Shown piece by piece: positions 1 to 64,000 of a stretch of DNA of 64,000 bases. Origin of the DNA: an uncultured bacterium (GTDB lineage: Bacteria; Zixibacteria; MSB-5A5; UBA10806); contig CBEUCH010000015.1 in the NCBI GenBank assembly GCA_965541585.1, forward strand, positions 7,120-71,119, in the 5' to 3' direction. The notes beneath the pieces are model-generated. The model was not told the DNA's origin. It did no database searches and saw nothing but the letters and a program-made list of their open reading frames with translations. Each line of letters opens with the position of its first letter. The stretch's first letter is position 1. Both the position numbers and the translations under genes were made by a program.

Positions 1-139
1 CGGCAAATTCCCCTCCACGGTCCAGCGCGGCAGAGAAAATCTTGTCGAAATTGTCCGCGGTCAATAGATGCTCGAATAACCTGAAGCCGGACCTGACGGT
101 GTCTGCAATCTCAATATCTGCGTACAGCTCTTTGATCAT
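1..139 (-). CDS. Partial CDS running off the left edge (N-terminal 46 codons; start ATG at 139-137)
   Basis: The reverse-strand frame from ATG 139 is open to the window edge (MIKELYADIEIADTVRSGFRLFEHLL...) with an AGGAA Shine-Dalgarno about 9 nt upstream. It has no recognisable family. Confidence 0.25.
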   Translation of the reverse strand, partial: MIKELYADIEIADTVRSGFRLFEHLLTADNFDKIFSAALDRGGEFA

Positions 140-361
140 CTGATTTTCCTATTCCTGCAAATAAGTGGGACCTTATCGCATCGCCTGATCAACCGAATCC
201 TGCACCCCGGCTGAGCCCACTCGCGGCCTTCCGCTTAATATGACAAATGGGCATACTGTTCAACAATGAAAAAACCTAAAAAGATCCGGCTGCAGGTATT
301 AGCCCGATAAAGCGCAGAAATTAGTGGTCGATAACAATAGCAAAACACTGAAGGGAATTGG

Positions 362-1675
362 ATGTCTCTAAGAAATAAGATATTGGCGCGGCTCGGTTCG
401 ATCGATGTTATCTCTGCTCCCCCGGCCATCATCTCCGAGGTTCTCTCGCTGTTGAACCAGGAGGATTCCTCCTCGGTGAAGCTCTCCCGGATTATTTTAA
501 AGGATCCCAACCTCACGGCAAGGGTTCTCAGGATCGCCAATTCGACATTCTATGGTTATCGCGGGCAGGTGAATAACGTCAATCAAGCCGTGATGATATT
601 GGGACAGAACATGGTAAAATGTCTTGTGCTGTCGATCTCGATTTATGATCAGGTCATATCGAAGGATCCCGGTAAAGAAAAAGAATTCAATAGACTCTGG
701 CAGCATTTTCTTGAGACTGCGACTGCTGCCAAGAACGTGGCGCTACATATAGGTTATGAGATGCTGGAGGAGGCCTATGTTGCCGGGTTGCTCCATGATT
801 TCGGGCGGCTCTTTCTTTTGAGATATTTTGGAAAGGAAACCTTTCAAGCAAACCGGCTTCTGGCTGACGGCATGACACTGATCGAGGCCGAGCAAAAATT
901 ATTCGGTATCGATCACCAGGAGATCGGGGGGATCATCGCCTCCCGATGGAATCTGCCGATTTCCCTGGTTCAGGCTATCGGAAACCATCATCCGCTTGAC
1001 GGGGAAACGCTCAAGGAGCTTCCTTTGCTCTCCAGAATAGTCGCCATCTCGGACAATCTTTCACATACCGGTAATGAATTGCCGGAAAACCTGGACGGCG
1101 CCGGATACAGGATTGAAATAATCGATGCCTGCTGCAGTTCCCTCGGGTTGGATATGGACAAGATCAAGAAAGTCTATTCCGCCATTCCGAGCGAAGTGCT
1201 TGGCAATGCCGAGGGGATGGGGCTGAATCTTGGAGAGGCTTTCGAATATCTCTCGCAGGTCAATGCGACGCTATTCAATCTCTATGTTGAACTGGCCGGT
1301 ATCTTCAGGGAACGGCAGGAGCTATCCCGCCGTCTGCTGAATGAAGAGCGGCTCGAGGGTACGCTGGAATCTCTTCACATCGCCCTGGCAACTCTCTCGC
1401 ATTATATTAATAATGCCATCATGAATATCTCCGGCCAGTGTGAAATCCTGCAGTTGCTGCATGGAAAAGGCGACAAAGAAGAGATATTTGAAAGGATACC
1501 TTCCTTGAGAGAGTCGATCAAATTATCGACCAAGAGGATAACGATGGTTCTGCGGGAGCTTTCGAACATAGCCAGTATGGAAAAGATCAGTTATTTCAAG
1601 AATTCCAGGGCAATAGACATAGAGAAATCACTAAAAGAGCGACTGGAAGACAGTCTTGTAGAAATCGAATCCTGA
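362..1675 (+). CDS. HDOD-domain signalling protein with an uncharacterised C-terminal half
   Basis: The N-terminal 200 aa match the HDOD pattern (LPPAIISEVLSLL..., LSRIILKDPNLTARVLRIANSTFYG, GLLHDFGRLFL). ORF is 437 aa. Confidence 0.6.
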   Translation: MSLRNKILARLGSIDVISAPPAIISEVLSLLNQEDSSSVKLSRIILKDPNLTARVLRIANSTFYGYRGQVNNVNQAVMILGQNMVKCLVLSISIYDQVISKDPGKEKEFNRLWQHFLETATAAKNVALHIGYEMLEEAYVAGLLHDFGRLFLLRYFGKETFQANRLLADGMTLIEAEQKLFGIDHQEIGGIIASRWNLPISLVQAIGNHHPLDGETLKELPLLSRIVAISDNLSHTGNELPENLDGAGYRIEIIDACCSSLGLDMDKIKKVYSAIPSEVLGNAEGMGLNLGEAFEYLSQVNATLFNLYVELAGIFRERQELSRRLLNEERLEGTLESLHIALATLSHYINNAIMNISGQCEILQLLHGKGDKEEIFERIPSLRESIKLSTKRITMVLRELSNIASMEKISYFKNSRAIDIEKSLKERLEDSLVEIES

Positions 1676-1721
1676 TCCGGTTCGCTCGATTTTATCTGTC
1701 CGATAATTATCTCTCACTGCG

Positions 1722-1768
1722 CGAAAATATATAAGAAACCGCCGCACCGATTATCACACATGCGGCGG
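1722..1768 (-). terminator. Intrinsic terminator hairpin between convergent genes
   Basis: An 8-bp GC stem (ccgccgca...tgcggcgg) is followed, on the minus strand, by a U-rich tract (tttcttatatatttt). It sits just downstream of the stop of the 1790..2554 minus-strand gene. Confidence 0.4.
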
Positions 1769-1789
1769 CAATACCAGATAAGAGCTGAT

Positions 1790-2554
1790 CTACTCCACGA
1801 CAGTTCCTTTGATTGGAATGGATATGCGCGATTCAGGCGCTCCTTCCGCCTCCAGGGTCAGTGATGAAACAAAAGGTCCGGGAGCCAATTCTGTCATGAG
1901 CTCAAGTTTCATGATAGTTGAGTTACCGGGGGCGAGAGCACTATTCTCGAATGAAACTCTGAGGACGTCATCCGGCGGCCTGTTCGGAGTAAACAGGCTT
2001 ATGGGATTCTCGCCGCGATTGGCAATATCAAGGGATAACTCTGCCCTTTCACTACCCTTAAATTCCCCGAAATCGGCCACCTGGGGATTTGACTGAATTG
2101 TCGCCAGCGTGTCATTGATCCTTGCCTTAATCGAGAGCTTCAAATATGGGCTTACCGGGTCGTTGCAATCGATCAAAATCGATTTTTTGACAGTGCCCTT
2201 GAGTTTCTTAGTATTGAGAGATGCTGATATCTCTGCCGTCTCTCCGGGAGCGATTCTATCCGATGACAGCGGAGCGGTGGTGCAGCCGCAGGTTGGCCTC
2301 ACCTTGGTAATCACCAGCGTATCGGAGCCGACGTTTTTGAAGACGAAGTCGTACTTGACAATAGATTCTATCGGAATGGAGCCGAAATCCCAGAGATCAT
2401 CGATGAATTCTATCCTCGCCTTGGATGCCGGATCGATTTCGATTTTCCACTTGCTCGCTTCAGAAGAGTCTTCCTGGGCTGTGGCAAGGGCAGAAAACAA
2501 AAGTAAAAGACCGGATAAAATAACGAAAACCATTGATTTTCCTGATCGTTTCAT
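1790..2554 (-). CDS. Secreted DUF1573-family protein
   Basis: It has a signal peptide (MVFVILSGLLLLFSALATAQ) and the characteristic VRPTCGCTTAP (CGC) motif of DUF1573, which is common in Bacteroidota and relatives. Confidence 0.5.
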   Translation of the reverse strand: MKRSGKSMVFVILSGLLLLFSALATAQEDSSEASKWKIEIDPASKARIEFIDDLWDFGSIPIESIVKYDFVFKNVGSDTLVITKVRPTCGCTTAPLSSDRIAPGETAEISASLNTKKLKGTVKKSILIDCNDPVSPYLKLSIKARINDTLATIQSNPQVADFGEFKGSERAELSLDIANRGENPISLFTPNRPPDDVLRVSFENSALAPGNSTIMKLELMTELAPGPFVSSLTLEAEGAPESRISIPIKGTVVE

Positions 2555-2607
2555 TCGTAATTCTCCTTTTTTATTTCAAATTACGCCCTATTCCGGAATT
2601 GTCAAGT

Positions 2608-3600
2608 TCAATTGGCGAATCCCATCCGGGTCATCCATTTATCGCTATAGATCTTCGATAAATAACGATCACCCGAATCCGCCAGTATCACCACTGGGAA
2701 TCTAATATCGGGGTCGTCTTGCAGGACCTGTCTGGTCGCCGCAATCACGGCCCCCGATGATCCACCGCAAAAAAGCCCCTCCGATTGGGCAAGCTCCCGG
2801 GTGGTAATGAACGCCTGCCGGTCGTTTATGGCGATGAACCTGTCTACGACATCAAAATCCATAGCCCTGACTATTTTGTCGCTGCCGATTCCCTCAACTT
2901 CATAGTGGAACGGTTCGATCAGCCTGCCGGTCTCAAAATACGTCTTGAATACCGACCCTACGGAGTCGACCGCAACGATTTTGATCGCGGGATTCTTCTC
3001 TTTTAAGTAACGTCCCACTCCTGAAACTGTCCCGCCCGTTCCGGCGCCGGCTATGAGGCAGTCAATCTCCCCGGCGGTTTGCCTCCATATTTCAGGGGCG
3101 GTTGTCGTATAATGGCAGTCGATATTCTCAGGATTATTGTATTGATCCAGATATATAGAATTCGGCAGTTCAGTGGCCAGCCGCTCGGCTGTTTTATAGT
3201 TGCTCTCAGGCTCGTCCGGTCTGGCGGTGTGCGGCGTAATTGTCAATTCCGCGCCGAAAAGCTCCATCATTTCGCACTTTTCCCGGGAGTTTTTATCACT
3301 CATGACTATTCTGGCTCTGAAGCCCTTGGCAGCGCAGATCCAGGAGACTGCAATTCCGGTGTTGCCCGATGTCACCTCTATCACCGTGCCGCCCGCTCTC
3401 AGGCTGCCGTCTTTCTCGGCAGACTCAATCAACCATTTTGCCAGCCGGTCTTTAATGGAGCCGCCGGGATTGAGCATCTCAGCCTTAGCATATATCGTGC
3501 AATTCGTCCCGCCCGCGGTTTTTTCCAAGGGGATAAGCGGCGTATCGCCGATCTGATCCAAGACTGACGATTGCATAATGGTAGCTTGCCGAACCAGCAT
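2608..3600 (-). CDS. cysK: Cysteine synthase (O-acetylserine sulfhydrylase), PLP-dependent. The true start is possibly the internal ATG at 3576.
   Basis: Motifs GDTPLIPL, GGSIKDRLA (PLP lysine motif) and TSGNTGIA are seen, and full-length similarity to CysK/CysM is recognisable. Confidence 0.8.
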   Translation of the reverse strand: MLVRQATIMQSSVLDQIGDTPLIPLEKTAGGTNCTIYAKAEMLNPGGSIKDRLAKWLIESAEKDGSLRAGGTVIEVTSGNTGIAVSWICAAKGFRARIVMSDKNSREKCEMMELFGAELTITPHTARPDEPESNYKTAERLATELPNSIYLDQYNNPENIDCHYTTTAPEIWRQTAGEIDCLIAGAGTGGTVSGVGRYLKEKNPAIKIVAVDSVGSVFKTYFETGRLIEPFHYEVEGIGSDKIVRAMDFDVVDRFIAINDRQAFITTRELAQSEGLFCGGSSGAVIAATRQVLQDDPDIRFPVVILADSGDRYLSKIYSDKWMTRMGFAN

Positions 3601-4034
3601 GCTTCATTATACCTGATATCCGCTTATAGGTTCAACCTAAATTTGCCATAAGACACTGGATTGTAATTCCCCTGACATCGATGATCTCCAAATCCGCTTT
3701 TCCGCTATGGATGGACATCGTTTTCACTTTCTCGGAACCACCCGAACCCGTTCAATTCTGCAACAGCCCTGAATTACTTTATTCCCGAATTCGGACCCGT
3801 TGACCTTTCGATATACGATATCCTCGGCAGGCACATCGATTGAGTTAATAATGCCTGTGCCATAAGTGGGCGGGAAGGTCAACTCCTTTCCACAGCGTAG
3901 AAAACCTCCGACCGTAAAAGTGCTACCAGCCCTGCTTGCTGACCCCTGCAAAGGGTGAGATTCCAATTCGCTCTAATGAGCCTCCAAATTAGCCCGACAC
4001 CTATAGTAAAACGTTAAACAGCACAGAATTGTGA

Positions 4035-6500
4035 ATGAGAAAAATGAAGATATCGTGCATTTTCATCCCGATTTTCATGGTTTCCACAACCGCTGCAGCG
4101 GCTATCCTCAACGTCCCGGGAGAATTTGCGACCATTCAAGAGGCGCTTGATACAAGAGCGATTTCCGACGGCGATACGGTGCTCGTACAACCGGGGATCT
4201 ATACCGAGAATATCAACTTCGGGGGACATAATGTTACAGTCGGCTCTCTGTTTCTTACCACCGGAGACAGATCATATATAACTTCGACTGTAATAGATGG
4301 CGATTCGTCGGGTTCGGTCTTGACCTTTGAAAATGATGAGGACAGCTCGGCCGCTATAATCGGGTTCACCATAACGAATGGCTACGCTGAAAACGGCGGC
4401 GGCATATTATGTATCAATTCCGGTCCTACCATCGAGGATAATATTATCATTGGAAATATCGCCGGCAGGGAGGGTGGAGGAATTTTCTGCAGCTATTCCA
4501 ATCCGGTGATCAGGTATAACAGGATCATGGCAAATGAGGCTGCGCTGGGTGGAGGTATCTGTTATAAGTATTACAATTCCGCAAACGGTGGCGGCAACGT
4601 GGATGATCAATTCATAACGAGGGAAAATTCGCTTCCGTCAATTGCAAACAACATCATCAGCGGAAATTCGGCGGAAGTCGGCGGCGGGATATATTGTCTG
4701 GGATCAAAACTGCTGATTTGCAACAGCACGATCACGGAAAACATAGCAGAAAGAGGAGGCGGTATATTCTGTCTCGATCCGGGCCTGGAGATAACAAGCA
4801 CAATTCTCTGGGGAAACTTAGCTGATGAAGGCCCTCAGATTGTCGGTGCTTCTATCGTAATAAATTATAGCAATATCGAAGGAGGCTGGAACGGTGACGG
4901 GAATATCGATCTCGATCCCTTATTCCGTGATGCCGGGAATGGCGATTTTCGGCTGATGAGCGCAGCTTGCGGCGACTCCGGTGACTCTCCATGTATCGAT
5001 GCCGGCAGCCCGGGTTTCATTGACAGGCTGGTAGATTGTTCATGGGGTCGGGGTACGGTTCTGTGTGATATCGGCGCCTATAGCGGCGGAGGAACGGCTC
5101 CTCCGCCGGAAACCGTTCACCGCGTTCCCTATGATCATCAGACTATCCAGCAGGGAATGAATGCCAGCTCCGATGGTGACACGGTTCTTGTATATCCCGG
5201 CACATATGTTGAAAACATCAATTTCGGCGGCCGTAAGATAACACTCGGTTCTTTATATCTGTTTACGCGAAATTATTCGCATATATCATCGACAGTCATC
5301 GATGGCAACTCCTCCGGGTCGGTAGTGACTTTTGAAAATGGCGAGGATAGCAGTAGCGTTATGGCGGGGTTCACAATAAGAAATGGACTGGCCGAAAACG
5401 GCGGTGGGATTTTTTGTTTCTATTCAGCCCCTCTGATCACCGAAAACATCATAAGCGAAAACAGAGCCAATTCGGAGGGCGGCGGAATTTTCTGTTTTTA
5501 TTCGAGTCCGTCAATAAAGAACAACGTCATTCGAGATAACAGCGCTACCTCCGGCGGCGGCATAAGCTGCCGTTACTCGAATCCTGTAATCAGCGATAAT
5601 CTGATAATCCAGAATGAAGTGTCATGGGAGGGCGGAGGTATATTTTGCCGAGACAACTCGACATCTCTTATCAAATATAATGAGATTCGCGAAAATCGGG
5701 CTGACAACGGCGGCGGGATTTTGTGCAGATATTCCAATCTCTTTATCAGCAATACCGTTATTTCCTCAAATATAGCCAATCAGGGGGGAGGCTTATTCTG
5801 CGTGGGTTCCACTCCATCAATAACCAACCTCGTAATTGCCGGGAATACCGCCGCATCCGGCGGTGGAATATTCTGCCTCAATTCCATGCCCATAATGACC
5901 AATACAATCCTGTGGTATAATGCCGCGGAAGAGGGATCGCAGATTTACGGCGATTCGCCTCTAATCAGATACAGCGACATACAGGGCGGTTGGGAAGGCC
6001 TGGGGAATATCGATCTTGACCCTCTGTTTCGAGATCCCGCAGGCGATGATTTCCACCTTATGGCTATCGCCTGTGGCGACTCCTCCGATTCTCCCTGTAT
6101 CGATACCGGCGATCCAAACGTCTCAGACAGTCTGCTGGACTGTTCCTGGGGCCTGGGAACAACGGACAGCGATATGGGCGCTTATGGAGGCGGAAATATT
6201 CTGACCGGAATCGATGAAATGAATCCCGACGTTTCTCGCCGCCTGGTTCTGGCCCGAAATTACCCCAATCCGTTCAATGTCTCAACATCTTTGGAATATA
6301 ATCTACCCGAGCCTTCTTATCTGACTATTGATATATATAATATCCTTGGCCGGCAGGTAGCTACCATATTCGAGGGCACCCAAGAAGCGGGCAAGCATAC
6401 CATCACCTGGGACGCTTCCGCTTTCCCCTCCGGCGTCTATTTCGCCCGGCTGAAAACAAAGAGACATTCCCGGACCATTAGACTGGTGCTTTTGAAATAA
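4035..6500 (+). CDS. Secreted right-handed parallel-beta-helix (PbH1) repeat protein with a T9SS C-terminal sorting domain. It contains an internal tandem duplication of a 320-aa module.
   Basis: It has a signal peptide and many N-x-x-x-GGGI(F/Y)C beta-helix rungs. The module ...DGDTVLVQPG.Y.ENINFGG... occurs twice (around residues 20-340 and 355-690). The C-terminus YPNPFN...IYNILGRQV...SGVYFARL...LVLLK is typical of a Por secretion CTD. Confidence 0.65.
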   Translation: MRKMKISCIFIPIFMVSTTAAAAILNVPGEFATIQEALDTRAISDGDTVLVQPGIYTENINFGGHNVTVGSLFLTTGDRSYITSTVIDGDSSGSVLTFENDEDSSAAIIGFTITNGYAENGGGILCINSGPTIEDNIIIGNIAGREGGGIFCSYSNPVIRYNRIMANEAALGGGICYKYYNSANGGGNVDDQFITRENSLPSIANNIISGNSAEVGGGIYCLGSKLLICNSTITENIAERGGGIFCLDPGLEITSTILWGNLADEGPQIVGASIVINYSNIEGGWNGDGNIDLDPLFRDAGNGDFRLMSAACGDSGDSPCIDAGSPGFIDRLVDCSWGRGTVLCDIGAYSGGGTAPPPETVHRVPYDHQTIQQGMNASSDGDTVLVYPGTYVENINFGGRKITLGSLYLFTRNYSHISSTVIDGNSSGSVVTFENGEDSSSVMAGFTIRNGLAENGGGIFCFYSAPLITENIISENRANSEGGGIFCFYSSPSIKNNVIRDNSATSGGGISCRYSNPVISDNLIIQNEVSWEGGGIFCRDNSTSLIKYNEIRENRADNGGGILCRYSNLFISNTVISSNIANQGGGLFCVGSTPSITNLVIAGNTAASGGGIFCLNSMPIMTNTILWYNAAEEGSQIYGDSPLIRYSDIQGGWEGLGNIDLDPLFRDPAGDDFHLMAIACGDSSDSPCIDTGDPNVSDSLLDCSWGLGTTDSDMGAYGGGNILTGIDEMNPDVSRRLVLARNYPNPFNVSTSLEYNLPEPSYLTIDIYNILGRQVATIFEGTQEAGKHTITWDASAFPSGVYFARLKTKRHSRTIRLVLLK

Positions 6501-6561
6501 ACTGCCTTATCCTGGGGCAAGTTAGTCTATTGCACCTTTGCCTGCTTGCGCGAATTTCGCC

Positions 6562-6623
6562 AAAAAAAAGCTTGACAAAATACAAGCCTTGATATATTTT
6601 TTTATTAAGGTAATTCAAGGAGG
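6562..6623 (+). promoter_or_regulatory. Sigma70-like promoter plus RBS for the S8 protease gene
   Basis: TTGACA at 6562, followed about 15-17 nt later by TATATT/TATTTT. AAGGAGG lies at 6617-6623, 5 nt before ATG 6629. Confidence 0.3.
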
Positions 6624-6628
6624 TTGTT

Positions 6629-8911
6629 ATGTGCAAAAGGGCAGGTATGAGCATATTGCCGGTATTGGCATTTGTGTCTTTTTGTCATCCCTCCCTATCC
6701 TACGGCTGCATAGACACGCTGTACACTGAACAGGGTGGGGAGTACATAAGGGTGTGGCCCCAGCAACCGGGCGTTGATTATGCTGTAGATCAACTAATCA
6801 TGAAAACGGGTGTAACCGCTATCAAACTCCCTGAAGGAGCAACCGAGGCTGATCTTAAATACTGTAAATTTAATAATGTCGAGTTGAAGAACGCCCTGAA
6901 GAATGCGAAGGCGTACTACATTAAAAAGGTCTTCCCTGATGCCAGCCCAAGTGATACAGTAGCTGTCCTTGACGACTCCACTACAATTCGATTAGCGATT
7001 CTTTCATCGATTTATAAGGTCCTTTTACTTCAAGATTCGGATGTCTATAATGCCATTGATTTGTTATGCCCGCTAGATGATGTAATCTGGGCGGAACCGA
7101 ATGTGATAATGGAGCCTCATAATACACCCAACGATGAATATTTCGATGTCCAGTGGAATCTAAAGGATACGGGCTATGGAATTAAGTGTGAATCGGCCTG
7201 GAATATTACCCAGGGAATTCCCGAAATTAAGATAGGTATGGTCGGTTCGGGGATCGATTTGAGCCACCCGGAATTCGCCGGAAAGATAGCGGGAGGAGGG
7301 AATTATAATGACCAATGCCCGGGCTGCGGTTATGACGACGATGGTTCGGGACACGAAACCAGGGTGGCGGGGATAGCCGCAGCATTAACAAATAACGGCA
7401 ATCCGGGCGGTTTTATAGCGGGCATAGCTGGCGGGTGGAACGGGGGCGGTAACGATATCGGCGCGGTCCTGTATTCGTTAAGGTCTACCGGTAACCCTGG
7501 CCACGATCACTTAGGCGATGACATAGCCCGCGCAATTTATAACGGAGTAAGAAGTCCATTGGACTGCGATATCATTAACATATCCTGGGGCCGTGAGGAA
7601 TACAGCGAGGTGCAACATGCTGCTATCGCATATGCGCAATCAAGAAGAAAAATAACTGTAATTTCTATGGGTAATGAGGGATTTGATGGTGGGCCTCCAG
7701 ATGGCCCTTGCGAGCCTCTTGAGTGCAGACGTGTTTATCCGGCTCAGTTCGATAACACATGGATCGTGGCTGTAGGTTCGTATGGCCAGGATGGTTTTAG
7801 GTGCGAAGATATATACAGGCAAAACTGTGGGAACCATCATTCCAGCTATGGCGGCCAGATTGATATCGTGGCCCCTGGCTATCTCATTCCGACCACTTCA
7901 CCCGGAGGTTACGATCCGATTTTTGGGAAAACCTCCGCGGCGGCCCCGCATGCCACAGGTGCAGCGGCGCTTGTTCTATCTCAAAAATCGCCTTTATGGT
8001 CTGAGGATATGGATTGGATTCTTAAATTTACTGCAGACGATCCCGGCGATGACGGTTACGACGAAGAGCATGGTTGGGGCCGTCTCGATGCCGCCGAGGC
8101 TGTGGCTAAGGTCTCATATCCTTCTTTCTATGACATATTTTACTATTCGGACGATTTCTTCTATTTCGATAGCACCAGCTCCTTCTATGTGGAAAGAGTG
8201 TGGTCGTTTTACAACGGCGATGACTATGACGACGATGATCCCGGGCCAATACCCGACGGCGAGTATACCGCCAGACGCTACGCAGTTTACTTTACGGTCA
8301 ATTATCCCTATCCCTTCTTCCCATATGTTGGCGCCTGGGGTAAAAGACATGCCTATGAAAACGGGGAGTTGGTTCAAACCAAAGGATGGTCGGGCGCCAG
8401 CCCTAACTTACAACGTGGGTATTGCGAGGTAGTTCCCGATACCGAAATCCCTTCCGGATGCGTGATAAAAACCTATACTTACCATATAGACAGAGGCGGT
8501 TACTGGGAATGGCAACCTTTTGATCCGGATTTCGTTCAGTGGGATCCGGTTAAGTTATGCTACGCGGTTTGGGGATTGCCCGCCGGGCACGGCCCCGGAG
8601 GACCCAAGGCAGGAGATACGGACACAGATGAGCCAATCGACTTTTCCCTTAGCTCTTACCCTAATCCGTTTAATAGCAGTGTGTTGATTAAGCTGGATCT
8701 CCCCATTCCTGATTTCGTCTCCGTTGATATTTACAACATCCTGGGGCGAAAAGTGAAAAATTTGATTTTCCAACGGCTCACGGCCGACTCATACGATATT
8801 AGATGGGATGGAACTGACAAGAACGGTGCCAACATTGGTTCCGGCATTTATTTGCTTAAAATCAAGGTTGGCGGTATAACCAGGACCGAAAGGATGGTCT
8901 TGATAAGATGA
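6629..8911 (+). CDS. Subtilisin-like serine peptidase (S8 family) with a T9SS C-terminal sorting domain
   Basis: Catalytic-triad contexts are present: Asp (MVGSGIDLSHPEF), His (GSGHETRVAGIAAA) and Ser (GKTSAAAPHATGAAALV). The C-terminal YPNPFNSS...IYNILGRKV...LIR is a CTD. Confidence 0.75.
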   Translation: MCKRAGMSILPVLAFVSFCHPSLSYGCIDTLYTEQGGEYIRVWPQQPGVDYAVDQLIMKTGVTAIKLPEGATEADLKYCKFNNVELKNALKNAKAYYIKKVFPDASPSDTVAVLDDSTTIRLAILSSIYKVLLLQDSDVYNAIDLLCPLDDVIWAEPNVIMEPHNTPNDEYFDVQWNLKDTGYGIKCESAWNITQGIPEIKIGMVGSGIDLSHPEFAGKIAGGGNYNDQCPGCGYDDDGSGHETRVAGIAAALTNNGNPGGFIAGIAGGWNGGGNDIGAVLYSLRSTGNPGHDHLGDDIARAIYNGVRSPLDCDIINISWGREEYSEVQHAAIAYAQSRRKITVISMGNEGFDGGPPDGPCEPLECRRVYPAQFDNTWIVAVGSYGQDGFRCEDIYRQNCGNHHSSYGGQIDIVAPGYLIPTTSPGGYDPIFGKTSAAAPHATGAAALVLSQKSPLWSEDMDWILKFTADDPGDDGYDEEHGWGRLDAAEAVAKVSYPSFYDIFYYSDDFFYFDSTSSFYVERVWSFYNGDDYDDDDPGPIPDGEYTARRYAVYFTVNYPYPFFPYVGAWGKRHAYENGELVQTKGWSGASPNLQRGYCEVVPDTEIPSGCVIKTYTYHIDRGGYWEWQPFDPDFVQWDPVKLCYAVWGLPAGHGPGGPKAGDTDTDEPIDFSLSSYPNPFNSSVLIKLDLPIPDFVSVDIYNILGRKVKNLIFQRLTADSYDIRWDGTDKNGANIGSGIYLLKIKVGGITRTERMVLIR

Positions 8912-10308
8912 GATTCCTGACTTTTGCCACGGCTCTTTTTACATTATTCTGTTTGTCCCCTCCGTCCTTCGCTGGCTGGACCAACCCGGTCTTTATAGAC
9001 TCCAGCGATAATCTTCTTACGCATGGTATAGAGGCAAGAAACGATTCCATTTTTGTCACTTATGGATCAGATCCCGGCAGATTCGTAAGAAGTCTCGATG
9101 GCGGGCTTACCTGGCAGGATGAATTCGTAAATGCGGAAGGCTTGGGTTGGGATATGTTCAAATTACAAGGAGATACCCTGGCCTTCTTTTTCGGTGCAGG
9201 CCAAAATATACAGTTTTATTTTTCTACTAACTTGGGAGCTACGTGGGAGGAACCCAGAAACTGTGGCGTCTATTCGTTTCTTGACAGCCCCTGGCCTGAC
9301 TTTAGCTCATCGCTTGTGACTATCTGCAGCGCCGAATACCTGTACGAAGTAACCACGATATTCTTGAAGCACTCCACCGATTTTGGAATTACCTGGGCCG
9401 AGCCGGAATCAATCTGGACCTATCCTCGCCCCGTTAACCCGTTTCTTGGTTATTTCTATGACCGCCCCTATATACTTTCCAGCGACTTTGACCTTATGAA
9501 TAATCATTCCCTTATAAAGCTTCTTTTCACCGTAGATGACGGAGAAAGCTGGATCAGTTACGATTCGATATCGGCACCCGGGGCGAACTGGGAACAAAGA
9601 ATGGATGCCTCACCGGGCGGTCAGATGGCCATAGTTTATATGGATTGGTTTTCACAGATGACAGACGAATCCAGCGTACTAGTCTGCCTGTCATCCGACT
9701 CGGGAATGACATGGACACCTCCAGTTGACCTGTCCGTAGCCGATGTAAACAGATATCCGCGAGTAGCCGTATCTGGCGATACAGTAATCGCGGCCTGGCA
9801 GGGAAACGTAGATACAACCGATCAATATAGCTCGGTTCTCCTGCGACGAACATACGATTTCGGGCAAACATGGCAGCCAGTGGAAGTCCTGTCAGAACCT
9901 GGATTAGGGGGGTTGCATCCGACCATAGAATTGGTTAACGGCAAAATACACCTGTTATGCTTCGGGCGATATGGGGGTGTTCCCGGCCTCTACTACCGCC
10001 GCTGGGAGCCGGAAACGGGTATTGAGGAAGAGATAGAAAAACCTGCGCATATATCGCTTCTAACAGCCTTTCCCAATCCCTTCAACGCCTCAACCACTAT
10101 CAGCTACGGTCTGCCTGAGGCTTCGGACGTTTGTATCGAGATCTACAATATCCTCGGCCAGCATGTGGAAACCGTTTTCGAAGGTGGAAAGCCAGCGGGT
10201 AATCACGTTATCACCTGGGATGCTTCCGCTTTCCCCTCCGGCGTCTATTTCGCCTGTCTGAATACTCTGAAAAGCTCGCAAAACATCAAGATGGTTTTGC
10301 TGAAATAG
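8908..10308 (+). CDS. Secreted BNR/Asp-box repeat (sialidase-like fold) protein with a T9SS CTD
   Basis: Its start overlaps the upstream stop (ATGA), and it has a signal peptide. It carries five S-x-D-x-G-x-T-W BNR motifs (SLDGGLTWQ, STDFGITWA, TVDDGESWI, SSDSGMTWT, TYDFGQTWQ). The CTD is FPNPFNAST...IYNILGQHV...SGVYFACL...MVLLK. Confidence 0.6.
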   Translation: MRFLTFATALFTLFCLSPPSFAGWTNPVFIDSSDNLLTHGIEARNDSIFVTYGSDPGRFVRSLDGGLTWQDEFVNAEGLGWDMFKLQGDTLAFFFGAGQNIQFYFSTNLGATWEEPRNCGVYSFLDSPWPDFSSSLVTICSAEYLYEVTTIFLKHSTDFGITWAEPESIWTYPRPVNPFLGYFYDRPYILSSDFDLMNNHSLIKLLFTVDDGESWISYDSISAPGANWEQRMDASPGGQMAIVYMDWFSQMTDESSVLVCLSSDSGMTWTPPVDLSVADVNRYPRVAVSGDTVIAAWQGNVDTTDQYSSVLLRRTYDFGQTWQPVEVLSEPGLGGLHPTIELVNGKIHLLCFGRYGGVPGLYYRRWEPETGIEEEIEKPAHISLLTAFPNPFNASTTISYGLPEASDVCIEIYNILGQHVETVFEGGKPAGNHVITWDASAFPSGVYFACLNTLKSSQNIKMVLLK

Positions 10309-10561
10309 ATAGGCTTATCTTTAGGCGCCTATTCGGGTGTTACATGATCTGCTCCTGAATTATCACATTTTTCTCTTGACATCATATCATATAGATGTTT
10401 ATTATATATGAGAATACATTCGCGAAGTGATTGACAGGTTTTAGGTATGATACTATCAGGGGCTTATGGGGAATTGGCATCTGAGGGTATTGAATATAAC
10501 ATATAGAGATCGATGCAGTTTCGCGGATATTGGCATTCACAGGATGAAAGGAGGTGGTTGA

Positions 10562-10663
10562 ATGGCTCAAAAGCCCGTTAATTTCAATAGGTTGGAAGAG
10601 AAATCACCGAGAAAGGGGGTGCGGAAAATAACCGGGACGCCGTCGATAGCTCCGGACAAATAG
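10562..10663 (+). CDS. Candidate small ORF (33 aa) in the long 5' leader of the next gene
   Basis: A perfect AGGAGG (10549-10554) lies 7 nt upstream of ATG 10562. The product is MAQKPVNFNRLEEKSPRKGVRKITGTPSIAPDK. No homology is recognisable, and it could be a chance ORF. Confidence 0.2.
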   Translation: MAQKPVNFNRLEEKSPRKGVRKITGTPSIAPDK

Positions 10664-10769
10664 ACCCATAAAAACCTATCGGGCCGGAGTCGGGACGCCC
10701 CGGGAAAAGTAAAGAACCGTTGTCATTCTAAAGATAGCATGAACTTGGAAAAAGTCAAGGAGGAATGTT

Positions 10770-11198
10770 GTGAGAACATTCATTTGCCTGATAATAATTG
10801 GCCTGCTGGCCGGGGTATTTGGGATTTTCCCCAATGTAGCGTCGGCTCAAATACAGTGCAAATACAAGGCGTCGATAGATTATGTCGGTATGTGGGGCCC
10901 CTACTACGACGCATGCGCGTCTGAAATGAAGACCACGTTTGAATACAATATTTCTGCTTTTGGTAGTTACAGAGTCATTTGGTGTCAGGTAGATAATACG
11001 CCCTATTCCGAACAGTATTGGGCTGGAGTCATTTGCGAAACTCCTCCATGTTCTGGATCAATAGTGGCGTATACGCATTGTTCAACATCATCTGATCATA
11101 GGTTACTCATGGATGTCGAGACGTGTAGTCCTAATGAGATAGGTTTTGTCTATCCATTTAAGTTGACCGCGGAGTACTACCTGTATACACCCGACTAA
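10770..11198 (+). CDS. Small secreted Cys-rich hypothetical protein (GTG start)
   Basis: It has a signal peptide (LIIIGLLAGVFGIFPNVASAQ), and AAGGAGG lies 6 nt upstream of GTG 10770. There are multiple Cys residues and no recognisable family. Confidence 0.4.
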   Translation: MRTFICLIIIGLLAGVFGIFPNVASAQIQCKYKASIDYVGMWGPYYDACASEMKTTFEYNISAFGSYRVIWCQVDNTPYSEQYWAGVICETPPCSGSIVAYTHCSTSSDHRLLMDVETCSPNEIGFVYPFKLTAEYYLYTPD

Positions 11199-11263
11199 AA
11201 AATCGATAACAGAAGATTACCCCCGGCGGACAAAAACCCGCCGGGGGGATTGAGGAGTGGCAA

Positions 11264-13555
11264 ATGCGTGAAGCTGGAACTGCGATAGTTGTTGTCAAGA
11301 TCTTGATAAGCATACAACTATGCCTAAGCCATGCCGTTGCCGACGAAGGACAGTGGTCAACGGCGGGGCCGGAAGGTGGAAGGATACGGACAATTGCTAT
11401 ACATGCCCAGGATAATCAGCGGCTTTATATAGGCACCATCGGCAAGGGCATATATCAAACAACCAACGGCGGCGAGGACTGGTTTCTGATGGAGGATGAT
11501 TCACTTGATCCGGTTATGCGCGATATCGTATTCCATCCGGCGGCCCCTGAGACGATGTATGCTGGTACATTAAATGGTATGTATAGAAGCTTTGATGAAG
11601 GGAACAACTGGGCCCTGATGAGGCCTCCGGGATACTGGTATAATAATATTAATGACCTCGAAATCCATCCCGTACATCATAATATAATATTTGCTGGGGG
11701 ATCATCCACAAACGTTAAATCAACCGATGGCGGTAATAGCTGGTATGATCTCGACCTACCCTGGGTGGCGGTAGTGGCCATAAGAACCGATCCTCTGCGC
11801 CCCGATACCATCTACCTGGCAACTCAATCGGCCCCGCAGGGCCTCTCGGTTTTCAGAAGCGAGGATCTCGGCGAGAACTGGTATCCGATTCACAACAACC
11901 TCGATAACTACCTCTGGGCCTGGTCCCTGGAGGTCGATCCCGTAAACAGCGATATTCTCTATCTGGGCGGAAGCAGTCATCCTGACGGAACGGGCATCTG
12001 TCTTGAAAAAACGACTGACGCCGGCGATTACTGGTTCGATATAACGCCGCCCGACCTGGCCAGCCCCTGGATATTCGATATAGCCATATCGCCTTCGGAT
12101 CATATGACAATCTACGCCTGCTCGGAAGCGGACGGCATTTTAAAAAGCACGGACGGCGGGGAGTCGTGGCGGGAGATCAACGAAGGCCTTAACGCCGCAA
12201 CGGTTATGGATGCCGAAATAGATCCCGTAACCGGTTTTATCTATATAGGAACGCTCTACTACGGTATTTATCGGTCTACCGACGGCGGCGGGAGCTGGCA
12301 GAAAATCAGCCATAACATTTATAGTTCGGAGTGCAGAGATTTCTCAGTTAATCCTCGAAACCCGGACTCGGTTTATGTTGCCACGATGAACGGCGTATAT
12401 CGCTCCATGGATGGGGCCCGGAGCTGGCAGGAGGTAGATCTGGAGTTCCCGGCTGACGACGAGCGGACCTACGGTGTGGCCATCGATCCTTACGATCCCG
12501 ATTTCATATACGTCAGCTTCTTCAACTATAGAGAACCGATAGAAGGCGGGATTTTCCGTTCCACCGACGGCGGCGACAGCTGGGAGATATTCTCCAACGG
12601 ATTGCCTGATGGCCGCTACTACGGCGACATAGAGGTGGCCGATTATGGAAATGGCACCCGACGGCTCTTTATGGCGGCCGTCGGGCTCTATTATTCCGAT
12701 GACCTGGGTGAAAGCTGGCATCTCTGCCAGGGCGGTTTGCCTGAGGATTTTTATTATGGAACGCTGGCAGTAAGCCCTGTAGATCCCGACTTAGTTTTCG
12801 TAAGCGATTGGGATGACCCCCGCCGGATATACAGATCCGAAGACGGAGGCCAGACGTGGCTCGAGTTTGAGGGGCCCCCCGGAACCGGCCTTTTGAACAA
12901 GATTACCTGCGATCCTGTCGACCCCGATCTGGTCTACTCATGCAGGTATTTCGAGGGGCTATTCATATCGACAGACAGGGGTCAGAGCTGGCAAGACATA
13001 AACAACAATCTGCCCCGGGACGCCGATTACTTCATCCCCTCGGGTCTTGCTATTAATCCTCTGAACCCTCAGAATCTTTATGTAAATGTAAGGTTCCGAG
13101 GTGTGTTTATCTCCTCTGACGGGGGCCAGAACTGGCAGGCTTTTAGCGATGGATTGAACATGGGATATTCCTGGGCGGTCACCTTAATAGCACCGTCGGA
13201 TACGAACAGGATCTGCCTGGCCACCGATTCCCGGTCGGTCTGGTCCATCACCCGAATTCCCACCTCAACCGAAAACGACGATGTTTCACCGAGGGAATAT
13301 TCGATTCTGTCAAACTATCCCAATCCCTTCAATTCTATCACCGTTATAAAGTACTCTCTATTGGAATCCGAGCCGGTTATTCTCTCTATATACAATCTCC
13401 TCGGCCAGAAAGTGACCACACTATTTGACGGTATACAACAGGCCGGCGAACACCACATCACCTGGGATGCTTCCGCTTTCCCCTCCGGCGTCTACTTCGC
13501 CCGGCTGAATACTCTGAAAAACTCGCAAAACATCAAGATGGTTCTGCTAAAATAG
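11264..13555 (+). CDS. Secreted BNR/Asp-box (Ycf48/sortilin-like) beta-propeller repeat protein with a T9SS CTD. This is paralog 1 of a tandem pair.
   Basis: It carries more than a dozen (S/T)xDGGxSW Asp-box repeats (TNGGEDWF, STDGGNSWY, SEDLGENWY, STDGGESWR...). The C-terminal YPNPFNSITVIKY...IYNLLGQKV...SGVYFARL...MVLLK is a CTD. Confidence 0.6.
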   Translation: MREAGTAIVVVKILISIQLCLSHAVADEGQWSTAGPEGGRIRTIAIHAQDNQRLYIGTIGKGIYQTTNGGEDWFLMEDDSLDPVMRDIVFHPAAPETMYAGTLNGMYRSFDEGNNWALMRPPGYWYNNINDLEIHPVHHNIIFAGGSSTNVKSTDGGNSWYDLDLPWVAVVAIRTDPLRPDTIYLATQSAPQGLSVFRSEDLGENWYPIHNNLDNYLWAWSLEVDPVNSDILYLGGSSHPDGTGICLEKTTDAGDYWFDITPPDLASPWIFDIAISPSDHMTIYACSEADGILKSTDGGESWREINEGLNAATVMDAEIDPVTGFIYIGTLYYGIYRSTDGGGSWQKISHNIYSSECRDFSVNPRNPDSVYVATMNGVYRSMDGARSWQEVDLEFPADDERTYGVAIDPYDPDFIYVSFFNYREPIEGGIFRSTDGGDSWEIFSNGLPDGRYYGDIEVADYGNGTRRLFMAAVGLYYSDDLGESWHLCQGGLPEDFYYGTLAVSPVDPDLVFVSDWDDPRRIYRSEDGGQTWLEFEGPPGTGLLNKITCDPVDPDLVYSCRYFEGLFISTDRGQSWQDINNNLPRDADYFIPSGLAINPLNPQNLYVNVRFRGVFISSDGGQNWQAFSDGLNMGYSWAVTLIAPSDTNRICLATDSRSVWSITRIPTSTENDDVSPREYSILSNYPNPFNSITVIKYSLLESEPVILSIYNLLGQKVTTLFDGIQQAGEHHITWDASAFPSGVYFARLNTLKNSQNIKMVLLK

Positions 13556-13742
13556 ATGGGCTTATGTTTAGGCGCTTAATCGGGTGTTACGTAGGCTCGT
13601 CCTGAAATATCACATTTTTCTCTTGACATCATATCATTTAAATGTTTATCATATAACAGAGTACATCCGCGAAGTGATTGACAGGTTTTAGATATGATAC
13701 CTCAAGGATTGCGGATTTTGACCCGCCGGGGGCATTGAGGAG

Positions 13743-16040
13743 TTGCAAATGAGTGAAGCACGATGTTCGCTGGTTGTTGCGACGATTCTTATATGCATAC
13801 AACTATGTTCTGGTCAAGCCATTGCCGATGAGGGTCGCTGGTCCAGCGGCGGGCCGCACGAGGCCAGGGTTCGGACCATAGCCATCCATCCGGACGATAA
13901 CCAACGGATATATATAGGGACTATTGAGAACGGCATCTACCAGACAACGGATGGCGGAGCCAATTGGTTCTTGATGGAGGATGATTCACTTGATATTACT
14001 ATACGCGATATAGTCTTCCATCCGGCGGCTCCGGAGACGATGTATGCGGGAACCCAAAGAGGTATGTATAGAAGCTTTGACGAAGGAAACAGCTGGAGCC
14101 TGATGAGGCCGCCGGGATACTGGTATAATAATATTAAGGACCTCGAGATCCATCCCGTAGATCATGATATAATATTTGCTGGCGGGTCATCCACAAACGT
14201 CAAATCGACCGATGGCGGTAATAGTTGGTACGATCTCGACCTACCCTGGGTGGCGGTAGTGGCCATAAGAACCGATCCTCTGCGCCCCGATACCATCTAC
14301 CTGGCAACTCAATCGGCCCCTCAGGGCCTGTCTGTTTTCAGAAGCGAGGATCTCGGCGAGAGCTGGTATCAAATTCATAATGACCTCGATTCTACCATGT
14401 GGGCCTGGGATCTGGCGATCGATCCAGTCAACAGTAATACCCTCTACCTGGGGGGCAGTAGTCACCCGCAAGGCACAGGCGTATGCCTGGAAAAGACGAC
14501 CGATGCCGGCGAGCACTGGTTCGATATCACCCCGCCGGGACTTGTCAGCCCGTGGATTATCACTATTACGATATCACCGTTTGACCACAGCACCGTATAT
14601 ATCTGCACTGAAGCCACTGGCGTTTTGAAAAGCACGGATGGCGGAGAAACCTGGCGCGAGATCAATGAAGGGCTTGATGCTCGAACTGCGGCGAAAGTGG
14701 AAATCGATTCGGTTACGGCGTATCTCTACCTTGGAACTTACTACCATGGTATCTATCGATCAACGAACGGCGGCGAGAGCTGGCAGAAAATTAGCAATAA
14801 TATCAATCAGGCCAATTGCGAGGATCTATCTATAAACCGGCACGATTCGGACTCGCTTTATGTGGCCAGCATAGGCGGCGTTTACCGTTCTGTTGACGGC
14901 GCTTCAAGCTGGCAGAATGTAGAGCTAGACTTTCCCTTCTACGAGACCAGGGCAAATGGCGTCCAGATTGACCCGTATGACCCGAATTATGTCTACGTAA
15001 GTTTCTACGATTACAGAGGCTTAGGCGAAGGCGGGATATTCCGTTCAACCGATGGCGGGGAGACCTGGGATATGTTTACCAACGGCCTGCCTGAAGGTGG
15101 CTATTACGGCAAATTCGCGGTGGCCGATTACGGAGACGGCTCCCGACGGCTCTTTCTTGGAGCTGTCGGGCTGTATTATTCCGATGATCTTGGCGAGAAC
15201 TGGGCTCTGTGCCAGGGCGGCCTGCCGTCTGATTTGTATTATGGAAGAATTGAGGTAAGCAACGTTGATCCCGATCTAATCTTTGTCTCTGACTGGGGTG
15301 ACCCCAGATTAGTTTACCGCTCCACTGATGGTGGTCAAACGTGGGCTGCTCTATCGAGCCCACCGGGGAACGGAGCTATAAACAGTATCGCCTGCGATCC
15401 TTTCAACTCTGATATCGTTTATGCCTGTAGATCCCATGAAGGAGTGTTCAGGTCCACTGACACCGGGCAGAGTTGGGTTGATATCAGCAATAATCTACCG
15501 AGAGATCCCGATTATTTTATCCCGTCTGGAGTTGCCATTAACCCTCTTAATCCCCAGATTCTTTATGTAAACTCGGCCCGTTACGGCATATTCGTCTCAC
15601 ATGACGGCGGGCGAAGCTGGGAGGATTTCAATGAAGGATTGCGAACCGGATATTCTCATGCCGTTACCGCCATTGCGCCCTCGGACACCAACAGGATTTT
15701 CCTTGCCACGAGCTCGCAGTCAGTCTGGACTATAACTAAGATCCCCACCTCGGTTGATAATGACGATGTTTCACCGAGGGAATATTCGATCCTGTCAAAC
15801 TATCCCAATCCCTTCAATTCTATCACCGTTATACAGTATTCTCTATTGGAATCCGAGCCGGTTATTCTCTCTATATATAATATCCTCGGCCAGCAAGTAG
15901 CTACCATATTCGAGGGATTGCAGCAGGCTGGGGAACATACGCCCACTTGGGACGCTTCCGCTTTCCCCTCCGGCGTCTACTTCGCCCGGATGAAAACCCT
16001 GAAAAGCTCGCAAAGCCTTAAGATGATTCTGCTCAAATAG
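13743..16040 (+). CDS. Secreted BNR/Asp-box beta-propeller repeat protein with a T9SS CTD. This is paralog 2.
   Basis: It is collinear with 11264..13555 over the whole length, with roughly 70-75% identity by eye. The same Asp-box repeats and CTD are present. Confidence 0.6.
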   Translation: MQMSEARCSLVVATILICIQLCSGQAIADEGRWSSGGPHEARVRTIAIHPDDNQRIYIGTIENGIYQTTDGGANWFLMEDDSLDITIRDIVFHPAAPETMYAGTQRGMYRSFDEGNSWSLMRPPGYWYNNIKDLEIHPVDHDIIFAGGSSTNVKSTDGGNSWYDLDLPWVAVVAIRTDPLRPDTIYLATQSAPQGLSVFRSEDLGESWYQIHNDLDSTMWAWDLAIDPVNSNTLYLGGSSHPQGTGVCLEKTTDAGEHWFDITPPGLVSPWIITITISPFDHSTVYICTEATGVLKSTDGGETWREINEGLDARTAAKVEIDSVTAYLYLGTYYHGIYRSTNGGESWQKISNNINQANCEDLSINRHDSDSLYVASIGGVYRSVDGASSWQNVELDFPFYETRANGVQIDPYDPNYVYVSFYDYRGLGEGGIFRSTDGGETWDMFTNGLPEGGYYGKFAVADYGDGSRRLFLGAVGLYYSDDLGENWALCQGGLPSDLYYGRIEVSNVDPDLIFVSDWGDPRLVYRSTDGGQTWAALSSPPGNGAINSIACDPFNSDIVYACRSHEGVFRSTDTGQSWVDISNNLPRDPDYFIPSGVAINPLNPQILYVNSARYGIFVSHDGGRSWEDFNEGLRTGYSHAVTAIAPSDTNRIFLATSSQSVWTITKIPTSVDNDDVSPREYSILSNYPNPFNSITVIQYSLLESEPVILSIYNILGQQVATIFEGLQQAGEHTPTWDASAFPSGVYFARMKTLKSSQSLKMILLK

Positions 16041-16129
16041 TTAGCCTGAACAAGGGCACGCCACCGGTTAAAAAAGTATTGATATTCCCCACAATCTTCT
16101 ATAATATAGAGCCTTAATCGGGGAGAGGT

Positions 16130-17413
16130 ATGAGAATCCTTGTAATTGGAAAAGGTGGTCGGGAACACGCCCTGGCCTGGAAGCTCTCGCAGTCGGACAA
16201 AGCGGAGAAGATCTTCGTGGCGCCCGGCAATGGCGGCATAGCAAAGCTGGCTGAGATTGTCCCCATCGCGGTCGATGATCTGACCGGCCTGGCCGATTTC
16301 GCCGGAAAAAACCGCATAGATCTGACCGTTGTCGGCCCGGAGCTGCCATTGACAATGGGTATCGTGGATATATTCGAGGAGCGCGGCTTGAAGATTTTCG
16401 GGCCCAACAAAGAGGCGGCCGAGATCGAAGGTTCGAAGGCCTTCGCCAAAAACTTCATGGATAAATATCATATCCCCACGGCGCGATTTAAGGTCTTCAC
16501 CAGCCACCTGGAGGCGATTGATTTCACGACATCGGCCAGTTATCCTCTGGTCATAAAAGCCGACGGTCTGGCTGCCGGTAAAGGGGCTGTGATCGTGAAT
16601 GATCCGGACGAAGCCAGATCGCAGATAGAAGAAATTATGGTAGATATGGTCTTTGGCGAAGCGGGTTCCAAGGTACTGGTCGAGGAATTTTTAACCGGGG
16701 AAGAGGTGACAGTAATGGCCCTAACCGACGGCGAGCGGGTTATTCCCATGGCTTCCTCCCAGGACCACAAGAGGATCGGAGAGGGTGACACCGGCCTGAA
16801 TACCGGCGGCATGGGAGCCTATGCCCCTACCAGCATCGTCAACGAAAAGATGCTGAAGCAGATTAACGATGAGATTCTCGAACCTACAATTAGAGGTCTG
16901 GCCGAGCAGGGCCGCAAATATACCGGTGTGCTGTACACCGGGCTGATGATCACCGATAGGGGACCGAAGGTGCTTGAATACAACTGTCGTTTCGGAGACC
17001 CGGAGACCCAGGCGGTTCTTCCCCTGCTCGAGAGTGATCTGGCCCGGATTTTCTCCGATATAGCAGACGGATATTTGAATATTGATGAGATCAAATGGAA
17101 AGACGCTCATGCGGCCTGTGTAGTGCTGGCGTCAAGGGGATATCCTGCGGCAGTGGAAAAAGGCATGGCGATTAAGGGGCTGGATAAGTTAGATTCTAAT
17201 AATTGCGTGGTATTCCATGCCGGCACGGCCAGACCCGGAAATCAATACATCACCGATGGCGGACGGGTCCTGGGTGTGACGGCAGTAGACAGGACTTTGA
17301 GTGGCGCTTTGTCCAGGGCATACGATACAATTAATAATATCCATTTCGATGGCATGCAATATCGGCGCGATATCGGTTGGCGCGCCGGAAAGGTAAACAC
17401 CAGCTATTTCTGA
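16130..17413 (+). CDS. purD: Phosphoribosylamine--glycine ligase
   Basis: It starts MRILVIGKGGREHALAWKL... and is similar to PurD across ATP-grasp lengths. AGGTATG starts the gene. Confidence 0.9.
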   Translation: MRILVIGKGGREHALAWKLSQSDKAEKIFVAPGNGGIAKLAEIVPIAVDDLTGLADFAGKNRIDLTVVGPELPLTMGIVDIFEERGLKIFGPNKEAAEIEGSKAFAKNFMDKYHIPTARFKVFTSHLEAIDFTTSASYPLVIKADGLAAGKGAVIVNDPDEARSQIEEIMVDMVFGEAGSKVLVEEFLTGEEVTVMALTDGERVIPMASSQDHKRIGEGDTGLNTGGMGAYAPTSIVNEKMLKQINDEILEPTIRGLAEQGRKYTGVLYTGLMITDRGPKVLEYNCRFGDPETQAVLPLLESDLARIFSDIADGYLNIDEIKWKDAHAACVVLASRGYPAAVEKGMAIKGLDKLDSNNCVVFHAGTARPGNQYITDGGRVLGVTAVDRTLSGALSRAYDTINNIHFDGMQYRRDIGWRAGKVNTSYF

Positions 17414-17880
17414 TGGGAAATATCGACGTTCTAATAGTCCTGGGGAGCAAATCGGATACTGAAACCGTTTCGGTATGCGGGGATATCCTGAGCAAATTCG
17501 GTGTGCCCTTCAAACAGGAGATAAGCTCCGCTCATCGTCAACCCGATAGGACCAAAAACCTTATTAAGGAAGCGGAATCCGGGGGCGTTAAAGTAATCAT
17601 AGCTGCCGCCGGTATGGCGGCACATCTGCCCGGCGTAGTGGCATCTTACACGACGTTGCCCGTCATTGGAGTCCCCCTGGCTGCCTCGGCTCTCTCTGGT
17701 ACAGATTCCCTTTATTCTATCGTTCAGATGCCCGCAGGTATCCCGGTGGCCTGTATGAGTATAGGATCTCACGGTGCAAAGAACGCCGCTTTATTAGCGA
17801 TCGAGATACTTGCCCTCTCCGACAGCGCTCTCAAAGACAAATTGAAAGCTTACCGCAAAGAGCTTGCCGGTGGACAATAA
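17413..17880 (+). CDS. purE: N5-carboxyaminoimidazole ribonucleotide mutase (PurE). An alternative upstream ATG lies at 17377.
   Basis: TGATG stop/start overlap with purD. Conserved VLIVLGSKSD, GVKVIIAAAGMAAHLPGVVA and LPVIGVP. Confidence 0.8.
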   Translation: MGNIDVLIVLGSKSDTETVSVCGDILSKFGVPFKQEISSAHRQPDRTKNLIKEAESGGVKVIIAAAGMAAHLPGVVASYTTLPVIGVPLAASALSGTDSLYSIVQMPAGIPVACMSIGSHGAKNAALLAIEILALSDSALKDKLKAYRKELAGGQ

Positions 17881-17963
17881 CGATCTGCCAGAATCTTCTG
17901 CACTCCGAATCTTGATGACAGGTATAAAATCATTCAGGTCTATGGCGCTGATGCTAAACCGGC

Positions 17964-18872
17964 ATGAACAGAAAGAGGAGACATCGTAGTATGCCGTCGA
18001 TCGGCCAGAGAATAAGCACCCCGGTGGCCTCCACCAAGATCTCAATGGTTTTCAATATCCTGTTATTGATATTGAAATTCTTTGGAGGATTCTTCGGGGG
18101 GAGCCGCGCCTTAATTGCCGATTGCCTTAACTCCCTTCTCGATATCGTGGCCAACTCCGCGGTCTGGATCGGGCTGAAATTGGCCGGAAAGCCCGCCGAT
18201 ACCGATCATCAATATGGTCATGGCAACGCCGACGTTATAGCAGCGTCATTTGTTGCGATCGTAATATTCACCACCGGGATTTATATCGGATATGATTCGA
18301 TTCATGTCATCCTCAACAGGAACTTCGGTATACCCAGTTATTTCGCTACCGGCGTGGCCGCCTTCACTATCATTGTGAAATCAGTCCTCTTCCGCTATAC
18401 AAAGAACGTGGGCGGAAAATTCAAAAGCGCCGCCGTCCTGGCAAATGCGCAGGATCATAAATCCGATGTTTACGCCTCTTCCGGGGCCCTGTTTGGCATC
18501 GTCGTATCCCAGATCGGCTATCCCATCCTGGATCCTATAGGAGGCTTATGGGTATCATTCTTTATTCTGAGAAACGCCGTAAACTTAATCCGGGATAATA
18601 TACACACGCTCATGAGCGGGGCTCCGGATAGGGAGCTTGTGGAGAGGGTCGAAAAGACCGCCGCTCAGATAGACGAGGTAAAAGGCATTTTAGCTACCAG
18701 GATGAGAACCCTCGGGTCCAGGCAATTCGTAGATCTCGAGATATTCGTGGATGGCAATCTAAGCGTTCGTGAAGGCCATAATGTCGCTCACCGGGTCAGG
18801 GATCTCTTGATCGCAAAATACGATGACATAACAGAGGTTATGGTTCATGTCGAACCCCGCATGGAGAATTGA
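17964..18872 (+). CDS. Cation diffusion facilitator (CDF) family metal efflux transporter
   Basis: It has a TM-rich N-terminus and CDF signatures (ALIADCLNSLLDIVAN, HGNADVIAASFVAI, DPIGGLWVSFFIL), plus a C-terminal cytoplasmic domain. Confidence 0.75.
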   Translation: MNRKRRHRSMPSIGQRISTPVASTKISMVFNILLLILKFFGGFFGGSRALIADCLNSLLDIVANSAVWIGLKLAGKPADTDHQYGHGNADVIAASFVAIVIFTTGIYIGYDSIHVILNRNFGIPSYFATGVAAFTIIVKSVLFRYTKNVGGKFKSAAVLANAQDHKSDVYASSGALFGIVVSQIGYPILDPIGGLWVSFFILRNAVNLIRDNIHTLMSGAPDRELVERVEKTAAQIDEVKGILATRMRTLGSRQFVDLEIFVDGNLSVREGHNVAHRVRDLLIAKYDDITEVMVHVEPRMEN

Positions 18873-18873
18873 G

Positions 18874-20109
18874 ATGAAAGTTGTTTTCTTTGAAGATCAC
18901 CATTATGCAAAATTCGATCCCATATCCCTTTCGCATCCAGTGTATATGCTGTTGCACGGGACATCGAAGCTATATTCGAAATGGATCACGGCCTTAAAAA
19001 GCAATGATTATTCGTTTTTGTGCAGGCCGCACTTAGCGGGCGTGCTCGCTTTCGAGACCGGCAGAGAAGTTAATGCAATCCCGGATGGGGATCTGCTATT
19101 CATAAATGGACGCTATTTGCCATCGGATAAGACCGTCTGGTTGGTGCAGGAGATTAAGAAGGGGGAAGCGCTCTCATGTGATGATGAGCTGGTTGCCTTC
19201 CGTATAGGCGATGACCGTCCGCCCAAACTTATAGAAATACTTGAAAAACTCTATGACACAAACACCAACGAGGAGTTGAAATCTTATCTGGCTATTGAAA
19301 AGATAAAAGCGGAGTGCGTTAACTATCTTTGGGATCTGGTCGATGGCAACGGAGCGATGATCGCCGGAGAATTCGCAGGGTTCAAGTCGCGATCTGCACT
19401 GGCCAGCGATAAAGCCAGCGGGGTGACAATCATAAAGCCGGAATCCGCATATATATCTCCTAATGCGGTGGTATCGTCTTCAGTCGTTATCGATGCCACC
19501 GAGGGCCCTGTCATTATTGATGATGACGTCTCAGTGGAGCCTTTTACCTTCATCCAGGGTCCTGTTTACGTTGGTCCGGGCTGCCTGTTGACCGGTGGGC
19601 GGATCAGGGGAGGATGCTCGCTCGGGCCTATGTGCCGGGTCGGCGGTGAGATCGAGGAATCGATTATGCTCGGCTATTGCAATAAATACCATGACGGTTT
19701 TCTGGGACACGCCTATCTCGGGGAATGGGTAAACTTAGGAGCCATGACGACTAATTCTGATCTCAAAAACAACTACGCACAGATAAAGGTGGCCGTAGGA
19801 AACGAGTTGGTGGATACAGGCCGGATCAAGGTGGGTTGTTTCATCGGAGATCATACCAAGACAGGTATTGGCACAATGCTTAATACCGGAATCTGTATAG
19901 GGTTCTCCTGCAATTTATACGGTTCGGGAATATTTGCTGAGAGGAGGATAAAATCTTTCGGCTGGGGGGCGTCCGGGAACCTCACTGAATACCGACTTGA
20001 TAGGGCGATCCGGACTGCCAGGGCGGCGATGTCTCGTCGAGAAGTTGAATTCACAGAAGTACATGAGAATCTATTTTCCGATATACAAAAGATCGATTCA
20101 GGGAATTAG
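18874..20109 (+). CDS. GlmU-like putative sugar nucleotidyltransferase with a left-handed beta-helix (hexapeptide) domain. The listed ORF starts at 18847; ATG 18874 avoids the overlap.
   Basis: The C-terminal half consists of hexapeptide repeats (VGPGCLLTGG, IGDHTKTGIGTMLNTGICIGFSCNLYG). The N-terminus lacks the canonical GlgC GGxGxRL motif. Product assignment is tentative. Confidence 0.45.
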   Translation: MKVVFFEDHHYAKFDPISLSHPVYMLLHGTSKLYSKWITALKSNDYSFLCRPHLAGVLAFETGREVNAIPDGDLLFINGRYLPSDKTVWLVQEIKKGEALSCDDELVAFRIGDDRPPKLIEILEKLYDTNTNEELKSYLAIEKIKAECVNYLWDLVDGNGAMIAGEFAGFKSRSALASDKASGVTIIKPESAYISPNAVVSSSVVIDATEGPVIIDDDVSVEPFTFIQGPVYVGPGCLLTGGRIRGGCSLGPMCRVGGEIEESIMLGYCNKYHDGFLGHAYLGEWVNLGAMTTNSDLKNNYAQIKVAVGNELVDTGRIKVGCFIGDHTKTGIGTMLNTGICIGFSCNLYGSGIFAERRIKSFGWGASGNLTEYRLDRAIRTARAAMSRREVEFTEVHENLFSDIQKIDSGN

Positions 20110-20276
20110 CATGCTGAGCGGCTTACGATTTGTATTGACAATGAATTCTGGTTTCAGCTATGATCGGCAACAGTTTCGATCCATTAAGGACGGGTCGAAT
20201 CAGACGATAATCTAAGAGAATGAGAATCTTTGAATCGATCTGGCCTCTTTGCGCATAAGCAATAGCTGGAGGATGA

Positions 20277-21269
20277 ATGCCCGAGCTTCGTAAAGATCCT
20301 GTGTTGGGGCGGTGGGTTATAATTTCCACCGAACGTGGCAAAAGACCCACTGATTTTCCCATCCAGTCGAGCAAACGTCAGGCAAAGCTTTGCCCGTTCT
20401 GCCCCAATAATGAATCATCCACTCCTCCTGAGATTTTTGCCGTCAGGGATAACGGTTCCGAGGCGGATTCACCGGGTTGGACATTGAGAGTTATTCCAAA
20501 TAAGTTCCCCGCCCTGAGGATTGAGGGCGATCTGAACCGGGAAGGCGAGGGATTATTCGATAAGATGAACGGCATCGGTGCGCATGAGGTGATTGTAGAA
20601 ACGGCTGCTCATGAGATGGACCTGGTCGATCTGAAGCCGGAGGAAATCAAGAATGTCATCGCAGCTTTCCGCGAGCGGATTATAGATCTCAAGAAAGACC
20701 CCCGATTCAAATACATAATGATCTTCAAGAATCAGGGTGAGGCGGCCGGTGCGTCGCTTGAACACTCTCACAGCCAACTAATTGCGACGCCGATCGTCCC
20801 AAAGAGAGTCCTCGAGGAGATGAACGGGTCGAGGGAATACTACGAATACAGAGAAAGATGCATTTACTGCGATATTGTAAAACAGGAAATCAAACAGGAT
20901 ATGCGAGTGGTGACGCGGAATGACCAATTTCTGGCTATTGCGCCCTTCGCCTCCAGGTTCCCCTTTGAGATATGGATTATCCCCCGGTTCCACAGTCCCC
21001 TGATTGAAGATATAAAAGATGAAGAAATGATGAATTTTGCATCAATAATCAAAGATACGTTAGGGAGGCTGACACGGGCTCTGAGCAATCCGCCGTACAA
21101 TCTAGTCATTCATTCATCTCCTGTAGAAAATAAATATCGAAAAGAATATCACTGGCATGTCGAAATAATGCCCAAACTGACGAAAGTCGCCGGCTTTGAG
21201 TGGGGGACCGGTTTCTATATCAATCCGACAACTCCTGAAGATGCCGCCAGGTTCTTAAAAGAGATCTAA
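20277..21269 (+). CDS. galT: HIT-family galactose-1-phosphate uridylyltransferase-like enzyme (GalT/ADP-glucose phosphorylase class)
   Basis: It has the zinc motif CPFCPNNE and the active-site HSHSQL (HxHxQ) in the usual GalT spacing, and is about 330 aa. Confidence 0.65.
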   Translation: MPELRKDPVLGRWVIISTERGKRPTDFPIQSSKRQAKLCPFCPNNESSTPPEIFAVRDNGSEADSPGWTLRVIPNKFPALRIEGDLNREGEGLFDKMNGIGAHEVIVETAAHEMDLVDLKPEEIKNVIAAFRERIIDLKKDPRFKYIMIFKNQGEAAGASLEHSHSQLIATPIVPKRVLEEMNGSREYYEYRERCIYCDIVKQEIKQDMRVVTRNDQFLAIAPFASRFPFEIWIIPRFHSPLIEDIKDEEMMNFASIIKDTLGRLTRALSNPPYNLVIHSSPVENKYRKEYHWHVEIMPKLTKVAGFEWGTGFYINPTTPEDAARFLKEI

Positions 21270-21325
21270 CCAGACCAATAAATGGGCTGATAGTTAGAGA
21301 TATAACGCTTGCTGGAGATCATACG

Positions 21326-22813
21326 ATGGGTCTTTTGAATATCTTAATAGCAACTCCCGAAGCCGTTCCCTTTGCCAAGACCGGGGGACTGGCAGATGTA
21401 GCCGGCTCGCTGCCGAAGGCCATCGCATCCCGGGAGCATACGGTCAGGCTTGTATTGCCGCTTTACCCTCATGTGGATCGCGAAAAGCACAAATTGCAGA
21501 TAATGGCTTCCGGACTGAAAGCTAAAATTGCAGGTCGCGAGGAGGTCTTCCAGGTTCAAAAATGCGATATGGACGGTACCGAGGTCTGGTTCATCGAGCA
21601 TGACGGTTTCTTTAACCGTCCCGAACTCTACCGTGATCCCTCTACCGGAGACGATTGGGCTGACAATGATGAACGGTTCGGATTCTTCGCTCGTGCTGTC
21701 CTTGAGGCCTGTCGCCGACTTCGCTTTATTCCCGATATAATTCATTGCAACGACTGGCAGACTGGTCTGATACCGGCCTTGCTGAAGATCGATGATAGTT
21801 ATGGCGATTTCGCTGATACTGCTACTTTGCTTTCGATACACAATCTTGCCTATCAAGGCAGTTTTCCATCGGAGAGTTTCGGCAAACTGGGACTGGATTG
21901 GTCTCTGTTCGCCCCGGGGGGAGGCTTTGAGTTCTGGAAAAAGTTGAGCTACCTGAAGGCAGGCATCTGGTATTCGGATCTGCTCAACACCGTATCCGAA
22001 ACCTACGCCGGGGAGATTCAATCATCAAACGAATTCGGCTATGGTTTCGAGGGTGTTCTGGCTGACCGATCCGATGATCTATTCGGGATTTTAAACGGCA
22101 TCGATTACGATGTCTGGAATCCGGCCACTGACGATCTTATTCCCGCCACGTTCACTCCGGAAAAGTTGGCGGGAAAGAAAAAATGCAAAAATGCTCTCAG
22201 GCGACAGGCTAAGTTACCAATGGTTCGTAGAGAAGTGCCGGTTATCGGGATTATATCGCGGCTGGCCGATCAAAAGGGGTTCGATCTCATCGCCGAGGCT
22301 GCCGATGATCTTCTGGCCCTCGATCTGCAGATCGTCCTTCTTGGCACCGGCGATCAGAAGTATCATGATCTGTTTGCGGCCTTGCATGAGAAGTATCCTA
22401 AGAAGATTGCGGCCTTCCTCGAATTTAATAATCAGATTGCGCACCTGATCGAGGCCGGCAGCGATATGTTTTTGATGCCTTCCCGCTATGAACCGTGCGG
22501 GCTAAACCAGATGTATAGCCTGAAATACGGCACCGTTCCCATTGTCAGGAAGACCGGCGGCCTGGCCGACACCATAGAGAACGCCAATCCCGTGAAGGGC
22601 ACGGGCAATGGTTTCGTCTTTACAAATTACGATTCCAGGGAGATGCTGAACGCCGTAAAGTTCGCTCTCGAGGTCTATCGCGACAAAAATGTCTGGGAGG
22701 TTATGATGCTTCGCGGCATGCGCCAGGATTTCTCTTGGGACGCCTCCGCCGGGAAATATGTGGAGTTATATAAAAAGGCCCTGGATAAGAAAAAAACGAC
22801 CGTAGAAGCATAA
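21326..22813 (+). CDS. glgA: Glycogen synthase (GT5 family)
   Basis: The N-terminal ATPEAVPFAKTGGLADVAGSLPKA (KTGGL motif) is present, and the C-terminal GT-B fold region is similar to GlgA. Confidence 0.85.
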   Translation: MGLLNILIATPEAVPFAKTGGLADVAGSLPKAIASREHTVRLVLPLYPHVDREKHKLQIMASGLKAKIAGREEVFQVQKCDMDGTEVWFIEHDGFFNRPELYRDPSTGDDWADNDERFGFFARAVLEACRRLRFIPDIIHCNDWQTGLIPALLKIDDSYGDFADTATLLSIHNLAYQGSFPSESFGKLGLDWSLFAPGGGFEFWKKLSYLKAGIWYSDLLNTVSETYAGEIQSSNEFGYGFEGVLADRSDDLFGILNGIDYDVWNPATDDLIPATFTPEKLAGKKKCKNALRRQAKLPMVRREVPVIGIISRLADQKGFDLIAEAADDLLALDLQIVLLGTGDQKYHDLFAALHEKYPKKIAAFLEFNNQIAHLIEAGSDMFLMPSRYEPCGLNQMYSLKYGTVPIVRKTGGLADTIENANPVKGTGNGFVFTNYDSREMLNAVKFALEVYRDKNVWEVMMLRGMRQDFSWDASAGKYVELYKKALDKKKTTVEA

Positions 22814-22836
22814 ATACTGAATTTATGGATATATAA

Positions 22837-22867
22837 GCCTCGCCAACTCCGGCGGGGCTTTTTTTGT
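22837..22867 (+). terminator. Rho-independent terminator after glgA
   Basis: An 8-bp GC-rich stem (gcctcgcc/ggcggggc) with a aactcc loop is followed by TTTTTTTTG. Confidence 0.5.
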
Positions 22868-23023
22868 TGACGGAATCTTATACTGTGTTATTTTGTTTAA
22901 TAGACGTATAGATTGATCTGTTCTTTTCAGGCTTTGCGGCAGAGGCGATTGGCCAAAACTTCGATGGATTGATCTGCGTATCAATGGATGGATGCTTGAA
23001 CTTGAATCCGAAATAAGGGAGGT

Positions 23024-24712
23024 TTGATGCGGGAGTTTTTATGTTTTTTGATGATCGGTTTTTTTGCGCTCTTTCAGCTGCCATCTTACGTGGCAGCGGG
23101 CGAGATCGATTACCCGAAACCGTTTCGGCTGTCTATTCTGGAGTATCCGAACTCGGATACGCCTGACGATCCCTGGGCCATCATCCTCGATGTGGATAAT
23201 ATCCAGATAAACAGCGACAACAGCGGCCGGGTGCAGAATGAGGAGATGGTCTGCATAAATCCTACCAATACGGCCAACGCTGTGGCCGTCTGGCGCGATT
23301 TCCGTCTCGACTACCGGCGCGTGGGTGTCGGCTATACCTTTGATGGCGGCCAGACATGGCACGATACCCTGCTCTTTGTTCCGCCGCATCCCCGTCAATC
23401 CGATCCCGTTCTGACGGTCGATGATGACGGCACCTTCTACGCCTGTACATTGACGCTTGAATGGTCAATGAACGAGCCGTCCGGAATCTATATTCAAAAA
23501 TCGACCGATGGCGGCGTGAGCTGGTCCGAACCTTATATTGCAATCGATTCCGTTCAAGGTGCTTTCGAGGACAAGCAGTGGATGACTCTCGATAGAACCA
23601 GCGGTTCCACCAATGGCAATATATATATCAGCTGGACACGATTCACCGATATCACCGAAATTCTCTTGGTCTCATCTACCGACGGAGGAGAAACCTATTC
23701 CGATCCGGTGTATGTTTCCGATGAAAACGGCGTTCAATGGTCGGTTCCCACGGTCGGTGTCTGGGGAGACGTATTTGTTGCCTGGTTCGACTATTATCCA
23801 ACCTCCGCGATTTTGATGGATGTTTCCACTGATCAGGGAGCAACTTTCGGGACAGACCGGGTAATCGTTGAAACCAACACCTGGGACGTTAATATCAACG
23901 GCGGCATCTGGGTTTTCCCCTATCCAGCCCTGAACTCCGACGTGAGCTTGCTCTCACCATATCTTGGCAACCTCTACCTGGCCTTTATGGACGAGAACGT
24001 TACAGATATGGATATCTTCTTTATGAAATCCGAGGATAACGGGGCCAGCTGGTCAGAGCCGATCAGGCTCAACGATGATCCGGAACATAACGGCGCAGAC
24101 CAGTTCCATCCCTGGATAACGGTGGACGAGACTGGATCAATCCATGCCATCTTCTACGACAGGCGGATGGATGAGCGAAACAGAAGTTTCGATCTCTATT
24201 ACACCAGGTCCGACGATGCCGGGGAAACCTGGCTGCCGAACGAGCGGATCACCACCGTCTCTTCCGACCCGAACGATGCTCGTCTGGCGGGCCTGATTGG
24301 GGAATATATCGGCCTCGACGCCTGGCAGGGCCAGGTTCAAATGGTATGGACCGATACCAGAAACGGCAACCAGGATGTTTTTTCAGGCAGAATGTCTCGC
24401 ACCGGTATCGAAGACGATATCGTGACCATTCCTGACAGACTGAGGCTCCATATGCCCCATCCAAACCCGTTTAATGCCTCTGTTTCTGTTACCTTTGAGT
24501 CTGATCAGGAGGCGCCGGTTAGTCTCGAGATCGTGGATATACTCGGCCGGAAGACGGCTGAGTTATTCGATGGCGTCTGCCGGACCGGCACAAACAGATT
24601 CGTCTGGGATGGCACCGATATGACCGGCGGCGAGGTCGCCAGCGGAACATATTTCGTCCGTATGAGCGGACCCGACGGTGTGCAGGTTGAGAAGGCCGTG
24701 CTGTTAAGATAA
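23024..24712 (+). CDS. Secreted BNR-repeat sialidase-like protein with a T9SS CTD
   Basis: It has a signal peptide and six BNR motifs (TFDGGQTWH, STDGGVSWS, STDGGETYS, STDQGATFG, SEDNGASWS, SDDAGETWL). The CTD is HPNPFNASVSV...IVDILGRKT...GTYFVRM...AVLLR. Confidence 0.6.
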   Translation: MMREFLCFLMIGFFALFQLPSYVAAGEIDYPKPFRLSILEYPNSDTPDDPWAIILDVDNIQINSDNSGRVQNEEMVCINPTNTANAVAVWRDFRLDYRRVGVGYTFDGGQTWHDTLLFVPPHPRQSDPVLTVDDDGTFYACTLTLEWSMNEPSGIYIQKSTDGGVSWSEPYIAIDSVQGAFEDKQWMTLDRTSGSTNGNIYISWTRFTDITEILLVSSTDGGETYSDPVYVSDENGVQWSVPTVGVWGDVFVAWFDYYPTSAILMDVSTDQGATFGTDRVIVETNTWDVNINGGIWVFPYPALNSDVSLLSPYLGNLYLAFMDENVTDMDIFFMKSEDNGASWSEPIRLNDDPEHNGADQFHPWITVDETGSIHAIFYDRRMDERNRSFDLYYTRSDDAGETWLPNERITTVSSDPNDARLAGLIGEYIGLDAWQGQVQMVWTDTRNGNQDVFSGRMSRTGIEDDIVTIPDRLRLHMPHPNPFNASVSVTFESDQEAPVSLEIVDILGRKTAELFDGVCRTGTNRFVWDGTDMTGGEVASGTYFVRMSGPDGVQVEKAVLLR

Positions 24713-24777
24713 AAGATCTTGACAAAGATGGCCGATTAAATAATTATGAAAACGCCCGGCAGCGCCGGGAAGCTTTT

Positions 24778-24850
24778 GCGGGAGTAGCTCAGCTGGTAGA
24801 GCACCACCTTGCCAAGGTGGCTGTCGCGAGTTCAATCCTCGTCTCCCGCT
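24778..24850 (+). tRNA. tRNA-Gly (anticodon GCC)
   Basis: The cloverleaf was folded by hand. The acceptor is GCGGGAG/CTCCCGC, the D-arm GCTC-AGCTGGTAGA-GAGC, the anticodon stem CCACC/GGTGG with loop TTGCCAA, and the T-arm GCGAG-TTCAATC-CTCGT. Confidence 0.8.
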
Positions 24851-24926
24851 TTTCTTTATTTTTGATATCTATAGGTCGGGTTCCGAAGAAACCCGACAAT
24901 AGCGCGGGGTTACCTTTCACAATCCG

Positions 24927-24973
24927 ATTGCCCATAGATTGGAAAACTTGTCTTAGCAGCTGAGGGACGGAGG
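24927..24973 (+). promoter_or_regulatory. Conserved 47-nt upstream motif (copy A) preceding the PbH gene 25043
   Basis: attgcccatagattggaaaacttgtcttagcagctgagggacggagg recurs at 26357..26403 with 4 mismatches. It lies just upstream of a -35-like element. Confidence 0.35.
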
Positions 24974-25042
24974 CCAGAAATCTCTTGCCGAACCCGGAGA
25001 ATTTCCTATTATTATCATAGGCTGCATCGATCGGGAGGACTT

Positions 25043-26176
25043 TTGAAAAGTGTATACATTATAGCTATTGCGTTGGCTTGCTATGCCTATCTGCCTGTTT
25101 CAGCTACGATCATCAACATCCCCGGTGACCACCCGACCATACAAGATGGCATAAATGCCTCCACCGATGGTGACACCGTGCTGGTACAGCCAGGAACATA
25201 TGTGGAGAACATCAATTTCCAGGGGCATAATATCGTGCTGGGGTCGCTGTTTTTGACTACGGGGGATACTGATTATATCTCATCGACAATAATCAATAGT
25301 AATGGTTATGGGTATGGGAGTGTTGTATCTTTTTTTAATGGTGAAGATAATAGCGCTGTTATTACCGGATTCACGATTCAAAATGGTTATACTTCGTGGG
25401 GCGGCGGGATTCATTGCTTGGGTAATTCCAACCCTATGATAAGCTACAATACCATAAGCGGAAATTCAGCCATCGATTTCGGCGGCGGGATTCTTTGCGA
25501 CAATTCCAGTCCGACGATCGACCACAATACCATCAGCGGAAATTCAGCTGGCATTGACGGCGGCGGGATTTATTGCCATGATTCCGATCCCACGATCAGC
25601 AATAACACCATCAGCGGAAATTCAGCCGACTTCTTCGGCGGCGGGATTCATTGCTGGGATTCCAATCCGGTAATAACCAACACCATCTTCTGGGCTGATA
25701 GCGCCCCAGGTGGATCGGAGATTTCTTTAGAATGGTCATTTCCGGTGATTACCTACTGCGACGTTCAAGGCGGCTGGGCAGGCGACGGGAACATCGATTG
25801 CGATCCTGAATTTTGTTTTCCGGATACGGGGAATTATTATTTGACAGAAGGTTCCTGCTGCCTTGGCGGAGGCGAAGGTGGGGCTGACATTGGCGCATTC
25901 GGTCAGGGTTGTTGCCCTTACATTGCAGGAGATGTTAATTACAACACTATGCCGTTCGAACTTGTTGACGTTATGGCTATGATCCGATGCTATCACGGGG
26001 CGCCGCCGTATTACACCTGCGATTGTCCCCCTCATGGCTCCGATTTTCCGGCGACGGCCGACCCCAACGGCAACTGCGTGGCCAACGAACTTAACGATGT
26101 GGTCACTGAGATTGCAGCCTACAGAGGTTCAACCACGGTATCCGGATGTATAGATTGTCCGGTTTCGGGAAGATAA
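25043..26176 (+). CDS. Secreted parallel-beta-helix repeat protein with a dockerin-like C-terminal tandem (no T9SS CTD). It has a TTG start.
   Basis: GGGAGG lies 6 nt before TTG 25043, and there is a signal peptide. The N-terminal module is about 70% identical to the modules of 4035..6500 and 26523..27839. NTISGNSA...GGGI.C rungs are present. The C-terminal GDVNYNTMPFELVDVMAMI and DPNGNCVANELNDVVTEIAAY resemble the two calcium-binding segments of a type I dockerin. Confidence 0.5.
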   Translation: MKSVYIIAIALACYAYLPVSATIINIPGDHPTIQDGINASTDGDTVLVQPGTYVENINFQGHNIVLGSLFLTTGDTDYISSTIINSNGYGYGSVVSFFNGEDNSAVITGFTIQNGYTSWGGGIHCLGNSNPMISYNTISGNSAIDFGGGILCDNSSPTIDHNTISGNSAGIDGGGIYCHDSDPTISNNTISGNSADFFGGGIHCWDSNPVITNTIFWADSAPGGSEISLEWSFPVITYCDVQGGWAGDGNIDCDPEFCFPDTGNYYLTEGSCCLGGGEGGADIGAFGQGCCPYIAGDVNYNTMPFELVDVMAMIRCYHGAPPYYTCDCPPHGSDFPATADPNGNCVANELNDVVTEIAAYRGSTTVSGCIDCPVSGR

Positions 26177-26295
26177 TTTTCAGGTAATGGAAGCCAAGCG
26201 GCGGATTGAGATTCCTGCAGTGGTCGTTTACGAGCAGTAAAAAAGGGCTGCCGAAACAACCCCTTTTAACTTATACATCAAAACGCCTATATCCT

Positions 26296-26338
26296 ATCCC
26301 CCGGACTCAGCCGCCTGTGGCGGGATTTGTGCACGTGG
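26296..26338 (+). repeat. GC-hairpin repeat element, copy R1 (ccgcc-tgt-ggcgg followed by tttgtgcacgtgg)
   Basis: Related copies occur at 28304..28339 and 28442..28474, and the sequences are alignable. It may act as a terminator for the 25043 gene. Confidence 0.35.
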
Positions 26339-26356
26339 TTGCACACCAACTACCTT

Positions 26357-26403
26357 ATTGCCCATAGATTGGAAGACTTGTCTTAGCGGCTGAGGGATGG
26401 GGG
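26357..26403 (+). promoter_or_regulatory. Conserved 47-nt upstream motif (copy B) preceding the PbH gene 26523
   Basis: It has the same motif as 24927..24973. It is followed by TTGACA at 26431 and an AT-rich -10. Confidence 0.35.
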
Positions 26404-26522
26404 TATACTCTCGCAAACGCCGAAAATCCTTGACATTTAAGTAGAATTGTGTATTCATATTAATGGACAGACGTAATTTTCATCTGTGATCGGCACTAGG
26501 ATAAATACCTCGATGGGAGGAT

Positions 26523-27839
26523 ATGATGAAACTGGTTACGGTTTTTACGACGGTTATCGTAGTCATTGCCTTTGCTGCTGCGACGGCAACGATTATAAAC
26601 GTTCCTGATGATTATCCCACCGTTCAGGAAGGCATAAATGCTTCCACCGACGGCGACACAGTCCTTGTGCAGCCGGGGACGTACGTGGAGAACGTCGTCT
26701 TCAACGGCCATAATATTGTTCTTGCGTCGTTGTTCTTGACCACAGGGGACGCATCCTACATATCCTCCACGATACTGGACGGTAACTCATCGGGGGCTGT
26801 AATTACGCTTACAGACGGGGAAGATAATTCAGCAATGATTATCGGCTTTACCATTACGAATGGAATCTCAGTTTTTGGCGGCGGTATTAATGCCTGGTTT
26901 ACTTCTCCTACAATACTTCATAATATAATCAGAGGTAACAAAGGAACATGGTATGGGGGGGCGATCAGTCTTGAACAATCACCGGGTACGGCCATAGTAC
27001 AATATAATGTTTTGACGAAAAATCAGGCTGAACTCGGAGGAGGACTGAGAGCCTCGTATGGCGATCCTTTTATCGGAAACAACCTCATTATTAATAATTA
27101 TGCGGAGGAATGGGGCGGCGGTATGTATGTAAACAACAACACGCCCCTAATTATCAATAATATTATTTCAGGCAATGAGGCGGATGAAATGGGAGGGGGA
27201 TTAAGAACGGGAAATGCGTCACCCAATGTTGTAAATTGTATTTTTTATGGTAATTCTGCCCCCGACGGACCCGAGATTTCGCCCTGGGGTTCCCCGGTAT
27301 TTTCATATTCGGATATACAGGGAGGATATGAGGGGGAGGGGAATATCGATGCCGATCCGCTCTTCCGTGATCCTGAAAACGGCGATTTTCATCTAATGTC
27401 AATCGAATGCGGCGATCCCTCCGACTCTCCCTGCATCGACGCCGGCGATCCGTCTATCTTCGATTATCTGCTCGAATGTGATTGGGGCTTAGGAGGCCAG
27501 CGGAGCGATATGGGCGTCTACGGCGGCCAGGCCATCCCCACCGATATCAGGGAGGAGCATCCCCCGACAATTCCCGTGGCATACGGCCTCCCTCAGAATT
27601 ACCCCAATCCGTTTAATGCTTCAACCGTCATTCGATATAACCTACCCACAGCTTCCGATATAACCATCTCCATCTACGACATCCGCGGCCGCAAAGTTGA
27701 AACGCTGGTTCAGGGAGAACAGCAGGCCGGGTATCATCAGATTATCTGGGATGCCAGCGATCATTCCTCCGGCATGTATTTTTATAAGATTCAGGCGGGG
27801 AAATATGCTGAGACGAGGAAGATGGTGCTGTTGAAGTAA
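26523..27839 (+). CDS. Secreted parallel-beta-helix repeat protein with a T9SS CTD
   Basis: It has a signal peptide, an N-terminal module shared with 4035 and 25043, and beta-helix rungs. The CTD is YPNPFNASTVIRY...IYDIRGRKV...SGMYFYKI...MVLLK. Confidence 0.65.
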   Translation: MMKLVTVFTTVIVVIAFAAATATIINVPDDYPTVQEGINASTDGDTVLVQPGTYVENVVFNGHNIVLASLFLTTGDASYISSTILDGNSSGAVITLTDGEDNSAMIIGFTITNGISVFGGGINAWFTSPTILHNIIRGNKGTWYGGAISLEQSPGTAIVQYNVLTKNQAELGGGLRASYGDPFIGNNLIINNYAEEWGGGMYVNNNTPLIINNIISGNEADEMGGGLRTGNASPNVVNCIFYGNSAPDGPEISPWGSPVFSYSDIQGGYEGEGNIDADPLFRDPENGDFHLMSIECGDPSDSPCIDAGDPSIFDYLLECDWGLGGQRSDMGVYGGQAIPTDIREEHPPTIPVAYGLPQNYPNPFNASTVIRYNLPTASDITISIYDIRGRKVETLVQGEQQAGYHQIIWDASDHSSGMYFYKIQAGKYAETRKMVLLK

Positions 27840-27861
27840 AGACCATTCATTTAAGCAATTA

Positions 27862-27896
27862 AGGGGCTACCATCACGATAGCCCCTTTACTTTTTA
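27862..27896. terminator. Bidirectional intrinsic terminator between convergent genes
   Basis: A perfect 8-bp stem (aggggcta/tagcccct) is followed by ttacttttta. Confidence 0.45.
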
Positions 27897-27932
27897 CTCT
27901 CGGCAAGACATGCTTTACGGAAACCAGGATTC

Positions 27933-28205
27933 TTAAACAGATACGTCTTGTTTCGATTCTTTCTTTTCCAAAGATGTTTTTGAGGGAATTAATCGCTCAA
28001 GTTGAGCTTTAAGTTCTTTGTTGGCCTCAAGAAGCTTTTCTTTGTCCCCTTGTTTGCTTAACATATTCGCCCTGAGGAGAAGTCCGAGCGAAGTAAGCAT
28101 AAACAAGGCTGGACTAACACTTCTGAATAGTTGACCATAATTATAAATGGAATCAAGAAGCGCCAGAATAGCAAGACCGAAAAGCACTAAACCCCAGACT
28201 ATCAT
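27933..28205 (-). CDS. Small two-TM membrane protein (hypothetical)
   Basis: The 90-aa ORF has two hydrophobic helices and a charged C-terminal tail. No family is recognised. Confidence 0.3.
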   Translation of the reverse strand: MIVWGLVLFGLAILALLDSIYNYGQLFRSVSPALFMLTSLGLLLRANMLSKQGDKEKLLEANKELKAQLERLIPSKTSLEKKESKQDVSV

Positions 28206-28303
28206 CAGTCCTCCTTGTTGAGGATAAATATATGGATCCAGTAATATTATCGGCAGGATCAGATTGGCCTTAATTGGCCATACCCTTATTCAACCAAATC
28301 CGA

Positions 28304-28474
28304 TCTCCCGCTGACAGCCGCCTGTGGTAGATTCGCAGGCCTTCCTGGTTGACGGTCTGATTGATGTAGCGTTGGGTAGTGTTCGGATTGCTACTGCTTA
28401 AGAGGAATCTCGAATAAAGTTGATCGGCGGGCGTCTTCGTCTATCCCGCCTATGGCGGGATTGGTGCACGTGAA
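28304..28474 (+). repeat. Two further copies (R2a 28304..28339, R2b 28442..28474) of the GC-hairpin repeat seen at 26296
   Basis: cagccgcctgtggtagattcgcagg and cccgcctatggcgggattggtgcacgtg are alignable to R1. Confidence 0.3.
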
Positions 28475-28498
28475 CATACACGGATAACCGAAACGAAT

Positions 28499-29770
28499 CT
28501 ATTTCAATTTCTTCTTTAGCTTCTCCGTTTTTTCTTCTATGAACTTTCTATTTTCCTCTGGAATATCGGCGGCTATTATCCATTCCTCGATATCGTCGTA
28601 AGACCACGTTAGAGCAATATCCTCTTTAAGAATCTCTTCAAGCTCTGCCTCCGCTTCCATTGTATCCTTACTTGAGAGTTTTTGGGCAATGCACTTTAGA
28701 TAGAGTAAAACAGCTTTTTCTTTGGATTCTTTGGGTTGAATCATAGCTTTCTCTATTCTTCCAATAGCCAAATCGTGCTCTCCCCTAAAGATGAGCAATT
28801 CGGCCATATTTTCATAAGCAATGATATTTCCAGGATCGAGTTCGATGGCTATATCGTAATCGGCTAAAGCCTTCTCGTATTTCTTCAGTCGCAAATATGT
28901 AAGCCCCCTATTGTTGTATGGCTCGGACTTATTTGGATCGAGTTCGATGGCTATATCGTAATCGGCTAAAGCCTTCTCGTATTTCTTCAGTTGCGAATAT
29001 GTAAGCCCCCTATTGTAGTATGCTATCGCATTTTTTGGATCTTTTTCAATCGCTTTGCCATAATATTCATTGGCTTCTTTATAATTCCCCTTTAGATACT
29101 CACTGGTCCCTTTTAATTCCCAATCAATCGAAGTGTATTGTTCTTCGCGCTTAATTGATAGCAGCTTTTCCTCAAATTTCTCATATTTTTCGGACCGCTC
29201 TTCTGGTGATGGCTCTTTCATGGCAAGACTATCCTTCATTTGAAGTAACTCATCTTTCAATCGCGAATATTCTTCCCGCTCCTTTTCTAGTTTATTCAGT
29301 CTTTCGGTTAAAGAACTTTCATATTCCTCGGTTTTTTGTTCTGCAAATTTTTGAAAGATGTCTGCCCATGTTTTTTCCAATTCTTTTTCCGTAATTTCAT
29401 TTACTTTCTCATTAATTTTATCCTTAATCCAGTTAACCATTGTTTTCGCGCCCAAAAACCTTAGAAGAAATGCAATAAAAACTAATACCAGACTTCCGCC
29501 CCAAAAATACAGATCTATTCTTTTTTCCAATTCCTTTGTCCTCAACTCAATCTCACTTTTCCGGGCGTTATCTCTGTATCCAATTTCGTTTCTAATTGCT
29601 TCAAGTTTCGTCTCGTTGTTTTTATTCTGTTGCTTTAACCGCTCCTCCAGCACTCTGATATCGGAACTGTCCTGTGCAGTAGACTTATCCGGAATTTGCG
29701 CTACTGATGTTGCGGCAAAAAGCATCAACATTGCCGCGGCCTTTACAAAGATCTTAAATAAAGTAGCCAT
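28499..29770 (-). CDS. TPR-repeat protein with an N-terminal signal/TM segment and a long coiled-coil. The listed ORF extends to 29851; the probable start is ATG 29770.
   Basis: It contains several 34-aa TPR units (AIAYYNRGLTYSQLKKYEKALADYDIAIELDP). One unit is duplicated by a near-perfect 102-bp tandem repeat (28833..28934 and 28935..29036). Confidence 0.55.
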   Translation of the reverse strand: MATLFKIFVKAAAMLMLFAATSVAQIPDKSTAQDSSDIRVLEERLKQQNKNNETKLEAIRNEIGYRDNARKSEIELRTKELEKRIDLYFWGGSLVLVFIAFLLRFLGAKTMVNWIKDKINEKVNEITEKELEKTWADIFQKFAEQKTEEYESSLTERLNKLEKEREEYSRLKDELLQMKDSLAMKEPSPEERSEKYEKFEEKLLSIKREEQYTSIDWELKGTSEYLKGNYKEANEYYGKAIEKDPKNAIAYYNRGLTYSQLKKYEKALADYDIAIELDPNKSEPYNNRGLTYLRLKKYEKALADYDIAIELDPGNIIAYENMAELLIFRGEHDLAIGRIEKAMIQPKESKEKAVLLYLKCIAQKLSSKDTMEAEAELEEILKEDIALTWSYDDIEEWIIAADIPEENRKFIEEKTEKLKKKLK

Positions 29771-29999
29771 ATATCTATCCCTGCTTACTGGGATTATTAT
29801 TTTCATTTTCCACGGAGCGTCCTTATTTAATTTTTTCCTACAGTTTTTCAAAACTGTAACTGATCCAAAAGAATTACAGCAAACTCCAGGGGGGAATTAT
29901 CAGCAAATATAGACTCTGAAGTCGGAAAGTCAATATCTTTATAACTACTTGCGTATATTATCTTGGCGGGTGCCCAGATCCCACTTCATGGCCGGCTTC

Positions 30000-30434
30000 T
30001 TACAAATGCAAAATCTCAGTTGCCCCATCAGCCATCTTGCTGAGTTCCGCAGCCACCGCCCGCCTGTGGCATCTATTCACGTCCCGCTCATAACAGAGCA
30101 GGCATACGGTTTCTCGTTTTGCCAGATCCAGGAGGGTCTTTAAGGCCTCGGCCTGTTCCTCGAGATATTCACGGTATTTATCGAAGAAGTAATCGTAATC
30201 GTCGTCGGCCCTTACTTTATCCCTGAGCTCCTTCGGGCCTCCCAGATCGATCAGGTGGATATATTCTATTCCAGCCACGGCAAGTTTGGCGGGCAACTGC
30301 TTCTTAGAGAATTCCTTTCGCCTCGAATAAGGGACGGCCCGTATATCAGCTAAAACGGCAATCCGGTTATCTGAGAGTACCTCGAAAAACTCATCGGTAT
30401 CCCTTTTTTCATAGCCGATTGTAAATAGCTTCAT
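30000..30434 (-). CDS. DUF488 family protein
   Basis: The N-terminal MKLFTIGYEKRDTDEFFEVLSDNRIAVLADIRAVPYSRR matches the DUF488 consensus. It is 144 aa. Confidence 0.55.
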   Translation of the reverse strand: MKLFTIGYEKRDTDEFFEVLSDNRIAVLADIRAVPYSRRKEFSKKQLPAKLAVAGIEYIHLIDLGGPKELRDKVRADDDYDYFFDKYREYLEEQAEALKTLLDLAKRETVCLLCYERDVNRCHRRAVAAELSKMADGATEILHL

Positions 30435-30603
30435 TTCAGATCCTCTGTCGCCGGGACATGTTCATGTTTGCTGGTATCAACTTAATGGCTAAGACGCCCG
30501 AAAAAAAGGGCTTTTCCCCTTATTGTTAAAGAATTGAACCTATTTCGATATCTTCCGATAGCAGTAAGTAAGGGAAGACGGTTGAGGGGGGCGCCGTTTT
30601 CCC

Positions 30604-30640
30604 TTGACTCTAAGATCTTTCAAATCTATTTTCCGAATAG
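30604..30640 (+). promoter_or_regulatory. Putative promoter of tRNA-Cys
   Basis: TTGACT, then 17 nt, then TATTTT, ending about 15 nt before the tRNA 5' end. Confidence 0.3.
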
Positions 30641-30646
30641 ACTTAC

Positions 30647-30718
30647 GGCGGCTTAGCCAAGTGGTAAGGCGGAGGTCTGCAAAACCTCTATTCTCCGGTT
30701 CGAATCCGGAAGCCGCCT
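30647..30718 (+). tRNA. tRNA-Cys (anticodon GCA)
   Basis: Hand fold. The acceptor is GGCGGCT/AGCCGCC, the anticodon stem-loop GGAGG-TCTGCAAA-CCTCT, and the T-arm CCGGTTCGAATCCGG. Confidence 0.8.
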
Positions 30719-30766
30719 TATTTTTATGCCGGAATTGCGGAAAACGAGGCGATTCGATCTACCATT

Positions 30767-32881
30767 CTATCTCGAAAGCATTCTCTGTAGATATGTGTAT
30801 TCAAGAGCATGTCTTTTCGCTCTCTGAGCGTTATCAGCCGATGCCGCATGCCCACCCTCCATTTCCTCGTAATAATAAACCTTATTTCCGAATTCCTCCA
30901 TCCTGGCCGCCATTTTCCTGGCATGCCCCGGATGGACCCGGTCGTCCCAGGTGGAGGTCACGAATAATACGTCGGGGTAATCAACTCCCTTTTTTAGGTT
31001 CTGATACGGAGAGTATCTGGCGATATATTCCCTCATCTCGGGTATATCGGGATCGCCGAATTCAGCCATCCACGATGCTCCCGGCGGAAGCTTGTGATAT
31101 CTGAGCATATCCAATAGCGGCACTTGGCATACCACCGCGTTATAGAGATCGGGTCTCTGGGTCAATACTGCCCCGACCAGCAGTCCGCCGTTACTGCCGC
31201 CCATGATCCCCAGATGATCCGGCGATGTTATTTTTCGATTTATCAAATCCTCGGCGACGGCAATAAAATCATCGAAAGCGCGTTGCCTGTTTTCCAGAAG
31301 GGCTGCTTTATGCCATCTCGGCCCGAACTCCCCACCGCCTCTGATATTCGCCAACGCGAACACGCCTCCTGTTTCGAGCCATAGCTTTCCTATCGTCGCC
31401 GAGTAAAACGGAGTTTGTGGATTTCTAAATCCCCCGTAACCGTAAAGCAGGGTAGGGTTGCCGCCGTCCGTTTCCAGATCCTTTGCCGAAACCAGAAAAT
31501 ATGGTATTACGGTACCATCCTTACTCAGAGTCTCGAGTTGACTTACTTTCAAGTTGTTGGCGTCGAACATGGGAGGGACCGATTTGATCACTCTGGGTGT
31601 TTCCTTCGGATCGGAAAAAATGTATAGATTGCTTGGGATCAGAAAACTCGCGAACGAAATCATCAGCCTGTTATCGAATGCGCTATATGAACGTACCTTG
31701 ACCGATCCGAAATCGGGAAGATTTATGGCGCCTCCTGTCCATTCGGGTTTCTCGGAAGAGCCTGCCAGCGAAAAATAACGGACTTTACCTATCACGTTTT
31801 CAAGCAGGGATACGATTATATAATCCCTGGTGGGATGGACCGACCTGATCGTGCTCTTTTCATCCGGTCGGAATAAAACTTCAATGTCGGATTTGAGATC
31901 ATCCGATTCGAGATCATCTATTTTTAATGCTATTAGAGAACCCTGCGTGATATCTAGCCAGTCGGAATGAAGAAGAACGACAATATAACCTTTGAAAAAA
32001 GCCTCTATCGTGGCGTCTTTGGGGATCGGGATTTCGCGTTTTTCGAGATTTTCATCCAGAAGCCATTGAGTGGATTCCCAGAAGGATATATATCTGCCCA
32101 CAGATACATATTTCCCCTCGGGTCTGTGCTCAATATACCCGTAGATAGAAACGTCCGTTTCCTCTCCTTCAAGAAGGGTTATAGCCTCCGAAAGAGGCGT
32201 TCCTCGCTTCCATAATTTGGCGATCCTCGGATAGCCCGACGTTGTCAATGAACCGGGACCGAAATCGGTATCCACAATCAAATTGTCATCATCGTACCAG
32301 GCCACAGTGCTTTTGGCCTCGGGAAGATAAAAGCCGTCGCCCACGAACGACTTAGTTTCATAATCAAACTCCCTGACAAATATGGCGTCCTTACCGCCTT
32401 CGGAGAAGTAAATCATGCATCTTGCATAATCGGGCGGTAAATTGGCCGTTCCCTTATAGACCCAGCTTCTTCCTTCTTTCTCATTGAGTTCGTCGATATC
32501 GAGGAGAATCTCCCATCGGGGATCTTTCTTCTGGTATTCTTCCAGGGTGGCTCTTCTTATGATCCCCCTGACGTGCTGGTCATCCTGCCAGAAATTGTAA
32601 ACGTATTCACCCTTAATAGTCCCATACGGTATCCTGTCTTTTGAATTTAGAATATTCAGAGCTTCATTTTGAAATTCCAGGAAATTGGGATCGTTGCCCA
32701 GATCATCCATTGTGGCCTTGTCATGCTCTGTTACCCATTTGAGGGGTCTTTCTCCTTCCACCTCTTCTAGCCAGATATAAGGATCATCATGCGTATCGAT
32801 CGCGTCCTGCGCCGTCGGACAGGTATTCGGTTTAACTATGAATATAAATACAATAGAGGATAGGATTCTTAGAGCCTTCAT
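30767..32881 (-). CDS. Prolyl oligopeptidase (S9A family) with a signal peptide. The listed ORF extends to 33019; the likely start is ATG 32881.
   Basis: It has an N-terminal beta-propeller region and a C-terminal alpha/beta hydrolase with the nucleophile elbow GGSNGGLLVG typical of POP. The catalytic Asp and His are in the expected order. Confidence 0.8.
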   Translation of the reverse strand: MKALRILSSIVFIFIVKPNTCPTAQDAIDTHDDPYIWLEEVEGERPLKWVTEHDKATMDDLGNDPNFLEFQNEALNILNSKDRIPYGTIKGEYVYNFWQDDQHVRGIIRRATLEEYQKKDPRWEILLDIDELNEKEGRSWVYKGTANLPPDYARCMIYFSEGGKDAIFVREFDYETKSFVGDGFYLPEAKSTVAWYDDDNLIVDTDFGPGSLTTSGYPRIAKLWKRGTPLSEAITLLEGEETDVSIYGYIEHRPEGKYVSVGRYISFWESTQWLLDENLEKREIPIPKDATIEAFFKGYIVVLLHSDWLDITQGSLIALKIDDLESDDLKSDIEVLFRPDEKSTIRSVHPTRDYIIVSLLENVIGKVRYFSLAGSSEKPEWTGGAINLPDFGSVKVRSYSAFDNRLMISFASFLIPSNLYIFSDPKETPRVIKSVPPMFDANNLKVSQLETLSKDGTVIPYFLVSAKDLETDGGNPTLLYGYGGFRNPQTPFYSATIGKLWLETGGVFALANIRGGGEFGPRWHKAALLENRQRAFDDFIAVAEDLINRKITSPDHLGIMGGSNGGLLVGAVLTQRPDLYNAVVCQVPLLDMLRYHKLPPGASWMAEFGDPDIPEMREYIARYSPYQNLKKGVDYPDVLFVTSTWDDRVHPGHARKMAARMEEFGNKVYYYEEMEGGHAASADNAQRAKRHALEYTYLQRMLSR

Positions 32882-33281
32882 AATCTCTCCCGGCATTGGT
32901 GCTTTAATCTTCCGATGATCATTCCAAGTTCGAAAAAACAGGGTAGCGACGATTATGTCAAGCGCAAAAGCCGCTCTTATAGTATCTTCAGGATTGTCGA
33001 TAACTCTTGCAGAGAACAAAGGAGGAGCGAGGAAATGGAGGCTTGTTTCGAAGCAATTTTAAGAAAGCCGAAAGCGTCAAACGGCCTCTAAATAACCGAA
33101 GTAAAGACGATCGATGATTCACATACTTTCTCCATCCAATGAGGATATTTCATGACCACCCCTGAATAGTTGCTCGTTTTTTTTACTCGGTTGCATTTCA
33201 AGAGCTTGCCGTGCCTGCAGAAAAAGTGAGAACTCACTTGTGTCTTTTTTATTATTATCGTAACTTAAAATGTAGATTATT

Positions 33282-33367
33282 GCCGGAATGGCGGAATAGG
33301 TAGACGCAAGGGACTTAAAATCCCTCGGTCCGTATGGACTGTGCCGGTTCGATTCCGGCTTCCGGCA
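33282..33367 (+). tRNA. tRNA-Leu (anticodon TAA), class II with a long variable arm
   Basis: Hand fold. The acceptor is GCCGGAA/TTCCGGC, the anticodon loop CTTAAAA, the extra arm CGGTCCGTATGGACTG, and the T-arm GCCGGTTCGATTCCGGC. Confidence 0.8.
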
Positions 33368-33476
33368 TTATAAATCACTACGAGTGAACGGGTTGCAAAA
33401 TGTGCATCGCAACCCGTTTTTTGGTGGATTGTAGGCAAGTCCTACATGAGTCCACACTTTTTGCGGTTTTTACCAG

Positions 33477-34550
33477 TCAATAAGGAAGTTTTGCCACCAT
33501 GTCGGTCTTGTATTTTTCCGCAAGATGAGCGTATATTTCTGTGGTTTTGATGGAGGAATGACCCAATAGTTCCTTTATTGCGTATAGCGGCACTCCTGCC
33601 ATCGCAAGATGTGAGGCATAGGAAAAACGTAGGGAATGGCAGCTAGCCCAGTCCAGGCCTATCGAGGAACAGGTCTTACTGATTTTCCGGCTTACTGTAT
33701 CGGGTTTCCATTGTGGGAGTTCCTTTCCTTTTTCATCCCGGGAACCAAAAACTTTATTGTCTTTTCTCCTTTGAAGTGAACCAAGCATTTTCCCAAGACC
33801 ACTTTTTTTATCAAACCCAAGGTATCTATACCTTCTACTCTTCGAATTTGACGCCCTTATTGTAATCTGGCATTTATTGAAATCAATGTCATCCCAGGTT
33901 AATGATAAGGCCTCGCGAAGCCTAACGCCCGTCCATAAATAAAAATTCACAACATCTTGGAAAACAGTTCCTTCAAACGCTTCGCGTAACTTCTCAATTT
34001 CGTCTACTTCAAGATACTTTGGTCGAGGCGCACCTTGGCTCCGTAGCATTTTGATCCTTCTAAAAGGGCTCGTTTCCATTAGCCCCCAGCTAAGAGCGGT
34101 ATTAAATATTGCCTTAAGATGACGAAGCTCTAGATTTACCGTCGATTCTGAAATATGTGAGTTTTTTCTATTTGACGGCTGGCTGAGTCTGTGTCTAACA
34201 TAACCATCAACGAGGGCGCTATTGATTGTTTTCAATTCAACGTTTCCGATGTATTTCGCAAACAATCTCAATACTCTTTCTTCTCTGTTTAAAGTCGATG
34301 GCCTCTTTACAAGACTGCAGTGATTTAAATAATCACGCATAAAATCTTCGAGTAGAATATTCTCAAATTGCCCTACTGTAGATTTGCCTTCAACAAGCTG
34401 GCTGCAAAACTTATGGTACTCTTTTTGAGCAGTCCGTTTATCAACTTCACCGATTGTTTTTAATTGATCTCTGCCATTCAATCTGTAACGAATTACCCAC
34501 ACAGATCTCCCCGTCCTGTAATTTCTTTTTTGCAATGAGGCCATCAACAC
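33477..34550 (-). CDS. int: Tyrosine site-specific recombinase (phage integrase family)
   Basis: The C-terminal catalytic region has HSLRFSYASHLAMAGVPLYAIKELLGHSSIKTTEIYAHL (R..H..R..Y signature). The N-terminus has a SAM-like core-binding domain. Confidence 0.85.
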   Translation of the reverse strand: MLMASLQKRNYRTGRSVWVIRYRLNGRDQLKTIGEVDKRTAQKEYHKFCSQLVEGKSTVGQFENILLEDFMRDYLNHCSLVKRPSTLNREERVLRLFAKYIGNVELKTINSALVDGYVRHRLSQPSNRKNSHISESTVNLELRHLKAIFNTALSWGLMETSPFRRIKMLRSQGAPRPKYLEVDEIEKLREAFEGTVFQDVVNFYLWTGVRLREALSLTWDDIDFNKCQITIRASNSKSRRYRYLGFDKKSGLGKMLGSLQRRKDNKVFGSRDEKGKELPQWKPDTVSRKISKTCSSIGLDWASCHSLRFSYASHLAMAGVPLYAIKELLGHSSIKTTEIYAHLAEKYKTDMVAKLPY

Positions 34551-34565
34551 TCACCTCCTTTCCGG

Positions 34566-34793
34566 CTATTTGATAAAGTTGATTTTTTGTTTGAATTCGT
34601 TTTCCTCGATGAAATGAACGACCTGGTCGTAGGTGAAACAGATTGAATTTCGGCCGTATCGAGTACAGGTGATCCGCCCGGACTTTATCCAGCGAATGAC
34701 CGTGTTATAGTGGACACCCAGGAGATCAGCCACCTCACGTAAGGTCTTGGTCAATTTACCGTCGGGCCAGGTGTTCATCTCCTTATACCTCAA
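34566..34793 (-). CDS. Excisionase-like / MerR-type HTH DNA-binding protein
   Basis: It is a 75-aa protein with the HTH LREVADLLGVHYNTVIRWIKSGRI, positioned directly upstream of int, which is the classic xis position. Confidence 0.5.
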   Translation of the reverse strand: MRYKEMNTWPDGKLTKTLREVADLLGVHYNTVIRWIKSGRITCTRYGRNSICFTYDQVVHFIEENEFKQKINFIK

Positions 34794-34874
34794 AAATTAA
34801 TCCCAAAATCACCTCCCGGCGAAAAATATAGCCCAAAAAAACACCGGGAGGCTTCGGAACGCCTACAAACGTTC

Positions 34875-35339
34875 CTACGTTTGACTGCCTGACGGACTAT
34901 TTTTTAGTCCGTGGCCGAATTCGATGAACAATTTATTGGCATTGACCAGATGCTCAAACATGTCCCGCATATCGCCAATCAATCTCTCAAGCGATTTTCC
35001 GATTTCATCAACCGATTCGAACCTATGCTCCTTAGCTATATGATGAGATAAATTCCCAATGATGATCGTCCATTCATGCAAAAAACCTCGAGTGAGAGAT
35101 TCATAATTCTTCAGATCATCCAAGGATTGGAATTCTCTGGCTGAAGATGCGAGTTGATCCAGCCTGGGGAGGATGTAATCAGTATATGCTCGAACCGAGA
35201 TATACGTTTCGCCATTTTTATCCTCCAGGGCATCCGCGTCAGCAAGGATGTCCATCGCAGCTCTGCGCTGACTATCATCAAGGCGGAGCGCTTTAAAATG
35301 GTCTTCCAACAGTACGTGGAAATCGCCTTTATCTTTCAT
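34875..35339 (-). CDS. Hypothetical protein, member A of a divergent paralog pair
   Basis: It is alignable to the 35433..35924 product (DADALEDKNGETYISVRAYTDYI vs DKADALSQENEIEYISFKTYSTFM; the C-terminal regions are also collinear). It matches no known family. Confidence 0.4.
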   Translation of the reverse strand: MKDKGDFHVLLEDHFKALRLDDSQRRAAMDILADADALEDKNGETYISVRAYTDYILPRLDQLASSAREFQSLDDLKNYESLTRGFLHEWTIIIGNLSHHIAKEHRFESVDEIGKSLERLIGDMRDMFEHLVNANKLFIEFGHGLKNSPSGSQT

Positions 35340-35432
35340 TGTTTTACCTCCATTTTTGGTTTGTAAGAATGTCAGCGTTTTTTTAGGGTCGCCCTAGTCG
35401 CCGCAATAAAGACGGCGACTAGAGCAGTAAGG

Positions 35433-35924
35433 TTATTCGCATTCATGCAAGTTATGGCCTTCCGCGTAAGCCCTTAGGATCTCATCCGACGGAGGTGGGG
35501 CACCCATATCAAAGAGGATTTTGTGGCTGGATATGCAATGGTCGACCAGGCTTTTCAACTCAGAATTTACGGTCACCCACGCCTGAAAAAGGTCGCTCCT
35601 GATGGCACTATTACGTGGATCAACCGCCATGTTCATTATATCCACGCCGAATAACATCCATTCCTTCACCAGCTTGGCCGCCAGCGACGCATAAAAACTG
35701 TAGTCCTCCTCGGTCTGCGACTCAACTGCCATATTCTCCAATCCACTTAGGGCGTCATGCATAAATGTTGAATAGGTCTTGAATGAAATGTATTCGATTT
35801 CGTTTTCTTGGGATAAGGCGTCAGCTTTATCGAATACGGCACGGATTGATTTACGGCAATTGTCGCATTTTCCTTTAGTGTGGAGATCAAAAGGGATTAA
35901 GACGTCTTTTTCTAATCTTGTCAT
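35433..35924 (-). CDS. Hypothetical protein, member B of the paralog pair. The listed ORF extends to 35987; ATG 35924 has AAGGA 6 nt upstream.
   Basis: See 34875..35339. It adds an N-terminal CDNC Cys pair. Confidence 0.4.
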   Translation of the reverse strand: MTRLEKDVLIPFDLHTKGKCDNCRKSIRAVFDKADALSQENEIEYISFKTYSTFMHDALSGLENMAVESQTEEDYSFYASLAAKLVKEWMLFGVDIMNMAVDPRNSAIRSDLFQAWVTVNSELKSLVDHCISSHKILFDMGAPPPSDEILRAYAEGHNLHECE

Positions 35925-35998
35925 TTTTTTCCTTTCATTTTTGTACCCGGTCGCCTCATAGTGGTGGCGACAGGAACCTGATCGCATTCAAGTGCAAA

Positions 35999-36868
35999 TC
36001 AGACATCGTACATCGTGCCAGGGCCAACAAACCTTACCCTGATTTCCTTTATCCTTTCTCCCCAGCCTTCTACCTCACCGATCAAAGCTTCGACGTCGTA
36101 AGCACCATCGCCGAGCCCAGCTGGGATCAGAACCGCAATTCCTTCTCCTATCTGGTAGCCTCTCTTAAAGCCATCCACAATCTCTTGTATTGGATGGATA
36201 TCACTGTGGAAATGACATGGATCGAAGACCATGACATACCCGCTATCAACATTAATCTGGCCAATCGTGGTCCACATGTCCTCTACGGCTGTCTCCTTGT
36301 TCGTTGTCGCAGATACCGGTTCTCCTCCAGAGTGATATTTTTTCGCTGTTCCTTCACGCTTCCTGTTCTCAAGGAAGGAATCGACCCGTTTTTTCTCCTC
36401 GGGGATGAGCTTTCCAAGACGATCCTCAGCCTCTTCTAATGTCTTCAGATCTGCATCGAGCTCGCCATAAACATCGCGGTATTCATGAGCGAGATCCAGC
36501 CGCTTACCAGGGTCATCTTCCTGTAGCATCTTGCTGAAGGTTTCTTTTAGCTTAATTTCTTTTAACAAGGATAGGGTGGCCAATCGATAAGTAATGCCTC
36601 GAAGTTTACCGATGGAATTGATCGTATTAACTATTTTGGACGGCTCGATAATTCCCCTGCCAGTCTGCCCTGGGGACTTGAGTTCGCCCAGCTGTCCCAG
36701 AAGTAGGGACGATAAACGTATGTAATTGTTCTCGCCTATTCTGATAAGAGCGTCGTGAATTGAGGCTTGGATCTCCAGGGTTTTCTGATCAATGCCAGAT
36801 ACATTGGAGTAAGCTTCTGCCAACACGAGGTCGCCGAAAACATCAAGTAGTTTGTTTTGATTTTCCAT
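35999..36868 (-). CDS. Hypothetical protein (289 aa)
   Basis: The ORF is long and open, and tightly packed with its neighbours on the same strand. No motif is recognised (no GGDEF/CD-NTase/mCpol signatures were seen). Confidence 0.4.
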   Translation of the reverse strand: MENQNKLLDVFGDLVLAEAYSNVSGIDQKTLEIQASIHDALIRIGENNYIRLSSLLLGQLGELKSPGQTGRGIIEPSKIVNTINSIGKLRGITYRLATLSLLKEIKLKETFSKMLQEDDPGKRLDLAHEYRDVYGELDADLKTLEEAEDRLGKLIPEEKKRVDSFLENRKREGTAKKYHSGGEPVSATTNKETAVEDMWTTIGQINVDSGYVMVFDPCHFHSDIHPIQEIVDGFKRGYQIGEGIAVLIPAGLGDGAYDVEALIGEVEGWGERIKEIRVRFVGPGTMYDV

Positions 36869-36940
36869 TTATTTCGTTCTCCTATTTTTATGCCCGGCGC
36901 CGGATGGAACGGCGACGCGGGCGTTAATGGTCAACAGTTA

Positions 36941-37480
36941 CTACTTGACTGGCTCGGCGACAGGTGTCGCTCCTTCTTCCGGACCTCCATCCTCGGCAGA
37001 GTCGTTAGCTTCCAAATCGTCAAGCATCGCTCTTCGCTCAGCCTGTACGCGTTTCAAACCCTGCGTGGCATCTTCGAGATTCTTGCGGTGGCGTTCAAGA
37101 TCGGTCTCCAATGTGCTTTTCTCCCCGCGTAAACTGTAGATCTCGTCATCGGAGGTAGCGTCTTTAAGCAAGGCTTCGATTGCTTTTAGCCTCCGCTCTT
37201 TCTTCTTAATGATGTCAGGCAATCTTTTCAGATTCGATTTGAGGATGCCGATCTGTTTGGTATCCGCCAAGGTCTTGCCGGTCTTCGAGCGTTCGCTTAC
37301 TTTGGAATTGAATGCCCTCAGAACGTTGGCATCCCACTCCTCCAGGCAGATATGTGGCGCCCCGGCATACTCGAAGAGAATACCGGCTTTCGATGCCTCC
37401 TCGGTCACTTTATCAACATCAGAATATTCCCGAAGTTCGGCCAACTGTTGAATTGTTAAAATTGTCTTTGGGGATTTCAA
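36941..37480 (-). CDS. Hypothetical coiled-coil protein (179 aa)
   Basis: The central region is charged and heptad-like (KKKERRLKAIEALLKDA...LETDLERHRKNLEDATQGLKRVQAERRAML). Confidence 0.35.
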   Translation of the reverse strand: MKSPKTILTIQQLAELREYSDVDKVTEEASKAGILFEYAGAPHICLEEWDANVLRAFNSKVSERSKTGKTLADTKQIGILKSNLKRLPDIIKKKERRLKAIEALLKDATSDDEIYSLRGEKSTLETDLERHRKNLEDATQGLKRVQAERRAMLDDLEANDSAEDGGPEEGATPVAEPVK

Positions 37481-37859
37481 AGAAAACCTCCTATGATAAA
37501 AGTTAAATTTTCATTATCTCATCTACTTGATAGTAGAAACGGGTTGTAGTGGGGTTCCTCCTTTCAGTCAGCATTCATTGACGATTAATTGGTCCATCCT
37601 TAATAATGTGACCGGTCACGAAAGCTCGACTCCTTCCCTGATAATTTCAAAACCTCCGAGATTCACAGGGGCAATCGTTCCATCAGCGCTTGCACATTCT
37701 TCTAACTAAAAAATTATCGGGGTTCACAAAATATAATGGATGATGTAAGCCACTATCTTGTGCTATAAACACTTAGAGAGAAAAAATAATTATAAAAAAA
37801 AAGATAATATTTTATTTGTATTATTGGAGGCTAATTACGGAGAGATAAACTACAAAATA

Positions 37860-39758
37860 TCAGCGATCAGAGCGCCGATAAATCTTAAATATTGAACAAT
37901 AATAACCCATATCCCTATCGCATTCTATTAGATTTTCTTCTATTTTGAAAAAATGGCGCAATCGCTCATTTGTTTCTGAAATGTTTACTATTAAAGTGGC
38001 ATCAGTCTTCTTATAATGTAATATTCCGTTACTATCAGCCAGCTTACCCAGCACCTCTTCGTAAGGCCTAATTGAATTTCTTTTTGATTTTATATTCTGA
38101 AAACCCATCTCCTTAAACGTTCTAATTTCTGTTGGATGCTTTTTCCTAACATCATTGATATCAAATTTACATGAATCGTCTGCGAAACCAACTACAAGCT
38201 GCTTCCATTCAATTCCGGGTGGCAATATAAATGGGATTATTGAATCAATCGCTTCTTGTGGGATAGACGGTTTTTTCTCTTTGGCTTTTTGTTCTCTATC
38301 TATTAATAAACTATCTGGAAGTTCAGTCAAAGTGTTTTCATTATCATCAGCGAGGAGTACTGTTCGTTCAATTACTGACCGCAGTTCCCTTATGTTGCCC
38401 TCTTTCCAGCTGTGTAATTTTAGTTTCTTTAATAGATCTTTGGAAACTTTCCGGATATTTTTCCTGAATTGTTTCGAGAATTCAGCAATAAACAGGTTAA
38501 CAAACTTTTCAATATCGTCGCTTCTTTCTCTTAAAGGAGGTATATGTATCTCATAAGTATTTATCCGATGATAAAAATCCTCTCTCATAATGTTATTATC
38601 TATTAAGTGACGTGGTTTTTTGCTCAATGTCATAACTATTTTAATATCTGTTTTTATACTCTTGGTAAAGCCCTGTTCCTGTATTTCCCCCTTATCTAAA
38701 AACCTCAGCATCTTTCCCTGAAAATCATAAGGCATATCATTGACATTATCTAAAAATACTGTCCCTTTATCAGCCTGTTCAAAGATGCCCTTTTGATTGT
38801 GTATCCCTTCCAAAAAAGGTCTATTCTTGGCGCCGAATAGATAATACTCGAATGCAGCATTTGCAATCTCGGAGCAGTAAACAACATAGAACGGTTCCCT
38901 GTTTCTATTACTTTTGCCATGAAAATAGCGCGCAATAACATCTTTTCCGGTTCCGGGCTCACCGTTAAGTAATATGATTTTTGCTTCATCATACTTAGCG
39001 ATTTTTTCAACCTCTGATAAAACATTCTTAAAATTTGGAGCATCCCCGATTATAGTGAAAGGCTGATCAGCTATTTTCATAATTGCCGGTTTTGCCTGGT
39101 CAACATATGTCTGAATATTCCCGACGAGATCAGAATAACTGTCCGTATCTCCGAGAATATTAGCATACTTTTCACCAAGCCGGGCGAATGGGATTTCCTC
39201 AAGAGCGATATCGGCATTCTCACCCTTCCGCGGATAGAAATAATCTGGTGTCATGATGCCCTCGGGGTGTCGAAGGTAATAAAGATGATCTTGTTTTCTG
39301 CCTAATATTGTTAAGGCGAGTCCCAAATAAACGGACATTATTCTTCTTCCGCCCGCATATATACAGTGTAATTCTGTATCGGGGTCTTTTGTCAAGTTCC
39401 TAAGTAAATTCGCAATTTTATTCGCGGTCATTTCAAATTGTTCTGGAGTCTTTATATCATCCTGGATATTTCCTTTCTCATCTTCAATCATATAGATATC
39501 TTCTTCAGTAAATTTGGGGAATGTTTTATATTCCGCGCAAAACTTGCTGAAGACTTTGTTTTCGCCGAGTAAAGGGGGCATACCTGTTCTAGGATTACCC
39601 ATAAAGAGTTCGTCCCTGCCAATTGATGTTGTGATTAAGACTATTCTTTCAATATCGATGGGTCGCGGCCGTTTTCGGGTTCTAAAATACCAAAGCGACA
39701 GTGTTATAACGTTAGGGATGTTACCGAAGACGCCAAATAGCAAGTGCATCTTTTTCAT
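37860..39758 (-). CDS. Three-part protein: an N-terminal CARF-like Rossmann sensor domain, a degenerate sigma54-activator-type AAA+ core (GAFTGA absent, Walker B DE changed to DN), and a C-terminal 170-aa unknown domain with no Fis HTH
   Basis: The AAA+ core shows Walker A GEPGTGKDVIARYFH, an EYYLFG...RPFLEG segment replacing ESELFGHEKGAFTGA, Walker B VFLDNV, and IHIPPLRERSDDI plus SWKEGNIRELRSVIERTVLL (sensor II). The N-terminus has IVLITTSIG and IYAGGRRIMS, resembling CARF motifs hTLGTS and DxTSGTKAMS. Confidence 0.6.
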   Translation of the reverse strand: MKKMHLLFGVFGNIPNVITLSLWYFRTRKRPRPIDIERIVLITTSIGRDELFMGNPRTGMPPLLGENKVFSKFCAEYKTFPKFTEEDIYMIEDEKGNIQDDIKTPEQFEMTANKIANLLRNLTKDPDTELHCIYAGGRRIMSVYLGLALTILGRKQDHLYYLRHPEGIMTPDYFYPRKGENADIALEEIPFARLGEKYANILGDTDSYSDLVGNIQTYVDQAKPAIMKIADQPFTIIGDAPNFKNVLSEVEKIAKYDEAKIILLNGEPGTGKDVIARYFHGKSNRNREPFYVVYCSEIANAAFEYYLFGAKNRPFLEGIHNQKGIFEQADKGTVFLDNVNDMPYDFQGKMLRFLDKGEIQEQGFTKSIKTDIKIVMTLSKKPRHLIDNNIMREDFYHRINTYEIHIPPLRERSDDIEKFVNLFIAEFSKQFRKNIRKVSKDLLKKLKLHSWKEGNIRELRSVIERTVLLADDNENTLTELPDSLLIDREQKAKEKKPSIPQEAIDSIIPFILPPGIEWKQLVVGFADDSCKFDINDVRKKHPTEIRTFKEMGFQNIKSKRNSIRPYEEVLGKLADSNGILHYKKTDATLIVNISETNERLRHFFKIEENLIECDRDMGYYCSIFKIYRRSDR

Positions 39759-40343
39759 GTTTGGCTCTCCTTAAAAATGCTCCACGTACCTTGAATGTGA
39801 TATCTGCCTCTGATCTATTCTACATTTTCAATCGGGCGAGATCGCCTTTTCTAATCGCAAATTCATTTTAGCTCAAATCAGTAAGATTGTAAAGCGGATC
39901 TCGTAACGCTAAGTGTCTGATTCATCAAACTCTCCATTTATCGTATTAGAATAGCGCTTTTATGGCTTATTTCTAACGATTCTGTGGCCAATGCGATTTA
40001 TTATTTGCGTCACTATCATGTTTCTTCCCCCTCGTTTTTATGGCACCACGGCAAAGGCCTCTGAGGCGCAATCGCCAGCCGGTTTGCCATAGTATCCGCC
40101 GTTAACTCGATACGACTGATTTGCAATTCTATGTCTGCCAATGGCTTATGTTTGCTGCATCGGGGTCCGAAACCAACCCGACCATCTACCAACGACTTAT
40201 GGGGATCGACGGGTGGCCCCAGAGTGCCTCCGAAATTTCAAACCGCTCAGGGACGATTTTGGGCCGTCTTCTCGTGACATCGAAATTCCATAAAATCTAC
40301 ACTAAATCGAGCTAGCGGGAAGAAGAAAAAGTAAAAAAACATT

Positions 40344-40372
40344 TGACAAAGCTACAATGTTTTAGTATAATT
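40344..40372 (+). promoter_or_regulatory. Consensus sigma70 promoter giving a leaderless transcript for the XRE gene
   Basis: TTGACA, then 17 nt, then TATAAT. The predicted transcription start is at or about 1 nt before ATG 40378. Confidence 0.45.
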
Positions 40373-40377
40373 AGTAT

Positions 40378-40824
40378 ATGAAAGAAACCCCTGATTTGAA
40401 ATCGCTCCGTCTGGCGCAAAAGCTAACCTTGGCCGAAGTGGCACTACGCATGGACGTTTCCAAAGGTTTTGTATGCCATCTGGAGAACGGAATCAGAAGA
40501 CTAAACGATGATCTGACCAAGCGGCTGGCAGCGGCTCTGGACTGTCCGGAAAACGAGGTATGGAAAGCCAGCCAACGTTCTGGCGAAAAGAATACGATTT
40601 CCAATAGCTGGATCTCTCAGGTAAGGATCAATGGCTATCCAGTTTTCGATGCTTTCAAGTATCATCTTGAAGCGAAGAAGAAAAAACCTGATGTCAGAAA
40701 TAGGGCAAGGCTCAGAAAACAGCTCGCACAATTCATAAGTGAGAACCTGCCGTTTTCGGTGATGGCTGAACTTTCAGAGAATGACATATTGCTGGACCAG
40801 GTTGTTGAGCACTGCAAAAAGTAA
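40378..40824 (+). CDS. XRE-family HTH transcriptional regulator (repressor-like) with a C-terminal extension
   Basis: The HTH is LTLAEVALRMDVSKGFVCHLENGIRRLNDDLTKRLAAAL (Cro/C1 type). It is divergent from the minus-strand operon, as phage repressors usually are. Confidence 0.6.
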   Translation: MKETPDLKSLRLAQKLTLAEVALRMDVSKGFVCHLENGIRRLNDDLTKRLAAALDCPENEVWKASQRSGEKNTISNSWISQVRINGYPVFDAFKYHLEAKKKKPDVRNRARLRKQLAQFISENLPFSVMAELSENDILLDQVVEHCKK

Positions 40825-40948
40825 CCTCTAGCCAATTCCACTACATCCAAACATTGAAATCATGGAAGGCCAGCTTGGCTGGTTGATGATTGATTGAAAC
40901 TAACCAGAGAGCCTCATCATTGGGGCGCTCGAAACCAAACAATAAATT

Positions 40949-41176
40949 ATGAATACAAAAGACATGAACTACGCAGCATATTTGCTGGCGAATAATCAAA
41001 AATTAGAAAACTGCTATGCTGAAGGACGCCGATTCTGGTTTGTGTTTTCGGATGATAAGGTTATTAATACGCTTGAAGAGCAGTATTATATGAATACTGG
41101 GGCTATTAAACCTCAGCACTTTATTAACGCGCAGAAAATATTGAAAAATCTGATAAGAAACTTCCGACCAGTATAG
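40949..41176 (+). CDS. Small hypothetical protein (75 aa)
   Basis: It is an open frame between the repressor-like gene and the primase. No motif is recognised. Confidence 0.3.
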   Translation: MNTKDMNYAAYLLANNQKLENCYAEGRRFWFVFSDDKVINTLEEQYYMNTGAIKPQHFINAQKILKNLIRNFRPV

Positions 41177-41241
41177 GTAGCGAAATATGAATATGAACAC
41201 TTGGAATATTAAAAACGAGTCATGCCATGACTTAGCCCTGA

Positions 41242-43767
41242 ATGTTTTGGGGCTTGAATATGAAGACTTTATCCAATTTAATTATTATGAACAGAAGTCT
41301 AATTTACGAGATTTTTTCACAACTTCAGGAAGGAGAGTACATCAGGTTAGCCTGGGAAGATAAAAATGAAGAGTTTCACTGGCAAGGAATAGACAACTAT
41401 GAACAATTTATAGCGAAAGTTAATGAATTAAGATCCAATCCCCATATAGCCAGTATCTGGTTTACGCCTCATCCGAGCAATTCGGAAACATCCCATGAAA
41501 ACGACAACGTTAAACATGTTCAATGGGTTTATGTCGATATCGATGATATTTCGACCGAAGATTTTATAAAGAACTACAATTTCATAAGACCAACATATAT
41601 TATTGCTACAGGTCACGGCGTTCAGCTTTATTGGCAGTTGAAGCAGCGTATAGCAGCACCTTTTGATGAATGGCGTTATGTCGAAAAGGCCATAGAGAAA
41701 AAGCTTAATGGAGAAAAAGGTTACCCTTGTGCTTTGCTTCGCGTTCCCGATACACCCAACAGAAAACATCTCATCGAGAAACATCGCAAAAAGGGATATA
41801 CAGTAGAAACCGATTGCAAGGTCATTGAATTTAATGATGTTGCCTACGGCCTTGATGATTTCATACAGGCCGGTTTGAAAATCAACGCTAAACCTGCTCC
41901 TACTATTCAAAGTAATGAATCTAAGCTGACAATCTCCGATCTAACGTGTATTCGTCAACACTGCGCTGCCGTAGACTCGGCGTTTAAATCTATTGAAAAT
42001 GACTCGGATAATGATAAAACGGCCGGTCACAATAAGCGTCTAACCGCTGCCAGCATCATAAAGCATACCGTTGATGATGAAGATTATGTGTTAAAGCTGT
42101 TCGGTAACACTGCTGATTTTAAAAAGGATGTCACGCTAAAGAACTATCAAAGTATAAAACAAAAACCAATCACTTGTAGGCAATTGCAGGAATGGAATCT
42201 TTGCTTCAAACCTTGCCAACTGATCCAAGACCTGAACAAGAAAAGCCCTATAGTATTTGCCTACCGCAAAGGAGTTCAGCTTAAGCGGACTAACGAATTA
42301 TTAAGCGACACTGAAAACGATGCCTGTTTTGAAGAACTTATGAAGCGGGCCAAAACAGTAGAAAATCCCGTTAATCAGTTAAAACTTATCAACAGAATAC
42401 AGGCTACAACCGGATTGAATAAAGCGGAAATCAGCCATTATATGCGTCGGGTCAAGGTTTTCGATGAATTAAATTCATATATAGTCAATGCCCAAGTGGA
42501 TCCTGTAAGAGCGGCAAAATACATAATCAAAAAATATCAACTGATGCGTTTTCAACAGGACTTTTATCAATTTGATGACGGCATATGGGAGCATAAACCG
42601 CAGGAAGAAACCGAATCACTTATTCATCACGAAATTGAAAAATACTCGGACAACCATACAATCAGCGAAGTCATTAACGCCGTAAAACGCGAATCATTGA
42701 TTACACATATACAAGTTGAGGATGCCCAGGATACTTATGTGATCGCGGCCGGTAACGGCTTATTAGATGTTCGTAATGACTCGCTTCGAGATTTTAAACC
42801 CGAAGATTATAGATTTGGGAAAATGGGTGCTGGTTATAATCCCGATGCCGATTGTCCGGCATTTAAGGATTTCATTAAAGAGCTGTTTCTTTTTGATGTT
42901 GACGCGTCAGATAAAAGGCTATTGGTGCAGGAGATATTTGGATATCTTTTAATCCCTGATTATACTTTGATAAAAAAGATGTTTTATTTCTACGGCCCTA
43001 AAGCCAACAACGGCAAATCCAGCCTAATTGAAATCATCCGATCGATTATGGGACCGGGCTACTTTGACAGCGTTCCTATGGATAAAATGAATGGTTTTCT
43101 GTTAAAACGCCTAATGGGAAAACATGCAAACGTCGTAGGAGATCAGGATGCTTACACTAAAGTTCCTGATGGAGTATTGAAACAGCTTATTGGCGGCATG
43201 GACGAAATTACCGCAGATGTGAAGTATAAAGATGCAATTAGCTTTATCAATCATGCCAGGCTGATATTCGCAGTAAACAAACTCCCATATTCTGAAGCGA
43301 AGGATGAGGGATACTTTACCAGGGCGGTTATTCTAACATTCAACAATCAATTTCTTATTAATCCAGACAAGAAGGATCCGCGGCAGATGAAAGCTGATAT
43401 TGAAAAGATACAGTACATAAAGGATAACGAAAAGGAGGGCATCCTAAATTGGATGCTGGAAGGTTTGAAAAGGCTATTGGTAAATAAGAAATTGACAATC
43501 CCGGCAACTTCGGCAACTGCCTTGAAGGACTACAAAACGAACAATAACAGCATATTACTATTTGTTAGTGATAGATGTCAGCTTGGATCATCATTTGAAG
43601 TGAGTCAATCTGAGTTGTATACCGATTATAAGGCATGGTGCTTAGATCAGGGATTTAAATTCTATGCAAATGCAATTACTTTCTGTGATCTACTTGAGCG
43701 GGAGTATAACGTAGCCCGCCAGAGGAATAAAAATTCACGACAGCTGTTAGGAATTCAAATGGCATAA
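41242..43767 (+). CDS. Primase-polymerase / D5-like helicase replication protein (phage/plasmid primase, P4 family C-terminal domain)
   Basis: The C-terminal NTPase has Walker A FYFYGPKANNGKSS and the surrounding conservation of the P4 alpha / poxvirus D5 family. The N-terminal half resembles a bifunctional prim-pol domain. Confidence 0.65.
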   Translation: MFWGLNMKTLSNLIIMNRSLIYEIFSQLQEGEYIRLAWEDKNEEFHWQGIDNYEQFIAKVNELRSNPHIASIWFTPHPSNSETSHENDNVKHVQWVYVDIDDISTEDFIKNYNFIRPTYIIATGHGVQLYWQLKQRIAAPFDEWRYVEKAIEKKLNGEKGYPCALLRVPDTPNRKHLIEKHRKKGYTVETDCKVIEFNDVAYGLDDFIQAGLKINAKPAPTIQSNESKLTISDLTCIRQHCAAVDSAFKSIENDSDNDKTAGHNKRLTAASIIKHTVDDEDYVLKLFGNTADFKKDVTLKNYQSIKQKPITCRQLQEWNLCFKPCQLIQDLNKKSPIVFAYRKGVQLKRTNELLSDTENDACFEELMKRAKTVENPVNQLKLINRIQATTGLNKAEISHYMRRVKVFDELNSYIVNAQVDPVRAAKYIIKKYQLMRFQQDFYQFDDGIWEHKPQEETESLIHHEIEKYSDNHTISEVINAVKRESLITHIQVEDAQDTYVIAAGNGLLDVRNDSLRDFKPEDYRFGKMGAGYNPDADCPAFKDFIKELFLFDVDASDKRLLVQEIFGYLLIPDYTLIKKMFYFYGPKANNGKSSLIEIIRSIMGPGYFDSVPMDKMNGFLLKRLMGKHANVVGDQDAYTKVPDGVLKQLIGGMDEITADVKYKDAISFINHARLIFAVNKLPYSEAKDEGYFTRAVILTFNNQFLINPDKKDPRQMKADIEKIQYIKDNEKEGILNWMLEGLKRLLVNKKLTIPATSATALKDYKTNNNSILLFVSDRCQLGSSFEVSQSELYTDYKAWCLDQGFKFYANAITFCDLLEREYNVARQRNKNSRQLLGIQMA

Positions 43768-44004
43768 TTGTCACCTTTGTCACCCTCTGTCACCGCCTAA
43801 GTCGTTGTGTAACAAGAGAAATGACAAAATGACAAGAAAATAGCCTAGAAAAGTATTACAGGAAAATTGATAGACACACAAATACAGGAGAATAGTTTTT
43901 TACGGTCATTTTTGTCACCCGGGCACTAAAAAGTTGTTAACTTGCTGCATATCAATTGATTGCGGCGAAAAAACAGGGTGACAAAAAGGTGACAAAGGTG
44001 ACAG
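43768..44004. repeat. Iteron cluster (putative ori): 3x TGTCACC direct repeats (43768-43794), a single copy at 43913, and 3x inverted GGTGACA (43977-44004) at roughly 10-11 bp phasing
   Basis: Read directly: ttgtcacctttgtcaccctctgtcacc ... ttttgtcacccggg ... gggtgacaaaaaggtgacaaaggtgacag. It lies immediately 3' of the primase gene. Confidence 0.55.
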
Positions 44005-44303
44005 AAATATATCATGACGTACAGAAAGAAATTCATACCCGAAGCTAATCTGAGGAAGATAATAAAACATCCAAACCATCCAAGACTTGATAACGAAGAG
44101 AAACCTAAACCACAATATGAGGACGGTAGTGGTTTCTTGGCCGAGATGCGCCAGCTTGACTTTGCAGCTGACGAAGCCCTCAAATCCCACGCGGCGACTA
44201 CAAGTTAAGGGGGGTACACGCCATTAACCAGAGAATATTAGAAGAACACTTATGAAATAATATCCAAGCAGGTAATGTTCAACAATTTAACCAGCAATAA
44301 ATA

Positions 44304-44786
44304 ATGCTAATAAACCATAACGGCATCATATGCCACATATCAAAAATAGACCAGCCTCACAGGATCTGGTACCATATTTGGGTAGACCTTGAAAGATACG
44401 GGGAAGACTATATACGCGAAAAGTTCGGCGTAACAGATCCCAGAATCCAGCGTAAAATACAGGACGAGTTTTATCGCGCCGTCATATCCTATAGGTCGAA
44501 GCCGACCGAGATATTGGAGGAGCATGCCCTTCGGCTGGATAAAACGGATTACCCATTCTATTTGACCGATAAAACCAAGGATTCAGTTACGGTATTTATG
44601 GAGAAAGGACTATTTACGTTGTATCCTGGTCAGCCAAACGGCATGGATCGGCCTCCTAATGGATATCCCTGGGCGATCATCTATAACACCGACACACCTG
44701 AAATCATCCAAGCCAAGTTGTATGATCACAGGAAGCGGTTTGGCCCAGCTATGCGAAAGAAGCTCTGGAAAGTCTGCGGTTGGTAG
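44304..44786 (+). CDS. Hypothetical protein (160 aa)
   Basis: An open frame, followed by a strong terminator. No family is recognised. Confidence 0.35.
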   Translation: MLINHNGIICHISKIDQPHRIWYHIWVDLERYGEDYIREKFGVTDPRIQRKIQDEFYRAVISYRSKPTEILEEHALRLDKTDYPFYLTDKTKDSVTVFMEKGLFTLYPGQPNGMDRPPNGYPWAIIYNTDTPEIIQAKLYDHRKRFGPAMRKKLWKVCGW

Positions 44787-44794
44787 CCCAACCT

Positions 44795-44832
44795 CCACCC
44801 CGCCCCTGCCTTTTGGTGGGGGCGTTTTTTTA
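44795..44832 (+). terminator. Rho-independent terminator
   Basis: A GC-rich hairpin (ccaccccgcccc...ggtgggggcg) is followed by TTTTTTT. Confidence 0.5.
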
Positions 44833-44932
44833 TTGCCCGGTATCAAAAACAGCTTGCATAAGACTATAGCCGAGTATAACTTGGATTATTAACATACGTT
44901 AACCCCATTTTGCGAGGGCTAAGATAGATAAT

Positions 44933-46483
44933 ATGGCGAAAAAGGATATCAAAAAGAATTCCGAAAGTTTCGAAAAAACACTATTTAAAGCAGCGGACAA
45001 ATTAAGAAAAAACATAGACGCGGCTGAGTATAAGCATATTGTACTCGGCCTTATTTTTTTGAAGTATATTTCTGACTCATTTGAGGAATTACACATAAAC
45101 CTCCTGGCAGGCAAAGGCGAATACAAAGGAGCCGATCCTGAAGATGCCGATGAATACCGTGCTGAGAATGTCTTCTGGGTTCCCAAGGTTGCTCGCTGGT
45201 CGCATCTTCACTCACGAGCCAAACAGCCAACTATCGGAAAAGATGTTGACGATGCAATGGAGGCAATCGAAAAAGAGAACAAGACCCTCAAAGGTATCCT
45301 CCCCAAAGTTTTCGCCAAACCAAATCTCGACAAGACTTCATTAGGTGGGCTGATTGACATGATCGGCAACATTGCTCTTGGTGATGAGGCTTCAAAGAGC
45401 AAAGATATACTTGGTCGAGTCTATGAGTATTTTCTTGGCGAATTTGCTTTGGCAGAAGGCAAGAAAGGCGGACAGTTCTTTACTCCCAAGTCAATCGTCC
45501 AGACTATGGTCGAAATGATCGCACCCTACAAGGGCAGGGTATTTGACCCCTGCTGTGGTTCTGGCGGAATGTTTGTAATGAGTGAGAAGTTCGTTGCCAG
45601 CCATAAAGGTAAGGTCAACGATATTTCCATATACGGTCAGGAAAGCAACCAGACTACTTATCGCTTGTGCAGAATGAACCTGGCATTGCGTGGCATCGAT
45701 GGCTCGCAGGTTAAGTGGAACAATGAAGGCTCCTTTCTAAAGGATGAACACAGGGACTTGAAGGCCGATTTCATTCTGGCTAATCCGCCATTCAATGATA
45801 GTGACTGGAGCGGTCAACTCCTGAGAAAAGACCCTCGTTGGCAGTACGGCGCACCACCCACTGGGAATGCCAACTATGCGTGGATGCAACACATGATTTA
45901 TCATTTGTCCCCAAAAGGGATTATGGGATTGGTGCTTGCCAATGGGTCGCTCTCTTCGAATACATCTGGCGAAGGGGACATCCGTAATAGTATTATAGGT
46001 GCTGACTTGGTGGATTGCATTGTCGCTCTGCCAAAGAATCTTTTCTATAACGTCACTATTCCTGCGTGCCTTTGGTTTCTTTCCCGTAAACGGACAGGCA
46101 ATGGTAATAGGAAACGCTCGGGCGAGATTCTTTTCATAGATGCTACCGAAGTAGGCCACATGATTGATCGCACTCATCGGGTGTTTACCGATGAGGATGT
46201 GTTGAGACTTGCCAACACCTACCATGAGTGGAGAAAAGAGAATGGCAACTATGAAGATATCAAGGGCTTTTGCAAATCTGCCGCACTCAAGAACGTAGAA
46301 AAGCACAAATTCGTCCTCACACCAGGGCGTTATGTCGGCATTCCCGACGAAGAAGATGACGGTATTCCTTTTGATGAAAAGATGAAATCGCTTACTGGTG
46401 AATTGGCCCAACAAATGTCAGACGAAAAGCGGCTCGATAGTGAGATACAGAAGCAGCTAAAGAATGTCGGGTATAACATTTAG
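44933..46483 (+). CDS. hsdM: Type I restriction-modification system DNA methyltransferase subunit
   Basis: It has the HsdM N-domain ([15 protein letters not shown]), AdoMet motif I ([13 protein letters not shown]) and motif IV (NPPF, in [12 protein letters not shown]). Confidence 0.85.
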
Positions 46484-46503
46484 CCGAGAACTAACTTGAG
46501 GTT

Positions 46504-47367
46504 ATGGCAAAATTAGGCATTTCAGAGTTTTCATTCAGCTTTTCTTTTCTGCATGAGCAGGTAAATAGAAATGGTAGACCATTCTGTGTTCCTGTATTAC
46601 CCTCTCTGCGTAGAGAATCTGATGTAGGGTATGATGCTAAGCTTCCTAAAAAGGGGATTGACTACTATTTCCAATTCAAAATGAGTGATTACTTGCGAGG
46701 TGGAAATGCCAAATTTATTAAGGATGGCACATATAGAAGTCTTTACTATCGAATTGCTCTGCATAAGGCCAAGAAGAACAAACAGCACAATCTTCTCTAT
46801 ATGCTTTCTCAAAAGAACCCATATGTTTACTACGTTGCACCTAAGCTAAGAACAGATCAGTCATTTTATGATGCTTGTGTAAGAAGGTTAGTTACGGTGA
46901 GTTCAATGATGATTCCAGTGGATTCCTGTGGTTATGTCAGCGATTCGCTTCAACACTTTGTGACATATCCAGAATTTGGCTATGAGTGGCATTTCCATTC
47001 AAAGCCCAAGCGATTTGATAATGCAATTGAAGGGGAGCGGATAGTTTCGCACTTCGCAGAAAGTTCTAAGAACTGGGTGGCTATCAACAAGGAATTCGCT
47101 TTGAATGTTTATGAACGAATAAAGCAATCAACATATGTATATCAGAGTGGTGATTTTGAAGGGATAGAAGATAATACGAGGAAAGCTATAGGCGATGACA
47201 AAAGATTAGGTATCGTAGGCGTAGAAACCAAAAAGCCAACTTTCAATGTTGAAGAGTTCTTTGATCGGAATATAAAAAAGTCAGATACTTTTACGATATT
47301 GCAGAGAGCATCCGCTATTGCGATGATGTTATATGGTTCAGCACTGATGATAGTCGGTGAAAACTAA
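46504..47367 (+). CDS. Hypothetical protein inserted between hsdM and hsdS
   Basis: It is a 287-aa open frame within the R-M operon, with 20-bp gaps either side. No motif is recognised. Confidence 0.4.
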   Translation: MAKLGISEFSFSFSFLHEQVNRNGRPFCVPVLPSLRRESDVGYDAKLPKKGIDYYFQFKMSDYLRGGNAKFIKDGTYRSLYYRIALHKAKKNKQHNLLYMLSQKNPYVYYVAPKLRTDQSFYDACVRRLVTVSSMMIPVDSCGYVSDSLQHFVTYPEFGYEWHFHSKPKRFDNAIEGERIVSHFAESSKNWVAINKEFALNVYERIKQSTYVYQSGDFEGIEDNTRKAIGDDKRLGIVGVETKKPTFNVEEFFDRNIKKSDTFTILQRASAIAMMLYGSALMIVGEN

Positions 47368-47372
47368 CAATT

Positions 47373-48542
47373 ATGAACAAGACTGATTCAAAGCAAATAC
47401 CTGATGGATGGAAAGAAACAACATTGGGAGCACTTGTTACCTTTCAACGTGGTCATGATTTGCCGAGATCTAAAATGGTTGATGGTTCTTTTCCAATCAT
47501 GGGGTCAAATGGTATTATTGGATTTCATAACCAAAGTACAACAAAAGCTCCAGGCGTGACAATCGGTAGAAGTGGTAATATTGGAAGAGCCTTTTTAGTG
47601 AAAAGAGATTATTGGGCGCATAACACAACATTATATTCCAAACAGTTTCATGATTCGGATCCTGTTTTTGTATATTATTTAGTGAAAAACCTAAAATTTG
47701 AAAGATTCAATTCGGGTAGTGCTGTTCCAAGTTTAAATAGAAACTTCATTCATCCGATTCAGCTAAATGCTCCAATTATCTTTGAACAAAAAGCCATTGC
47801 CAGGGTTTTATCCTCTCTCGATGACAAGATTGAGTTGCTACGCAAGCAGAATGAAACCCTTGAAGCGATAGCACAGACAATCTTCAAAGAGTGGTTTGTG
47901 AACTTCAACTTCCCTGACAAAAATGGAAAGCCGTTCAAGGACGGCGGCGGCAAGATGATCGACTCCGAGCTGGGCGAGATTCCTGACGGGTGGAGAGTGG
48001 GTAAACTCGGCGACGAGTTTGGCATACTAATGGGGCAATCGCCACCTGGAACAAGCTACAATGAAGAAAGCGAAGGGGTTGTATTTTTTCAGGGCAGAAC
48101 TGATTTTCAAGAACGATTTCCAAAAGTTAGGCTCTATACAACAGAACCCAAGAGAATCGCTGAAGCATTTGATGTATTGGTAAGCGTAAGAGCACCAGTC
48201 GGTGATGTTAATGTTGCCATTGAAACCTGCTGCATTGGTCGAGGTCTAAGCTCTGTAAGAGGACAGCAACAATCCTACACATTGTACAAAATGAAGTTTT
48301 TGGGAGACGTATTGCGACGATTCGATGCAGAAGGGACAGTTTTTGGGTCAATTAGCAAAGATGATTTCAAGAGTATTGAAGTCCTGACACCGATGGAAGA
48401 ATGGATAAACTCATTTGAGAACACAGTCAATCCATTGGATCAGAAAATACTCTCAAATTATAAGCAAATACAAACATTAACTCGACTACGAGACATTCTG
48501 CTGCCCAAGTTGATGAGTGGGCAGGTGAGGGTGAGGATGTAG
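47373..48542 (+). CDS. hsdS: Type I R-M specificity subunit with two target-recognition domains
   Basis: The central conserved coiled region ELLRKQNETLEAIAQTIFKEWFVNFNFPD and the repeated TRD architecture are present. It is 389 aa. Confidence 0.8.
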   Translation: MNKTDSKQIPDGWKETTLGALVTFQRGHDLPRSKMVDGSFPIMGSNGIIGFHNQSTTKAPGVTIGRSGNIGRAFLVKRDYWAHNTTLYSKQFHDSDPVFVYYLVKNLKFERFNSGSAVPSLNRNFIHPIQLNAPIIFEQKAIARVLSSLDDKIELLRKQNETLEAIAQTIFKEWFVNFNFPDKNGKPFKDGGGKMIDSELGEIPDGWRVGKLGDEFGILMGQSPPGTSYNEESEGVVFFQGRTDFQERFPKVRLYTTEPKRIAEAFDVLVSVRAPVGDVNVAIETCCIGRGLSSVRGQQQSYTLYKMKFLGDVLRRFDAEGTVFGSISKDDFKSIEVLTPMEEWINSFENTVNPLDQKILSNYKQIQTLTRLRDILLPKLMSGQVRVRM

Positions 48543-48557
48543 AAGGAGGGAATCAAA

Positions 48558-48923
48558 ATGGAAAGGTATATTCTAACAACCTATGATAAGAACAGATTAA
48601 GCTCCTATCCTATGATAATTTCAATACACGGTAAATCGTGGTGTTGTAAGCAGGCTCGAATCCTTGTTCAAAGTATGGATGGTGGTTTCATAACTGCTAA
48701 CTGTATGAAATGTAATAATAAAACGAATGTATTGATTGACGAATTTCAATCTTTTGATAGAGACGTAAACTGTCCCAAATGTGGTATGGTTATGTCTCCT
48801 GCTTATGTCCCTGATGGAAGTAAAATTGAAGAACGTAACTATGGTTTTAAGTGCATGAAATGTGATATTTATATATGGGCATCTGATTTAATTCCATATT
48901 ATGAAGATTTTCCATATAGATAA
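48558..48923 (+). CDS. Small zinc-ribbon protein (four CxxC pairs) inserted between hsdS and hsdR
   Basis: CC-KQ, CMKCNNK, CPKCGM and CMKCD motifs are present. AGGAGGG lies 6 nt before ATG 48558. Confidence 0.4.
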   Translation: MERYILTTYDKNRLSSYPMIISIHGKSWCCKQARILVQSMDGGFITANCMKCNNKTNVLIDEFQSFDRDVNCPKCGMVMSPAYVPDGSKIEERNYGFKCMKCDIYIWASDLIPYYEDFPYR

Positions 48924-48931
48924 TAAGAAAC

Positions 48932-51900
48932 ATGACAAGAGACAAAATCACAGAAGATGCAGTCGAACAGGTAGCCATAGAGCTACTCGAAGAGCAGGGA
49001 TACCACTACCTCACTCCCGAACAGTGGGAGGCTGAACGAGGGGACCTATCCAATGTTCTCTTGAGGGATCGTCTGAAAACTGCCATTGATAAACTTAACC
49101 CGATAATTCCGCAGGAAGCGAAAGAACAAGCCTTACGAGTAGTGTCGAATCTTCCCAGTCAGAATTTGGTGGAGAACAACGAGACGTTTCATCGGATGTT
49201 GACCGATGGAATTGACGTTGAATATATGGGAGATGATGGCATTAAAGGTGATAAGGTCTGGCTTATTGATTTCAAAGAACTCACCGAAAATGACCTGGTC
49301 GTTTGTAATCAGTTTACGGTTATCCAGGACAGCCTCAACAAACGCCCAGACGTGGTGCTGTTTGTTAATGGATTGCCACTTGTTGTGATAGAGTTGAAAA
49401 ATCCAGCTGATGAAAACGCTACTGTTAAGAAAGCATATACCCAGCTCCAGAATTACAAGAACGCAATCCCCAATCTGTTTTATTATAATGGAATTTTAAT
49501 AGCTTCTGATGGCCTGGACGCAAAGGTTGGATCATTGACTGCAGGTTGGTCTCGGTTCATGGTCTGGAAAACGAGCGATGGAGCCAAGGAAGATAAGGTC
49601 ACTATTCCTCAAATGGAAACCGTCATCAGAGGTATGCTGAGACCCGATGTACTGTTTGACCTTATAAAGCAGTTCACTGTCTTTGAAAAAACCAAAAAAG
49701 AGGACACCAAGACCAGATTCACAACAATAGAAACAGCTAAGAAGATAGCGGCATATCACCAGTATTATGCCGTCAAGAAAGCAGTTGAATCTACCAAGCG
49801 GGCCGCCAGTGATAATGGAAGTAGAAAAGGTGGCGTTGTCTGGCATACGCAAGGCAGCGGTAAATCTCTTTCCATGGTGTTCTATTCAGGACAGACAGTA
49901 TTAGAACTTGATAACCCAACGATTGTAGTAATTACCGATAGAAATGATCTTGATGATCAGCTATTTGATACTTTCGCGGGTTGTAAACAGCTATTAAGAC
50001 AAGAGCCAGTACAGGCGGAGAATCGGGAACACCTAAAAAAACTACTCAAGGTTGCTGGCGGCGGTATCGTATTCACGACAATTCAGAAGTTCTCGCCTGA
50101 AGACGGCGGAGATGTATTTGATCTATTATCTGACAGAAAAAACATCGTTGTAATAGCCGACGAAGCCCATAGGAGCCAGTACGGATTCGGCGCCAAGACT
50201 ATCGTGCGAAATAATGAAGCATATACCAGTTATGGCTTCGCTAAGTATCTCAGGGATGCCCTTCCAAAAGCGACCTTCATTGGATTTACAGGCACACCTA
50301 TTGAAAAAGAAGACAGATCAACGCGAGCAGTCTTTGGCAATGAAATTGATATCTATGATATTTCTCAGGCTGTCAAAGACGGAGCAACTGTTCGTATTTA
50401 CTATGAATCCCGATTAGCTAAAGTCCACCTGAAACCCGAGGAGAAAGATAAGCTCGACGCTGAAGTTGAAAGAATAACTGAAGGTGAAGAATCGACTGCG
50501 AAGGAAAAGGCAAAAGCCAAATGGACTCAACTCGAAGCAATAGTTGGGCATCGGGATAGGCTAAAATCTGTCGCCAAAGATATTATCGATCATTTTGAGA
50601 GGCGGGAGGAAGTATTTGACGGTAAGGCCCTAATTGTGACTACGAGCCGTCGCATAGCTGTTGAGTTATACGAAAAAATAATGGCCTTACGTCCACATTG
50701 GCATGGCGACGATAAGAGAAAAGGCGAGATCAAGGTAATAATGACCTCCAGTTCCAGCGATCCTCAAAGCTGGCAAAAGCATAATACAACAAAGCAGGAC
50801 AGAAAAGACATTGGGGAAAGGTTCAAAGACCCGAATGATAGGCTGAAATTCGTTATAGTTAGGGATATGTGGCTTACAGGCTTTGATGCCCCTTGTCTCC
50901 ACACCATGTACGTTGATAAGCTGATGCGAGGACATAACCTAATGCAGGCCATAGCGCGCGTGAATAGGGTTTTCAAAGATAAACCTGGCGGCCTCATTGT
51001 TGACTATATCGGAATTGGATACGATCTCAAAAAAGCGATGGCAACCTATTCTGAAAGCGGTGGGGAGGGTGAACCAACTTTGGATATTGATGAAGCTATC
51101 GCGACAATGCTGGAGAAGTACGAAATCGTTGCTCAAATGTTTGATGGTTTTGATTATAAGCGATATTTTACAGCCAATACTAAAGACAAGATGACAATCA
51201 TCTTGGAAGCCCAGGAGCATATTCTCGGTCTGGACGACGGCAAGAACAGATTTGTAAGACAGGTGATTCTGCTTTCAAAAGCCTTTGCCCTATCCGTGCC
51301 AAATGAAGAGGCAATGGCGATTAAGGATGATATTGGCTTCTTTCAAACGGTAAAGGCTCGTCTCACGAAATTCACTCCAACAGGAGGCGGTAAGTCTGAC
51401 GAGGAGATAGAAACAGCAATACGGCAGATTGTCGATAAAGCCATAGTTTCAGAAGGAGTAGTCGATATATTTGCTGCTGCTGGTATCAAGAAGCCTGATA
51501 TTTCGATATTGTCGGATGAATTTATGGCTGAAATTAAAGGTATGAAACGAAAGAACCTAGCTTTTGAATTATTAAAGAAAATCTTGTCCGACGAAATCAG
51601 GCTCAGATTGACCAGAAACCTAATTCATGGCAAAAAGCTATCTGAACTGTTGGAAAACGCTATTAAGAAATACCAGAATAACCTCCTGACCGCGTTTCAA
51701 GTTATTGAAGAATTGATTGAACTGGCTAAACACATCAAGTCCGAAGATGAGCGCGGCAAAGAGATGAATTTGTCCGCAGATGAAATTGCATTCTACGATG
51801 CTTTGGCAGATAACGATAGCGCAAAAGAAGTTCTCGGCGATGACACACTACGAGAGCTTGCTAGAATATTGGTCGAGAAAGTTCGCGCTAATACGTCAAT

Positions 51901-52054
51901 TGACTGGACAATTAAGGAGAGTGTTCAGGCCAAATTGCGGACAATAATCAAGAGAACGCTACGCAAGTTCGGCTACCCGCCTGATAAGCAGTTGTTGGCA
52001 ACCGAGAATATTCTTAAACAAGCGGAGTTGTTTGCAAATGAATGGGCTGCGTAG
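48932..52054 (+). CDS. hsdR: Type I restriction enzyme R subunit (SF2 helicase-nuclease)
   Basis: The HsdR N-terminal nuclease region, Walker A HTQGSGKSLSMV, DEAH box VVIADEAHRSQ and motif VI region are present. It is 1040 aa. Confidence 0.85.
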   Translation: MTRDKITEDAVEQVAIELLEEQGYHYLTPEQWEAERGDLSNVLLRDRLKTAIDKLNPIIPQEAKEQALRVVSNLPSQNLVENNETFHRMLTDGIDVEYMGDDGIKGDKVWLIDFKELTENDLVVCNQFTVIQDSLNKRPDVVLFVNGLPLVVIELKNPADENATVKKAYTQLQNYKNAIPNLFYYNGILIASDGLDAKVGSLTAGWSRFMVWKTSDGAKEDKVTIPQMETVIRGMLRPDVLFDLIKQFTVFEKTKKEDTKTRFTTIETAKKIAAYHQYYAVKKAVESTKRAASDNGSRKGGVVWHTQGSGKSLSMVFYSGQTVLELDNPTIVVITDRNDLDDQLFDTFAGCKQLLRQEPVQAENREHLKKLLKVAGGGIVFTTIQKFSPEDGGDVFDLLSDRKNIVVIADEAHRSQYGFGAKTIVRNNEAYTSYGFAKYLRDALPKATFIGFTGTPIEKEDRSTRAVFGNEIDIYDISQAVKDGATVRIYYESRLAKVHLKPEEKDKLDAEVERITEGEESTAKEKAKAKWTQLEAIVGHRDRLKSVAKDIIDHFERREEVFDGKALIVTTSRRIAVELYEKIMALRPHWHGDDKRKGEIKVIMTSSSSDPQSWQKHNTTKQDRKDIGERFKDPNDRLKFVIVRDMWLTGFDAPCLHTMYVDKLMRGHNLMQAIARVNRVFKDKPGGLIVDYIGIGYDLKKAMATYSESGGEGEPTLDIDEAIATMLEKYEIVAQMFDGFDYKRYFTANTKDKMTIILEAQEHILGLDDGKNRFVRQVILLSKAFALSVPNEEAMAIKDDIGFFQTVKARLTKFTPTGGGKSDEEIETAIRQIVDKAIVSEGVVDIFAAAGIKKPDISILSDEFMAEIKGMKRKNLAFELLKKILSDEIRLRLTRNLIHGKKLSELLENAIKKYQNNLLTAFQVIEELIELAKHIKSEDERGKEMNLSADEIAFYDALADNDSAKEVLGDDTLRELARILVEKVRANTSIDWTIKESVQAKLRTIIKRTLRKFGYPPDKQLLATENILKQAELFANEWAA

Positions 52055-52154
52055 ATGTCAGGAATTTATTTATGAATATTTTGAACCAAACATAACTTGA
52101 AGTCCACGAGCAGAAGATAAAAACAAAATAGGCGAGGTTTGGGGGGAATGACAT

Positions 52155-54647
52155 ATGATAAATAAAATAATTAAATTGAACAATCTTGGTCTCTTCAAAG
52201 GATCAACATGGGCAGATAGTGATCTCCAGTTTGGGAAGGTCAATCTCCTTTACGGATTTACTGGGAGCGGGAAAACAATGCTTTCCAATGTTCTAAGGAT
52301 GTTCAGCAAAGACTTACCCAGTGATGAACAATGTGCGATCCTGGACCAACTGCGCAATAAGGAGAGTGTGGATGTTGAGATTGAGCTACTATGGGATAGT
52401 AAAAAGGTAAGATCCTTCTCTGAAAGAAAGAGCATTTTCGTGTTCAACTCACATTTTGTGAATGAACATGTCTATGACGGCTCAAGCTCAAAGCTAAAAC
52501 ACTTTAAGGCAAGTGTTGTTACAACAGAGCATCTCAAGAATCCAGAAATAAAAAAATCGGAGGACTCTATATCAGTTAAGCAACAACAGTATGAGCAGAA
52601 TCAGAAGCAGATCACGCAGTTGTCCGAGCTGGCGCGTACAACAAGGGCTAATCTCTCAAACCTGTGGAACGCGTCTATTTCTGGTCCCAGACTACCGCAA
52701 AATCTAAATCTCAACAATCCCGAGATCATCCCTCATGGGGCCTCAGAAATTACGCTTGATGAACTTGAGAACCAATTGGCGGATCATTATCGAAAGTTCA
52801 AGGTCACAAAAAGTAATTATGATCTGCAAAAGGATGAAAAAACACTGGAAGAAAGGACCTTTGAAAAACTCACCATCCCATTAGCAATAGAGTCACAACT
52901 ACAAAAGGATATTTCGCAGGAGGCCTACAAGAAAATAAAGGGGAGGCTGGACACTCTCAAAGAGTCAGAACTCAAGCATTCAAGCGTTCAGGAATGGTTT
53001 GAAGACGGTGTTGTGCTCCTGACTGACTCAAAGGATAGGCAGAAATGCCCTCTTTGTGATAGCGACATTCCCAATATAAGAGAGATCATCGAGGACTATA
53101 ACAGTTTCTTCAATGAGGAATTTGTAGGACTTCAAAAGGCCCTCGCTGCGGAAGTGCAGCAATTGAACACAATCTTAGAAACGGCAAGGAATGATAAGGA
53201 CCGATTTGATATTCTTAGCAAGATTATTCATAAATATCAGTTTATAGAGAAACTCACAAAGGACCAGAAATCCTTGCTACAGGAATATTCCATTATCGAG
53301 CTTGAAGACGTTGTAAATTCTGCCAAGAACCTTGTTGTTAAGAAACAAAAACAACTGGAAACGCTGTTCTTCGATAAGGACTTAGCCCCGATCCGTGATG
53401 CACTAGAAGAAATCAGAGCATACAACAAGACCATTGATAAGATTGAAACTCTTAGGAAAAAAGCACTGGTTGAGTTGAAGAGGAGTAGCTTCAATCTCAA
53501 TACGGCAAAAGAGACCGCAAAAGATTGTTTCTGGAAGAAATTCGATACCCTCGGGCATGTCTATGCAAAGAAATACGCGAGGAGCAACGAAGGTAAGAAA
53601 ACAGATCAGATGGGAGGAATCGAATTCTACAAATACCTGATTGAAATAAATGAGTGCTTAAGCAGGGAAATAGGGCAATGTAGGAAAGACAAGCTAGTTT
53701 TATTATCAAAACTGAAGAAAGAATCAGAGTTTGTGAATTCATTTCTCCAGCAGTTGTGTATTGCAAACTTCAAGATCAGAGTCGGCGATAAGGAAGAAGA
53801 CGATATAGAGGTTATATACGGTGACGGTGTAACCAAGAAAGGAATAAAGTATTCGTTAAGTGAGGGGGAGAAAACTGCTCTCGCTTTCGCGTATTTTCTC
53901 AGTAAGGTCAAGTATGAAATTTTAGATAACACACAGAGTAGACTGAAAGACCATGTAATGGTCATTGACGACCCAGTATCAAGTCTTGACGAAAACAGGC
54001 TATTCTCAACAGCATTACTCATAAAAGCAATGTTTGCTAGAGATTCAAAGCAATTATTCGTATTCAGCCATAATCTTGTGTTTTTGAAATTTATGGGCAG
54101 CGTTCTCGGGAAAGTGGATAATGAGGAGCGAAAGGATTTCTATCTGGAGAATGGGAAGATTGAGGGATTGCCAAAAACATTGCAGAACTTTCAAACATCG
54201 TACTTTTACAAGCTTGGAAGATTACAGGCCTATCTTGATGGGGAAGTGGATTACGAATCCGCGAAGGACGTGATTCCGAATTGTGCGCGAATAGTCTTGG
54301 AGTCATTTCTTTCTTTCAAATTGTGCCGTCTGAAGCAGGGTAGCGGTGCGAGTAACAGGTATAAGTCCGCTGGATTGGACAGGTTGATACCGGCAATAGA
54401 TGGCGTTAGCCTAACTGGTTTTACGCCGGTTGGCAATATCAATGACAAAAAAAGTCTGGTTCAAACGCTGTGCGAGATTAAGAACAGGGTGGATCCTGAA
54501 AGTCATGGAACGCCACAGGATATCACTGAGTTTGAGTTCCTGCCTGAATCTGAACTAAAGAAAGTCACCCATAATACTCTCGATGTAATTGCATTCTTAG
54601 ATCAGATCCATATTCGGGAGGTAAGCCGACTGGGCACACAAGGTTAG
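52155..54647 (+). CDS. RloC/PrrC-like ABC-type ATPase (AAA_13-like) with a long coiled-coil insert carrying a CxxC zinc hook. It is a putative anticodon-nuclease-type abortive infection protein.
   Basis: It has Walker A GFTGSGKTM, an ABC signature LSEGEKTALAF, Walker B/D-loop VMVIDDPVSSLDENR and an H-loop FSHN. Between Walker A and the signature lies about 500 aa of heptad-rich sequence with QKCPLCDSD at its midpoint. The C-terminal 170 aa includes ARIVLESF (an R-x3-E pair as in the PrrC ACNase motif). Confidence 0.5.
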   Translation: MINKIIKLNNLGLFKGSTWADSDLQFGKVNLLYGFTGSGKTMLSNVLRMFSKDLPSDEQCAILDQLRNKESVDVEIELLWDSKKVRSFSERKSIFVFNSHFVNEHVYDGSSSKLKHFKASVVTTEHLKNPEIKKSEDSISVKQQQYEQNQKQITQLSELARTTRANLSNLWNASISGPRLPQNLNLNNPEIIPHGASEITLDELENQLADHYRKFKVTKSNYDLQKDEKTLEERTFEKLTIPLAIESQLQKDISQEAYKKIKGRLDTLKESELKHSSVQEWFEDGVVLLTDSKDRQKCPLCDSDIPNIREIIEDYNSFFNEEFVGLQKALAAEVQQLNTILETARNDKDRFDILSKIIHKYQFIEKLTKDQKSLLQEYSIIELEDVVNSAKNLVVKKQKQLETLFFDKDLAPIRDALEEIRAYNKTIDKIETLRKKALVELKRSSFNLNTAKETAKDCFWKKFDTLGHVYAKKYARSNEGKKTDQMGGIEFYKYLIEINECLSREIGQCRKDKLVLLSKLKKESEFVNSFLQQLCIANFKIRVGDKEEDDIEVIYGDGVTKKGIKYSLSEGEKTALAFAYFLSKVKYEILDNTQSRLKDHVMVIDDPVSSLDENRLFSTALLIKAMFARDSKQLFVFSHNLVFLKFMGSVLGKVDNEERKDFYLENGKIEGLPKTLQNFQTSYFYKLGRLQAYLDGEVDYESAKDVIPNCARIVLESFLSFKLCRLKQGSGASNRYKSAGLDRLIPAIDGVSLTGFTPVGNINDKKSLVQTLCEIKNRVDPESHGTPQDITEFEFLPESELKKVTHNTLDVIAFLDQIHIREVSRLGTQG

Positions 54648-54817
54648 GTGTTGAATTGGATGAACCTCATCACAGTTTTGTGGATATTATAGCGCAGTTG
54701 TTTTGCTCGGAAGATATCTGGCTTTGAAAAAGGTTCGAACATCCTTATCCGAATCGATCATTATGGTATAACTCGCCCCGTTTAATAGCCGACGATGGTG
54801 CCATCAGTAACTTCAGG

Positions 54818-54843
54818 CCGCCTCCATTTGATGGTATAAGAAT
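54818..54843 (+). promoter_or_regulatory. Promoter-like direct repeat copy 1 (GCCGCCTC-N-TTGATGGTATAAGAA; extended -10 TGgTATAAG)
   Basis: It lies about 170 bp upstream of the GIY-YIG gene. A near-identical element is found at 57037..57063. Confidence 0.35.
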
Positions 54844-55014
54844 GAAGCTTGCTTCACACGAGGTCTGCTATTTTTGGATGCAATAAGATACGATCTGGAT
54901 CGATCAATCTGGGCCGTATAACCGCAATAAAATCCTTGCCGTATGGGCCATGTTTCTCCTAGAATTTCCACAATAAAGGCGTTTGAGCATTTGAGAATAG
55001 ACTAGGAAACCAAA

Positions 55015-55743
55015 GTGACAGTCAAAAAAAAGAAGACTCGGCGGAGCAGGCAATTAGTTCTAGGCCATTTAGAACGGATTTCGAGTAAAGTATTTTCTGA
55101 CTTCCCAAAGCAACTTACAGATTTAGTGAGCAAACAACACGGTGTTTACGCCCTTTATAAGGGCAACCGTCTCTATTATGTTGGGCTTGCCAGCAATTTG
55201 AGAAATAGAATCAGACATCATTTGCGAGACAGACATGCAGGGAAGTGGGACAAATTCAGCCTTTATCTGGTAAGAAAAGCTGATCATATAAAAGAGCTTG
55301 AATCATTGATCTTGCGAATTGCGGATCCAACAGGAAATGCAATAAGGGGGGGATTGGCCCGAGCCGAGAATTTGAGATTTGAACTTCAGGCAAAAATAAA
55401 AGCAGCCCAGGAGAAACAACTATTTAGCCTACTTGGCGCCAAGAAGAGGATAAAACTAAAGCAGAGAAGGTCTCGACCGCAAAGAAAGGTCAAGATGGCT
55501 TCTAAACCTGCTTTAGCTCCCTACGTCAAAAGGCGTTTTAAGATTCGTGCCAGAGATCGTGGAAAATTGTTCGAAGCGAGAGTTAGGAGCAATGGCACAA
55601 TCAATTTCAACGGGAATCTTTTTAATTCACCGTCTGGCGCTGGAAAGGCCGCAACCGGTCGTTTAAAAAATGGATGGTGGTTCTGGCATTTCAAGAATAA
55701 GAAAGGTGAATGGGTGCGTCTGAGGGAGTTGAGGCGTAAGTAG
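55015..55743 (+). CDS. GIY-YIG nuclease-domain protein with a basic C-terminal region
   Basis: The N-terminal GVYALYKGNRLYYVGLASNLRNRIRHH is a GIY-(10)-YVG...R...N signature. The C-terminal NGWWFWHF...GEWVRLRELRRK resembles the small domain often fused to GIY-YIG in R-M-associated proteins. Confidence 0.5.
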   Translation: MTVKKKKTRRSRQLVLGHLERISSKVFSDFPKQLTDLVSKQHGVYALYKGNRLYYVGLASNLRNRIRHHLRDRHAGKWDKFSLYLVRKADHIKELESLILRIADPTGNAIRGGLARAENLRFELQAKIKAAQEKQLFSLLGAKKRIKLKQRRSRPQRKVKMASKPALAPYVKRRFKIRARDRGKLFEARVRSNGTINFNGNLFNSPSGAGKAATGRLKNGWWFWHFKNKKGEWVRLRELRRK

Positions 55744-55765
55744 GTAATACAGAAGGAGGTTTGTA

Positions 55766-55879
55766 ATGGCAGCTAAAAGAAGAGTCCGTTGCTCGGGCAA
55801 GACATCAGCAGGCAAAAGGTGTAAACGCAAGGTGGCGCTTCCTGCGAAACGCTGCCATCTTCACAAGAGACAAAGATAA
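55766..55879 (+). CDS. Small basic Cys-rich ORF (37 aa), likely co-transcribed with the GIY-YIG gene
   Basis: AAGGAGG lies 6 nt upstream of ATG. The product is MAAKRRVRCSGKTSAGKRCKRKVALPAKRCHLHKRQR (C-x9-C-x10-C-H-x-H). Confidence 0.3.
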   Translation: MAAKRRVRCSGKTSAGKRCKRKVALPAKRCHLHKRQR

Positions 55880-56076
55880 TGACCTGTCTTAGGCGGTTGG
55901 ATTCATTCCAGCCGCCTTTTTAAATGATTATGGCATATTACCTTGACAGTATAGTTGTCTAAATATTATGGTTTAGAAATGGCTGAATTCTGCGGAGAAT
56001 GCTGGGAAAAGATGGGAGCACCTCCAAAGGTCAACAGAATTTGACGCTTTTATAAGTGTTTGGAGAGTGAGGCATG

Positions 56077-56904
56077 TTATTCACCTGGTTCACTTTCGTC
56101 AAGCGCAGAATTATCCGTTTTTGATTTTTCTTCTTGAAAGATAAGAATTGAAAGCGGTATTAACAACAAAATTACTAAAGTGAACGCGATAAATGCTAGG
56201 GAATTGTTTCCCACCCAAGCCTTAAAGCCATGTAATTCGGTTGGGTAATCAATCTTTACAGACCCAGACGAAAAACTAACCCGAGTATCTTTTTCATCAA
56301 ATTTGCTGTCGAGCTTATCTGCCCAGCAAACGACTCTGATTCCTTCTCCAGGCAATAGTGAACCTAAATCAATCCTGTGGTCATATTTCTCATTTCTATC
56401 CTCTTTTCCGATGTGCTCTATGAAACAGTAACCTGAAGAAGGTAGTTGCAAAACAAGCCCTTTTACTTCCCTGCTACCGTCATTTTGAATTCTAAAGGTC
56501 CAATACGACCTCAAATCATATATAACGTCACTATAATCGGGTAATCTACTTCGTAGGAAAGCGGAAATATTATTGCCGTGATCTTGGGGAGATAAACAGC
56601 TGTCTACCTCGATTCGTAGAACGGAGTCTATACTATCAGAGTATTCACGGCCTAGGACATTATTAATGAAATCAACAATCGGGTAAGGATCATAATGCTC
56701 ATGATGGGAGCCTGTTGCTTTGATGTCGAAATCTTTCGTAAATATTACGCCGTATAATTGAATTGCGTAATACACTGATCCAGGAATACCAAAAACAGCA
56801 ATGATCCATGGAAGCCAAAATTTGACTCTAAAATTCATCACTTTTCCTTCCTTAAAAGGACTTACGACCTCTATGAATTTATCAAATTTGAACAAGACTG
56901 TCAA
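56077..56904 (-). CDS. Hypothetical membrane protein (N- and C-terminal TM helices)
   Basis: It has the hydrophobic segments FWLPWIIAVFGIPGSVYYAIQLYGVIF and LAFIAFTLVILLLIPLSILIF. Internal ATG 56838 is an alternative start. Confidence 0.35.
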   Translation of the reverse strand: MTVLFKFDKFIEVVSPFKEGKVMNFRVKFWLPWIIAVFGIPGSVYYAIQLYGVIFTKDFDIKATGSHHEHYDPYPIVDFINNVLGREYSDSIDSVLRIEVDSCLSPQDHGNNISAFLRSRLPDYSDVIYDLRSYWTFRIQNDGSREVKGLVLQLPSSGYCFIEHIGKEDRNEKYDHRIDLGSLLPGEGIRVVCWADKLDSKFDEKDTRVSFSSGSVKIDYPTELHGFKAWVGNNSLAFIAFTLVILLLIPLSILIFQEEKSKTDNSALDESEPGE

Positions 56905-57036
56905 ATAAAAGCTAAAAATCTAATATGAGCACTTGGATATGCGGGAGTTGTACCTATATTCCCTTAAAACCGTCCTCATGCCTTCGTCGGCTGCCAAATT
57001 GACAAAGAACCTTATGCTATAAGGGTGGCACATCAA

Positions 57037-57063
57037 GCCGCCTCTTTTTAGTGGTATAAGAAC
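57037..57063 (+). promoter_or_regulatory. Promoter-like direct repeat copy 2 (GCCGCCTC-N-TTAGTGGTATAAGAA)
   Basis: It lies about 80 bp upstream of ATG 57142, and the same element is found at 54818. Confidence 0.35.
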
Positions 57064-57141
57064 CCTGATAGCCGCCTATCCCTTGCCATTTCATCAATAT
57101 ACGAATCAATCATTTCCAAAGCCCATAGAAAGGAGTCATCA

Positions 57142-57864
57142 TTGGATGATAAAATGTTGAAGACAGGCCAAATCCAGAAAGCCTTGGTCGAAGCTGGCTT
57201 TAATCCCGAAGAGGAACTGCTGAATCTGGAATCATCCGGCAGTGGTTTTGAAGTCCCTAGGATTAGGATCGATCATAAAGACTCGGGAAAACACCGTATC
57301 TATATTGACCACGGAGAGAACTACCTTGGCGGGGACACCCAGGAAGAGACCCTACCCGAGAGCACATTTCAGGCAGTCGTATTCGCGGAGCAGGACATCA
57401 GGGCCCTTTGGACAGATGGTATAGCACTGCCAATCTGCAGTGGAATAGACGGAAAGCCGATGGTGAACGATCCGGTTAGCCCGAGCTGTATGAATTGCGA
57501 GGAAGCAATCATCAACCGGGGCAAGTGCAAACCGAAAATCAGACTATGGCTGCTTCTCGAAAAAGAGGGACAGATCAGGCCATTTGTAATGAGCCTGAGT
57601 CCGACATCGATCAAACACTGGAACCAGCATAAAAGAAAGCTGAAGAGGTCGAGGCTTCCTGTCGTTGCGGTAACCACTGTCTTCAGTCTTCAGGACGTAA
57701 AGAAGAACAGCTACAGATGGGCGGAAGTCCTGTTTGACGTTGCCGGGAGGCCATCGATGGATACGCTTCAGATGGCCAAACAGGCCCGGGATGAGTTGGA
57801 TCGGGTGATGCAGGACATCACGGTCAGAGACTTTGAGGATTCTGGGGAACAGTCTGGGAGCTAA
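57142..57864 (+). CDS. Hypothetical protein (240 aa), upstream partner of the large helicase gene
   Basis: An open frame with a CSGIDG...CMNCEE...CKPK Cys cluster. No family is recognised. Confidence 0.4.
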   Translation: MDDKMLKTGQIQKALVEAGFNPEEELLNLESSGSGFEVPRIRIDHKDSGKHRIYIDHGENYLGGDTQEETLPESTFQAVVFAEQDIRALWTDGIALPICSGIDGKPMVNDPVSPSCMNCEEAIINRGKCKPKIRLWLLLEKEGQIRPFVMSLSPTSIKHWNQHKRKLKRSRLPVVAVTTVFSLQDVKKNSYRWAEVLFDVAGRPSMDTLQMAKQARDELDRVMQDITVRDFEDSGEQSGS

Positions 57865-58049
57865 GGGAAGAAGCCGGCCTCGTAAGGGGTCGGTTTCATC
57901 ATTCGCAAAATGAACTTGATGTTTGATTCTCGAAAATTTGCCTTTACATACGATTCGACCCACATTATTATGTATGAAATTCCGTAATTCTGTCAGACGC
58001 CTTGTAGGTCAACTGTTGTCTTAATAGCCACCAAATTAAGAGGCAACAA

Positions 58050-61000
58050 ATGGAAAATGAAAAATATGATAAAGGCGAAAGCGCAATGAAGGCCTGGTTT
58101 GATTCCTTCCGAATAAGAGACTGGATTGACATGGCAGAGCTAACCGAGAGGATTTCAGTATTTTCCGAAAAGGAATCACAATTTCTCCACAAAATGGCGG
58201 AATTGGCTGAGCAAGGTCCCCCTCCCACTGTTAAGCAAATTGGATTTGCTCAGAGTATTGTCGATAAGATTGGACTATCAAGAGGCGACCGTCCGATATC
58301 TGGCGAAATAAAGGTGGAGAAGATACTGGACAATAAAACCGCAGACAAAACTATGCACCTGACAGTACGCCTTGCTTGGCACTCTGACGGATGGAATGGA
58401 AACATATGTACCGCACCCGATAAGAATGATTACTGCGTAGGAGAACATTCGCTGTTATCAAAGAGGGTGAGGGAAAACAGAAACCTAGCAACTGAGTCAG
58501 AGCTCGCTGGGTGCAAATGTGACGAAGGCCACAATAAAGACTATCAGGCTCCATGTTACTGGTCCATCAATGCGTTGGGTGACTCTCCTATTCATTGTCA
58601 GCACGAACACGCAATTGAGAGAGGAGCACCTAAAATCGGAGAAGATCTTCCTCCCTATTCGGTTTTCACATGGCCTTTCAAACTATTTTTTTCCAGAAGC
58701 AAAGAGGAAAAGGAAAAAAACGGTAAATACCCTCCTATGCAGGAAGACAAGGCAATGCGCTTCTTCGGTAAATTTTCAGAAGGAAATTCTATAGTATTCC
58801 TTTATTGTAATTACGACAATCCGATTTCGGGTGACGACCAAAAATATCTGTTAGTCGGCTGTGGGTTGCTTAAAGGGAAAGGCAAATTAAGCCATTTTAA
58901 TATATCACGCGAGCGAATGAGTTGGTGGCAAGCTAAAAAAGAATTTAAAAACTTCTCCAATCTGAATTGGAGTTATAGAATCTCAATGGATCTGCCTAAG
59001 ATGGGCGTAATTATCCCGTATCACAATTATCTCAGACACGCCGTAGAAAATGATAATTACGCTTATCTCAACGAAATAAAGATAATAATTGATGAACCGG
59101 AGCTTATACCCGGCTTCAAATATGTGGCTATGGATATTGATGACGATCAGGCGATATACCTGCTTACTAAGATAAGAAAAAGCCTTTATAAGATGAAGGA
59201 ACAAGCTTTCTTAACAAAAACTGAATTTAATCTGGATGATGCAATAAGAAAGGCAGAATACTTGCTGGGTCTATGTTGGAACAAGAGAGGTTATCTTCCT
59301 GGTCTGGGGAAACTCGCACGGATATTTCTGGATCGCAGCAAGGCCGAGCCACTTAGATTAGACGAGTTATTTTCAACTATGACAGGCAGTGCAGATGCAG
59401 TTGAAGAGCTTATAAGTCTGCTAAATGATCCAGAAAACCTCCCCGATGAAATGGATGATTATTATGACGAGTTATCTGACTTGCACGATACGATAAGGTC
59501 TAAAGGTTTATCAACAGAGGAATTCATTCGGCTCTCAGCGTTAGACCTTACTGATCATCAATTTAGACGAATTGTACAAGGTAGGATCTCCGATAATGGT
59601 GTTGGGCTCAAGGATATATGCAATAATCCCTATGTCCTTTGCGAGGAATATCAGATAAGTGATTATGATCATATAGAGGACCCAATAACGGGTGACCAGA
59701 TCGATGGGTTGATACACGTATTTAAAATAGATATCGCATATTATCCTGATGTAAGATTTCAAAAGAAGCTAAAGTTGCTTCACAGGATGACGAGTGATGA
59801 TCCTCGAAGGATAAGAGCGCTAGCGATATCTTATCTTAGGGGAGTAGAGGAAAGCGGTGATTGTTTTGAAAGTGGAGTCGAACTGGGAAAGAGGCTCATG
59901 GAATATCCTTTGTTTTACAAATCTATTTATCTATTGCGAGAAGATATCTTAACTCATCCCGACAGGCCTCTGGAGAGCCATTTAGCAGAGAAGATAGTAA
60001 TAGAAAGAGATACTGAAAATCAAAGGATATTTTATTATTTAAAAGAAATCTATGAAGCTGAAAGATCCGTTGAAGATGCCATTAACTTTCTTCTCAGGCA
60101 GCCAGATATTGAAATCGCTCCACAATTGGGCGTCGGTGAATCGGCAACGTATCTTAAAAATAAACTGGGAGAAAGATTCAGGGAAGGACAATTTCTATTG
60201 GAACGCAGTAAGCTCTATGAGAAGATTCTAAAGAAAAGGGTTTTTGTTCTTTCTGGAGGACCAGGAACTGGTAAGTCGTTTGAACTTTTAAAGTTAATAG
60301 ATGTACTCAAGCAGGACGGGCAAAATTATCTGCTGCTTTGTCCCACAGGCAAGGCCACGTTACGACTTAAGAATAATGATGAGGGATTTGGAAATATCAT
60401 TGCTCGGACAATTGACAAATTCTTTGCCGAAAGAAAAAAGGAAAAGAATAGCAGATATGTCGTCGAAAACCTAATAATTGATGAATTTTCCATGGTAGAC
60501 TTGAAAAAAATGAGGGATTTGCTTGATATAGTAAGAGTGAAATCCCAGGATTTCAAGAGACTTATATTAGTTGGTGACGAGCATCAGCTTCCACCAATCG
60601 GGTATGGAAGAGTCCTTTATGATATAGTTAATTATTTGAAGAGAGATGCCCGCTATGAGGCTAATAATTATATTCGTCTGGAAACCAATTGCCGCCAAGA
60701 GTATGATGAAAACATAGTAAAGTTTGCTAGAATATTCTCCAGACAAGAAAGAAATCCGGAGCATTTACTGACGAAGATGGCTAAAGGCGGGAACGTATCA
60801 AAAGGATTATTAATACAATATTGGAACTCTCGAGAACAGCTATATGAGTTAATAACCTCGACATTTGCAAATATATTCGGAGACCAAAATACCGGCATCG
60901 ATCTTGATCTTTTGATAAACACAGTGTTTGGCTTAGAACAGGACGGAACCATCGATGAGAGTGACTCCCGATTCAATGAAAGTCTTAAAGTTGATAGGTT

Positions 61001-61964
61001 CCAAATAATATCTCCATACAGAACCGGGTTCTTCGGGGCGCTGGGTTTGAACAACTATGTTCAAGAGAAATTCAAAGGTAAGCAGAGTTTCATTCCTCGC
61101 CTTTCTTTGAAGCACGGGGATAAAATAATGCAGATTGAGAATATGTATAGTAATGATGGTAGAGAACTACTAATATCAAATGGCTCCCTCGGTGTTGTCC
61201 AGCAAAGAGGACAGTATGGAAAGTCGTTTTACTTTCTGGAAAGATCCAAACCTTTCACCCGCCTCAAAGAGGAGTCATTTGAGTTGGCCTATGCCATCAC
61301 GGTGCATAAGTCCCAGGGCAGTGGCTTTGACCATGTATTCTTCATTGTACCTTCAAAAAGCACGCTGCTGTCAAGAGAGCTAGTTTACACTGCTATGACC
61401 AGGTCTAAATTAGGCATTTCTATTTTTGTACACGATGCAGGGAAGATTGAAAGTAGGGCTAATAAATTCCACGAGATCATCAACAAATCAAGCGTAGAAT
61501 TACGTAAAACAAGCCTAATGGGAAAATATTACTGGGAATTTTCTTTGAATCCTGCTCCCGATGTGTATGTGAGATCTAGAGCAGAATATATCATTTATAA
61601 AAGCCTTTTAGAATTCAAAAAACAGGAAAGCAGTTTCTCGTTCGCCTACGAGAATCCTCTTGAGATTGATGAAGAATTATCTATAAAACCAGATTTCATA
61701 CTGATTACCCCGAAGGGCGAATTCTATTGGGAACACCTAGGCCGCCTTGGTGACATACACTACGAAGGATCTTGGCAAAGTAGGCGAAAGTTATATGAAA
61801 GAAAGGGTCTAATTGACAATTTGATTACCACCGACGAGCTTCTTGGCATACACGATAGCAAGATCAAAAAGATAATATTTCAAATTTGTCGTGGAAAGCT
61901 ATCTTCAGATAGAGAAGATGAAAAGTACTCATTACACCATTATCAGCTATCAGATTATTCTTAA
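58050..61964 (+). CDS. Large multidomain protein: an N-terminal 650-aa Cys/His-rich unknown region, a RecD/TraA-like SF1 helicase core, and a C-terminal Vsr/DUF559-like (PD-(D/E)xK) nuclease fold
   Basis: The helicase motifs are VFVLSGGPGTGKS (I), LLCPTGKATLRL (Ia), LIIDEFSMVD (II), LILVGDEHQLPPIG (III) and AITVHKSQGSGFD (V/VI). The C-terminal SRAEYIIYKSLLEF...KPDFILITPKGEFYWEHLG resembles a DUF559/Vsr-type endonuclease. Confidence 0.6.
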   Translation: MENEKYDKGESAMKAWFDSFRIRDWIDMAELTERISVFSEKESQFLHKMAELAEQGPPPTVKQIGFAQSIVDKIGLSRGDRPISGEIKVEKILDNKTADKTMHLTVRLAWHSDGWNGNICTAPDKNDYCVGEHSLLSKRVRENRNLATESELAGCKCDEGHNKDYQAPCYWSINALGDSPIHCQHEHAIERGAPKIGEDLPPYSVFTWPFKLFFSRSKEEKEKNGKYPPMQEDKAMRFFGKFSEGNSIVFLYCNYDNPISGDDQKYLLVGCGLLKGKGKLSHFNISRERMSWWQAKKEFKNFSNLNWSYRISMDLPKMGVIIPYHNYLRHAVENDNYAYLNEIKIIIDEPELIPGFKYVAMDIDDDQAIYLLTKIRKSLYKMKEQAFLTKTEFNLDDAIRKAEYLLGLCWNKRGYLPGLGKLARIFLDRSKAEPLRLDELFSTMTGSADAVEELISLLNDPENLPDEMDDYYDELSDLHDTIRSKGLSTEEFIRLSALDLTDHQFRRIVQGRISDNGVGLKDICNNPYVLCEEYQISDYDHIEDPITGDQIDGLIHVFKIDIAYYPDVRFQKKLKLLHRMTSDDPRRIRALAISYLRGVEESGDCFESGVELGKRLMEYPLFYKSIYLLREDILTHPDRPLESHLAEKIVIERDTENQRIFYYLKEIYEAERSVEDAINFLLRQPDIEIAPQLGVGESATYLKNKLGERFREGQFLLERSKLYEKILKKRVFVLSGGPGTGKSFELLKLIDVLKQDGQNYLLLCPTGKATLRLKNNDEGFGNIIARTIDKFFAERKKEKNSRYVVENLIIDEFSMVDLKKMRDLLDIVRVKSQDFKRLILVGDEHQLPPIGYGRVLYDIVNYLKRDARYEANNYIRLETNCRQEYDENIVKFARIFSRQERNPEHLLTKMAKGGNVSKGLLIQYWNSREQLYELITSTFANIFGDQNTGIDLDLLINTVFGLEQDGTIDESDSRFNESLKVDRFQIISPYRTGFFGALGLNNYVQEKFKGKQSFIPRLSLKHGDKIMQIENMYSNDGRELLISNGSLGVVQQRGQYGKSFYFLERSKPFTRLKEESFELAYAITVHKSQGSGFDHVFFIVPSKSTLLSRELVYTAMTRSKLGISIFVHDAGKIESRANKFHEIINKSSVELRKTSLMGKYYWEFSLNPAPDVYVRSRAEYIIYKSLLEFKKQESSFSFAYENPLEIDEELSIKPDFILITPKGEFYWEHLGRLGDIHYEGSWQSRRKLYERKGLIDNLITTDELLGIHDSKIKKIIFQICRGKLSSDREDEKYSLHHYQLSDYS

Positions 61965-62100
61965 AAGACGGGATGGCATTTATATCTGAGCTGTCAAAAA
62001 GAGAAAGGCGTTGAAGTGCAATAGCCATGCGCTTGAGATACCCATACTTATCTGAGAGCGACCTCATCTTTACGCGAAAATGACTTAGAAAAAGGTAAGA

Positions 62101-62838
62101 ATGTCTAAAAGGGAACGCGGCAGCCGTAAACATATTCTGGAACTTGTCAATAAATCGGATTTCGTTAATGTAATGAACGATCTGCTGGATTCTCATGGAA
62201 TTGTATTCGCAGGTCAGGATCGACAACAGCCCAATACGAATAGTAAAGAAGAGTGGACACTCCGTCAATTCTGCAGTCAGCATTGCCAGGATTCCTTTGA
62301 TTTCGCCAGCTTTGACAAATGGTGGGTACCGGATAAATATAAGAATCCGACGTGGGATTTATTATCGACATGCGTCATTAAGGGACGACCAGGCCTACTA
62401 CTGGTCGAAGCTAAAGCGCATGAGGAGGAGCTGCATTTTGAAGGCAAAGAACTCGGAAACAACGCTTCGGAGCAATCCCGAAAAAACCACGAGCGGATTC
62501 GTCAATGCATAGAACAAGCCAACAAATCGTTAAATGAAAGGCGTGGAGGTTTCAATATTAGTATCGATAAATGCTATCAACTTAGTAACCGAGTGGCATC
62601 CGCCTGGAAGCTTGCGGAATGCGGTTTGCCAACAGTACTACTTTATTTGGGTTTCATTGGAGACAAGTACTTCGAAAATTATTTCATTGATTATGGCCAT
62701 TGGCAGAGGATGATGGGCGCACATATTATAAATGTCGTGCCGCTTTCGTTTCCCAGCAAAAATTTAGAATTTGAAAAAGAAGTGACTTTAATGATGTTAA
62801 TAAAATCATTACCAATCTTATCTGAGGGTATTTCTTAA
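62101..62838 (+). CDS. Hypothetical protein with a possible PD-(D/E)xK nuclease core
   Basis: TWDLLSTCV...GLLLVEAKAHEEE could be a D...(E)VEAK restriction-endonuclease-like motif. The evidence is weak. Confidence 0.3.
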   Translation: MSKRERGSRKHILELVNKSDFVNVMNDLLDSHGIVFAGQDRQQPNTNSKEEWTLRQFCSQHCQDSFDFASFDKWWVPDKYKNPTWDLLSTCVIKGRPGLLLVEAKAHEEELHFEGKELGNNASEQSRKNHERIRQCIEQANKSLNERRGGFNISIDKCYQLSNRVASAWKLAECGLPTVLLYLGFIGDKYFENYFIDYGHWQRMMGAHIINVVPLSFPSKNLEFEKEVTLMMLIKSLPILSEGIS

Positions 62839-62842
62839 TTTA

Positions 62843-63811
62843 TTGGTTATACCGCTTATATTTAGGTTTGCGGGGAACGCTATCAGAATTATGAAGCTTA
62901 AAAAAGACCAAAGATGGGATGGTTGGCCCGCAATTGATGAAGAATACTTTGATTCCCTCGCGGCGAACTTAACATTAAGACCAGAAATACCAAAACAGAT
63001 CCACCGCCTCATTAAACAAATGAAGTCGGTCTTAAGATTTTGCTATTTTGATTACGAATTGATTGGAATTACTAATCTTTTATCAGTGCTCGCATTTGAA
63101 ACTGCATTGAATCTTAAGTATCAAGAAATGGTTCCTGCGGAAGACCAAAATGCAAAAATTAGTCTTTTTCAGCTTATCAAATGGGGTGAAAGGGAAAATC
63201 TGTTTGAAGAGCACATAGATTCACTCCATTCGTTAAGGAAGGTTCGCAATATGTATGCTCACCCAAAGGATGCTATGATTTTTGGAATCATGGGGATTCA
63301 TTCAACAATAAAAATAATTGATTTAATCAATGGAATATATGATAGCCGGATAGATTATAGAATTAAACGTAAAAGAAAGACAGATAGGATTAATCGAGTT
63401 CTTTTCCACCGTTCGAAAGAAGGATTGATTCTCCAATTAGAGGATTTACGGCTTATCGTTTTTGATTCACGCCTTATTCTCTATAATAACCTCTCTTCAG
63501 ATCCAGAATATTATTTTTGGATATATCCGATATTTGAAATCAAAGAAGACGCGACAGAAGTAGATGAGAAGAAGCCGATTATACTGCACTGTAAATCCAT
63601 CAAATTTAAGAAATCAAGCGATGGTTGGAAGATGGTTATTGGAGAATCAACCTTGACAGAGATTGCTGGAAAAGAGGATAAGGAAAAATTCCGCCTCTGG
63701 CAAGAAAAACTCAATTCCTGTAAACTGCCTATTAAGTTTGCTATTGATCAAAGATACAATGATTTACGACGAGAGCTAATGTCGGATAAAATATACAAGT
63801 GGGCAGATTAA
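62843..63811 (+). CDS. HEPN-domain protein of Abi_2/AbiD-like type (R-x2-RN-x2-AH motif)
   Basis: SLRKVRNMYAHP matches the Rx4-6H HEPN catalytic motif in the RNxxAH form seen in AbiD/AbiF-type abortive infection proteins. It is 322 aa. Confidence 0.4.
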   Translation: MVIPLIFRFAGNAIRIMKLKKDQRWDGWPAIDEEYFDSLAANLTLRPEIPKQIHRLIKQMKSVLRFCYFDYELIGITNLLSVLAFETALNLKYQEMVPAEDQNAKISLFQLIKWGERENLFEEHIDSLHSLRKVRNMYAHPKDAMIFGIMGIHSTIKIIDLINGIYDSRIDYRIKRKRKTDRINRVLFHRSKEGLILQLEDLRLIVFDSRLILYNNLSSDPEYYFWIYPIFEIKEDATEVDEKKPIILHCKSIKFKKSSDGWKMVIGESTLTEIAGKEDKEKFRLWQEKLNSCKLPIKFAIDQRYNDLRRELMSDKIYKWAD

Positions 63812-63857
63812 GTATATTGATCAAGGTTGTTTAGGGTATAAGGAACTTTAATGATTC

Positions 63858-64000
63858 TTATTTTCTGCGGACCCTGGTTTTAAATATAACCTCCGCAACC
63901 TCCCTAACCATCACAACATCATCAGCAGACTTCCGCTTCAATAGCTTCATCAAATCATCCAGAGCAAACTGAGCCTTCGTCTTCTTCTCCGGAAAATCAA
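63858..64000 (-). CDS. Partial CDS (C-terminal 47 codons) entering from the right edge
   Basis: The minus-strand frame is open from the window edge to stop TAA at 63860-63858 (…DFPEKKTKAQFALDDLMKLLKRKSADDVVMVREVAEVIFKTRVRRK). Identity is unknown. Confidence 0.2.
   Translation of the reverse strand, partial: DFPEKKTKAQFALDDLMKLLKRKSADDVVMVREVAEVIFKTRVRRK

Follow-up and report, generated by a model that had tools for sequence, protein, structure and literature searches.

The KLIKK proteases of Tannerella forsythia are clustered T9SS cargos of different catalytic classes that share a common C-terminal tag, and small open reading frames (ORFs), which encode potempins, lie directly upstream of the cargo genes (PMC4404884, PMC9890683). 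Surface proteins of Porphyromonas gingivalis, among them the gingipains and HagA, diversify by homologous recombination and by allelic exchange of repeated coding modules, and a role in antigenic variation has been proposed for these domain rearrangements (PMC5266723). The T9SS tag of this species is described as being removed after export. Orphan cdiA-CT/cdiI modules form tandem arrays in which each module is preceded by a short conserved coding stretch, the VENN junction, thought to permit homologous recombination that swaps what follows (reviewed in PMC7662968). Interlocus gene conversion between bacterial paralogs makes segments of paralogs closer within a genome than to their orthologs; a prokaryote survey of many genes describes such concerted evolution as rare and long-lasting (PMC6053082).

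The locus analysed here, in a window of 64,000 nt from an uncultured bacterium of the Zixibacteria, has likenesses to all four. It holds four clustered T9SS cargo genes (g1 to g4), whose tags (CTDs) contain a short, nearly identical coding stretch that we call the cassette. As in the KLIKK cluster, the cargos belong to different classes and small ORFs (132-144 aa) lie before the BNR genes. The KLIKK CTDs are described as nearly identical and recombination was outside the analysis of that work, whereas the four genes here have no more than about 43-48 nt (16 residues) in common, the other parts of the tags are mosaic, and breakpoints could be mapped between genomes. A near-identical whole CTD across cargo classes is not what we find, since the overall nucleotide identity of the CTDs of non-paralogous genes is 0.65-0.73. 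The units exchanged in P. gingivalis are adhesin domains upstream of the tag, whereas the junction described here is inside the tag itself. In the cdi systems one large gene holds the conserved stretch and the variable toxin that follows it, and orphan modules stay silent; by contrast, each module of the present array is a complete gene with a promoter-like site, and the stretch is near its 3' end. Compared with the cases set out in the survey, the tracts are short (tens of bases) and lie inside a domain common to non-homologous genes. Among the T9SS papers covered by our literature search, none reported natural recombination at the CTD, and the search gave nothing on T9SS in Zixibacteria. Homologous recombination between short repeats is itself a well-known process, and the cassette is a clean new example of it, not a new principle.

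A short coding stretch in the tags of four cargo genes

All features described here lie on the + strand. The gene g1 (4035..6500) encodes a PbH/NosD-like beta-helix cargo of 821 aa with a type A T9SS CTD at 6258-6500, and g2 (8908..10308) a BNR_2 (sialidase-like) cargo of 466 aa with its CTD at 10066-10308. They are followed by two Sortilin-Vps10/BNR cargos with 73% amino-acid identity: g3 (11264..13555; 763 aa; CTD at 13313-13555) and g4 (13743..16040; CTD at 15798-16040), the latter with 765 aa from a TTG start or 763 aa from the ATG at 13749. All four CTDs scored above the cut-offs of the type A profiles (Pfam PF18962, 36.8-41.5 bits, cut-off 27; NCBIfam TIGR04183, 38-46.8 bits, cut-off 23; g1 reaches 41.5 and 46.8 bits, respectively), with matches that stop 2-8 residues short of the C-terminus. 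The T9SS machinery (SprA/Sov, PorV, PorU and others) was not found among the window ORFs searched.

A pattern search of the window with a 43-nt stretch gave four occurrences, each with at most one mismatch, where none is expected by chance. The copies are at 6404..6446 (encoding TWDASAFPSGVYFA), 10212..10254, 13459..13501 (no mismatches in these three) and 15944..15986 (one mismatch). A preliminary description of this DNA had reported such a near-identical stretch at the 3' ends of four cargo genes, and the stretch is real, although the starts first given for the copies were off by 0-7 nt. Each copy is inside a type A CTD (one PbH, one BNR_2 and two Sortilin/BNR paralogs), and profile matches agree with the earlier statement that the proteins upstream are of different families (PbH and BNR propeller). 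A core of 26 nt, GCTTCCGCTTTCCCCTCCGGCGTCTA, is exact in the four copies, and a run of 26 consecutive invariant columns in the 240-nt CTD alignment is very unlikely by chance (p<1e-4, column permutation). A length of 50-110 nt had been proposed, but tracts longer than the four-way one exist only between pairs of genes. The homogenised part had also been taken for the last part of the CTD. It is indeed in the CTD, but it spans 96 to 49 nt upstream of the stop codon and thus does not reach the extreme 3' end; over the last 17 codons (51 positions), 20-22 differences separate g1 from each of the other three.

The copies keep variants of their own (GAC/GAT, TAT/TAC, ACC/ACT), and the differences among them are C/T changes at third codon positions. 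Counted over 48 positions, the cassettes of the window differ at 2-7 positions between genes. The longest exact stretches between non-paralogous tags measure 26-38 nt and are all located at the cassette. The exact peptide is rare, as a third-position-degenerate pattern for ASAFPSGVYFA matched only 6 and 2 loci in genome and metagenome collections.

Synonymous sites and selection on the nucleotide sequence

The identity extends to synonymous sites, as had been claimed. When codons for the same amino acid are counted in all six gene pairs, the codon is the same in 67 of 78 cases in the cassette versus 121 of 214 in the other CTD codons. At the positions where all four genes have the same amino acid, the codon is invariant in 10/13 cases in the cassette and in 6/26 elsewhere in the CTD (Fisher p=0.0019). 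Where g1 and g2 encode the same amino acid, they use the same codon in 12/13 cases in the cassette and in 12/34 in the remainder of the CTD, and we judge the latter to be about the chance level under the weak codon bias of this genome. Codon bias was rejected as a cause of the cassette identity because this genome has only weak preferences: among the four- and six-fold degenerate amino acids, none has a codon above 36%.

Between genomes, synonymous sites are unusually well conserved in the 3' half of the cassette (TTCCCNTCCGGNGTCTATTTCGCCCGGCTG), where the same-codon fraction is 0.65-0.95, versus 0.3-0.5 in the rest of the CTD. Hence, not all of the identity is recent: the preliminary description had invoked recent conversion or recombination, of which the exchange stands, while part of the identity is older. 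Nucleotide-level constraint or a slowly changing family consensus may contribute to this 3' half.

Purifying selection on the nucleotide sequence, through an mRNA element, a signal for translational pausing or accuracy, or a shared regulator binding site, is the first alternative to consider. It would fit the high between-genome fractions, which are found at F56, S58, V60, Y61, F62, A63, L65 and K66 (0.65-0.95) and at L30 (0.90), with 0.3-0.5 elsewhere. It would also fit the GC3 of the cassette (0.69-0.81, versus 0.53-0.59 for the genes) and the fact that several cassette codons are the commonest of the genome for their amino acid. We nevertheless think it unlikely. The 5' half of the cassette (GAY GCT TCC GCT) is ordinary between genomes (0.32-0.49) and still identical in the window. 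The orthologs in the related locus L010 differ from the cassettes at 10-14 of 48 positions, amino-acid changes included, and g4 differs at 8/48 from an ortholog that is 95% identical to it. There was no Rfam match at E<=1 across 3600-17000 and no fold common to the four copies (z-scores -0.3 to -1.8). Finally, such selection leaves unexplained the extension of identity into non-coding DNA and the breakpoints between genomes described below. A structured RNA element in particular was rejected, given no Rfam match, z-scores that were not significant, and a different structure for each copy.

Gene-content breakpoints at the cassette

In five syntenic Zixibacteria-like loci the interval from the PbH gene to purD is filled by differing cargo modules, and the gene-content breakpoints among these relatives coincide with the cassette. 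The clearest case is L015, an independent assembly about 95% identical to the window, which lacks exactly the 3808 nt separating cassettes 1 and 2. Its colinear block (94.7% identity) ends at window position 6457, directly after ...TTCGCCCGGCTGAAAAC, and colinearity returns at the g2 cassette. The PbH gene of L015 has a hybrid CTD, which corresponds to g1 until 41 nt before the stop codon and to g2 thereafter. Positions 10212-10760 of the window are colinear with the DNA 3' of the L015 PbH cassette (about 95% over 10370-10760), and at cassette copy 3 identity to L015 climbs from about 70% to about 88%, with 95-100% from 13790. L015 thus has the features of unequal recombination, i.e., an indel of one repeat unit and a short allele with a hybrid repeat. 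Homologous pairing in E. coli needs a repeat of about 20-30 nt, and the 26-38 nt of exact identity at the cassette are adequate for this.

The segment absent from L015 is the module M1 (6447..10211). It opens with the g1-type tag end (KTKRHSRTIRLVLLK); there follow intergenic DNA, in which a promoter-like site lies at 6572-6600, the subtilase gene S8b (6629-8911; own divergent CTD, without cassette), whose stop overlaps the start of g2 in an ATGA at 8908-8911, and g2 as far as the cassette. The order PbH-S8b-BNR_2 and the same tag end (4/51 nt differ) are also present in L014, where the gene at the position of g2 has 50% amino-acid identity to it. L010 and L014 are 90-91% identical, but the former has a BNR gene where the latter has S8b and BNR_2, with junctions that fall 66-60 nt and 40 nt upstream of the stop codons. 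In the window, the tag end of g1 and the DNA downstream are of the L014 type, g3 has a tag end and an intergenic region of the L010-PbH type, and g4 is colinear from about 75 nt before its stop with the CTD end of the L014 BNR_2 gene and the purD-side flank.

Module M2 includes a small Cys-rich ORF of 142 aa (10770..11198) with a hydrophobic N-terminus, upstream of g3. Neither it nor its counterparts in relatives have a Pfam match; ORFs of 132-144 aa precede the BNR gene in L009, L011 and L015. The body of g3 is colinear with the L009 BNR gene (71%), and g3 is accompanied by a small upstream ORF of its own, just like the genes of L009 and L011. The gene g4, which is module M3, is the positional ortholog of the purD-adjacent BNR genes in L010, L011 and L015, and g1 has orthologs in L010, L011, L014 and L015. 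A simple tandem duplication of g3 and g4 was rejected as the entire account because g3 falls outside the pair of g4 and L010_BNR (identity to L010 of 70.6% for g3 versus 81% for g4).

To judge from these alignments, recombination at the cassette shows itself as having added, deleted or swapped whole cargo genes. The idea of a shuffling of secretion tags among cargos is retained in so far as exchange is concerned, but the reshuffled unit is mainly a module and not the tag alone.

These comparisons also bear on the quality of the assembly. The window looks like an L014-type left part and an L015-type right part joined at the g2 cassette, and only the junction from g2 to the DNA downstream lacks a counterpart in an independent assembly. 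This could arise if co-occurring strains (PbH-M1 and PbH-M2-M3) had been chimerically joined at the cassette, or if the assembler had homogenised the copies, but we find such an artefact quite improbable. At 26-38 nt, the exact common stretches fall below the length of ordinary reads and of the final k-mer in common metagenome assemblers, so that a contig across them needs reads spanning both unique flanks. The copies have not been collapsed, since each retains its own variants. PbH-M1 was assembled independently in L014, and M2-M3-purD in L015; L011 and L012, from two different samples, have identical CTD sequences; and the tracts shared between modules (g1-g4 and g2-g3, below) point to sequence exchange.

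The tags are mosaics

A GENECONV-like permutation test identified significant tracts (p<=0.001) in four pairs of genes: g1-g4, g2-g3, g2-g4 and g3-g4. The g2/g3 tract (10141-10440 versus 13388-13687) is 84% identical and runs about 165 nt past the stop codons into non-coding DNA. A second short tract, YNILG..VATIFEG, is shared by g1 (6332..6376) and g4 (15872-15916) with 3 mismatches in 45 nt (permutation p=0.0007); in this region g1 or g4 differ from g3 at 10-14 of 42 positions. The 5' part of the CTD has only 2 differences in 78 nt between g3 and g4. The nearest relative of a CTD changes segment by segment, as in g2, where segment S1 is closest to L011_BNR (9/78), S2 and S3 to L011_PbH (1/42 and 3/27) and S5 to g3 (3/51). 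The significant tracts include synonymous and non-coding sites, as in concerted evolution.

The 5' segments of the CTD track orthology (g1 versus L010_PbH, 7/78; g3 versus L010_BNR, 1/78), from which the cassette and the 3' segments depart. The contrast is sharpest in g4. Its cassette differs at 4-7/48 positions from its paralogs in the window, at 8/48 from the L015 ortholog and at 14/48 from the L010 ortholog; its flanks behave in the opposite way, with 0-2 differences in 78 nt to the L015 ortholog (2/78 in S1) and 2-3/78 to the orthologs in S1. The g4 cassette is thus closer to paralogs than to orthologs within orthologous flanks, and g1 is an exception, with a cassette only 1/48 from its L015 ortholog. 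There are lineage-specific tracts in the relatives too: the last 51 nt of the tag are identical between the PbH and BNR genes of L010, and 36 nt are common to the tag ends of L011. The claim of gene conversion or recombination between CTD modules is therefore supported in every test run: significant tracts, identity in non-coding DNA between g2 and g3, lineage-specific tracts, paralogs closer than orthologs, and breakpoints at the cassette.

Some CTDs are not homogenised, in a way that points to a dependence of the exchange on homology. Those of S8b, of a 562-aa BNR_2 protein and of g6 share at most 17 nt of exact identity, even though S8b is inside the array. The CTD arrays of three non-syntenic loci (L004, L005 and L006) have no long common stretch (at most 18 nt), and the process at the cassette is not general to all CTD arrays.

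Common descent without later exchange would require that one tag was recently duplicated onto four genes, the flanks of which then diverged fast. All CTDs are homologous, and the cassette encodes the most constrained peptide, where the slowest divergence is expected. This scenario is nonetheless very unlikely: the flanks of g1 and g2 are saturated at synonymous sites (12/34) and the cassette is not (12/13), the 5' segments follow orthology when the cassette and 3' segments do not, and the four-gamete pattern at the GAY and TAY sites needs recombination or recurrent mutation. A site-specific system (integron-like, shufflon-like or retroelement-driven) with the cassette as recognition site is the least credible option, even if a short conserved sequence bounds the modules and each has a promoter-like site, given that a non-exhaustive search of ORFs in or beside the array found no match to a recombinase, integrase or reverse transcriptase, that none of these families is among the called genes of four syntenic loci, that the cassette has no hairpin or inverted repeat, that the junctions vary from 170 to 40 nt before the stop, which fits homology-driven exchange and not a fixed cleavage, and that the differences between copies are C/T at third positions and not adenine-specific; the adjacent recombinase, structured site and fixed crossover of an integron-like system were thus not found among the features covered.

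A model of the cassette as a recombination junction

We think it probable that the cassette is a recombination junction in a tandem array of T9SS cargo modules, acting through crossovers and short gene-conversion tracts. Of the strand motifs in the type A CTD, the cassette encodes the one that appears to be most constrained (..TWDASAFPSGVYFARL..), and the longest uninterrupted identity between diverged tags would be found there because the amino acids are fixed. RecA-type homologous recombination would begin and resolve at this point, and crossovers between the cassettes of different genes would lead to the gain, loss or replacement of whole modules. Such a module would start with the last 17 codons of one tag and the stop codon, continue through intergenic DNA with its promoter-like site into the cargo gene or genes that come next, and close two thirds of the way through the following tag. 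Heteroduplex repair and short conversion tracts (about 20-50 nt, at times 300 nt) could hold the cassette near-identical, and this near-identity would in turn keep it recombinogenic. The near-identity, the mosaic and lineage-specific tracts and the breakpoints at the cassette are observed in the sequences; we infer the dependence on RecA, whether a given event was a gain or a loss, and any benefit under selection.

T9SS cargo repertoires vary widely among related bacteria, and foreign tags can be incompatible. For example, a P. gingivalis protein with a T. forsythia CTD was not properly secreted (PMC11285876). A junction within the DNA of the tag would offer a simple route to the gain, loss or replacement of cargo genes together with their promoter regions. 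It would also be a route by which one tag variant spreads across unrelated cargos, all recognisable by one machinery. For annotation, it means that the orthology of cargos should not be inferred from the ends of their tags. A broader reading is that the tag-coding core is a general docking point in this Zixibacteria-like lineage, where cargo genes would be stackable, promoter-bearing and exchangeable cassettes, homologous recombination alone would build the repertoires and pass them between strains, and all tags would stay matched to the secretion machinery of the cell itself. We put this forward tentatively and consider it rather doubtful.

Other parts of the array

The intergenic DNA of the array is also duplicated. 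The copy 3' of g2 (IGa', 10309..10470) aligns with 13556-13720 with 13 differences in 94 columns, and the promoter scan gave it a promoter-like site, TTGACA-N18-TATTAT, at 10376-10405 (score 11/12). The copy between g3 and g4 (IGa, 13556..13742) has a promoter-like site at 13623-13652 in the same scan, and its ortholog is the DNA between the PbH and BNR genes in L010, from which it differs in 16 of 94 columns. The differences between cassettes, 1-4 in 44 nt, are of similar degree to those in the duplicated intergenic DNA (13/94), so that much of the identity could date from the building of the array and not from ongoing conversion. Upstream of g1, at 3720..3840, there is the relic of a lost subtilase gene, S8a, recognised by alignment to the intact copies in L010 and L011; all that survives is the 5' portion of the CTD, which ends just past the ATCCTCGG patch.

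Four cargo genes share a near-identical stretch in their secretion tags

The pattern in the preliminary description matched four times on the + strand, at 6404-6446, 10212-10254, 13459-13501 and 15944-15986 (0, 0, 0 and 1 mismatches, respectively), with no matches expected in shuffled sequence. The shared stretch, hereafter the cassette, is thus real. Its 26-nt core, GCTTCCGCTTTCCCCTCCGGCGTCTA, is exact in 4/4 copies, and the cassette always lies 96-49 nt 5' of the stop codon. The length initially given, 50-110 nt, holds for pairwise similarities but not for all four genes, which have only ~43-48 nt in common. The host genes, all on the + strand, do belong to different families, as described: g1 (4035-6500) encodes a PbH/NosD-like protein, g2 (8908-10308) a BNR_2 protein, and g3 (11264-13555) and g4 (13743-16040) Sortilin-Vps10/BNR paralogs with 73% protein identity. 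All four score above the curated cut-offs for PF18962 and TIGR04183 (type A T9SS sorting domain). Three other CTD genes in the window have no cassette: the subtilase S8b (6629-8911), a 562-aa BNR_2 protein (23024-24712) and g6 (26505-27839). The S8b stop codon overlaps the start of the BNR_2 gene that follows it, both in the window (g2; ATGA, 8908-8911) and in the related locus L014 (12238-12241), which suggests a co-transcribed and translationally coupled pair.

The identity extends to synonymous sites, as first claimed. At positions where g1-g4 agree on a degenerate amino acid, all four use one codon in 10/13 cases within the cassette and in 6/26 in the rest of the CTD (Fisher p=0.0019). Between g1 and g2, synonymous codon identity is 12/13 inside the cassette and 12/34 outside, the latter in our judgement close to random codon choice.

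The tags are mosaics

We divided the CTD into segments S1 (nt 1-78), S2 (79-120), S3 (121-144), S4 (145-192, the cassette) and S5 (193-243). The closest relative of a tag switches from segment to segment (differing positions in brackets). For g1, it is its PbH orthologs in S1, g4 in S2 (4/42) and the L014 PbH gene in S5 (4/51). For g2, it is the L011 BNR gene in S1 (9/78), the L011 PbH gene in S2 and S3 (1/42 and 3/27) and g3 in S5 (3/51). For g3, it is BNR orthologs in S1 (0-1/78) and g2 in S5. A GENECONV-like permutation of polymorphic sites gave p<=0.001 for g1-g4, g2-g3, g2-g4 and g3-g4. Outside the tag, the g3 and g4 bodies contain a homogenised block of 300 nt (codons 101-200; 11564-11863 and 14049-14348) that is 92% identical, and 76-88% at third codon positions, whereas most other 25-codon windows of the two genes reach 57-79%; it looks like a second conversion tract.

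The g2/g3 similarity runs ~165 nt past the stop codon into intergenic DNA that holds the region's best promoter-like sites (10376-10405 and 13623-13652). These and a third site (6572-6600) are the three best sigma-70-like matches in the region, each ~70 nt 3' of a cassette gene's stop codon, a placement by which each module (tag end, intergenic region, next cargo genes and first two thirds of the next tag) would appear to have its own promoter.

Gene content changes at the cassette

We compared five syntenic loci from independent assemblies, reached via homologs of g3 and S8b; the best named matches were Zixibacteria MAG proteins, which makes this the probable phylum of the source. The interval between the PbH gene and purD holds different cargo modules: BNR in L010, a small ORF and BNR in L011, S8b and BNR_2 in L014, a small ORF, a divergent BNR and a BNR in L015, and S8b with g2, a small ORF with g3, and g4 in the window. 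L015 is the clearest case. Its colinearity with the window (94.7% identity) ends at 6457, right after ...TTCGCCCGGCTGAAAAC of g1, and its PbH tag, a hybrid, then follows g2 from the g2 cassette on (~95% identical over 10370-10760), so that what L015 lacks is precisely the 3808 nt separating cassettes 1 and 2. L014, a more distant relative, also has PbH next to S8b with a g1-type tag end, so the simpler reading is that the L015 lineage lost the segment by deletion. Between L010 and L014, the flanks are 90-91% identical and the modules differ; their right junction falls inside the cassette core, 66-60 nt 5' of the stop codon, and their left one 40 nt 5' of the stop. Bin profiles for g1, g3 and g4 agree with a content change at the cassette. 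Upstream of g1, only the 5' part of the tag is left of a lost subtilase, S8a (3720-3840), which is intact in L010, L011 and L014; this relic terminates right past the conserved ATCCTCGG patch. The join from g2 to the DNA after it is seen in this one assembly only. Repeats of <=38 nt are not expected to cause assembly misjoins, and the cassette copies keep private variants.

The small ORF is Cys-rich, with 132-144 aa and a hydrophobic N-terminus, and four genomes have it immediately 5' of their Sortilin/BNR gene (window 10770-11198; L009 665-1099; L011 9536-9934; L015 7048-7467). A Pfam search of it gave no match. Its position resembles that of the potempin inhibitor genes 5' of KLIKK proteases (PMC9890683).

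Homogenisation is specific to each lineage

In L010 (~81% identical to the window), orthologous cassettes differ at 10-14/48 positions, and the PbH and BNR tags of that locus are identical over their last 51 nt, a tract other than that of the window. L011 has a common tract of 36 nt. The L015 (~95% identical) ortholog of g4 differs from g4 at 8/48 cassette positions and only 2/78 in the adjoining S1, while the g4 cassette differs from its window paralogs at 4-7/48. The tract is therefore overwritten within genomes, not preserved between them. CTD arrays at three loci non-syntenic with the window showed no such common tract.

Along g4 and its L010 ortholog (6943-9234), identity blocks of 0.88-0.97 alternate with 0.52-0.67, and downstream housekeeping genes are mostly at 0.75-0.92. 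Some CTD segments are near-identical between genomes (g3 and L010 BNR, 1/78 in S1; g2 and L011 PbH, 1/42 in S2). Both patterns could come from inter-lineage exchange or synonymous constraint.

Probable recombination seeded in the cassette

The proposal of gene conversion or recombination between CTD modules is supported by the mosaic tracts, the lineage-specific homogenisation and the gene-content breakpoints at the cassette. Non-paralogous tags have exact stretches of 26-38 nt in the cassette only, and CTDs with <=17 nt of exact sharing are untouched, including S8b inside the array. Homology-driven recombination seeded in the cassette is the best-supported explanation: tags would pair at its exact stretch, crossovers would shift modules, and short conversion tracts would hold the cassette uniform and thereby recombinogenic.

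Other processes may account for part of the identity. The cassette copies differ from one another at a rate similar to that of the duplicated intergenic DNA, so some of the identity may date from the array-building events. The 3' half has a same-codon fraction across genomes of 0.65-0.95 at F56-K66, versus 0.3-0.5 elsewhere, and the cassette has raised GC3; possible contributors are nucleotide-level constraint, preferred codons at critical residues and GC-biased conversion. Such cross-genome conservation is lacking in the 5' half (GAY GCT TCC GCT), whose identity is therefore window-specific. The peptide itself is rare: a scan for ASAFPSGVYFA, degenerate at all third positions, over ~185,000 species-representative genomes, and over metagenomes, found it in the CTDs of only 4 of those genomes and in two metagenome loci. 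Chance, codon bias and an RNA element are ruled out by the codon test, the weak codon preferences (window G+C 45%), an Rfam search with zero matches for the cassette region, and foldings of the four copies with neither common nor significant structure.

The recombination would presumably depend on RecA and may have adaptive value; one possible benefit is to keep every cargo compatible with one secretion machinery, as CTDs can be incompatible across species (PMC11285876). The process is already known, and the preliminary interpretation is here sharpened. Clustered cargos with common tags (KLIKK proteases, PMC4404884) and gene conversion of P. gingivalis surface proteins (PMC5266723) have been described, and for orphan CDI toxins it was proposed that modules are exchanged at a short, conserved junction in the coding sequence (PMC7662968). 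Natural recombination at the T9SS tag itself was not described in any paper that our literature search found.

Other features of the window

A second PbH-type cargo is apparently in two ORFs, 25043-26176 (Chlam_PMP repeats, no tag) and then 26505-27839 (with the CTD), and the L011 ortholog of g1 (6595-9073) is likewise in two pieces of 474 and 353 aa; frameshifts or decay of the cargo genes may lie behind both cases. Clustered at 37860-61964 are genes resembling those of defence systems or mobile elements, among them ones for a sigma-54 activator that contains a Cas_NE0113 domain, a D5-primase-like protein, HsdM and HsdR (type I restriction-modification), an AAA_13 ATPase and a UvrD/RecD-like helicase of 1304 aa.

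Follow-up and report, generated by a model that had tools for sequence, protein, structure and literature searches.

A divergent dockerin-fold tail on one of three beta-helix paralogs in an uncultured Zixibacteria-type bacterium that also uses T9SS sorting domains

Three genes, here called A, B and C, were analysed within a 64,000-nucleotide stretch of DNA (the window) from an uncultured bacterium. They encode secreted right-handed parallel beta-helix proteins, are paralogs of long standing and differ in their C-termini. Genes A and C end in a T9SS C-terminal domain (CTD), and gene B ends in a Cys-rich tail that, based on profile-profile linkage and predicted fold, belongs to the dockerin superfamily as a previously unmodelled subfamily. 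The exchange of C-terminal tags was found to be routine in this lineage, so that the paralogs in the window represent ordinary anchor swapping and no exception. Regarding the origin of the window, the named matches to its PurD, at 64-78% identity, were from Zixibacteria in nine out of ten cases, identifying the source as an uncultured Zixibacteria-type bacterium, a diderm of the FCB group.

Gene A (4035..6500, + strand) encodes 821 aa comprising a signal peptide, two tandem beta-helix modules and a T9SS type A CTD, and gene C (26523..27839, + strand) encodes 438 aa with a signal peptide, one beta-helix module and a T9SS type A CTD, as determined from the translations, Pfam and NCBIfam scans and alignment. 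Gene B (25043..26176, + strand; 377 aa, TTG start) consists of a signal peptide, one short beta-helix module and the Cys-rich dockerin-fold tail. In a four-way alignment (A4), all on the + strand, the modules of gene A corresponded to aa 22-358 (4098..5108) and aa 359-728 (5109..6218, with the largest number of rungs), that of gene B to aa 21-290 (25103..25912) and that of gene C to aa 22-344 (26586-27554). The first-pass annotation had described a module of 320 aa occurring twice in gene A and once each in genes B and C, and this was borne out by the translations and the alignment. Relative to the first module of gene A, identities were 58% (the second module of the same gene), 52% and 50%. 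With no more than 58% identity between them, the modules of gene A were judged too diverged for a recent duplication. The passengers of genes B and C matched each other far beyond chance (BLASTP, E=5e-74).

Both the repeats and the fold of the right-handed parallel beta-helix (PbH1 / Pfam Beta_helix) were recognised, and the gene B module was additionally matched by the para_beta_helix repeat model TIGR03804 (24.9 bits, cutoff 19.45; NCBIfam scan). The gene B module is the shortest of the four, with a shortened C-terminal cap that retains 'DPEF...GNYYL...SCCLGGG' and lacks 'CGD..DSPCID...DCSWG'. Hence, of the motif originally proposed for the shared module, the module itself is common to all three genes and the 'CGD..DSPCID' portion is missing from gene B. 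Across the 113 closest homologs of the module, the short cap is the consensus form. The sequence 'IALAC' near the N-terminus of gene B was considered as a lipoprotein signal and ruled out, as the mature N-terminus aligns with the 'ATIINVP' of the paralogs, which have no Cys. Similarity of the beta-helix body to known structures was at the level of the fold only (9-20% identity). Rhombotarget A and the chlamydial Pmp-type beta-helix surface proteins are targeted by GlyGly-CTERM/rhombosortase and an autotransporter barrel; the likeness to these proteins (PDB 9CDU for Rhombotarget A) was limited to the helix rungs.

A 47-nt element was found upstream of gene B (24927..24973) and again upstream of gene C (26357..26403), both copies on the + strand and 91% identical (repeat search, family D3). 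These were the only two matches in the window, with none expected, and an Rfam search of the element matched no family. The element is probably a shared promoter or leader region that was brought along by duplication.

The CTD of gene A (aa 743-818; 6261..6488, + strand) matched Pfam Por_Secre_tail (PF18962) with E=1.7e-10 and TIGR04183 with E=2.2e-12, and that of gene C (aa 360-435; 27600-27827, + strand) matched the same models with E=2.7e-12 and E=2e-13. Scores were 41.5 and 47.2 bits for PF18962 (cutoff 27) and 46.8 and 50.1 bits for TIGR04183 (cutoff 23), for genes A and C respectively. The prior assignment of a Por-secretion CTD to two of the paralogs is thereby confirmed above the curated cutoffs of both libraries, while the Pfam and NCBIfam scans showed no T9SS CTD on gene B. 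No component of the T9SS machinery (PorV/SprA/PorU etc.) was encoded within the 64-kb window. Judging from the seven intact CTD genes that the window contains, however, the machinery is very likely present in this genome. A truncated CTD remnant was also seen at 3733-3840. Concerning other sorting tags, no window ORF carried an IPTL-CTERM (PF18203; IPTLSEWG motif, TM helix and basic cluster) and none of the genes in the window passed a choice-of-anchor model. Gene A scored 14 bits (E=0.046) against choice-of-anchor Q (NF041518, choice_anch_Q), below the cutoff of 25.

The tail of gene B (aa 291-377; 25913..26173, + strand) contains two tandem loop-helix repeats, GDVNYNTMPFELVDVMAMIRCYHG and ADPNGNCVANELNDVVTEIAAYRG, and six cysteines that are invariant in the family. 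Repeat 1 (tail residues 7-29; 25931..25999, + strand) comprises the 13-residue loop DVNYNTMPFELVD followed by a helix (residues 17-27 in the AF2 model), and repeat 2 (tail residues 50-72; 26060..26128, + strand) comprises the 13-residue loop DPNGNCVANELND and a helix at residues 60-70. A search of 1.84 billion proteins returned tail homologs in 375 representative clusters at E<=1e-3, 60 of them at E<=1e-30, and the gene B tail was 58-68% identical to many other proteins. The 13-residue loops of this subfamily, two per tail, follow the pattern D-x-N-x-N-G/C-x-x-x-E-L-x-D. Among 141 distinct tails the loop and Cys positions were at least 90% conserved: in repeat 1, D1 100%, N/D3 98%, N/D5 97%, E10 90% and D13 100%; in repeat 2, D1 97%, N/D3 96%, N/D5 98%, Cys6 100%, E10 97% and D13 100%. 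With homologs of this number and conservation, the tail is a genuine domain. The conserved acidic and amide positions suggest that it may bind Ca2+, and the six cysteines probably form three disulfides. The tail occurs in a single copy per protein (host proteins of up to 2166 aa), nearly always at the C-terminus or within ~30 residues of the end. Behind 88 of 153 subfamily tails (58%) a conserved extension of 20-36 aa was present, with a P.LKSK-like motif in 77 of the 88. The extension (~28 residues, basic) has no hydrophobic segment and is missing from gene B and from 27% of tails.

Whether such a tail qualifies as a dockerin depended on the sensitivity of the comparison. The first-pass annotation had called the C-terminus of gene B dockerin-like and proposed a Pfam scan for Dockerin_1 and Por_Secre_tail. 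Por_Secre_tail was duly found on genes A and C, but Dockerin_1 matched neither the whole gene B protein (E<=1) nor the isolated tail or either of its halves, even at E<=10. Similarly, NCBIfam gave nothing for the tail even at E<=10, the subfamily profile matched no sequence in the PDB, and Dockerin_1 did not appear among the 25 families listed across 55 subfamily proteins, a list that extends to families matched by a single member. The link was instead made through a group of Cys-framed relatives (alignment A3), to which the subfamily profile aligned with an hhalign probability of 99.7% and E=3.9e-26. Of these relatives, 26/28 match Pfam Dockerin_1, and they match PDB dockerins with E=4e-6. 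Homology of the tail to bona fide dockerins is therefore detectable, transitively via the Cys-framed relatives. The AF2 model and the conservation table both revealed the two tandem repeats of a Ca2+-binding-type loop plus helix that are expected of a dockerin, and the predicted tail structure (pLDDT 94.5) has the three-dimensional fold of a dockerin, with weak Foldseek E-values (>1). The earlier description was thus right in substance. The direct Pfam, NCBIfam and PDB searches alone would have led to its false refutation, which the remote-homology steps avoided.

Neither loop of the tail has the canonical 12-residue form, D-x-[ND]-x-[DN]-G-x-x-[ND]-x-x-D, since each carries one insertion before the last Asp. 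Based on the hhalign gap and the conservation, the Glu of the loops takes over the role of the position-9 Asn. As a consequence of the insertion, Ca2+ coordination may differ in the 13-residue loops or may have been lost. Type I dockerins of clostridial cellulosomes (PF00404; Xyn10B 2CCL_B, Cel9 4FL4_A) have 12-residue loops, compared to the 13 residues and conserved E-L before the final Asp seen here. The gene B subfamily also differs from them in its six invariant Cys, one of which occupies loop position 6 of repeat 2, in a longer Pro/Cys-rich linker (C-x-C-P-P-H-G) and in a C-terminal G-C-x-D-C-P clasp. Unlike type I dockerins, it is unmatched by the Pfam model, occurs in an FCB-group diderm and is attached mostly to peptidases and adhesin-like repeats rather than to cellulases, with no cohesin in the sequence scanned. 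The Cys-framed dockerins, from uncultured bacteria, resemble the subfamily in length, in their C-terminal position and in having two repeats, and their cysteines follow the same framework (C...C-x-C...C...C-x-x-C-P). These however have canonical 12-residue D-x-N-x-N-G-x-x-N-G-x-D loops and a 'YFKGG' helix end and are mostly detected by Pfam, whereas the gene B subfamily, which goes undetected, is marked by the inserted 'PLEL' loop and a helix that ends in 'YRG'.

Related genomes were then considered for the combination of tags with passengers. The 113 homologs of the beta-helix module carried a T9SS CTD (Por_Secre_tail) in 39 cases, an IPTL-CTERM in 33 and Dockerin_1 in seven. In two related MAGs, at least 29 and at least 30 tail genes per genome were present alongside T9SS-CTD genes. 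The tail passengers were the usual secreted cargo, namely C25, C1, S8 and M14 peptidases, FG-GAP, Sortilin/BNR and beta-helix proteins, and a T9SS-CTD paralog (E<1e-10) existed for 37 of the 55 passengers that bore the tail in the loci sampled. One pair of orthologs with 75% identity differed solely in the tag. IPTL-CTERM was present in 13 ORFs of related loci and on seven of the ten untagged proteins scanned there. A degenerate IPTL-CTERM, out of frame, was observed directly behind a tail gene in one related locus (L019). A second locus (L001) encoded a beta-helix protein with the tail that was 51% identical to gene B over the full length. Finally, one chain (L026:317-2545) combined a weak internal dockerin match with a T9SS CTD, showing that a dockerin-like module does not in every case stand in for the T9SS in this lineage.

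The coexistence of two targeting systems in one paralog family, initially regarded as unusual, is not so, because the T9SS CTD, IPTL-CTERM, canonical dockerin and the present tail are swapped freely on many passenger families, and because Cloacimonadota provide an earlier described example of a dockerin/cohesin system beside T9SS CTDs (PMC8542988). In that organism, Ca. Stygibacter, a cellulosome-like system was proposed in which C-terminal dockerins, recognised by InterProScan, are found on S8 and C25 peptidases and further secreted enzymes, T9SS CTDs are in use in the same genome, and a scaffoldin of 3,755 aa combines tandem cohesins with a T9SS CTD (Williams et al. 2021, PMC8542988). The likeness extends to the FCB-group diderm host, the peptidase cargo with C-terminal dockerins and the accompanying T9SS CTDs. 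The two cases differ in that Ca. Stygibacter has a cohesin scaffoldin, none of which was present in the sequence scanned here, and in that the dockerin variant of the window escapes the standard models. A literature search for Zixibacteria with a dockerin or cohesin found nothing. In the NCBIfam concept of 'choice-of-anchor' families and PEP-CTERM/IPTL-CTERM-type tags, one passenger family carries alternative C-terminal anchors. The beta-helix homologs resemble these families in carrying alternative anchors, but the dockerin-fold tail is a folded domain, whereas the sorting motifs of those systems are short and transmembrane.

Taken together, the data are best explained by one beta-helix body bearing alternative tags, with the tail of gene B probably acting as a dockerin-superfamily docking module. 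Each of the three proteins consists of an N-terminal signal peptide, a beta-helix body with a pectate-lyase-like fold, which may be an enzyme or an adhesin, and a modular C-terminal tag. Cargo with a T9SS CTD is exported through the outer membrane, loses the CTD and is then either set free or fixed to the surface, and the products of genes A and C would be expected to follow this route. The tail of gene B, which has two F-hand-like repeats, would dock non-covalently and probably Ca2+-dependently to a partner located at the cell surface or within an assembly outside the cell, as an alternative to T9SS-dependent attachment. The putative partner may be a cohesin or another protein. The cohesin partner first suggested for the tail has so far gained no support, as neither the scanned ORFs of the window nor 19 large secreted proteins from related loci (~0.4 Mb of related genomes) contained a cohesin.

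The lack of a cohesin in that sequence would also suit a tail that is a true sorting signal, the domain or its basic extension being read by a dedicated machinery that targets, cleaves or attaches the cargo without cohesin-type docking. The nearly invariable C-terminal position, the single copy per protein, the ~30 genes per genome and the one-for-one replacement by either of two known sorting signals in orthologous passengers point in this direction, as do the out-of-frame IPTL-CTERM remnant behind the L019 tail gene and the frequent extension with its P.LKSK-like motif. Against it, the predicted fold is that of a dockerin, and we know of no secretion system that recognises this fold; T9SS CTDs are beta-sandwiches. 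Furthermore, the extension cannot be essential, given its absence from gene B and over a quarter of tails, and it lacks a hydrophobic segment. No candidate machinery gene was conserved beside the tail genes in the loci examined. A sorting signal is considered rather unlikely. Equally tentative is the proposal that the tail, with its frequent P.LKSK extension, defines a third, cohesin-independent display or sorting pathway in Zixibacteria-type bacteria, by which ~30 proteins per genome, including many peptidases, would assemble on, or be delivered to, a receptor or machinery in parallel to T9SS and IPTL-CTERM.

Alternatively, the tail could be a structural cap without a partner, Ca2+-binding and disulfide-stabilised, that stabilises or solubilises the extracellular protein. 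The six invariant Cys and the conserved acidic loop positions suit such a role, as does the lack of a cohesin in the sequence scanned. Passages of PMC8542988 and PMC6487960 that refer to Peer et al. 2009 report dockerin-like modules from organisms without cohesins, and 'orphan' modules in such genomes may act likewise. Were stability its only function, one would not expect the module to be nearly always terminal and single-copy, or to change places systematically with tags for sorting and anchoring, at one junction and on many unrelated passengers, which makes this explanation quite unlikely. The notion that gene B is a decaying paralog which lost its T9SS CTD and now ends in meaningless read-through could draw on its short module, truncated cap and TTG start, and on the CTD remnant elsewhere in the window. 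It is refuted by conservation: the tail keeps all invariant residues and is closely matched in many proteins, its fold is predicted with high pLDDT, the L001 relative aligns over its full length and the short cap is the consensus form. Decay is thus highly improbable, and a docking module remains the preferred reading.

As regards the window, the analysis mainly serves to clarify. Zixibacteria and related bacteria, which have large secreted proteomes, are uncultured degraders that abound in sediments. At least three C-terminal tags occur on the same passengers in this lineage, among them a dockerin derivative overlooked by current domain libraries, and automated annotation would consequently leave ~30 proteins per genome apparently untagged. 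With a model of the tail subfamily, the secretomes of these phyla would be predicted better. Builders of cohesin-dockerin scaffolds could also find the disulfide-clasped dockerin of interest. If a partner exists, it would point to a cellulosome-like assembly, rich in proteases, on the surface of a Gram-negative cell.

The open reading frames at 4035–6500, 25043–26176 and 26523–27839 (genes A, B and C, all on the plus strand) proved to be real, and their translations had a conserved module in common. Two copies of this module had been proposed in gene A and one each in genes B and C, and a four-way alignment agreed, placing them at aa 22–358 and 359–728 of gene A, aa 21–290 of gene B and aa 22–344 of gene C. 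Identity to the first gene A module was 58, 52 and 50%, with 88 invariant columns; since the two modules of gene A share only 58% identity, its internal duplication is old. The passengers (the protein bodies ahead of the C-terminal tag) of genes B and C matched each other at E=5e-74 (BLASTP). Variation among the copies was mainly in the count of ‘GGGI.C’ rungs, which were fewest in gene B. A ‘CGD..DSPCID...DCSWG’ stretch had been listed for all copies, but it is missing from gene B, whose C-terminal cap is shortened. As gene B passed the NCBIfam parallel beta-helix repeat model (24.9 bits against a cutoff of 19.45), and Pfam Beta_helix and Chlam_PMP repeats were matched in 64 and 54 of the 113 closest module homologs, respectively, the sequence evidence assigns the passenger to the beta-helix fold with certainty. 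Named homologs of the module were mostly from Zixibacteria, and so were nine of ten named matches to the PurD of the window (64–78% identity).

The T9SS type A sorting domains that close genes A and C scored well over the curated cutoffs, which bears out the Por-secretion CTD suggested for both. Five further genes between A and C end in the same CTD type, namely a subtilase (6629–8911), two BNR proteins (8908–10308 and 23024–24712) and two Sortilin/BNR proteins (11264–13555 and 13743–16040). Everything else encoded in the 4–28 kb interval is housekeeping and unrelated (purD, purE, a cation efflux protein, galT-like and glgA). The A–C span therefore does not form a single operon but is a region of the chromosome where genes for secreted proteins are abundant. 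A truncated CTD of T9SS type A, reduced to its N-terminal half (‘RNHPNPFNSATALNYFIPEFGPVDLSIYDILGRHID*’), was also detected at 3733–3840 on the plus strand, where it matched a CTD HMM derived from the window at E=2.6e-11. Since this fragment is intergenic, before gene A, and without an upstream passenger, it is probably the remnant of a decayed cargo gene. Genes B and C are each preceded, 70–165 nt before the start, by a copy of a 47-nt element (24927–24973 and 26357–26403, plus strand, 91% identical), which is absent upstream of gene A. The element had no counterpart in Rfam and may be a promoter, operator or leader shared by genes B and C. A tRNA-Gly(gcc) lies at 24778–24850, between the BNR gene and gene B, and a tRNA-Cys(gca) further downstream at 30647–30718.

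A tRNA-Leu(taa) (33281–33368) adjoins a tyrosine integrase (33477–34550, minus strand); beyond them, a stretch of lower GC (0.38–0.45) extends to the window end at 64000. Encoded in this stretch are a CARF/sigma-54 activator (37860–39758), a D5-type primase (41242–43767), type I R-M hsdM/S/R (44933–52054), an AAA_13 ATPase (52155–54647), a GIY-YIG/RAMA protein and a RecD-like helicase (58050–61964). The region has the appearance of a mobile or defence island that has integrated.

No T9SS CTD was found on gene B. Its C-terminal 87 residues (aa 291–377, the tail) gave no Pfam or NCBIfam match, dockerin or other, at E<=10, even when the isolated segment and its halves were searched, and a PDB sequence search with the tail family profile was also without a match. 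The tail is nevertheless a conserved domain. A word-indexed search returned 18 proteins sharing 58–68% identity with it, and their alignment defined a unit of 87–88 residues in which 32 positions, six of them Cys, are invariant. An exhaustive HMMER search of 1.84 billion cluster representatives with the tail profile matched 375 proteins at E<=1e-3, 60 of them at E<=1e-30. In nearly all, the domain was at the extreme C-terminus or ~25–30 residues ahead of it, in hosts of ~100 to 2166 aa. A pseudogene reading of the gene B tail was excluded by the conservation data.

The weaker of these matches (E 1e-10 to 1e-6) combined the same cysteine frame with textbook repeats, ‘GDVNGNGxxNGxDVxYxVxYFKGG’. 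These Cys-framed relatives, from uncultured bacteria and with canonical 12-residue loops, matched Pfam Dockerin_1 in 26 of 28 cases (best E=1.2e-11), and their profile reached solved dockerins at E=4e-6. Aligned with hhalign, the window subfamily (the close relatives of the tail) and the Cys-framed relatives were linked over 85 columns with a probability of 99.7% and E=3.9e-26. An AlphaFold model of the window tail, built from a 62-sequence alignment, had a mean pLDDT of 94.5 and helices at residues 17–27 and 60–70. The best four Foldseek matches to this model were dockerins, at E-values >1, which are common for so small a domain. The predicted structure is independent evidence agreeing with dockerin kinship. 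Based on the profile links and the predicted fold, the tail was accepted as dockerin-like in homology and fold, but outside the Pfam family as currently modelled. The first-pass annotation had called the end of gene B dockerin-like; remote homology and the predicted fold upheld this, whereas the curated Dockerin_1 scan it had proposed as a test did not.

The subfamily was compared with canonical dockerins using 141 distinct tails. Both loops follow D-x-[ND]-x-[ND]-[G/C]-x-x-x-E-L-x-D and span 13 residues, in contrast to 12 in canonical dockerins, the one-residue insertion appearing as a gap in the hhalign alignment. The first and last Asp were conserved at 97–100%, the E-L pair at 90–97% and the six Cys at 95–100%. 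At position 6 of the repeat 2 loop the subfamily has Cys, whereas canonical dockerins have Gly; a ‘C-x-C-P-P-H-G’ linker contributes two further Cys, and a terminal ‘G-C-x-D-C-P’ motif another two. This placement suggests three disulfides clasping the ends and the linker. The window tail kept all invariant positions; its minor substitutions are T in place of G at position 6 of loop 1 and H in place of R in ‘YRG’. We recognize a new, divergent, cysteine-clasped dockerin subfamily with 13-residue loops that is outside the Pfam and NCBIfam models. A basic extension of 20–36 residues followed 88 of 153 subfamily tails (58%), with a P.LKSK-like motif in 77 of the 88, while 41 (27%), including that of the window, ended at the domain. 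The extension has a conserved pattern, ‘RLLPGG..PLVMPxLKSKVK....SE’ (for example, aa 165–191 of the subfamily protein P0002, L040:10001–10576), and could be a processing or recognition site.

Coexistence of the two kinds of tag in one paralog family had been considered unusual, but module homologs and MAG loci showed the swapping of tags to be widespread. Among the 113 closest homologs of the gene B module, Pfam identified Por_Secre_tail in 39, IPTL-CTERM in 33 and Dockerin_1 in seven; with local HMMs, 45 of 120 module homologs had a T9SS CTD and 13 a Cys-framed dockerin. When 185,579 species-representative genomes were searched with subfamily-specific peptide patterns, only two MAGs matched, at 39 loci. 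Six-frame HMM searches of these loci found 29 or more tail-bearing ORFs in one MAG and 30 or more in the other, with a run of five at one locus (L018); the loci also contained 27 ORFs ending in a T9SS CTD of the window type and 13 with IPTL-CTERM. The tail-bearing passengers included C25, C1, S8 and M14 peptidases, FG-GAP, Sortilin/BNR, LVIVD, Big_5 and beta-helix proteins, and in the sampled DNA 37 of 55 had a T9SS-CTD paralog at E<1e-10.

The window BNR protein at 23024–24712, which carries a T9SS CTD, was 75% identical over 467 residues to a MAG protein (L039:10595–12238). Past ‘...NGNQDVFS.R.S.TG’, at the passenger/tag junction, identity was lost abruptly and the MAG protein continued into IPTL-CTERM; judging from this alignment, a tag swap can be sharp and recent. 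At another locus (L019), a tail gene ending at 10303 is followed at once, in a different frame, by a degenerate IPTL-CTERM (‘DIPTLSEWGIIILAPLLPAAGTAAVIRGRK’, 10282–10449) that resembles a fossil of tag replacement. A 743-aa protein (L026:317–2545), whose passenger is 61–67% identical to tail-bearing paralogs, has both module kinds in one chain, a weak internal Dockerin_1 match (aa 462–526, E=0.006) and a terminal T9SS CTD. Within L040/L041:7451–10576, a recurrent protein of ~190 aa has a signal peptide, a ‘QNYSIDWYVIASGGGHSES..DGTIGQ..NY..GFW’ motif, a dockerin-fold tail and the basic extension; the gene immediately upstream of it encodes 848 aa and includes a Peptidase_S74 domain (a tailspike-type intramolecular chaperone).

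Beyond the observed identity and distribution of the domain, the best-supported reading of the gene B tail is that it would act as a docking module. The gene B product would first be exported by Sec, as its signal peptide and aligned mature N-terminus (‘ATIINIP’) suggest, and would then cross the outer membrane to reach the cell surface; its paralogs A and C would use T9SS. At the surface, the tail would bind a partner non-covalently, probably in a Ca2+-dependent manner. There is precedent in Ca. Stygibacter (Cloacimonadota), where secreted GH18, GH57, S8 and C25 enzymes have C-terminal dockerins and a 3,755-aa scaffoldin combines tandem cohesins with a T9SS-type CTD (PMC8542988); dockerins have been reported in rumen Bacteroidetes too (PMC6487960). 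The search for the putative cohesin partner that had been suggested covered the window and ~0.4 Mb of two other genomes only. No Cohesin match was obtained among the larger window ORFs scanned or, at the MAG loci, in nine large T9SS-CTD proteins and ten large secreted proteins taken as untagged, of which seven proved to be IPTL-CTERM carriers. The one-for-one exchange of the tail with two known sorting signals would also suit a tail that is itself, or through its frequent basic extension, the true sorting signal for another machinery, an explanation we regard as unlikely; that the tail is an orphan stabilising module seems quite improbable.

In some Zixibacteria-type MAGs the new subfamily has expanded to ~30 genes per genome, and its tail is interchangeable in use with the T9SS CTD and IPTL-CTERM. 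Because tag swapping was found across the homologs and MAG loci, the A/B/C family is one local sample of a lineage-wide system of passenger–tag combination.

Follow-up and report, generated by a model that had tools for sequence, protein, structure and literature searches.

What kind of DNA adjoins the tRNA-Leu gene near the middle of this 64,000-nucleotide stretch (the window), how far does it extend, and does it move as one unit? A preliminary description had placed there an integrated element of at least 30 kb and likened it to P4-like or PICI-like satellites carrying stacked defence genes. Our analysis points to a family of mobile elements that integrate and replicate themselves, each consisting of a backbone and a cargo slot, with one copy integrated here, a reading that we consider probable. 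The kind of element is familiar, while the family is uncharacterised and the lineage poorly studied.

Foreign DNA begins at tRNA-Leu

The tRNA-Leu(TAA) gene (33281–33368, + strand; ARAGORN; Rfam tRNA, 61 bits) is presumed to be the host anchor and the attL side of the integration site. GC content is 48.7% left of the gene and 41.6% from there to the window end (Mann–Whitney p = 6e-10, approximate given the overlap of the 2-kb windows), and the tetranucleotide correlation with the host profile is 0.86–0.92 at 1–28 kb and 0.37–0.61 right of 32 kb, confirming the suspected compositional shift at ~33.4 kb. Composition and the domain matches given below agree with the earlier outline of foreign integration and replication modules followed by stacked defence systems, and the DNA right of tRNA-Leu is a foreign mobile element. 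The low-GC region continues past 64 kb: the GC content of 63–64 kb is 0.36, and the translation reveals one more gene, whose 3' end (63866–64000, – strand) lies inside the window while the rest runs beyond it.

In the host flank, several genes code for Por_Secre_tail (T9SS-sorted) proteins, as expected of the T9SS-bearing FCB-group host that had been proposed. The nearest relatives of the flank are Zixibacteria/Ignavibacteria MAGs with only 58–68% identity, and the host is possibly related to Zixibacteria. A search for an empty-site allele or a syntenic relative found none.

A direct repeat of the tRNA-Leu 3' end, marking attR, was sought within the window, and no copy of the tRNA 3' region of 10 nt or longer was found in 34.6–64 kb. 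The size of at least 30.6 kb is thus a lower bound set by composition only; to that extent the original estimate of at least 30 kb stands, but a single 30-kb unit is unsupported.

A backbone shared among loci at different tRNA genes

The first ~11.5 kb of the foreign DNA (33.4–44.8 kb) form a backbone common to related loci from other metagenomes and independent assemblies (designated L081, L082 and so on). Protein identities across the loci are 40–46% for the integrase (46% to L081, 40% to L084), 49–56% for the excisionase-like protein (56% in L081, 49% in L084), 51–69% for o179 (51% in L082, 69% in L088), 71–88% for the DUF5659 protein (88% in L082, 71% in L081), 49–88% for the replication protein with its primase, and 60–78% for o64 and 64–75% for o160 (both in L081, L082 and L083). 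In three family members a tRNA gene and the integrase gene are adjacent, each time at a different tRNA: tRNA-Leu(TAA) here, tRNA-Met in L081 and tRNA-Leu(CAA) in L084. Right of 44.8 kb the loci have nothing in common. The cargo position is occupied by PLD-SNF2, type ISP/Eco57I and NucS genes in L081, by a PDDEXK REase and UvrD/PDDEXK_1 in L082, and by UDG and a 1957-aa DEAD helicase in L083. A conserved backbone, found at other tRNAs and followed past its terminator by differing defence genes, marks the family as mobile and its cargo position as a hotspot, and the earlier idea of a defence hotspot is thereby strengthened.

The locus could also be a fixed, immobile genomic island, a domesticated remnant with decayed att sites. 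The failure to detect attR here, and likewise in L081 and L084, would fit such a history; moreover, L083 is a clearly decayed remnant, with a truncated primase and backbone beside other genes, and L081 carries an IS insertion, and therefore copies of the family do decay. In the present copy, however, no backbone ORF is broken or truncated relative to its homologues, promoter, iterons and terminator have been retained, the compositional contrast is still strong, and the window stops short of the island end. We regard a fixed island as quite improbable.

Integration genes and a CARF-AAA+ protein

Directly after the tRNA lie genes for a tyrosine integrase (33477–34550, – strand; Phage_integrase 1.1e-23, SAM_5 1.3e-11, phrog_1 7e-61) and an HTH_17 (AlpA/excisionase-like) protein (34566–34793, – strand; HTH_17 1.1e-9, phrog_66 "excisionase and transcriptional regulator"), matching the integrase and excisionase-like HTH reported there. 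Four further ORFs, each preceded by a Shine–Dalgarno-like site, form one leftward operon with these genes: o154 (34875–35339), o184 (35433–35987, with a probable start at 35924), o289 (35999–36868, its C-terminus matching phrog_5209) and the coiled-coil protein o179 (36941–37480), all on the – strand. Weak coiled-coil matches apart, they matched no family in Pfam, PADLOC or NCBIfam; distant homologues of o154, o184 and o289 are present in L081, L082 and L088.

The next gene encodes an unusual protein, a CARF (NE0113/CARF5)–AAA+ (bEBP type)–winged-helix protein (37860–39758, – strand). The preliminary description was silent on the five backbone genes that separate xis from the XRE gene (34875–39758), this one included. 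Among the PADLOC profiles, those of CARF5/CARF-TM come closest to the CARF domain, and the C-terminus is a rare domain predicted to adopt an OmpR-like winged-helix fold. The protein may sense a ligand and regulate the leftward operon, and is a candidate for a cyclic-nucleotide-responsive switch. In L088, a possible cyclase-like gene lies directly upstream of a close homologue.

RtcR and the RtcR/PspF-like regulators linked to R-M (PMC4012209) likewise join CARF at the N-terminus to AAA+ of the bEBP type and to an output that binds DNA. Their CARF differs, being of the divergent RtcR type in RtcR and of the NE0113 type here; GAFTGA is absent and the Walker B glutamate lost in our protein, and the HTH_8 of CARF-NtrC regulators is replaced by the predicted winged helix. 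With these regulators and with the mCpol-CARF "Panoptes" guard systems (PMC13577387, PMC12657218) the gene shares a defence-rich context; neither mCpol nor a TM effector is found in the window. The gene sits in a conserved mobile-element backbone, upstream of xis-int, with no adjoining defence effector.

Regulatory region and replication module

Rightward from the regulatory region runs the gene for an XRE-family repressor (40378–40824, + strand; HTH_3 8e-9). Its promoter (40343–40371), TTGACA-17-TATAAT, equals the sigma-70 consensus at 12 of 12 positions, and the ATG lies 7 nt past the –10 box, making the transcript near-leaderless; the divergent leaderless repressor noted earlier is thus borne out. 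In L082 the protein is 44% identical and the promoter layout alike. Between the divergent regulatory genes lies a conserved noncoding block (40037–40264, unstranded) with 74% identity to L088/L089 and 67% to L082. The block shows neither a conserved ORF nor 3-nt periodicity, and as a structured RNA it gave fold z-scores of +0.2 and –1.6 with no covariation support. In L081 an IS is inserted in the regulatory region.

A small DUF5659 protein (40949–41176, + strand; DUF5659 2.8e-8) is followed by the replication protein (41242–43767, + strand, with a probable true start at 41287), in which an N-terminal AEP/prim-pol domain precedes D5_N, an SF3 helicase (DUF5906) and a Pox_D5 C-terminus, all three matched by profiles; TIGR01613 scores 174 bits, above its cutoff of 109. 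An AlphaFold model of the primase N-terminus (pLDDT 77) was matched by Foldseek to the RepB' primase (7e-8) and the S-2L PrimPol AEP domain (9e-8), and the motifs VYVDIDD, GHGVQLYW and LRVPDTxNRKH are conserved. HMM and fold matches agree with the prim-pol/D5 helicase gene of the earlier reading; its label "P4-type primase" holds for the D5_N/SF3-helicase part (TIGR01613) but not for the primase domain, which is AEP, unlike P4 alpha.

Past this gene, TGTCACC iterons occur as three direct copies (43769–43794), one central copy (43913) and three inverted copies (43977–44003), the arrays flanking an AT-rich stretch. The motif is found 14 times in the window, where 4.0 ± 2.2 occurrences are expected, and 7 of the 14 fall within 235 bp. 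Conservation of the region extends to L081 and L082, so that the inverted iteron arrays described after the primase are both enriched and conserved, and 43769–44003 is a putative replication origin.

The backbone ends with o64 (44014–44208, + strand) and o160 (44304–44786, + strand), neither with family matches, and a strong intrinsic terminator (44801–44835, + strand; 10-bp stem with 8 GC pairs and a T-run). In an alignment of four loci the homology is gone directly past it, at ~44,835, and on this sequence evidence the terminator is the backbone/cargo boundary.

Defence cargo

Right of the terminator, anti-phage genes take up 19 kb or more. A complete type I restriction-modification system (44933–52054, + strand) comprises hsdM (44933–46483; N6_Mtase 6e-106, PADLOC MTase_I), hsdS (47373–48542; Methylase_S 2e-21, PADLOC Specificity_I) and hsdR (48932–52054; HSDR_N/SWI2_SNF2/T1RH-like_C, PADLOC REase_I), with o287 (46504–47367) and o121 (48558–48923; weak PDC-M14A match, 9e-6) embedded on the same strand. 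Directly 3' of hsdR, an AAA_13 ATPase (52155–54647, + strand; AAA_13 1.6e-54) corresponds to PADLOC PDC-S06 (3.6e-48) and has a PrrC-like C-terminal region (PrrC 2.2e-15 over residues 519–691). It is followed by a GIY-YIG and RAMA protein corresponding to PDC-S14 (55015–55743, + strand; RAMA 6e-10, GIY-YIG 9e-5, PDC-S14 1e-15), and by o275 (56077–56904, – strand), in which hydrophobic stretches near both ends, judged by eye from the translation, suggest a membrane protein. The Cys-rich o240 (57142–57864, + strand), like o275, has no family matches. A 1304-aa RecD2-like SF1B helicase (58050–61964, + strand; AAA_19, AAA_30, UvrD_C_2; RecD2 2e-67) with large N- and C-terminal extensions matches PDC-S68 over its full length (1400 bits). 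The last complete genes, o245 (62101–62838, + strand) and o306 (62891–63811, + strand), have no significant family matches.

The PADLOC annotation, with a type I R-M system and the candidates PDC-S06, PDC-S14 and PDC-S68, agrees with much of the preliminary gene list: the type I R-M, the RloC-like ATPase and GIY-YIG genes and the helicase part of a "giant helicase-nuclease" are all present. The supposed HEPN gene, o306, does carry an R-x4-H (HEPN-like) motif, but its DUF4145 match is weak (E = 0.22).

The mobile unit might comprise the 11.5-kb backbone only, the defence genes belonging to a pre-existing or accreted tRNA island that does not move with it. Conservation between family members does break off at ~44,835, L083 retains a truncated backbone beside other genes, there is no attR further right within the window, and accretion next to tRNAs is the tycheposon model (10.1101/2020.12.28.424599). 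Against this, an att-like repeat is absent at the 44.8-kb junction, where the best candidates do no better than chance (scores as high occur in 14% of null windows for the window and in 4.6% for L081). With the integrase beside the tRNA, an older island would be expected beyond attR, and no attR is present in the window. The GC content of the cargo (41.4%) equals that of the backbone (41.8%), unlike the host (48.7%); in three related loci the right flank is made up of defence-type genes that point the same way as the backbone operon; and 44.8–64 kb contains no second integrase, integrase remnant, partial tRNA or duplicated backbone gene. A backbone moving without its cargo therefore seems unlikely to us.

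We give hardly any weight to an integrative conjugative or mobilisable element. The 1304-aa protein partially matches TraA-type relaxases (NCBIfam), but these matches are confined to the RecD-like helicase core of what is over its full length a PDC-S68 defence candidate, and the annotated ORFs of 33–64 kb contain no domain of a relaxase, coupling protein or T4SS.

A proposed life cycle

The analysis shows which domains the proteins contain, that the backbone is conserved and the cargo variable, that a tRNA gene adjoins, that composition shifts, and that the iterons are enriched and conserved; how an element of this family would be regulated, excise, replicate and leave the cell we infer. Its backbone consists of two divergent transcription units around the regulatory region: a leftward one with the CARF-AAA+-winged-helix gene, the four small ORFs and then the excisionase-like and integrase genes, and a rightward one with XRE, DUF5659, the AEP-primase/SF3-helicase, the iteron origin, o64, o160 and the strong terminator. 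The cargo slot lies directly past the terminator, filled here with the type I R-M, PDC-S06, PDC-S14, PDC-S68 and further ORFs.

The tyrosine integrase would join the circular form to the 3' end of a tRNA gene by recombination, and the XRE repressor would keep the element quiescent. Upon induction, the leftward operon would yield Xis and Int and cause excision; Rep would then bind the TGTCACC iterons, melt the origin, and prime and unwind the DNA, replicating the circle. Since the searches turned up neither conjugation nor packaging genes, exit probably relies on phage capsids or vesicles, in which the element would hitch-hike as has been suggested for tycheposons with cargo (10.1101/2020.12.28.424599). 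In the excised circle the cargo would lie between the last backbone gene and attP-int, the topology of the P4 psu-int hotspot, a position that may let cassettes swap without disturbing backbone functions. By protecting the host from phages, the cargo would also protect the element.

Comparison with known systems

P4 integrates at a tRNA-Leu gene, its alpha primase is of the Zn-ribbon/Toprim type and its immunity acts through the CI RNA; here, the primase domain is AEP/prim-pol and the repressor an XRE protein. P4-like satellites (PMC9122126, PMC8628076, PMC10085698) likewise integrate at tRNAs with a tyrosine integrase adjoining att, and share with our element an AlpA/HTH_17-type small regulator, the TIGR01613 "P4 family" D5_N/SF3-helicase C-terminal half and nearby iterons. 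The P4 psu-int hotspot (PMC9122126) is, as here, one fixed slot with varying anti-phage systems between the last backbone gene and att-int. The present element lacks Psu, Delta, Sid and Ash/epsilon, its primase shares no more than 26% identity with any phage record, and its host is an FCB-group bacterium, in contrast to Enterobacterales.

Could it nevertheless be a true phage satellite, P4- or PICI-like in function, induced by a helper phage and packaged in hijacked capsids? An integrase, AlpA-like protein, primase-replicase, repressor and defence hotspot occur together in P4-like elements (PMC9122126, PMC10085698), and the element is without transfer genes of its own. The hijacking functions or packaging site would then have to come from the leftward ORFs, four conserved backbone ORFs without known function, or from the 230-nt conserved noncoding block, which could be a cos/pac site. 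Searches of Pfam, PHROGs and NCBIfam found no homologues of Psu/Sid/Delta/Ash, terS, capsid-morphogenesis, portal or capsid genes. The size of at least 30.6 kb exceeds what is quoted from SatelliteFinder for P4-like satellites (median 10 kb) and PLE (median 17.7 kb) (PMC10085698), and relatives of the primase are absent from IMG/VR viral contigs, with identities to phage or plasmid records of at most 27%. With no capsid or packaging hijack genes, the locus falls outside both the P4-like and the full PICI definition; like its size and AEP primase, this leaves the satellite likeness drawn in the preliminary description unsupported, and we judge a satellite function unlikely.

The element also resembles PICIs, in particular "Type C PICI-like" elements (PMC10085698), in its integrase, divergently transcribed regulatory module, primase-replicase with adjacent origin, and accessory genes past the replication module. 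It has only three of the five core components, which by SatelliteFinder logic gives only a "Type C PICI", a class ambiguous to its authors (PMC10085698); the small terminase and capsid-morphogenesis genes of PICIs are missing, and its size is far above that of a typical PICI.

With cargo-carrying tycheposons, known from Prochlorococcus and other marine bacteria (10.1101/2020.12.28.424599), the element has in common a tRNA-targeting tyrosine recombinase with an excisionase, a primase/helicase module, dedicated cargo of at least 10 kb, the lack of packaging and conjugation genes, and island growth at a tRNA. Flanking partial tRNAs, found in tycheposons, were not found here, and our backbone contains extra regulatory and function-unassigned genes. 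The cargo differs as well, serving nutrient acquisition in tycheposons and anti-phage defence here.

Conserved Backbone and Variable Cargo

Searches with the primase of the element recovered 13 homologues at 49 to 88% identity besides the 100% self-match on an 86,316-bp contig, and we compared their genomic contexts by tblastn. The related loci, located in other metagenome contigs, shared a backbone that spans ~11.5 kb of the window (33.4 to 44.8 kb) and consists of int, xis, small ORFs, a regulator at the same position, an XRE gene, a DUF5659 gene, the primase gene, an iteron region conserved at the DNA level, and the ORFs o64 and o160. In a four-way DNA alignment, all similarity was lost right after a strong terminator behind o160 (~44,835), and the genes to the right of it differed in three related loci and were mostly defence-like: PLD-SNF2, type ISP/Eco57I, and NucS in L081; a PDDEXK restriction enzyme and UvrD/PDDEXK_1 in L082; and UDG and a 1957-aa DEAD helicase in L083. 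A conserved backbone combined with a variable right flank is what characterises a mobile family that has a hotspot for cargo. The preliminary description had proposed a defence-carrying, satellite-like integrated element of at least 30 kb; the shared backbone and variable cargo uphold the defence-carrying element at the level of the family, but not the satellite label or the size of the single unit.

Among the related loci, L081 adjoins tRNA-Met (on a 1.4-Mb contig) and L084 adjoins tRNA-Leu(CAA). Another, L083, is a remnant (10001–12013) with a truncated, 670-aa primase directly beside polysaccharide genes of the host; it is without the integrase side and keeps the origin, o64, and o160 together with different cargo.

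Integration Site and Extent of the Unit

ARAGORN and Rfam both identified an intact tRNA-Leu(TAA) at 33281–33368 on the plus strand. The GC content was 48.7% at positions 1–33280 versus 41.6% at 33369–64000 (Mann–Whitney p = 6e-10, approximate since the 2-kb windows overlap), and the tetranucleotide correlation with the host profile fell from 0.86–0.92 at 1–28 kb to 0.37–0.61 right of 32 kb. Both shifts start at the tRNA-Leu and last to the end of the window, in agreement with the compositional break expected at ~33.4 kb. A second low-GC patch (0.38–0.43) is present in the host flank at 28000–30500, where it spans a TPR-repeat gene (28499–29851, minus strand) and a DUF488 gene (30000–30434) and adjoins a tRNA-Cys (30647–30718).

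The host flank encodes housekeeping enzymes such as PurD and glycogen synthase. At least five host proteins between 4035 and 27839, among them an S8 subtilase and two Sortilin/BNR proteins, carry the T9SS sorting domain Por_Secre_tail, which confirms that the host bears a T9SS; the best relatives of the prolyl oligopeptidase adjoining the tRNA come from Zixibacteria and Ignavibacteria metagenome-assembled genomes, at only 58 to 68% identity. The earlier assignment of the host to a T9SS-bearing FCB-group lineage is reasonable because of these sorting domains and relatives. None of the prolyl oligopeptidase relatives (at most 68% identity) had a tRNA-Leu nearby, no syntenic or empty-site allele was found in species-representative genomes or JGI contigs, and JGI metagenome contigs contained no exact match to a 41-mer taken from the 3′ half of the tRNA.

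A repeat of the tRNA-Leu 3′ end had been suggested as the mark of attR. Exact and mismatch-tolerant scans detected none in the window, whose end lies inside the island; the 22-mer of the tRNA 3′ end and all k-mers of at least 10 nt from the tRNA 3′ region and its downstream flank were single-copy there. Likewise, no att repeat was found within the ±10 kb retrieved around L081 and L084, and short att-like matches at the junction of backbone and cargo occurred at chance level only. We considered a tandem arrangement of elements and dropped it, as the cargo region (44.8–64 kb) contains no second integrase or backbone paralogue. Indirect evidence favours the region of at least 30.6 kb being one excisable unit, since the GC content of the backbone (41.8%) equals that of the cargo (41.4%; host, 48.7%) and the cargo holds neither an integrase, a backbone paralogue, nor a tRNA fragment.

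Genes of the Backbone

Every gene named in the preliminary description was located in the window. The tyrosine integrase (33477–34550, minus strand; Phage_integrase, 1e-23; phrog_1, 7e-61) adjoins an AlpA/excisionase-like HTH_17 gene (34566–34793, minus strand) matching phrog_66, "excisionase and transcriptional regulator." On the plus strand, the XRE HTH repressor gene (40378–40824) has a promoter with 12/12 consensus positions that ends 7 nt before the ATG. As the same arrangement of promoter and ATG recurs in L082, we consider it a fair inference that the repressor mRNA is leaderless, as previously proposed. A small DUF5659 gene (40949–41176, plus strand) separates the repressor from the gene of the 841-aa replication protein (41242–43767, plus strand).

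The C-terminal half of the replication protein matches D5_N, DUF5906 (SF3 helicase), and Pox_D5 and passes the NCBIfam model TIGR01613, "P4 family primase C-terminal," with 174 bits versus a cutoff of 109. No Pfam match was obtained for the N-terminal 325 residues, which contain the conserved motifs VYVDIDD, GHGVQLYW, and LRVPDTxNRKH. An AlphaFold model of this part (pLDDT 77) resembles the RepB′ primase and the AEP domain of the cyanophage S-2L PrimPol (E ~1e-7), and the modelled fold thus confirmed the assignment of the primase domain to AEP/prim-pol; the description of the gene as a prim-pol/D5 helicase held for both halves. Directly after its stop codon, we found the anticipated iteron arrays: three direct copies of TGTCACC, an AT-rich stretch containing a fourth, and three inverted copies. 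Together, these seven account for half of the 14 TGTCACC copies in the 64-kb window, for the whole of which ~4 are expected.

The 64-aa ORF o64 (44014–44208) begins 11 nt past the inverted iterons, and its promoter region would share sequence with the iteron array. No family match was obtained for this ORF, which was formerly unrecognised; as it is kept at 60 to 78% amino acid identity in L081, L082, and L083, we regard it as a real backbone gene.

Five more minus-strand genes, absent from the preliminary description, lie between xis and the XRE gene. All have Shine–Dalgarno-like sites and share the transcriptional direction of xis-int, and four of them (o154, o184, o289, and o179) are without assigned function. 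The ORFs o154 and o184 are members of a single paralogue family that evolves fast (20 to 39% identity; window 34875–35987, L088 4296–5210, and L081 4231–5753); in related elements, at least two copies are arranged in tandem.

Cargo Genes

Right of the terminator, the window carries a type I R-M system that is complete and encloses two further genes, an AAA_13 ATPase with a PrrC-like C-terminus (PADLOC candidate family PDC-S06), a GIY-YIG/RAMA protein (PDC-S14), and a 1304-aa RecD2-like helicase matching PDC-S68 end to end, along with several further ORFs without known function. The clustering of the R-M system and the three PADLOC candidates within 17 kb makes the region a defence island with several independent anti-phage systems. 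The type I R-M, GIY-YIG, ATPase, and giant helicase genes reported earlier were thus all recovered by Pfam and PADLOC. For the protein previously called a giant helicase-nuclease, the helicase part stood (RecD2-like, PDC-S68), while the nuclease part had no significant HMM support, and the HEPN label of the last ORF was not sustained, the search giving only DUF4145 at E = 0.22 and an R-x4-H motif. The genes embedded in the R-M system encode a 287-aa protein between hsdM and hsdS (46504–47367) and a 121-aa protein between hsdS and hsdR (48558–48923), the latter with a weak PDC-M14A match (9e-6) and Zn-ribbon/SIR2-like traces.

Putative CARF–AAA+ Regulator

A three-part protein of 632 aa is encoded at 37860–39758 on the minus strand. 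Its N-terminus matches the NE0113/CARF5 type (TIGR02584, 96.9 versus a cutoff of 80.65; Cas_NE0113, 2.5e-18) and, in PADLOC, CARF5 (1.8e-38 to 4.9e-39; CARF5--CARF_TM, 5e-39) and Csx1 (8.8e-29); judged by these profile matches, it is a bona fide CARF domain. The central domain is an AAA+ of the bEBP type (Sigma54_activat, 1.8e-42; NtrC1 in PDB, 1.6e-46). The C-terminal 138 aa have no sequence-family match and are predicted to form an OmpR-like, winged-helix-like DNA-binding output domain.

Alignment of the few homologues separated two subfamilies. In the sister subfamily (P0018, P0020, and P0021), GAFTGA, the Walker B DE, and HTH_8 are retained; in the type of the window (P0015–P0017 and P0019), RPFLEG replaces GAFTGA, DN or DD replaces the DE, and the C-terminal domain is novel. 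The window's own protein has RPFLEG and DN and is without HTH_8. We therefore rejected a sigma-54-dependent bEBP, whose GAFTGA, Walker B DE, and HTH_8 are all absent. The idea of a sigma-54 promoter was dropped because of the lost GAFTGA, and no –24/–12 promoter (TGGCAC-N5-TTGC within two mismatches) was found upstream of o179 at 37481–37859.

The C-terminal domain is rare, with 17 cluster representatives among 1.84 billion proteins, and is C-terminal each time; among 15 carriers examined, four contain an AAA+ and two a CARF domain. In related elements, the same output domain occurs on CARF–AAA+ proteins, on non-CARF AAA+ proteins, and in a short form. The regulator position is modular: in L082 it is taken by an AAA+ protein whose N-terminus is not a CARF domain, and a 222-aa protein of L081 aligns with the C-terminal domain at 29% identity. 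Such varied N-terminal modules on one C-terminal domain suggest plug-in sensors on a common output.

The locus L088 encodes a CARF–AAA+ protein 76% identical to that of the window and, 23 bp upstream, a 270-aa protein (573–1385; Logan SRR14699983 contig) in which GGDEF/Cas10-palm-like motifs (GDIDNLG ... SGEELFLLG) were seen by eye. The 270-aa protein had no Pfam, PADLOC, or PDB match, leaving an mCpol identity unsupported; from its motifs, it may be a cyclase partner of the mCpol-like kind. No counterpart of this gene exists in the window, where the CARF gene has only a 620-bp intergenic region upstream.

It is conceivable, though in our judgement improbable, that the CARF–AAA+–winged-helix protein is an induction switch coupling cyclic-oligonucleotide immune signalling to the leftward operon ending in xis-int. 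Phage attack would then set the timing of excision and replication of the element. Possible sources of the signal are a type III CRISPR system or CBASS of the host, or else a cognate mCpol-like cyclase as suspected in L088, in which case the logic would be that of a Panoptes-like guard. If true, such a switch would represent a new way of sensing infection for a satellite-like element and a case of CARF signalling with a sigma-54-independent transcriptional output. In the literature searched, we found no description of an NE0113-type CARF, a GAFTGA-less AAA+, and a winged-helix-like output combined upstream of xis-int in a mobile backbone. CARF–AAA+ regulators near R-M systems were predicted in 2014 as sigma-54-dependent RtcR-like proteins (PMC4012209), whereas the protein of the element has an NE0113-type CARF on a GAFTGA-less AAA+. 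The mCpol–CARF guard systems (Panoptes) use TM effectors (PMC13577387); unlike Type II Panoptes (mCpol and CARF–TM), the element has neither an adjacent mCpol cyclase nor a TM domain.

Divergent Regulatory Region

Between the CARF–AAA+ gene and the XRE promoter, a 228-nt noncoding block (40037–40264) is kept at 67 to 74% identity in L082, L088, and L089, in contrast to the adjacent intergenic DNA, which is not conserved in these loci. The block showed no ORF, codon periodicity, or Rfam match, and when metagenomes were scanned with a two-block pattern, the L082 contig was the only one recovered. A noncoding RNA was rejected, given the missing Rfam match, nonsignificant folding, and unsupportive covariation. 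The block might contain operators or act as a site of packaging or transfer. The region also contains a direct repeat, CGCTTTTATGGC (39955–39966) and CGTTTTTATGGC (40033–40044), 78 bp apart, which may represent operator sites, although a short two-copy repeat could be due to chance. In L081, an insertion sequence (rve and HTH_Tnp_1; 7461–8628) has entered the regulatory region beside the gene of the 222-aa protein.

Mechanism

The best-supported reading is an integrative, autonomously replicating, and non-conjugative element. Int and Xis would recombine the element site-specifically at the tRNA. A lysogeny-like switch would be set by the XRE repressor together with the divergent regulator, and the AEP–SF3 Rep protein would start replication at the iteron origin. 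In the excised circle, the cargo slot would lie between o160 and attP-int, and the cargo would defend the host. For exit from the cell, we found neither packaging nor conjugation genes. An ICE or IME was rejected: no relaxase, T4SS, or coupling protein was found among the annotated ORFs of 33–64 kb, and the similarity to TraA is confined to the helicase core of the PDC-S68 protein.

Comparison with Known Systems

The defence genes of well-studied bacteria often reside on satellites or integrative elements with fixed cargo slots, and the same design is now seen in an FCB-group lineage without cultured relatives. The backbone has no close homologues among known phages, plasmids, and satellites. 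Its 11.5 kb and the terminator-delimited slot offer a way to search these phyla for new defence systems, and several cargo genes of the window and the related loci are without assigned function. The pair of origin and Rep could seed genetic tools for such lineages, and the CARF–AAA+ protein offers a testable link from cyclic-nucleotide immune signalling to the behaviour of mobile elements.

The alpha primase of P4 is of the Zn-ribbon/Toprim type; the replication protein of the element matches the "P4 family" model TIGR01613 in its C-terminal half, but its primase domain belongs to another superfamily (AEP). Its identity to phage primases was at most 26%, and at most 27% across 50,697 phage and 72,556 plasmid records; IMG/VR viral contigs contained no relative. 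Using the core sets defined for SatelliteFinder (PMC10085698), we found two to three of the seven P4-like components, among them the integrase and, via HTH_17/phrog_66, the AlpA-type (or MerR/Stl) regulator, while no backbone ORF matched Psu, Delta, Sid, or Ash/epsilon in Pfam, PHROG, or NCBIfam. Three of the five PICI components (integrase, regulator, and primase-replicase) are present. No small terminase or capsid-morphogenesis gene was found in 33–64 kb, the HTH of the xis-like protein giving only a weak terS PHROG match (E = 7e-4). The element would count as a "Type C" PICI by these definitions, a three-of-five class that the SatelliteFinder authors call ambiguous (PMC10085698). The likeness to P4-like or PICI-like satellites drawn earlier covers the integrase, regulator, and defence hotspot and, for PICIs, the primase-replicase, but does not extend to hijack, terS, and capsid-morphogenesis genes.

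In topology, the slot between o160 and attP-int corresponds to the P4 psu-int hotspot (PMC9122126). Tycheposons are flanked by a full and a partial tRNA, whereas the element has no partial repeat in the window, beyond which the island continues. It shares their module set of a tRNA-adjacent tyrosine recombinase, excisionase, primase/helicase, and cargo, and tycheposons that carry these modules show enrichment in vesicles and capsids (10.1101/2020.12.28.424599). Functionally, the element most resembles cargo-carrying tycheposons combined with the hotspot logic of P4.
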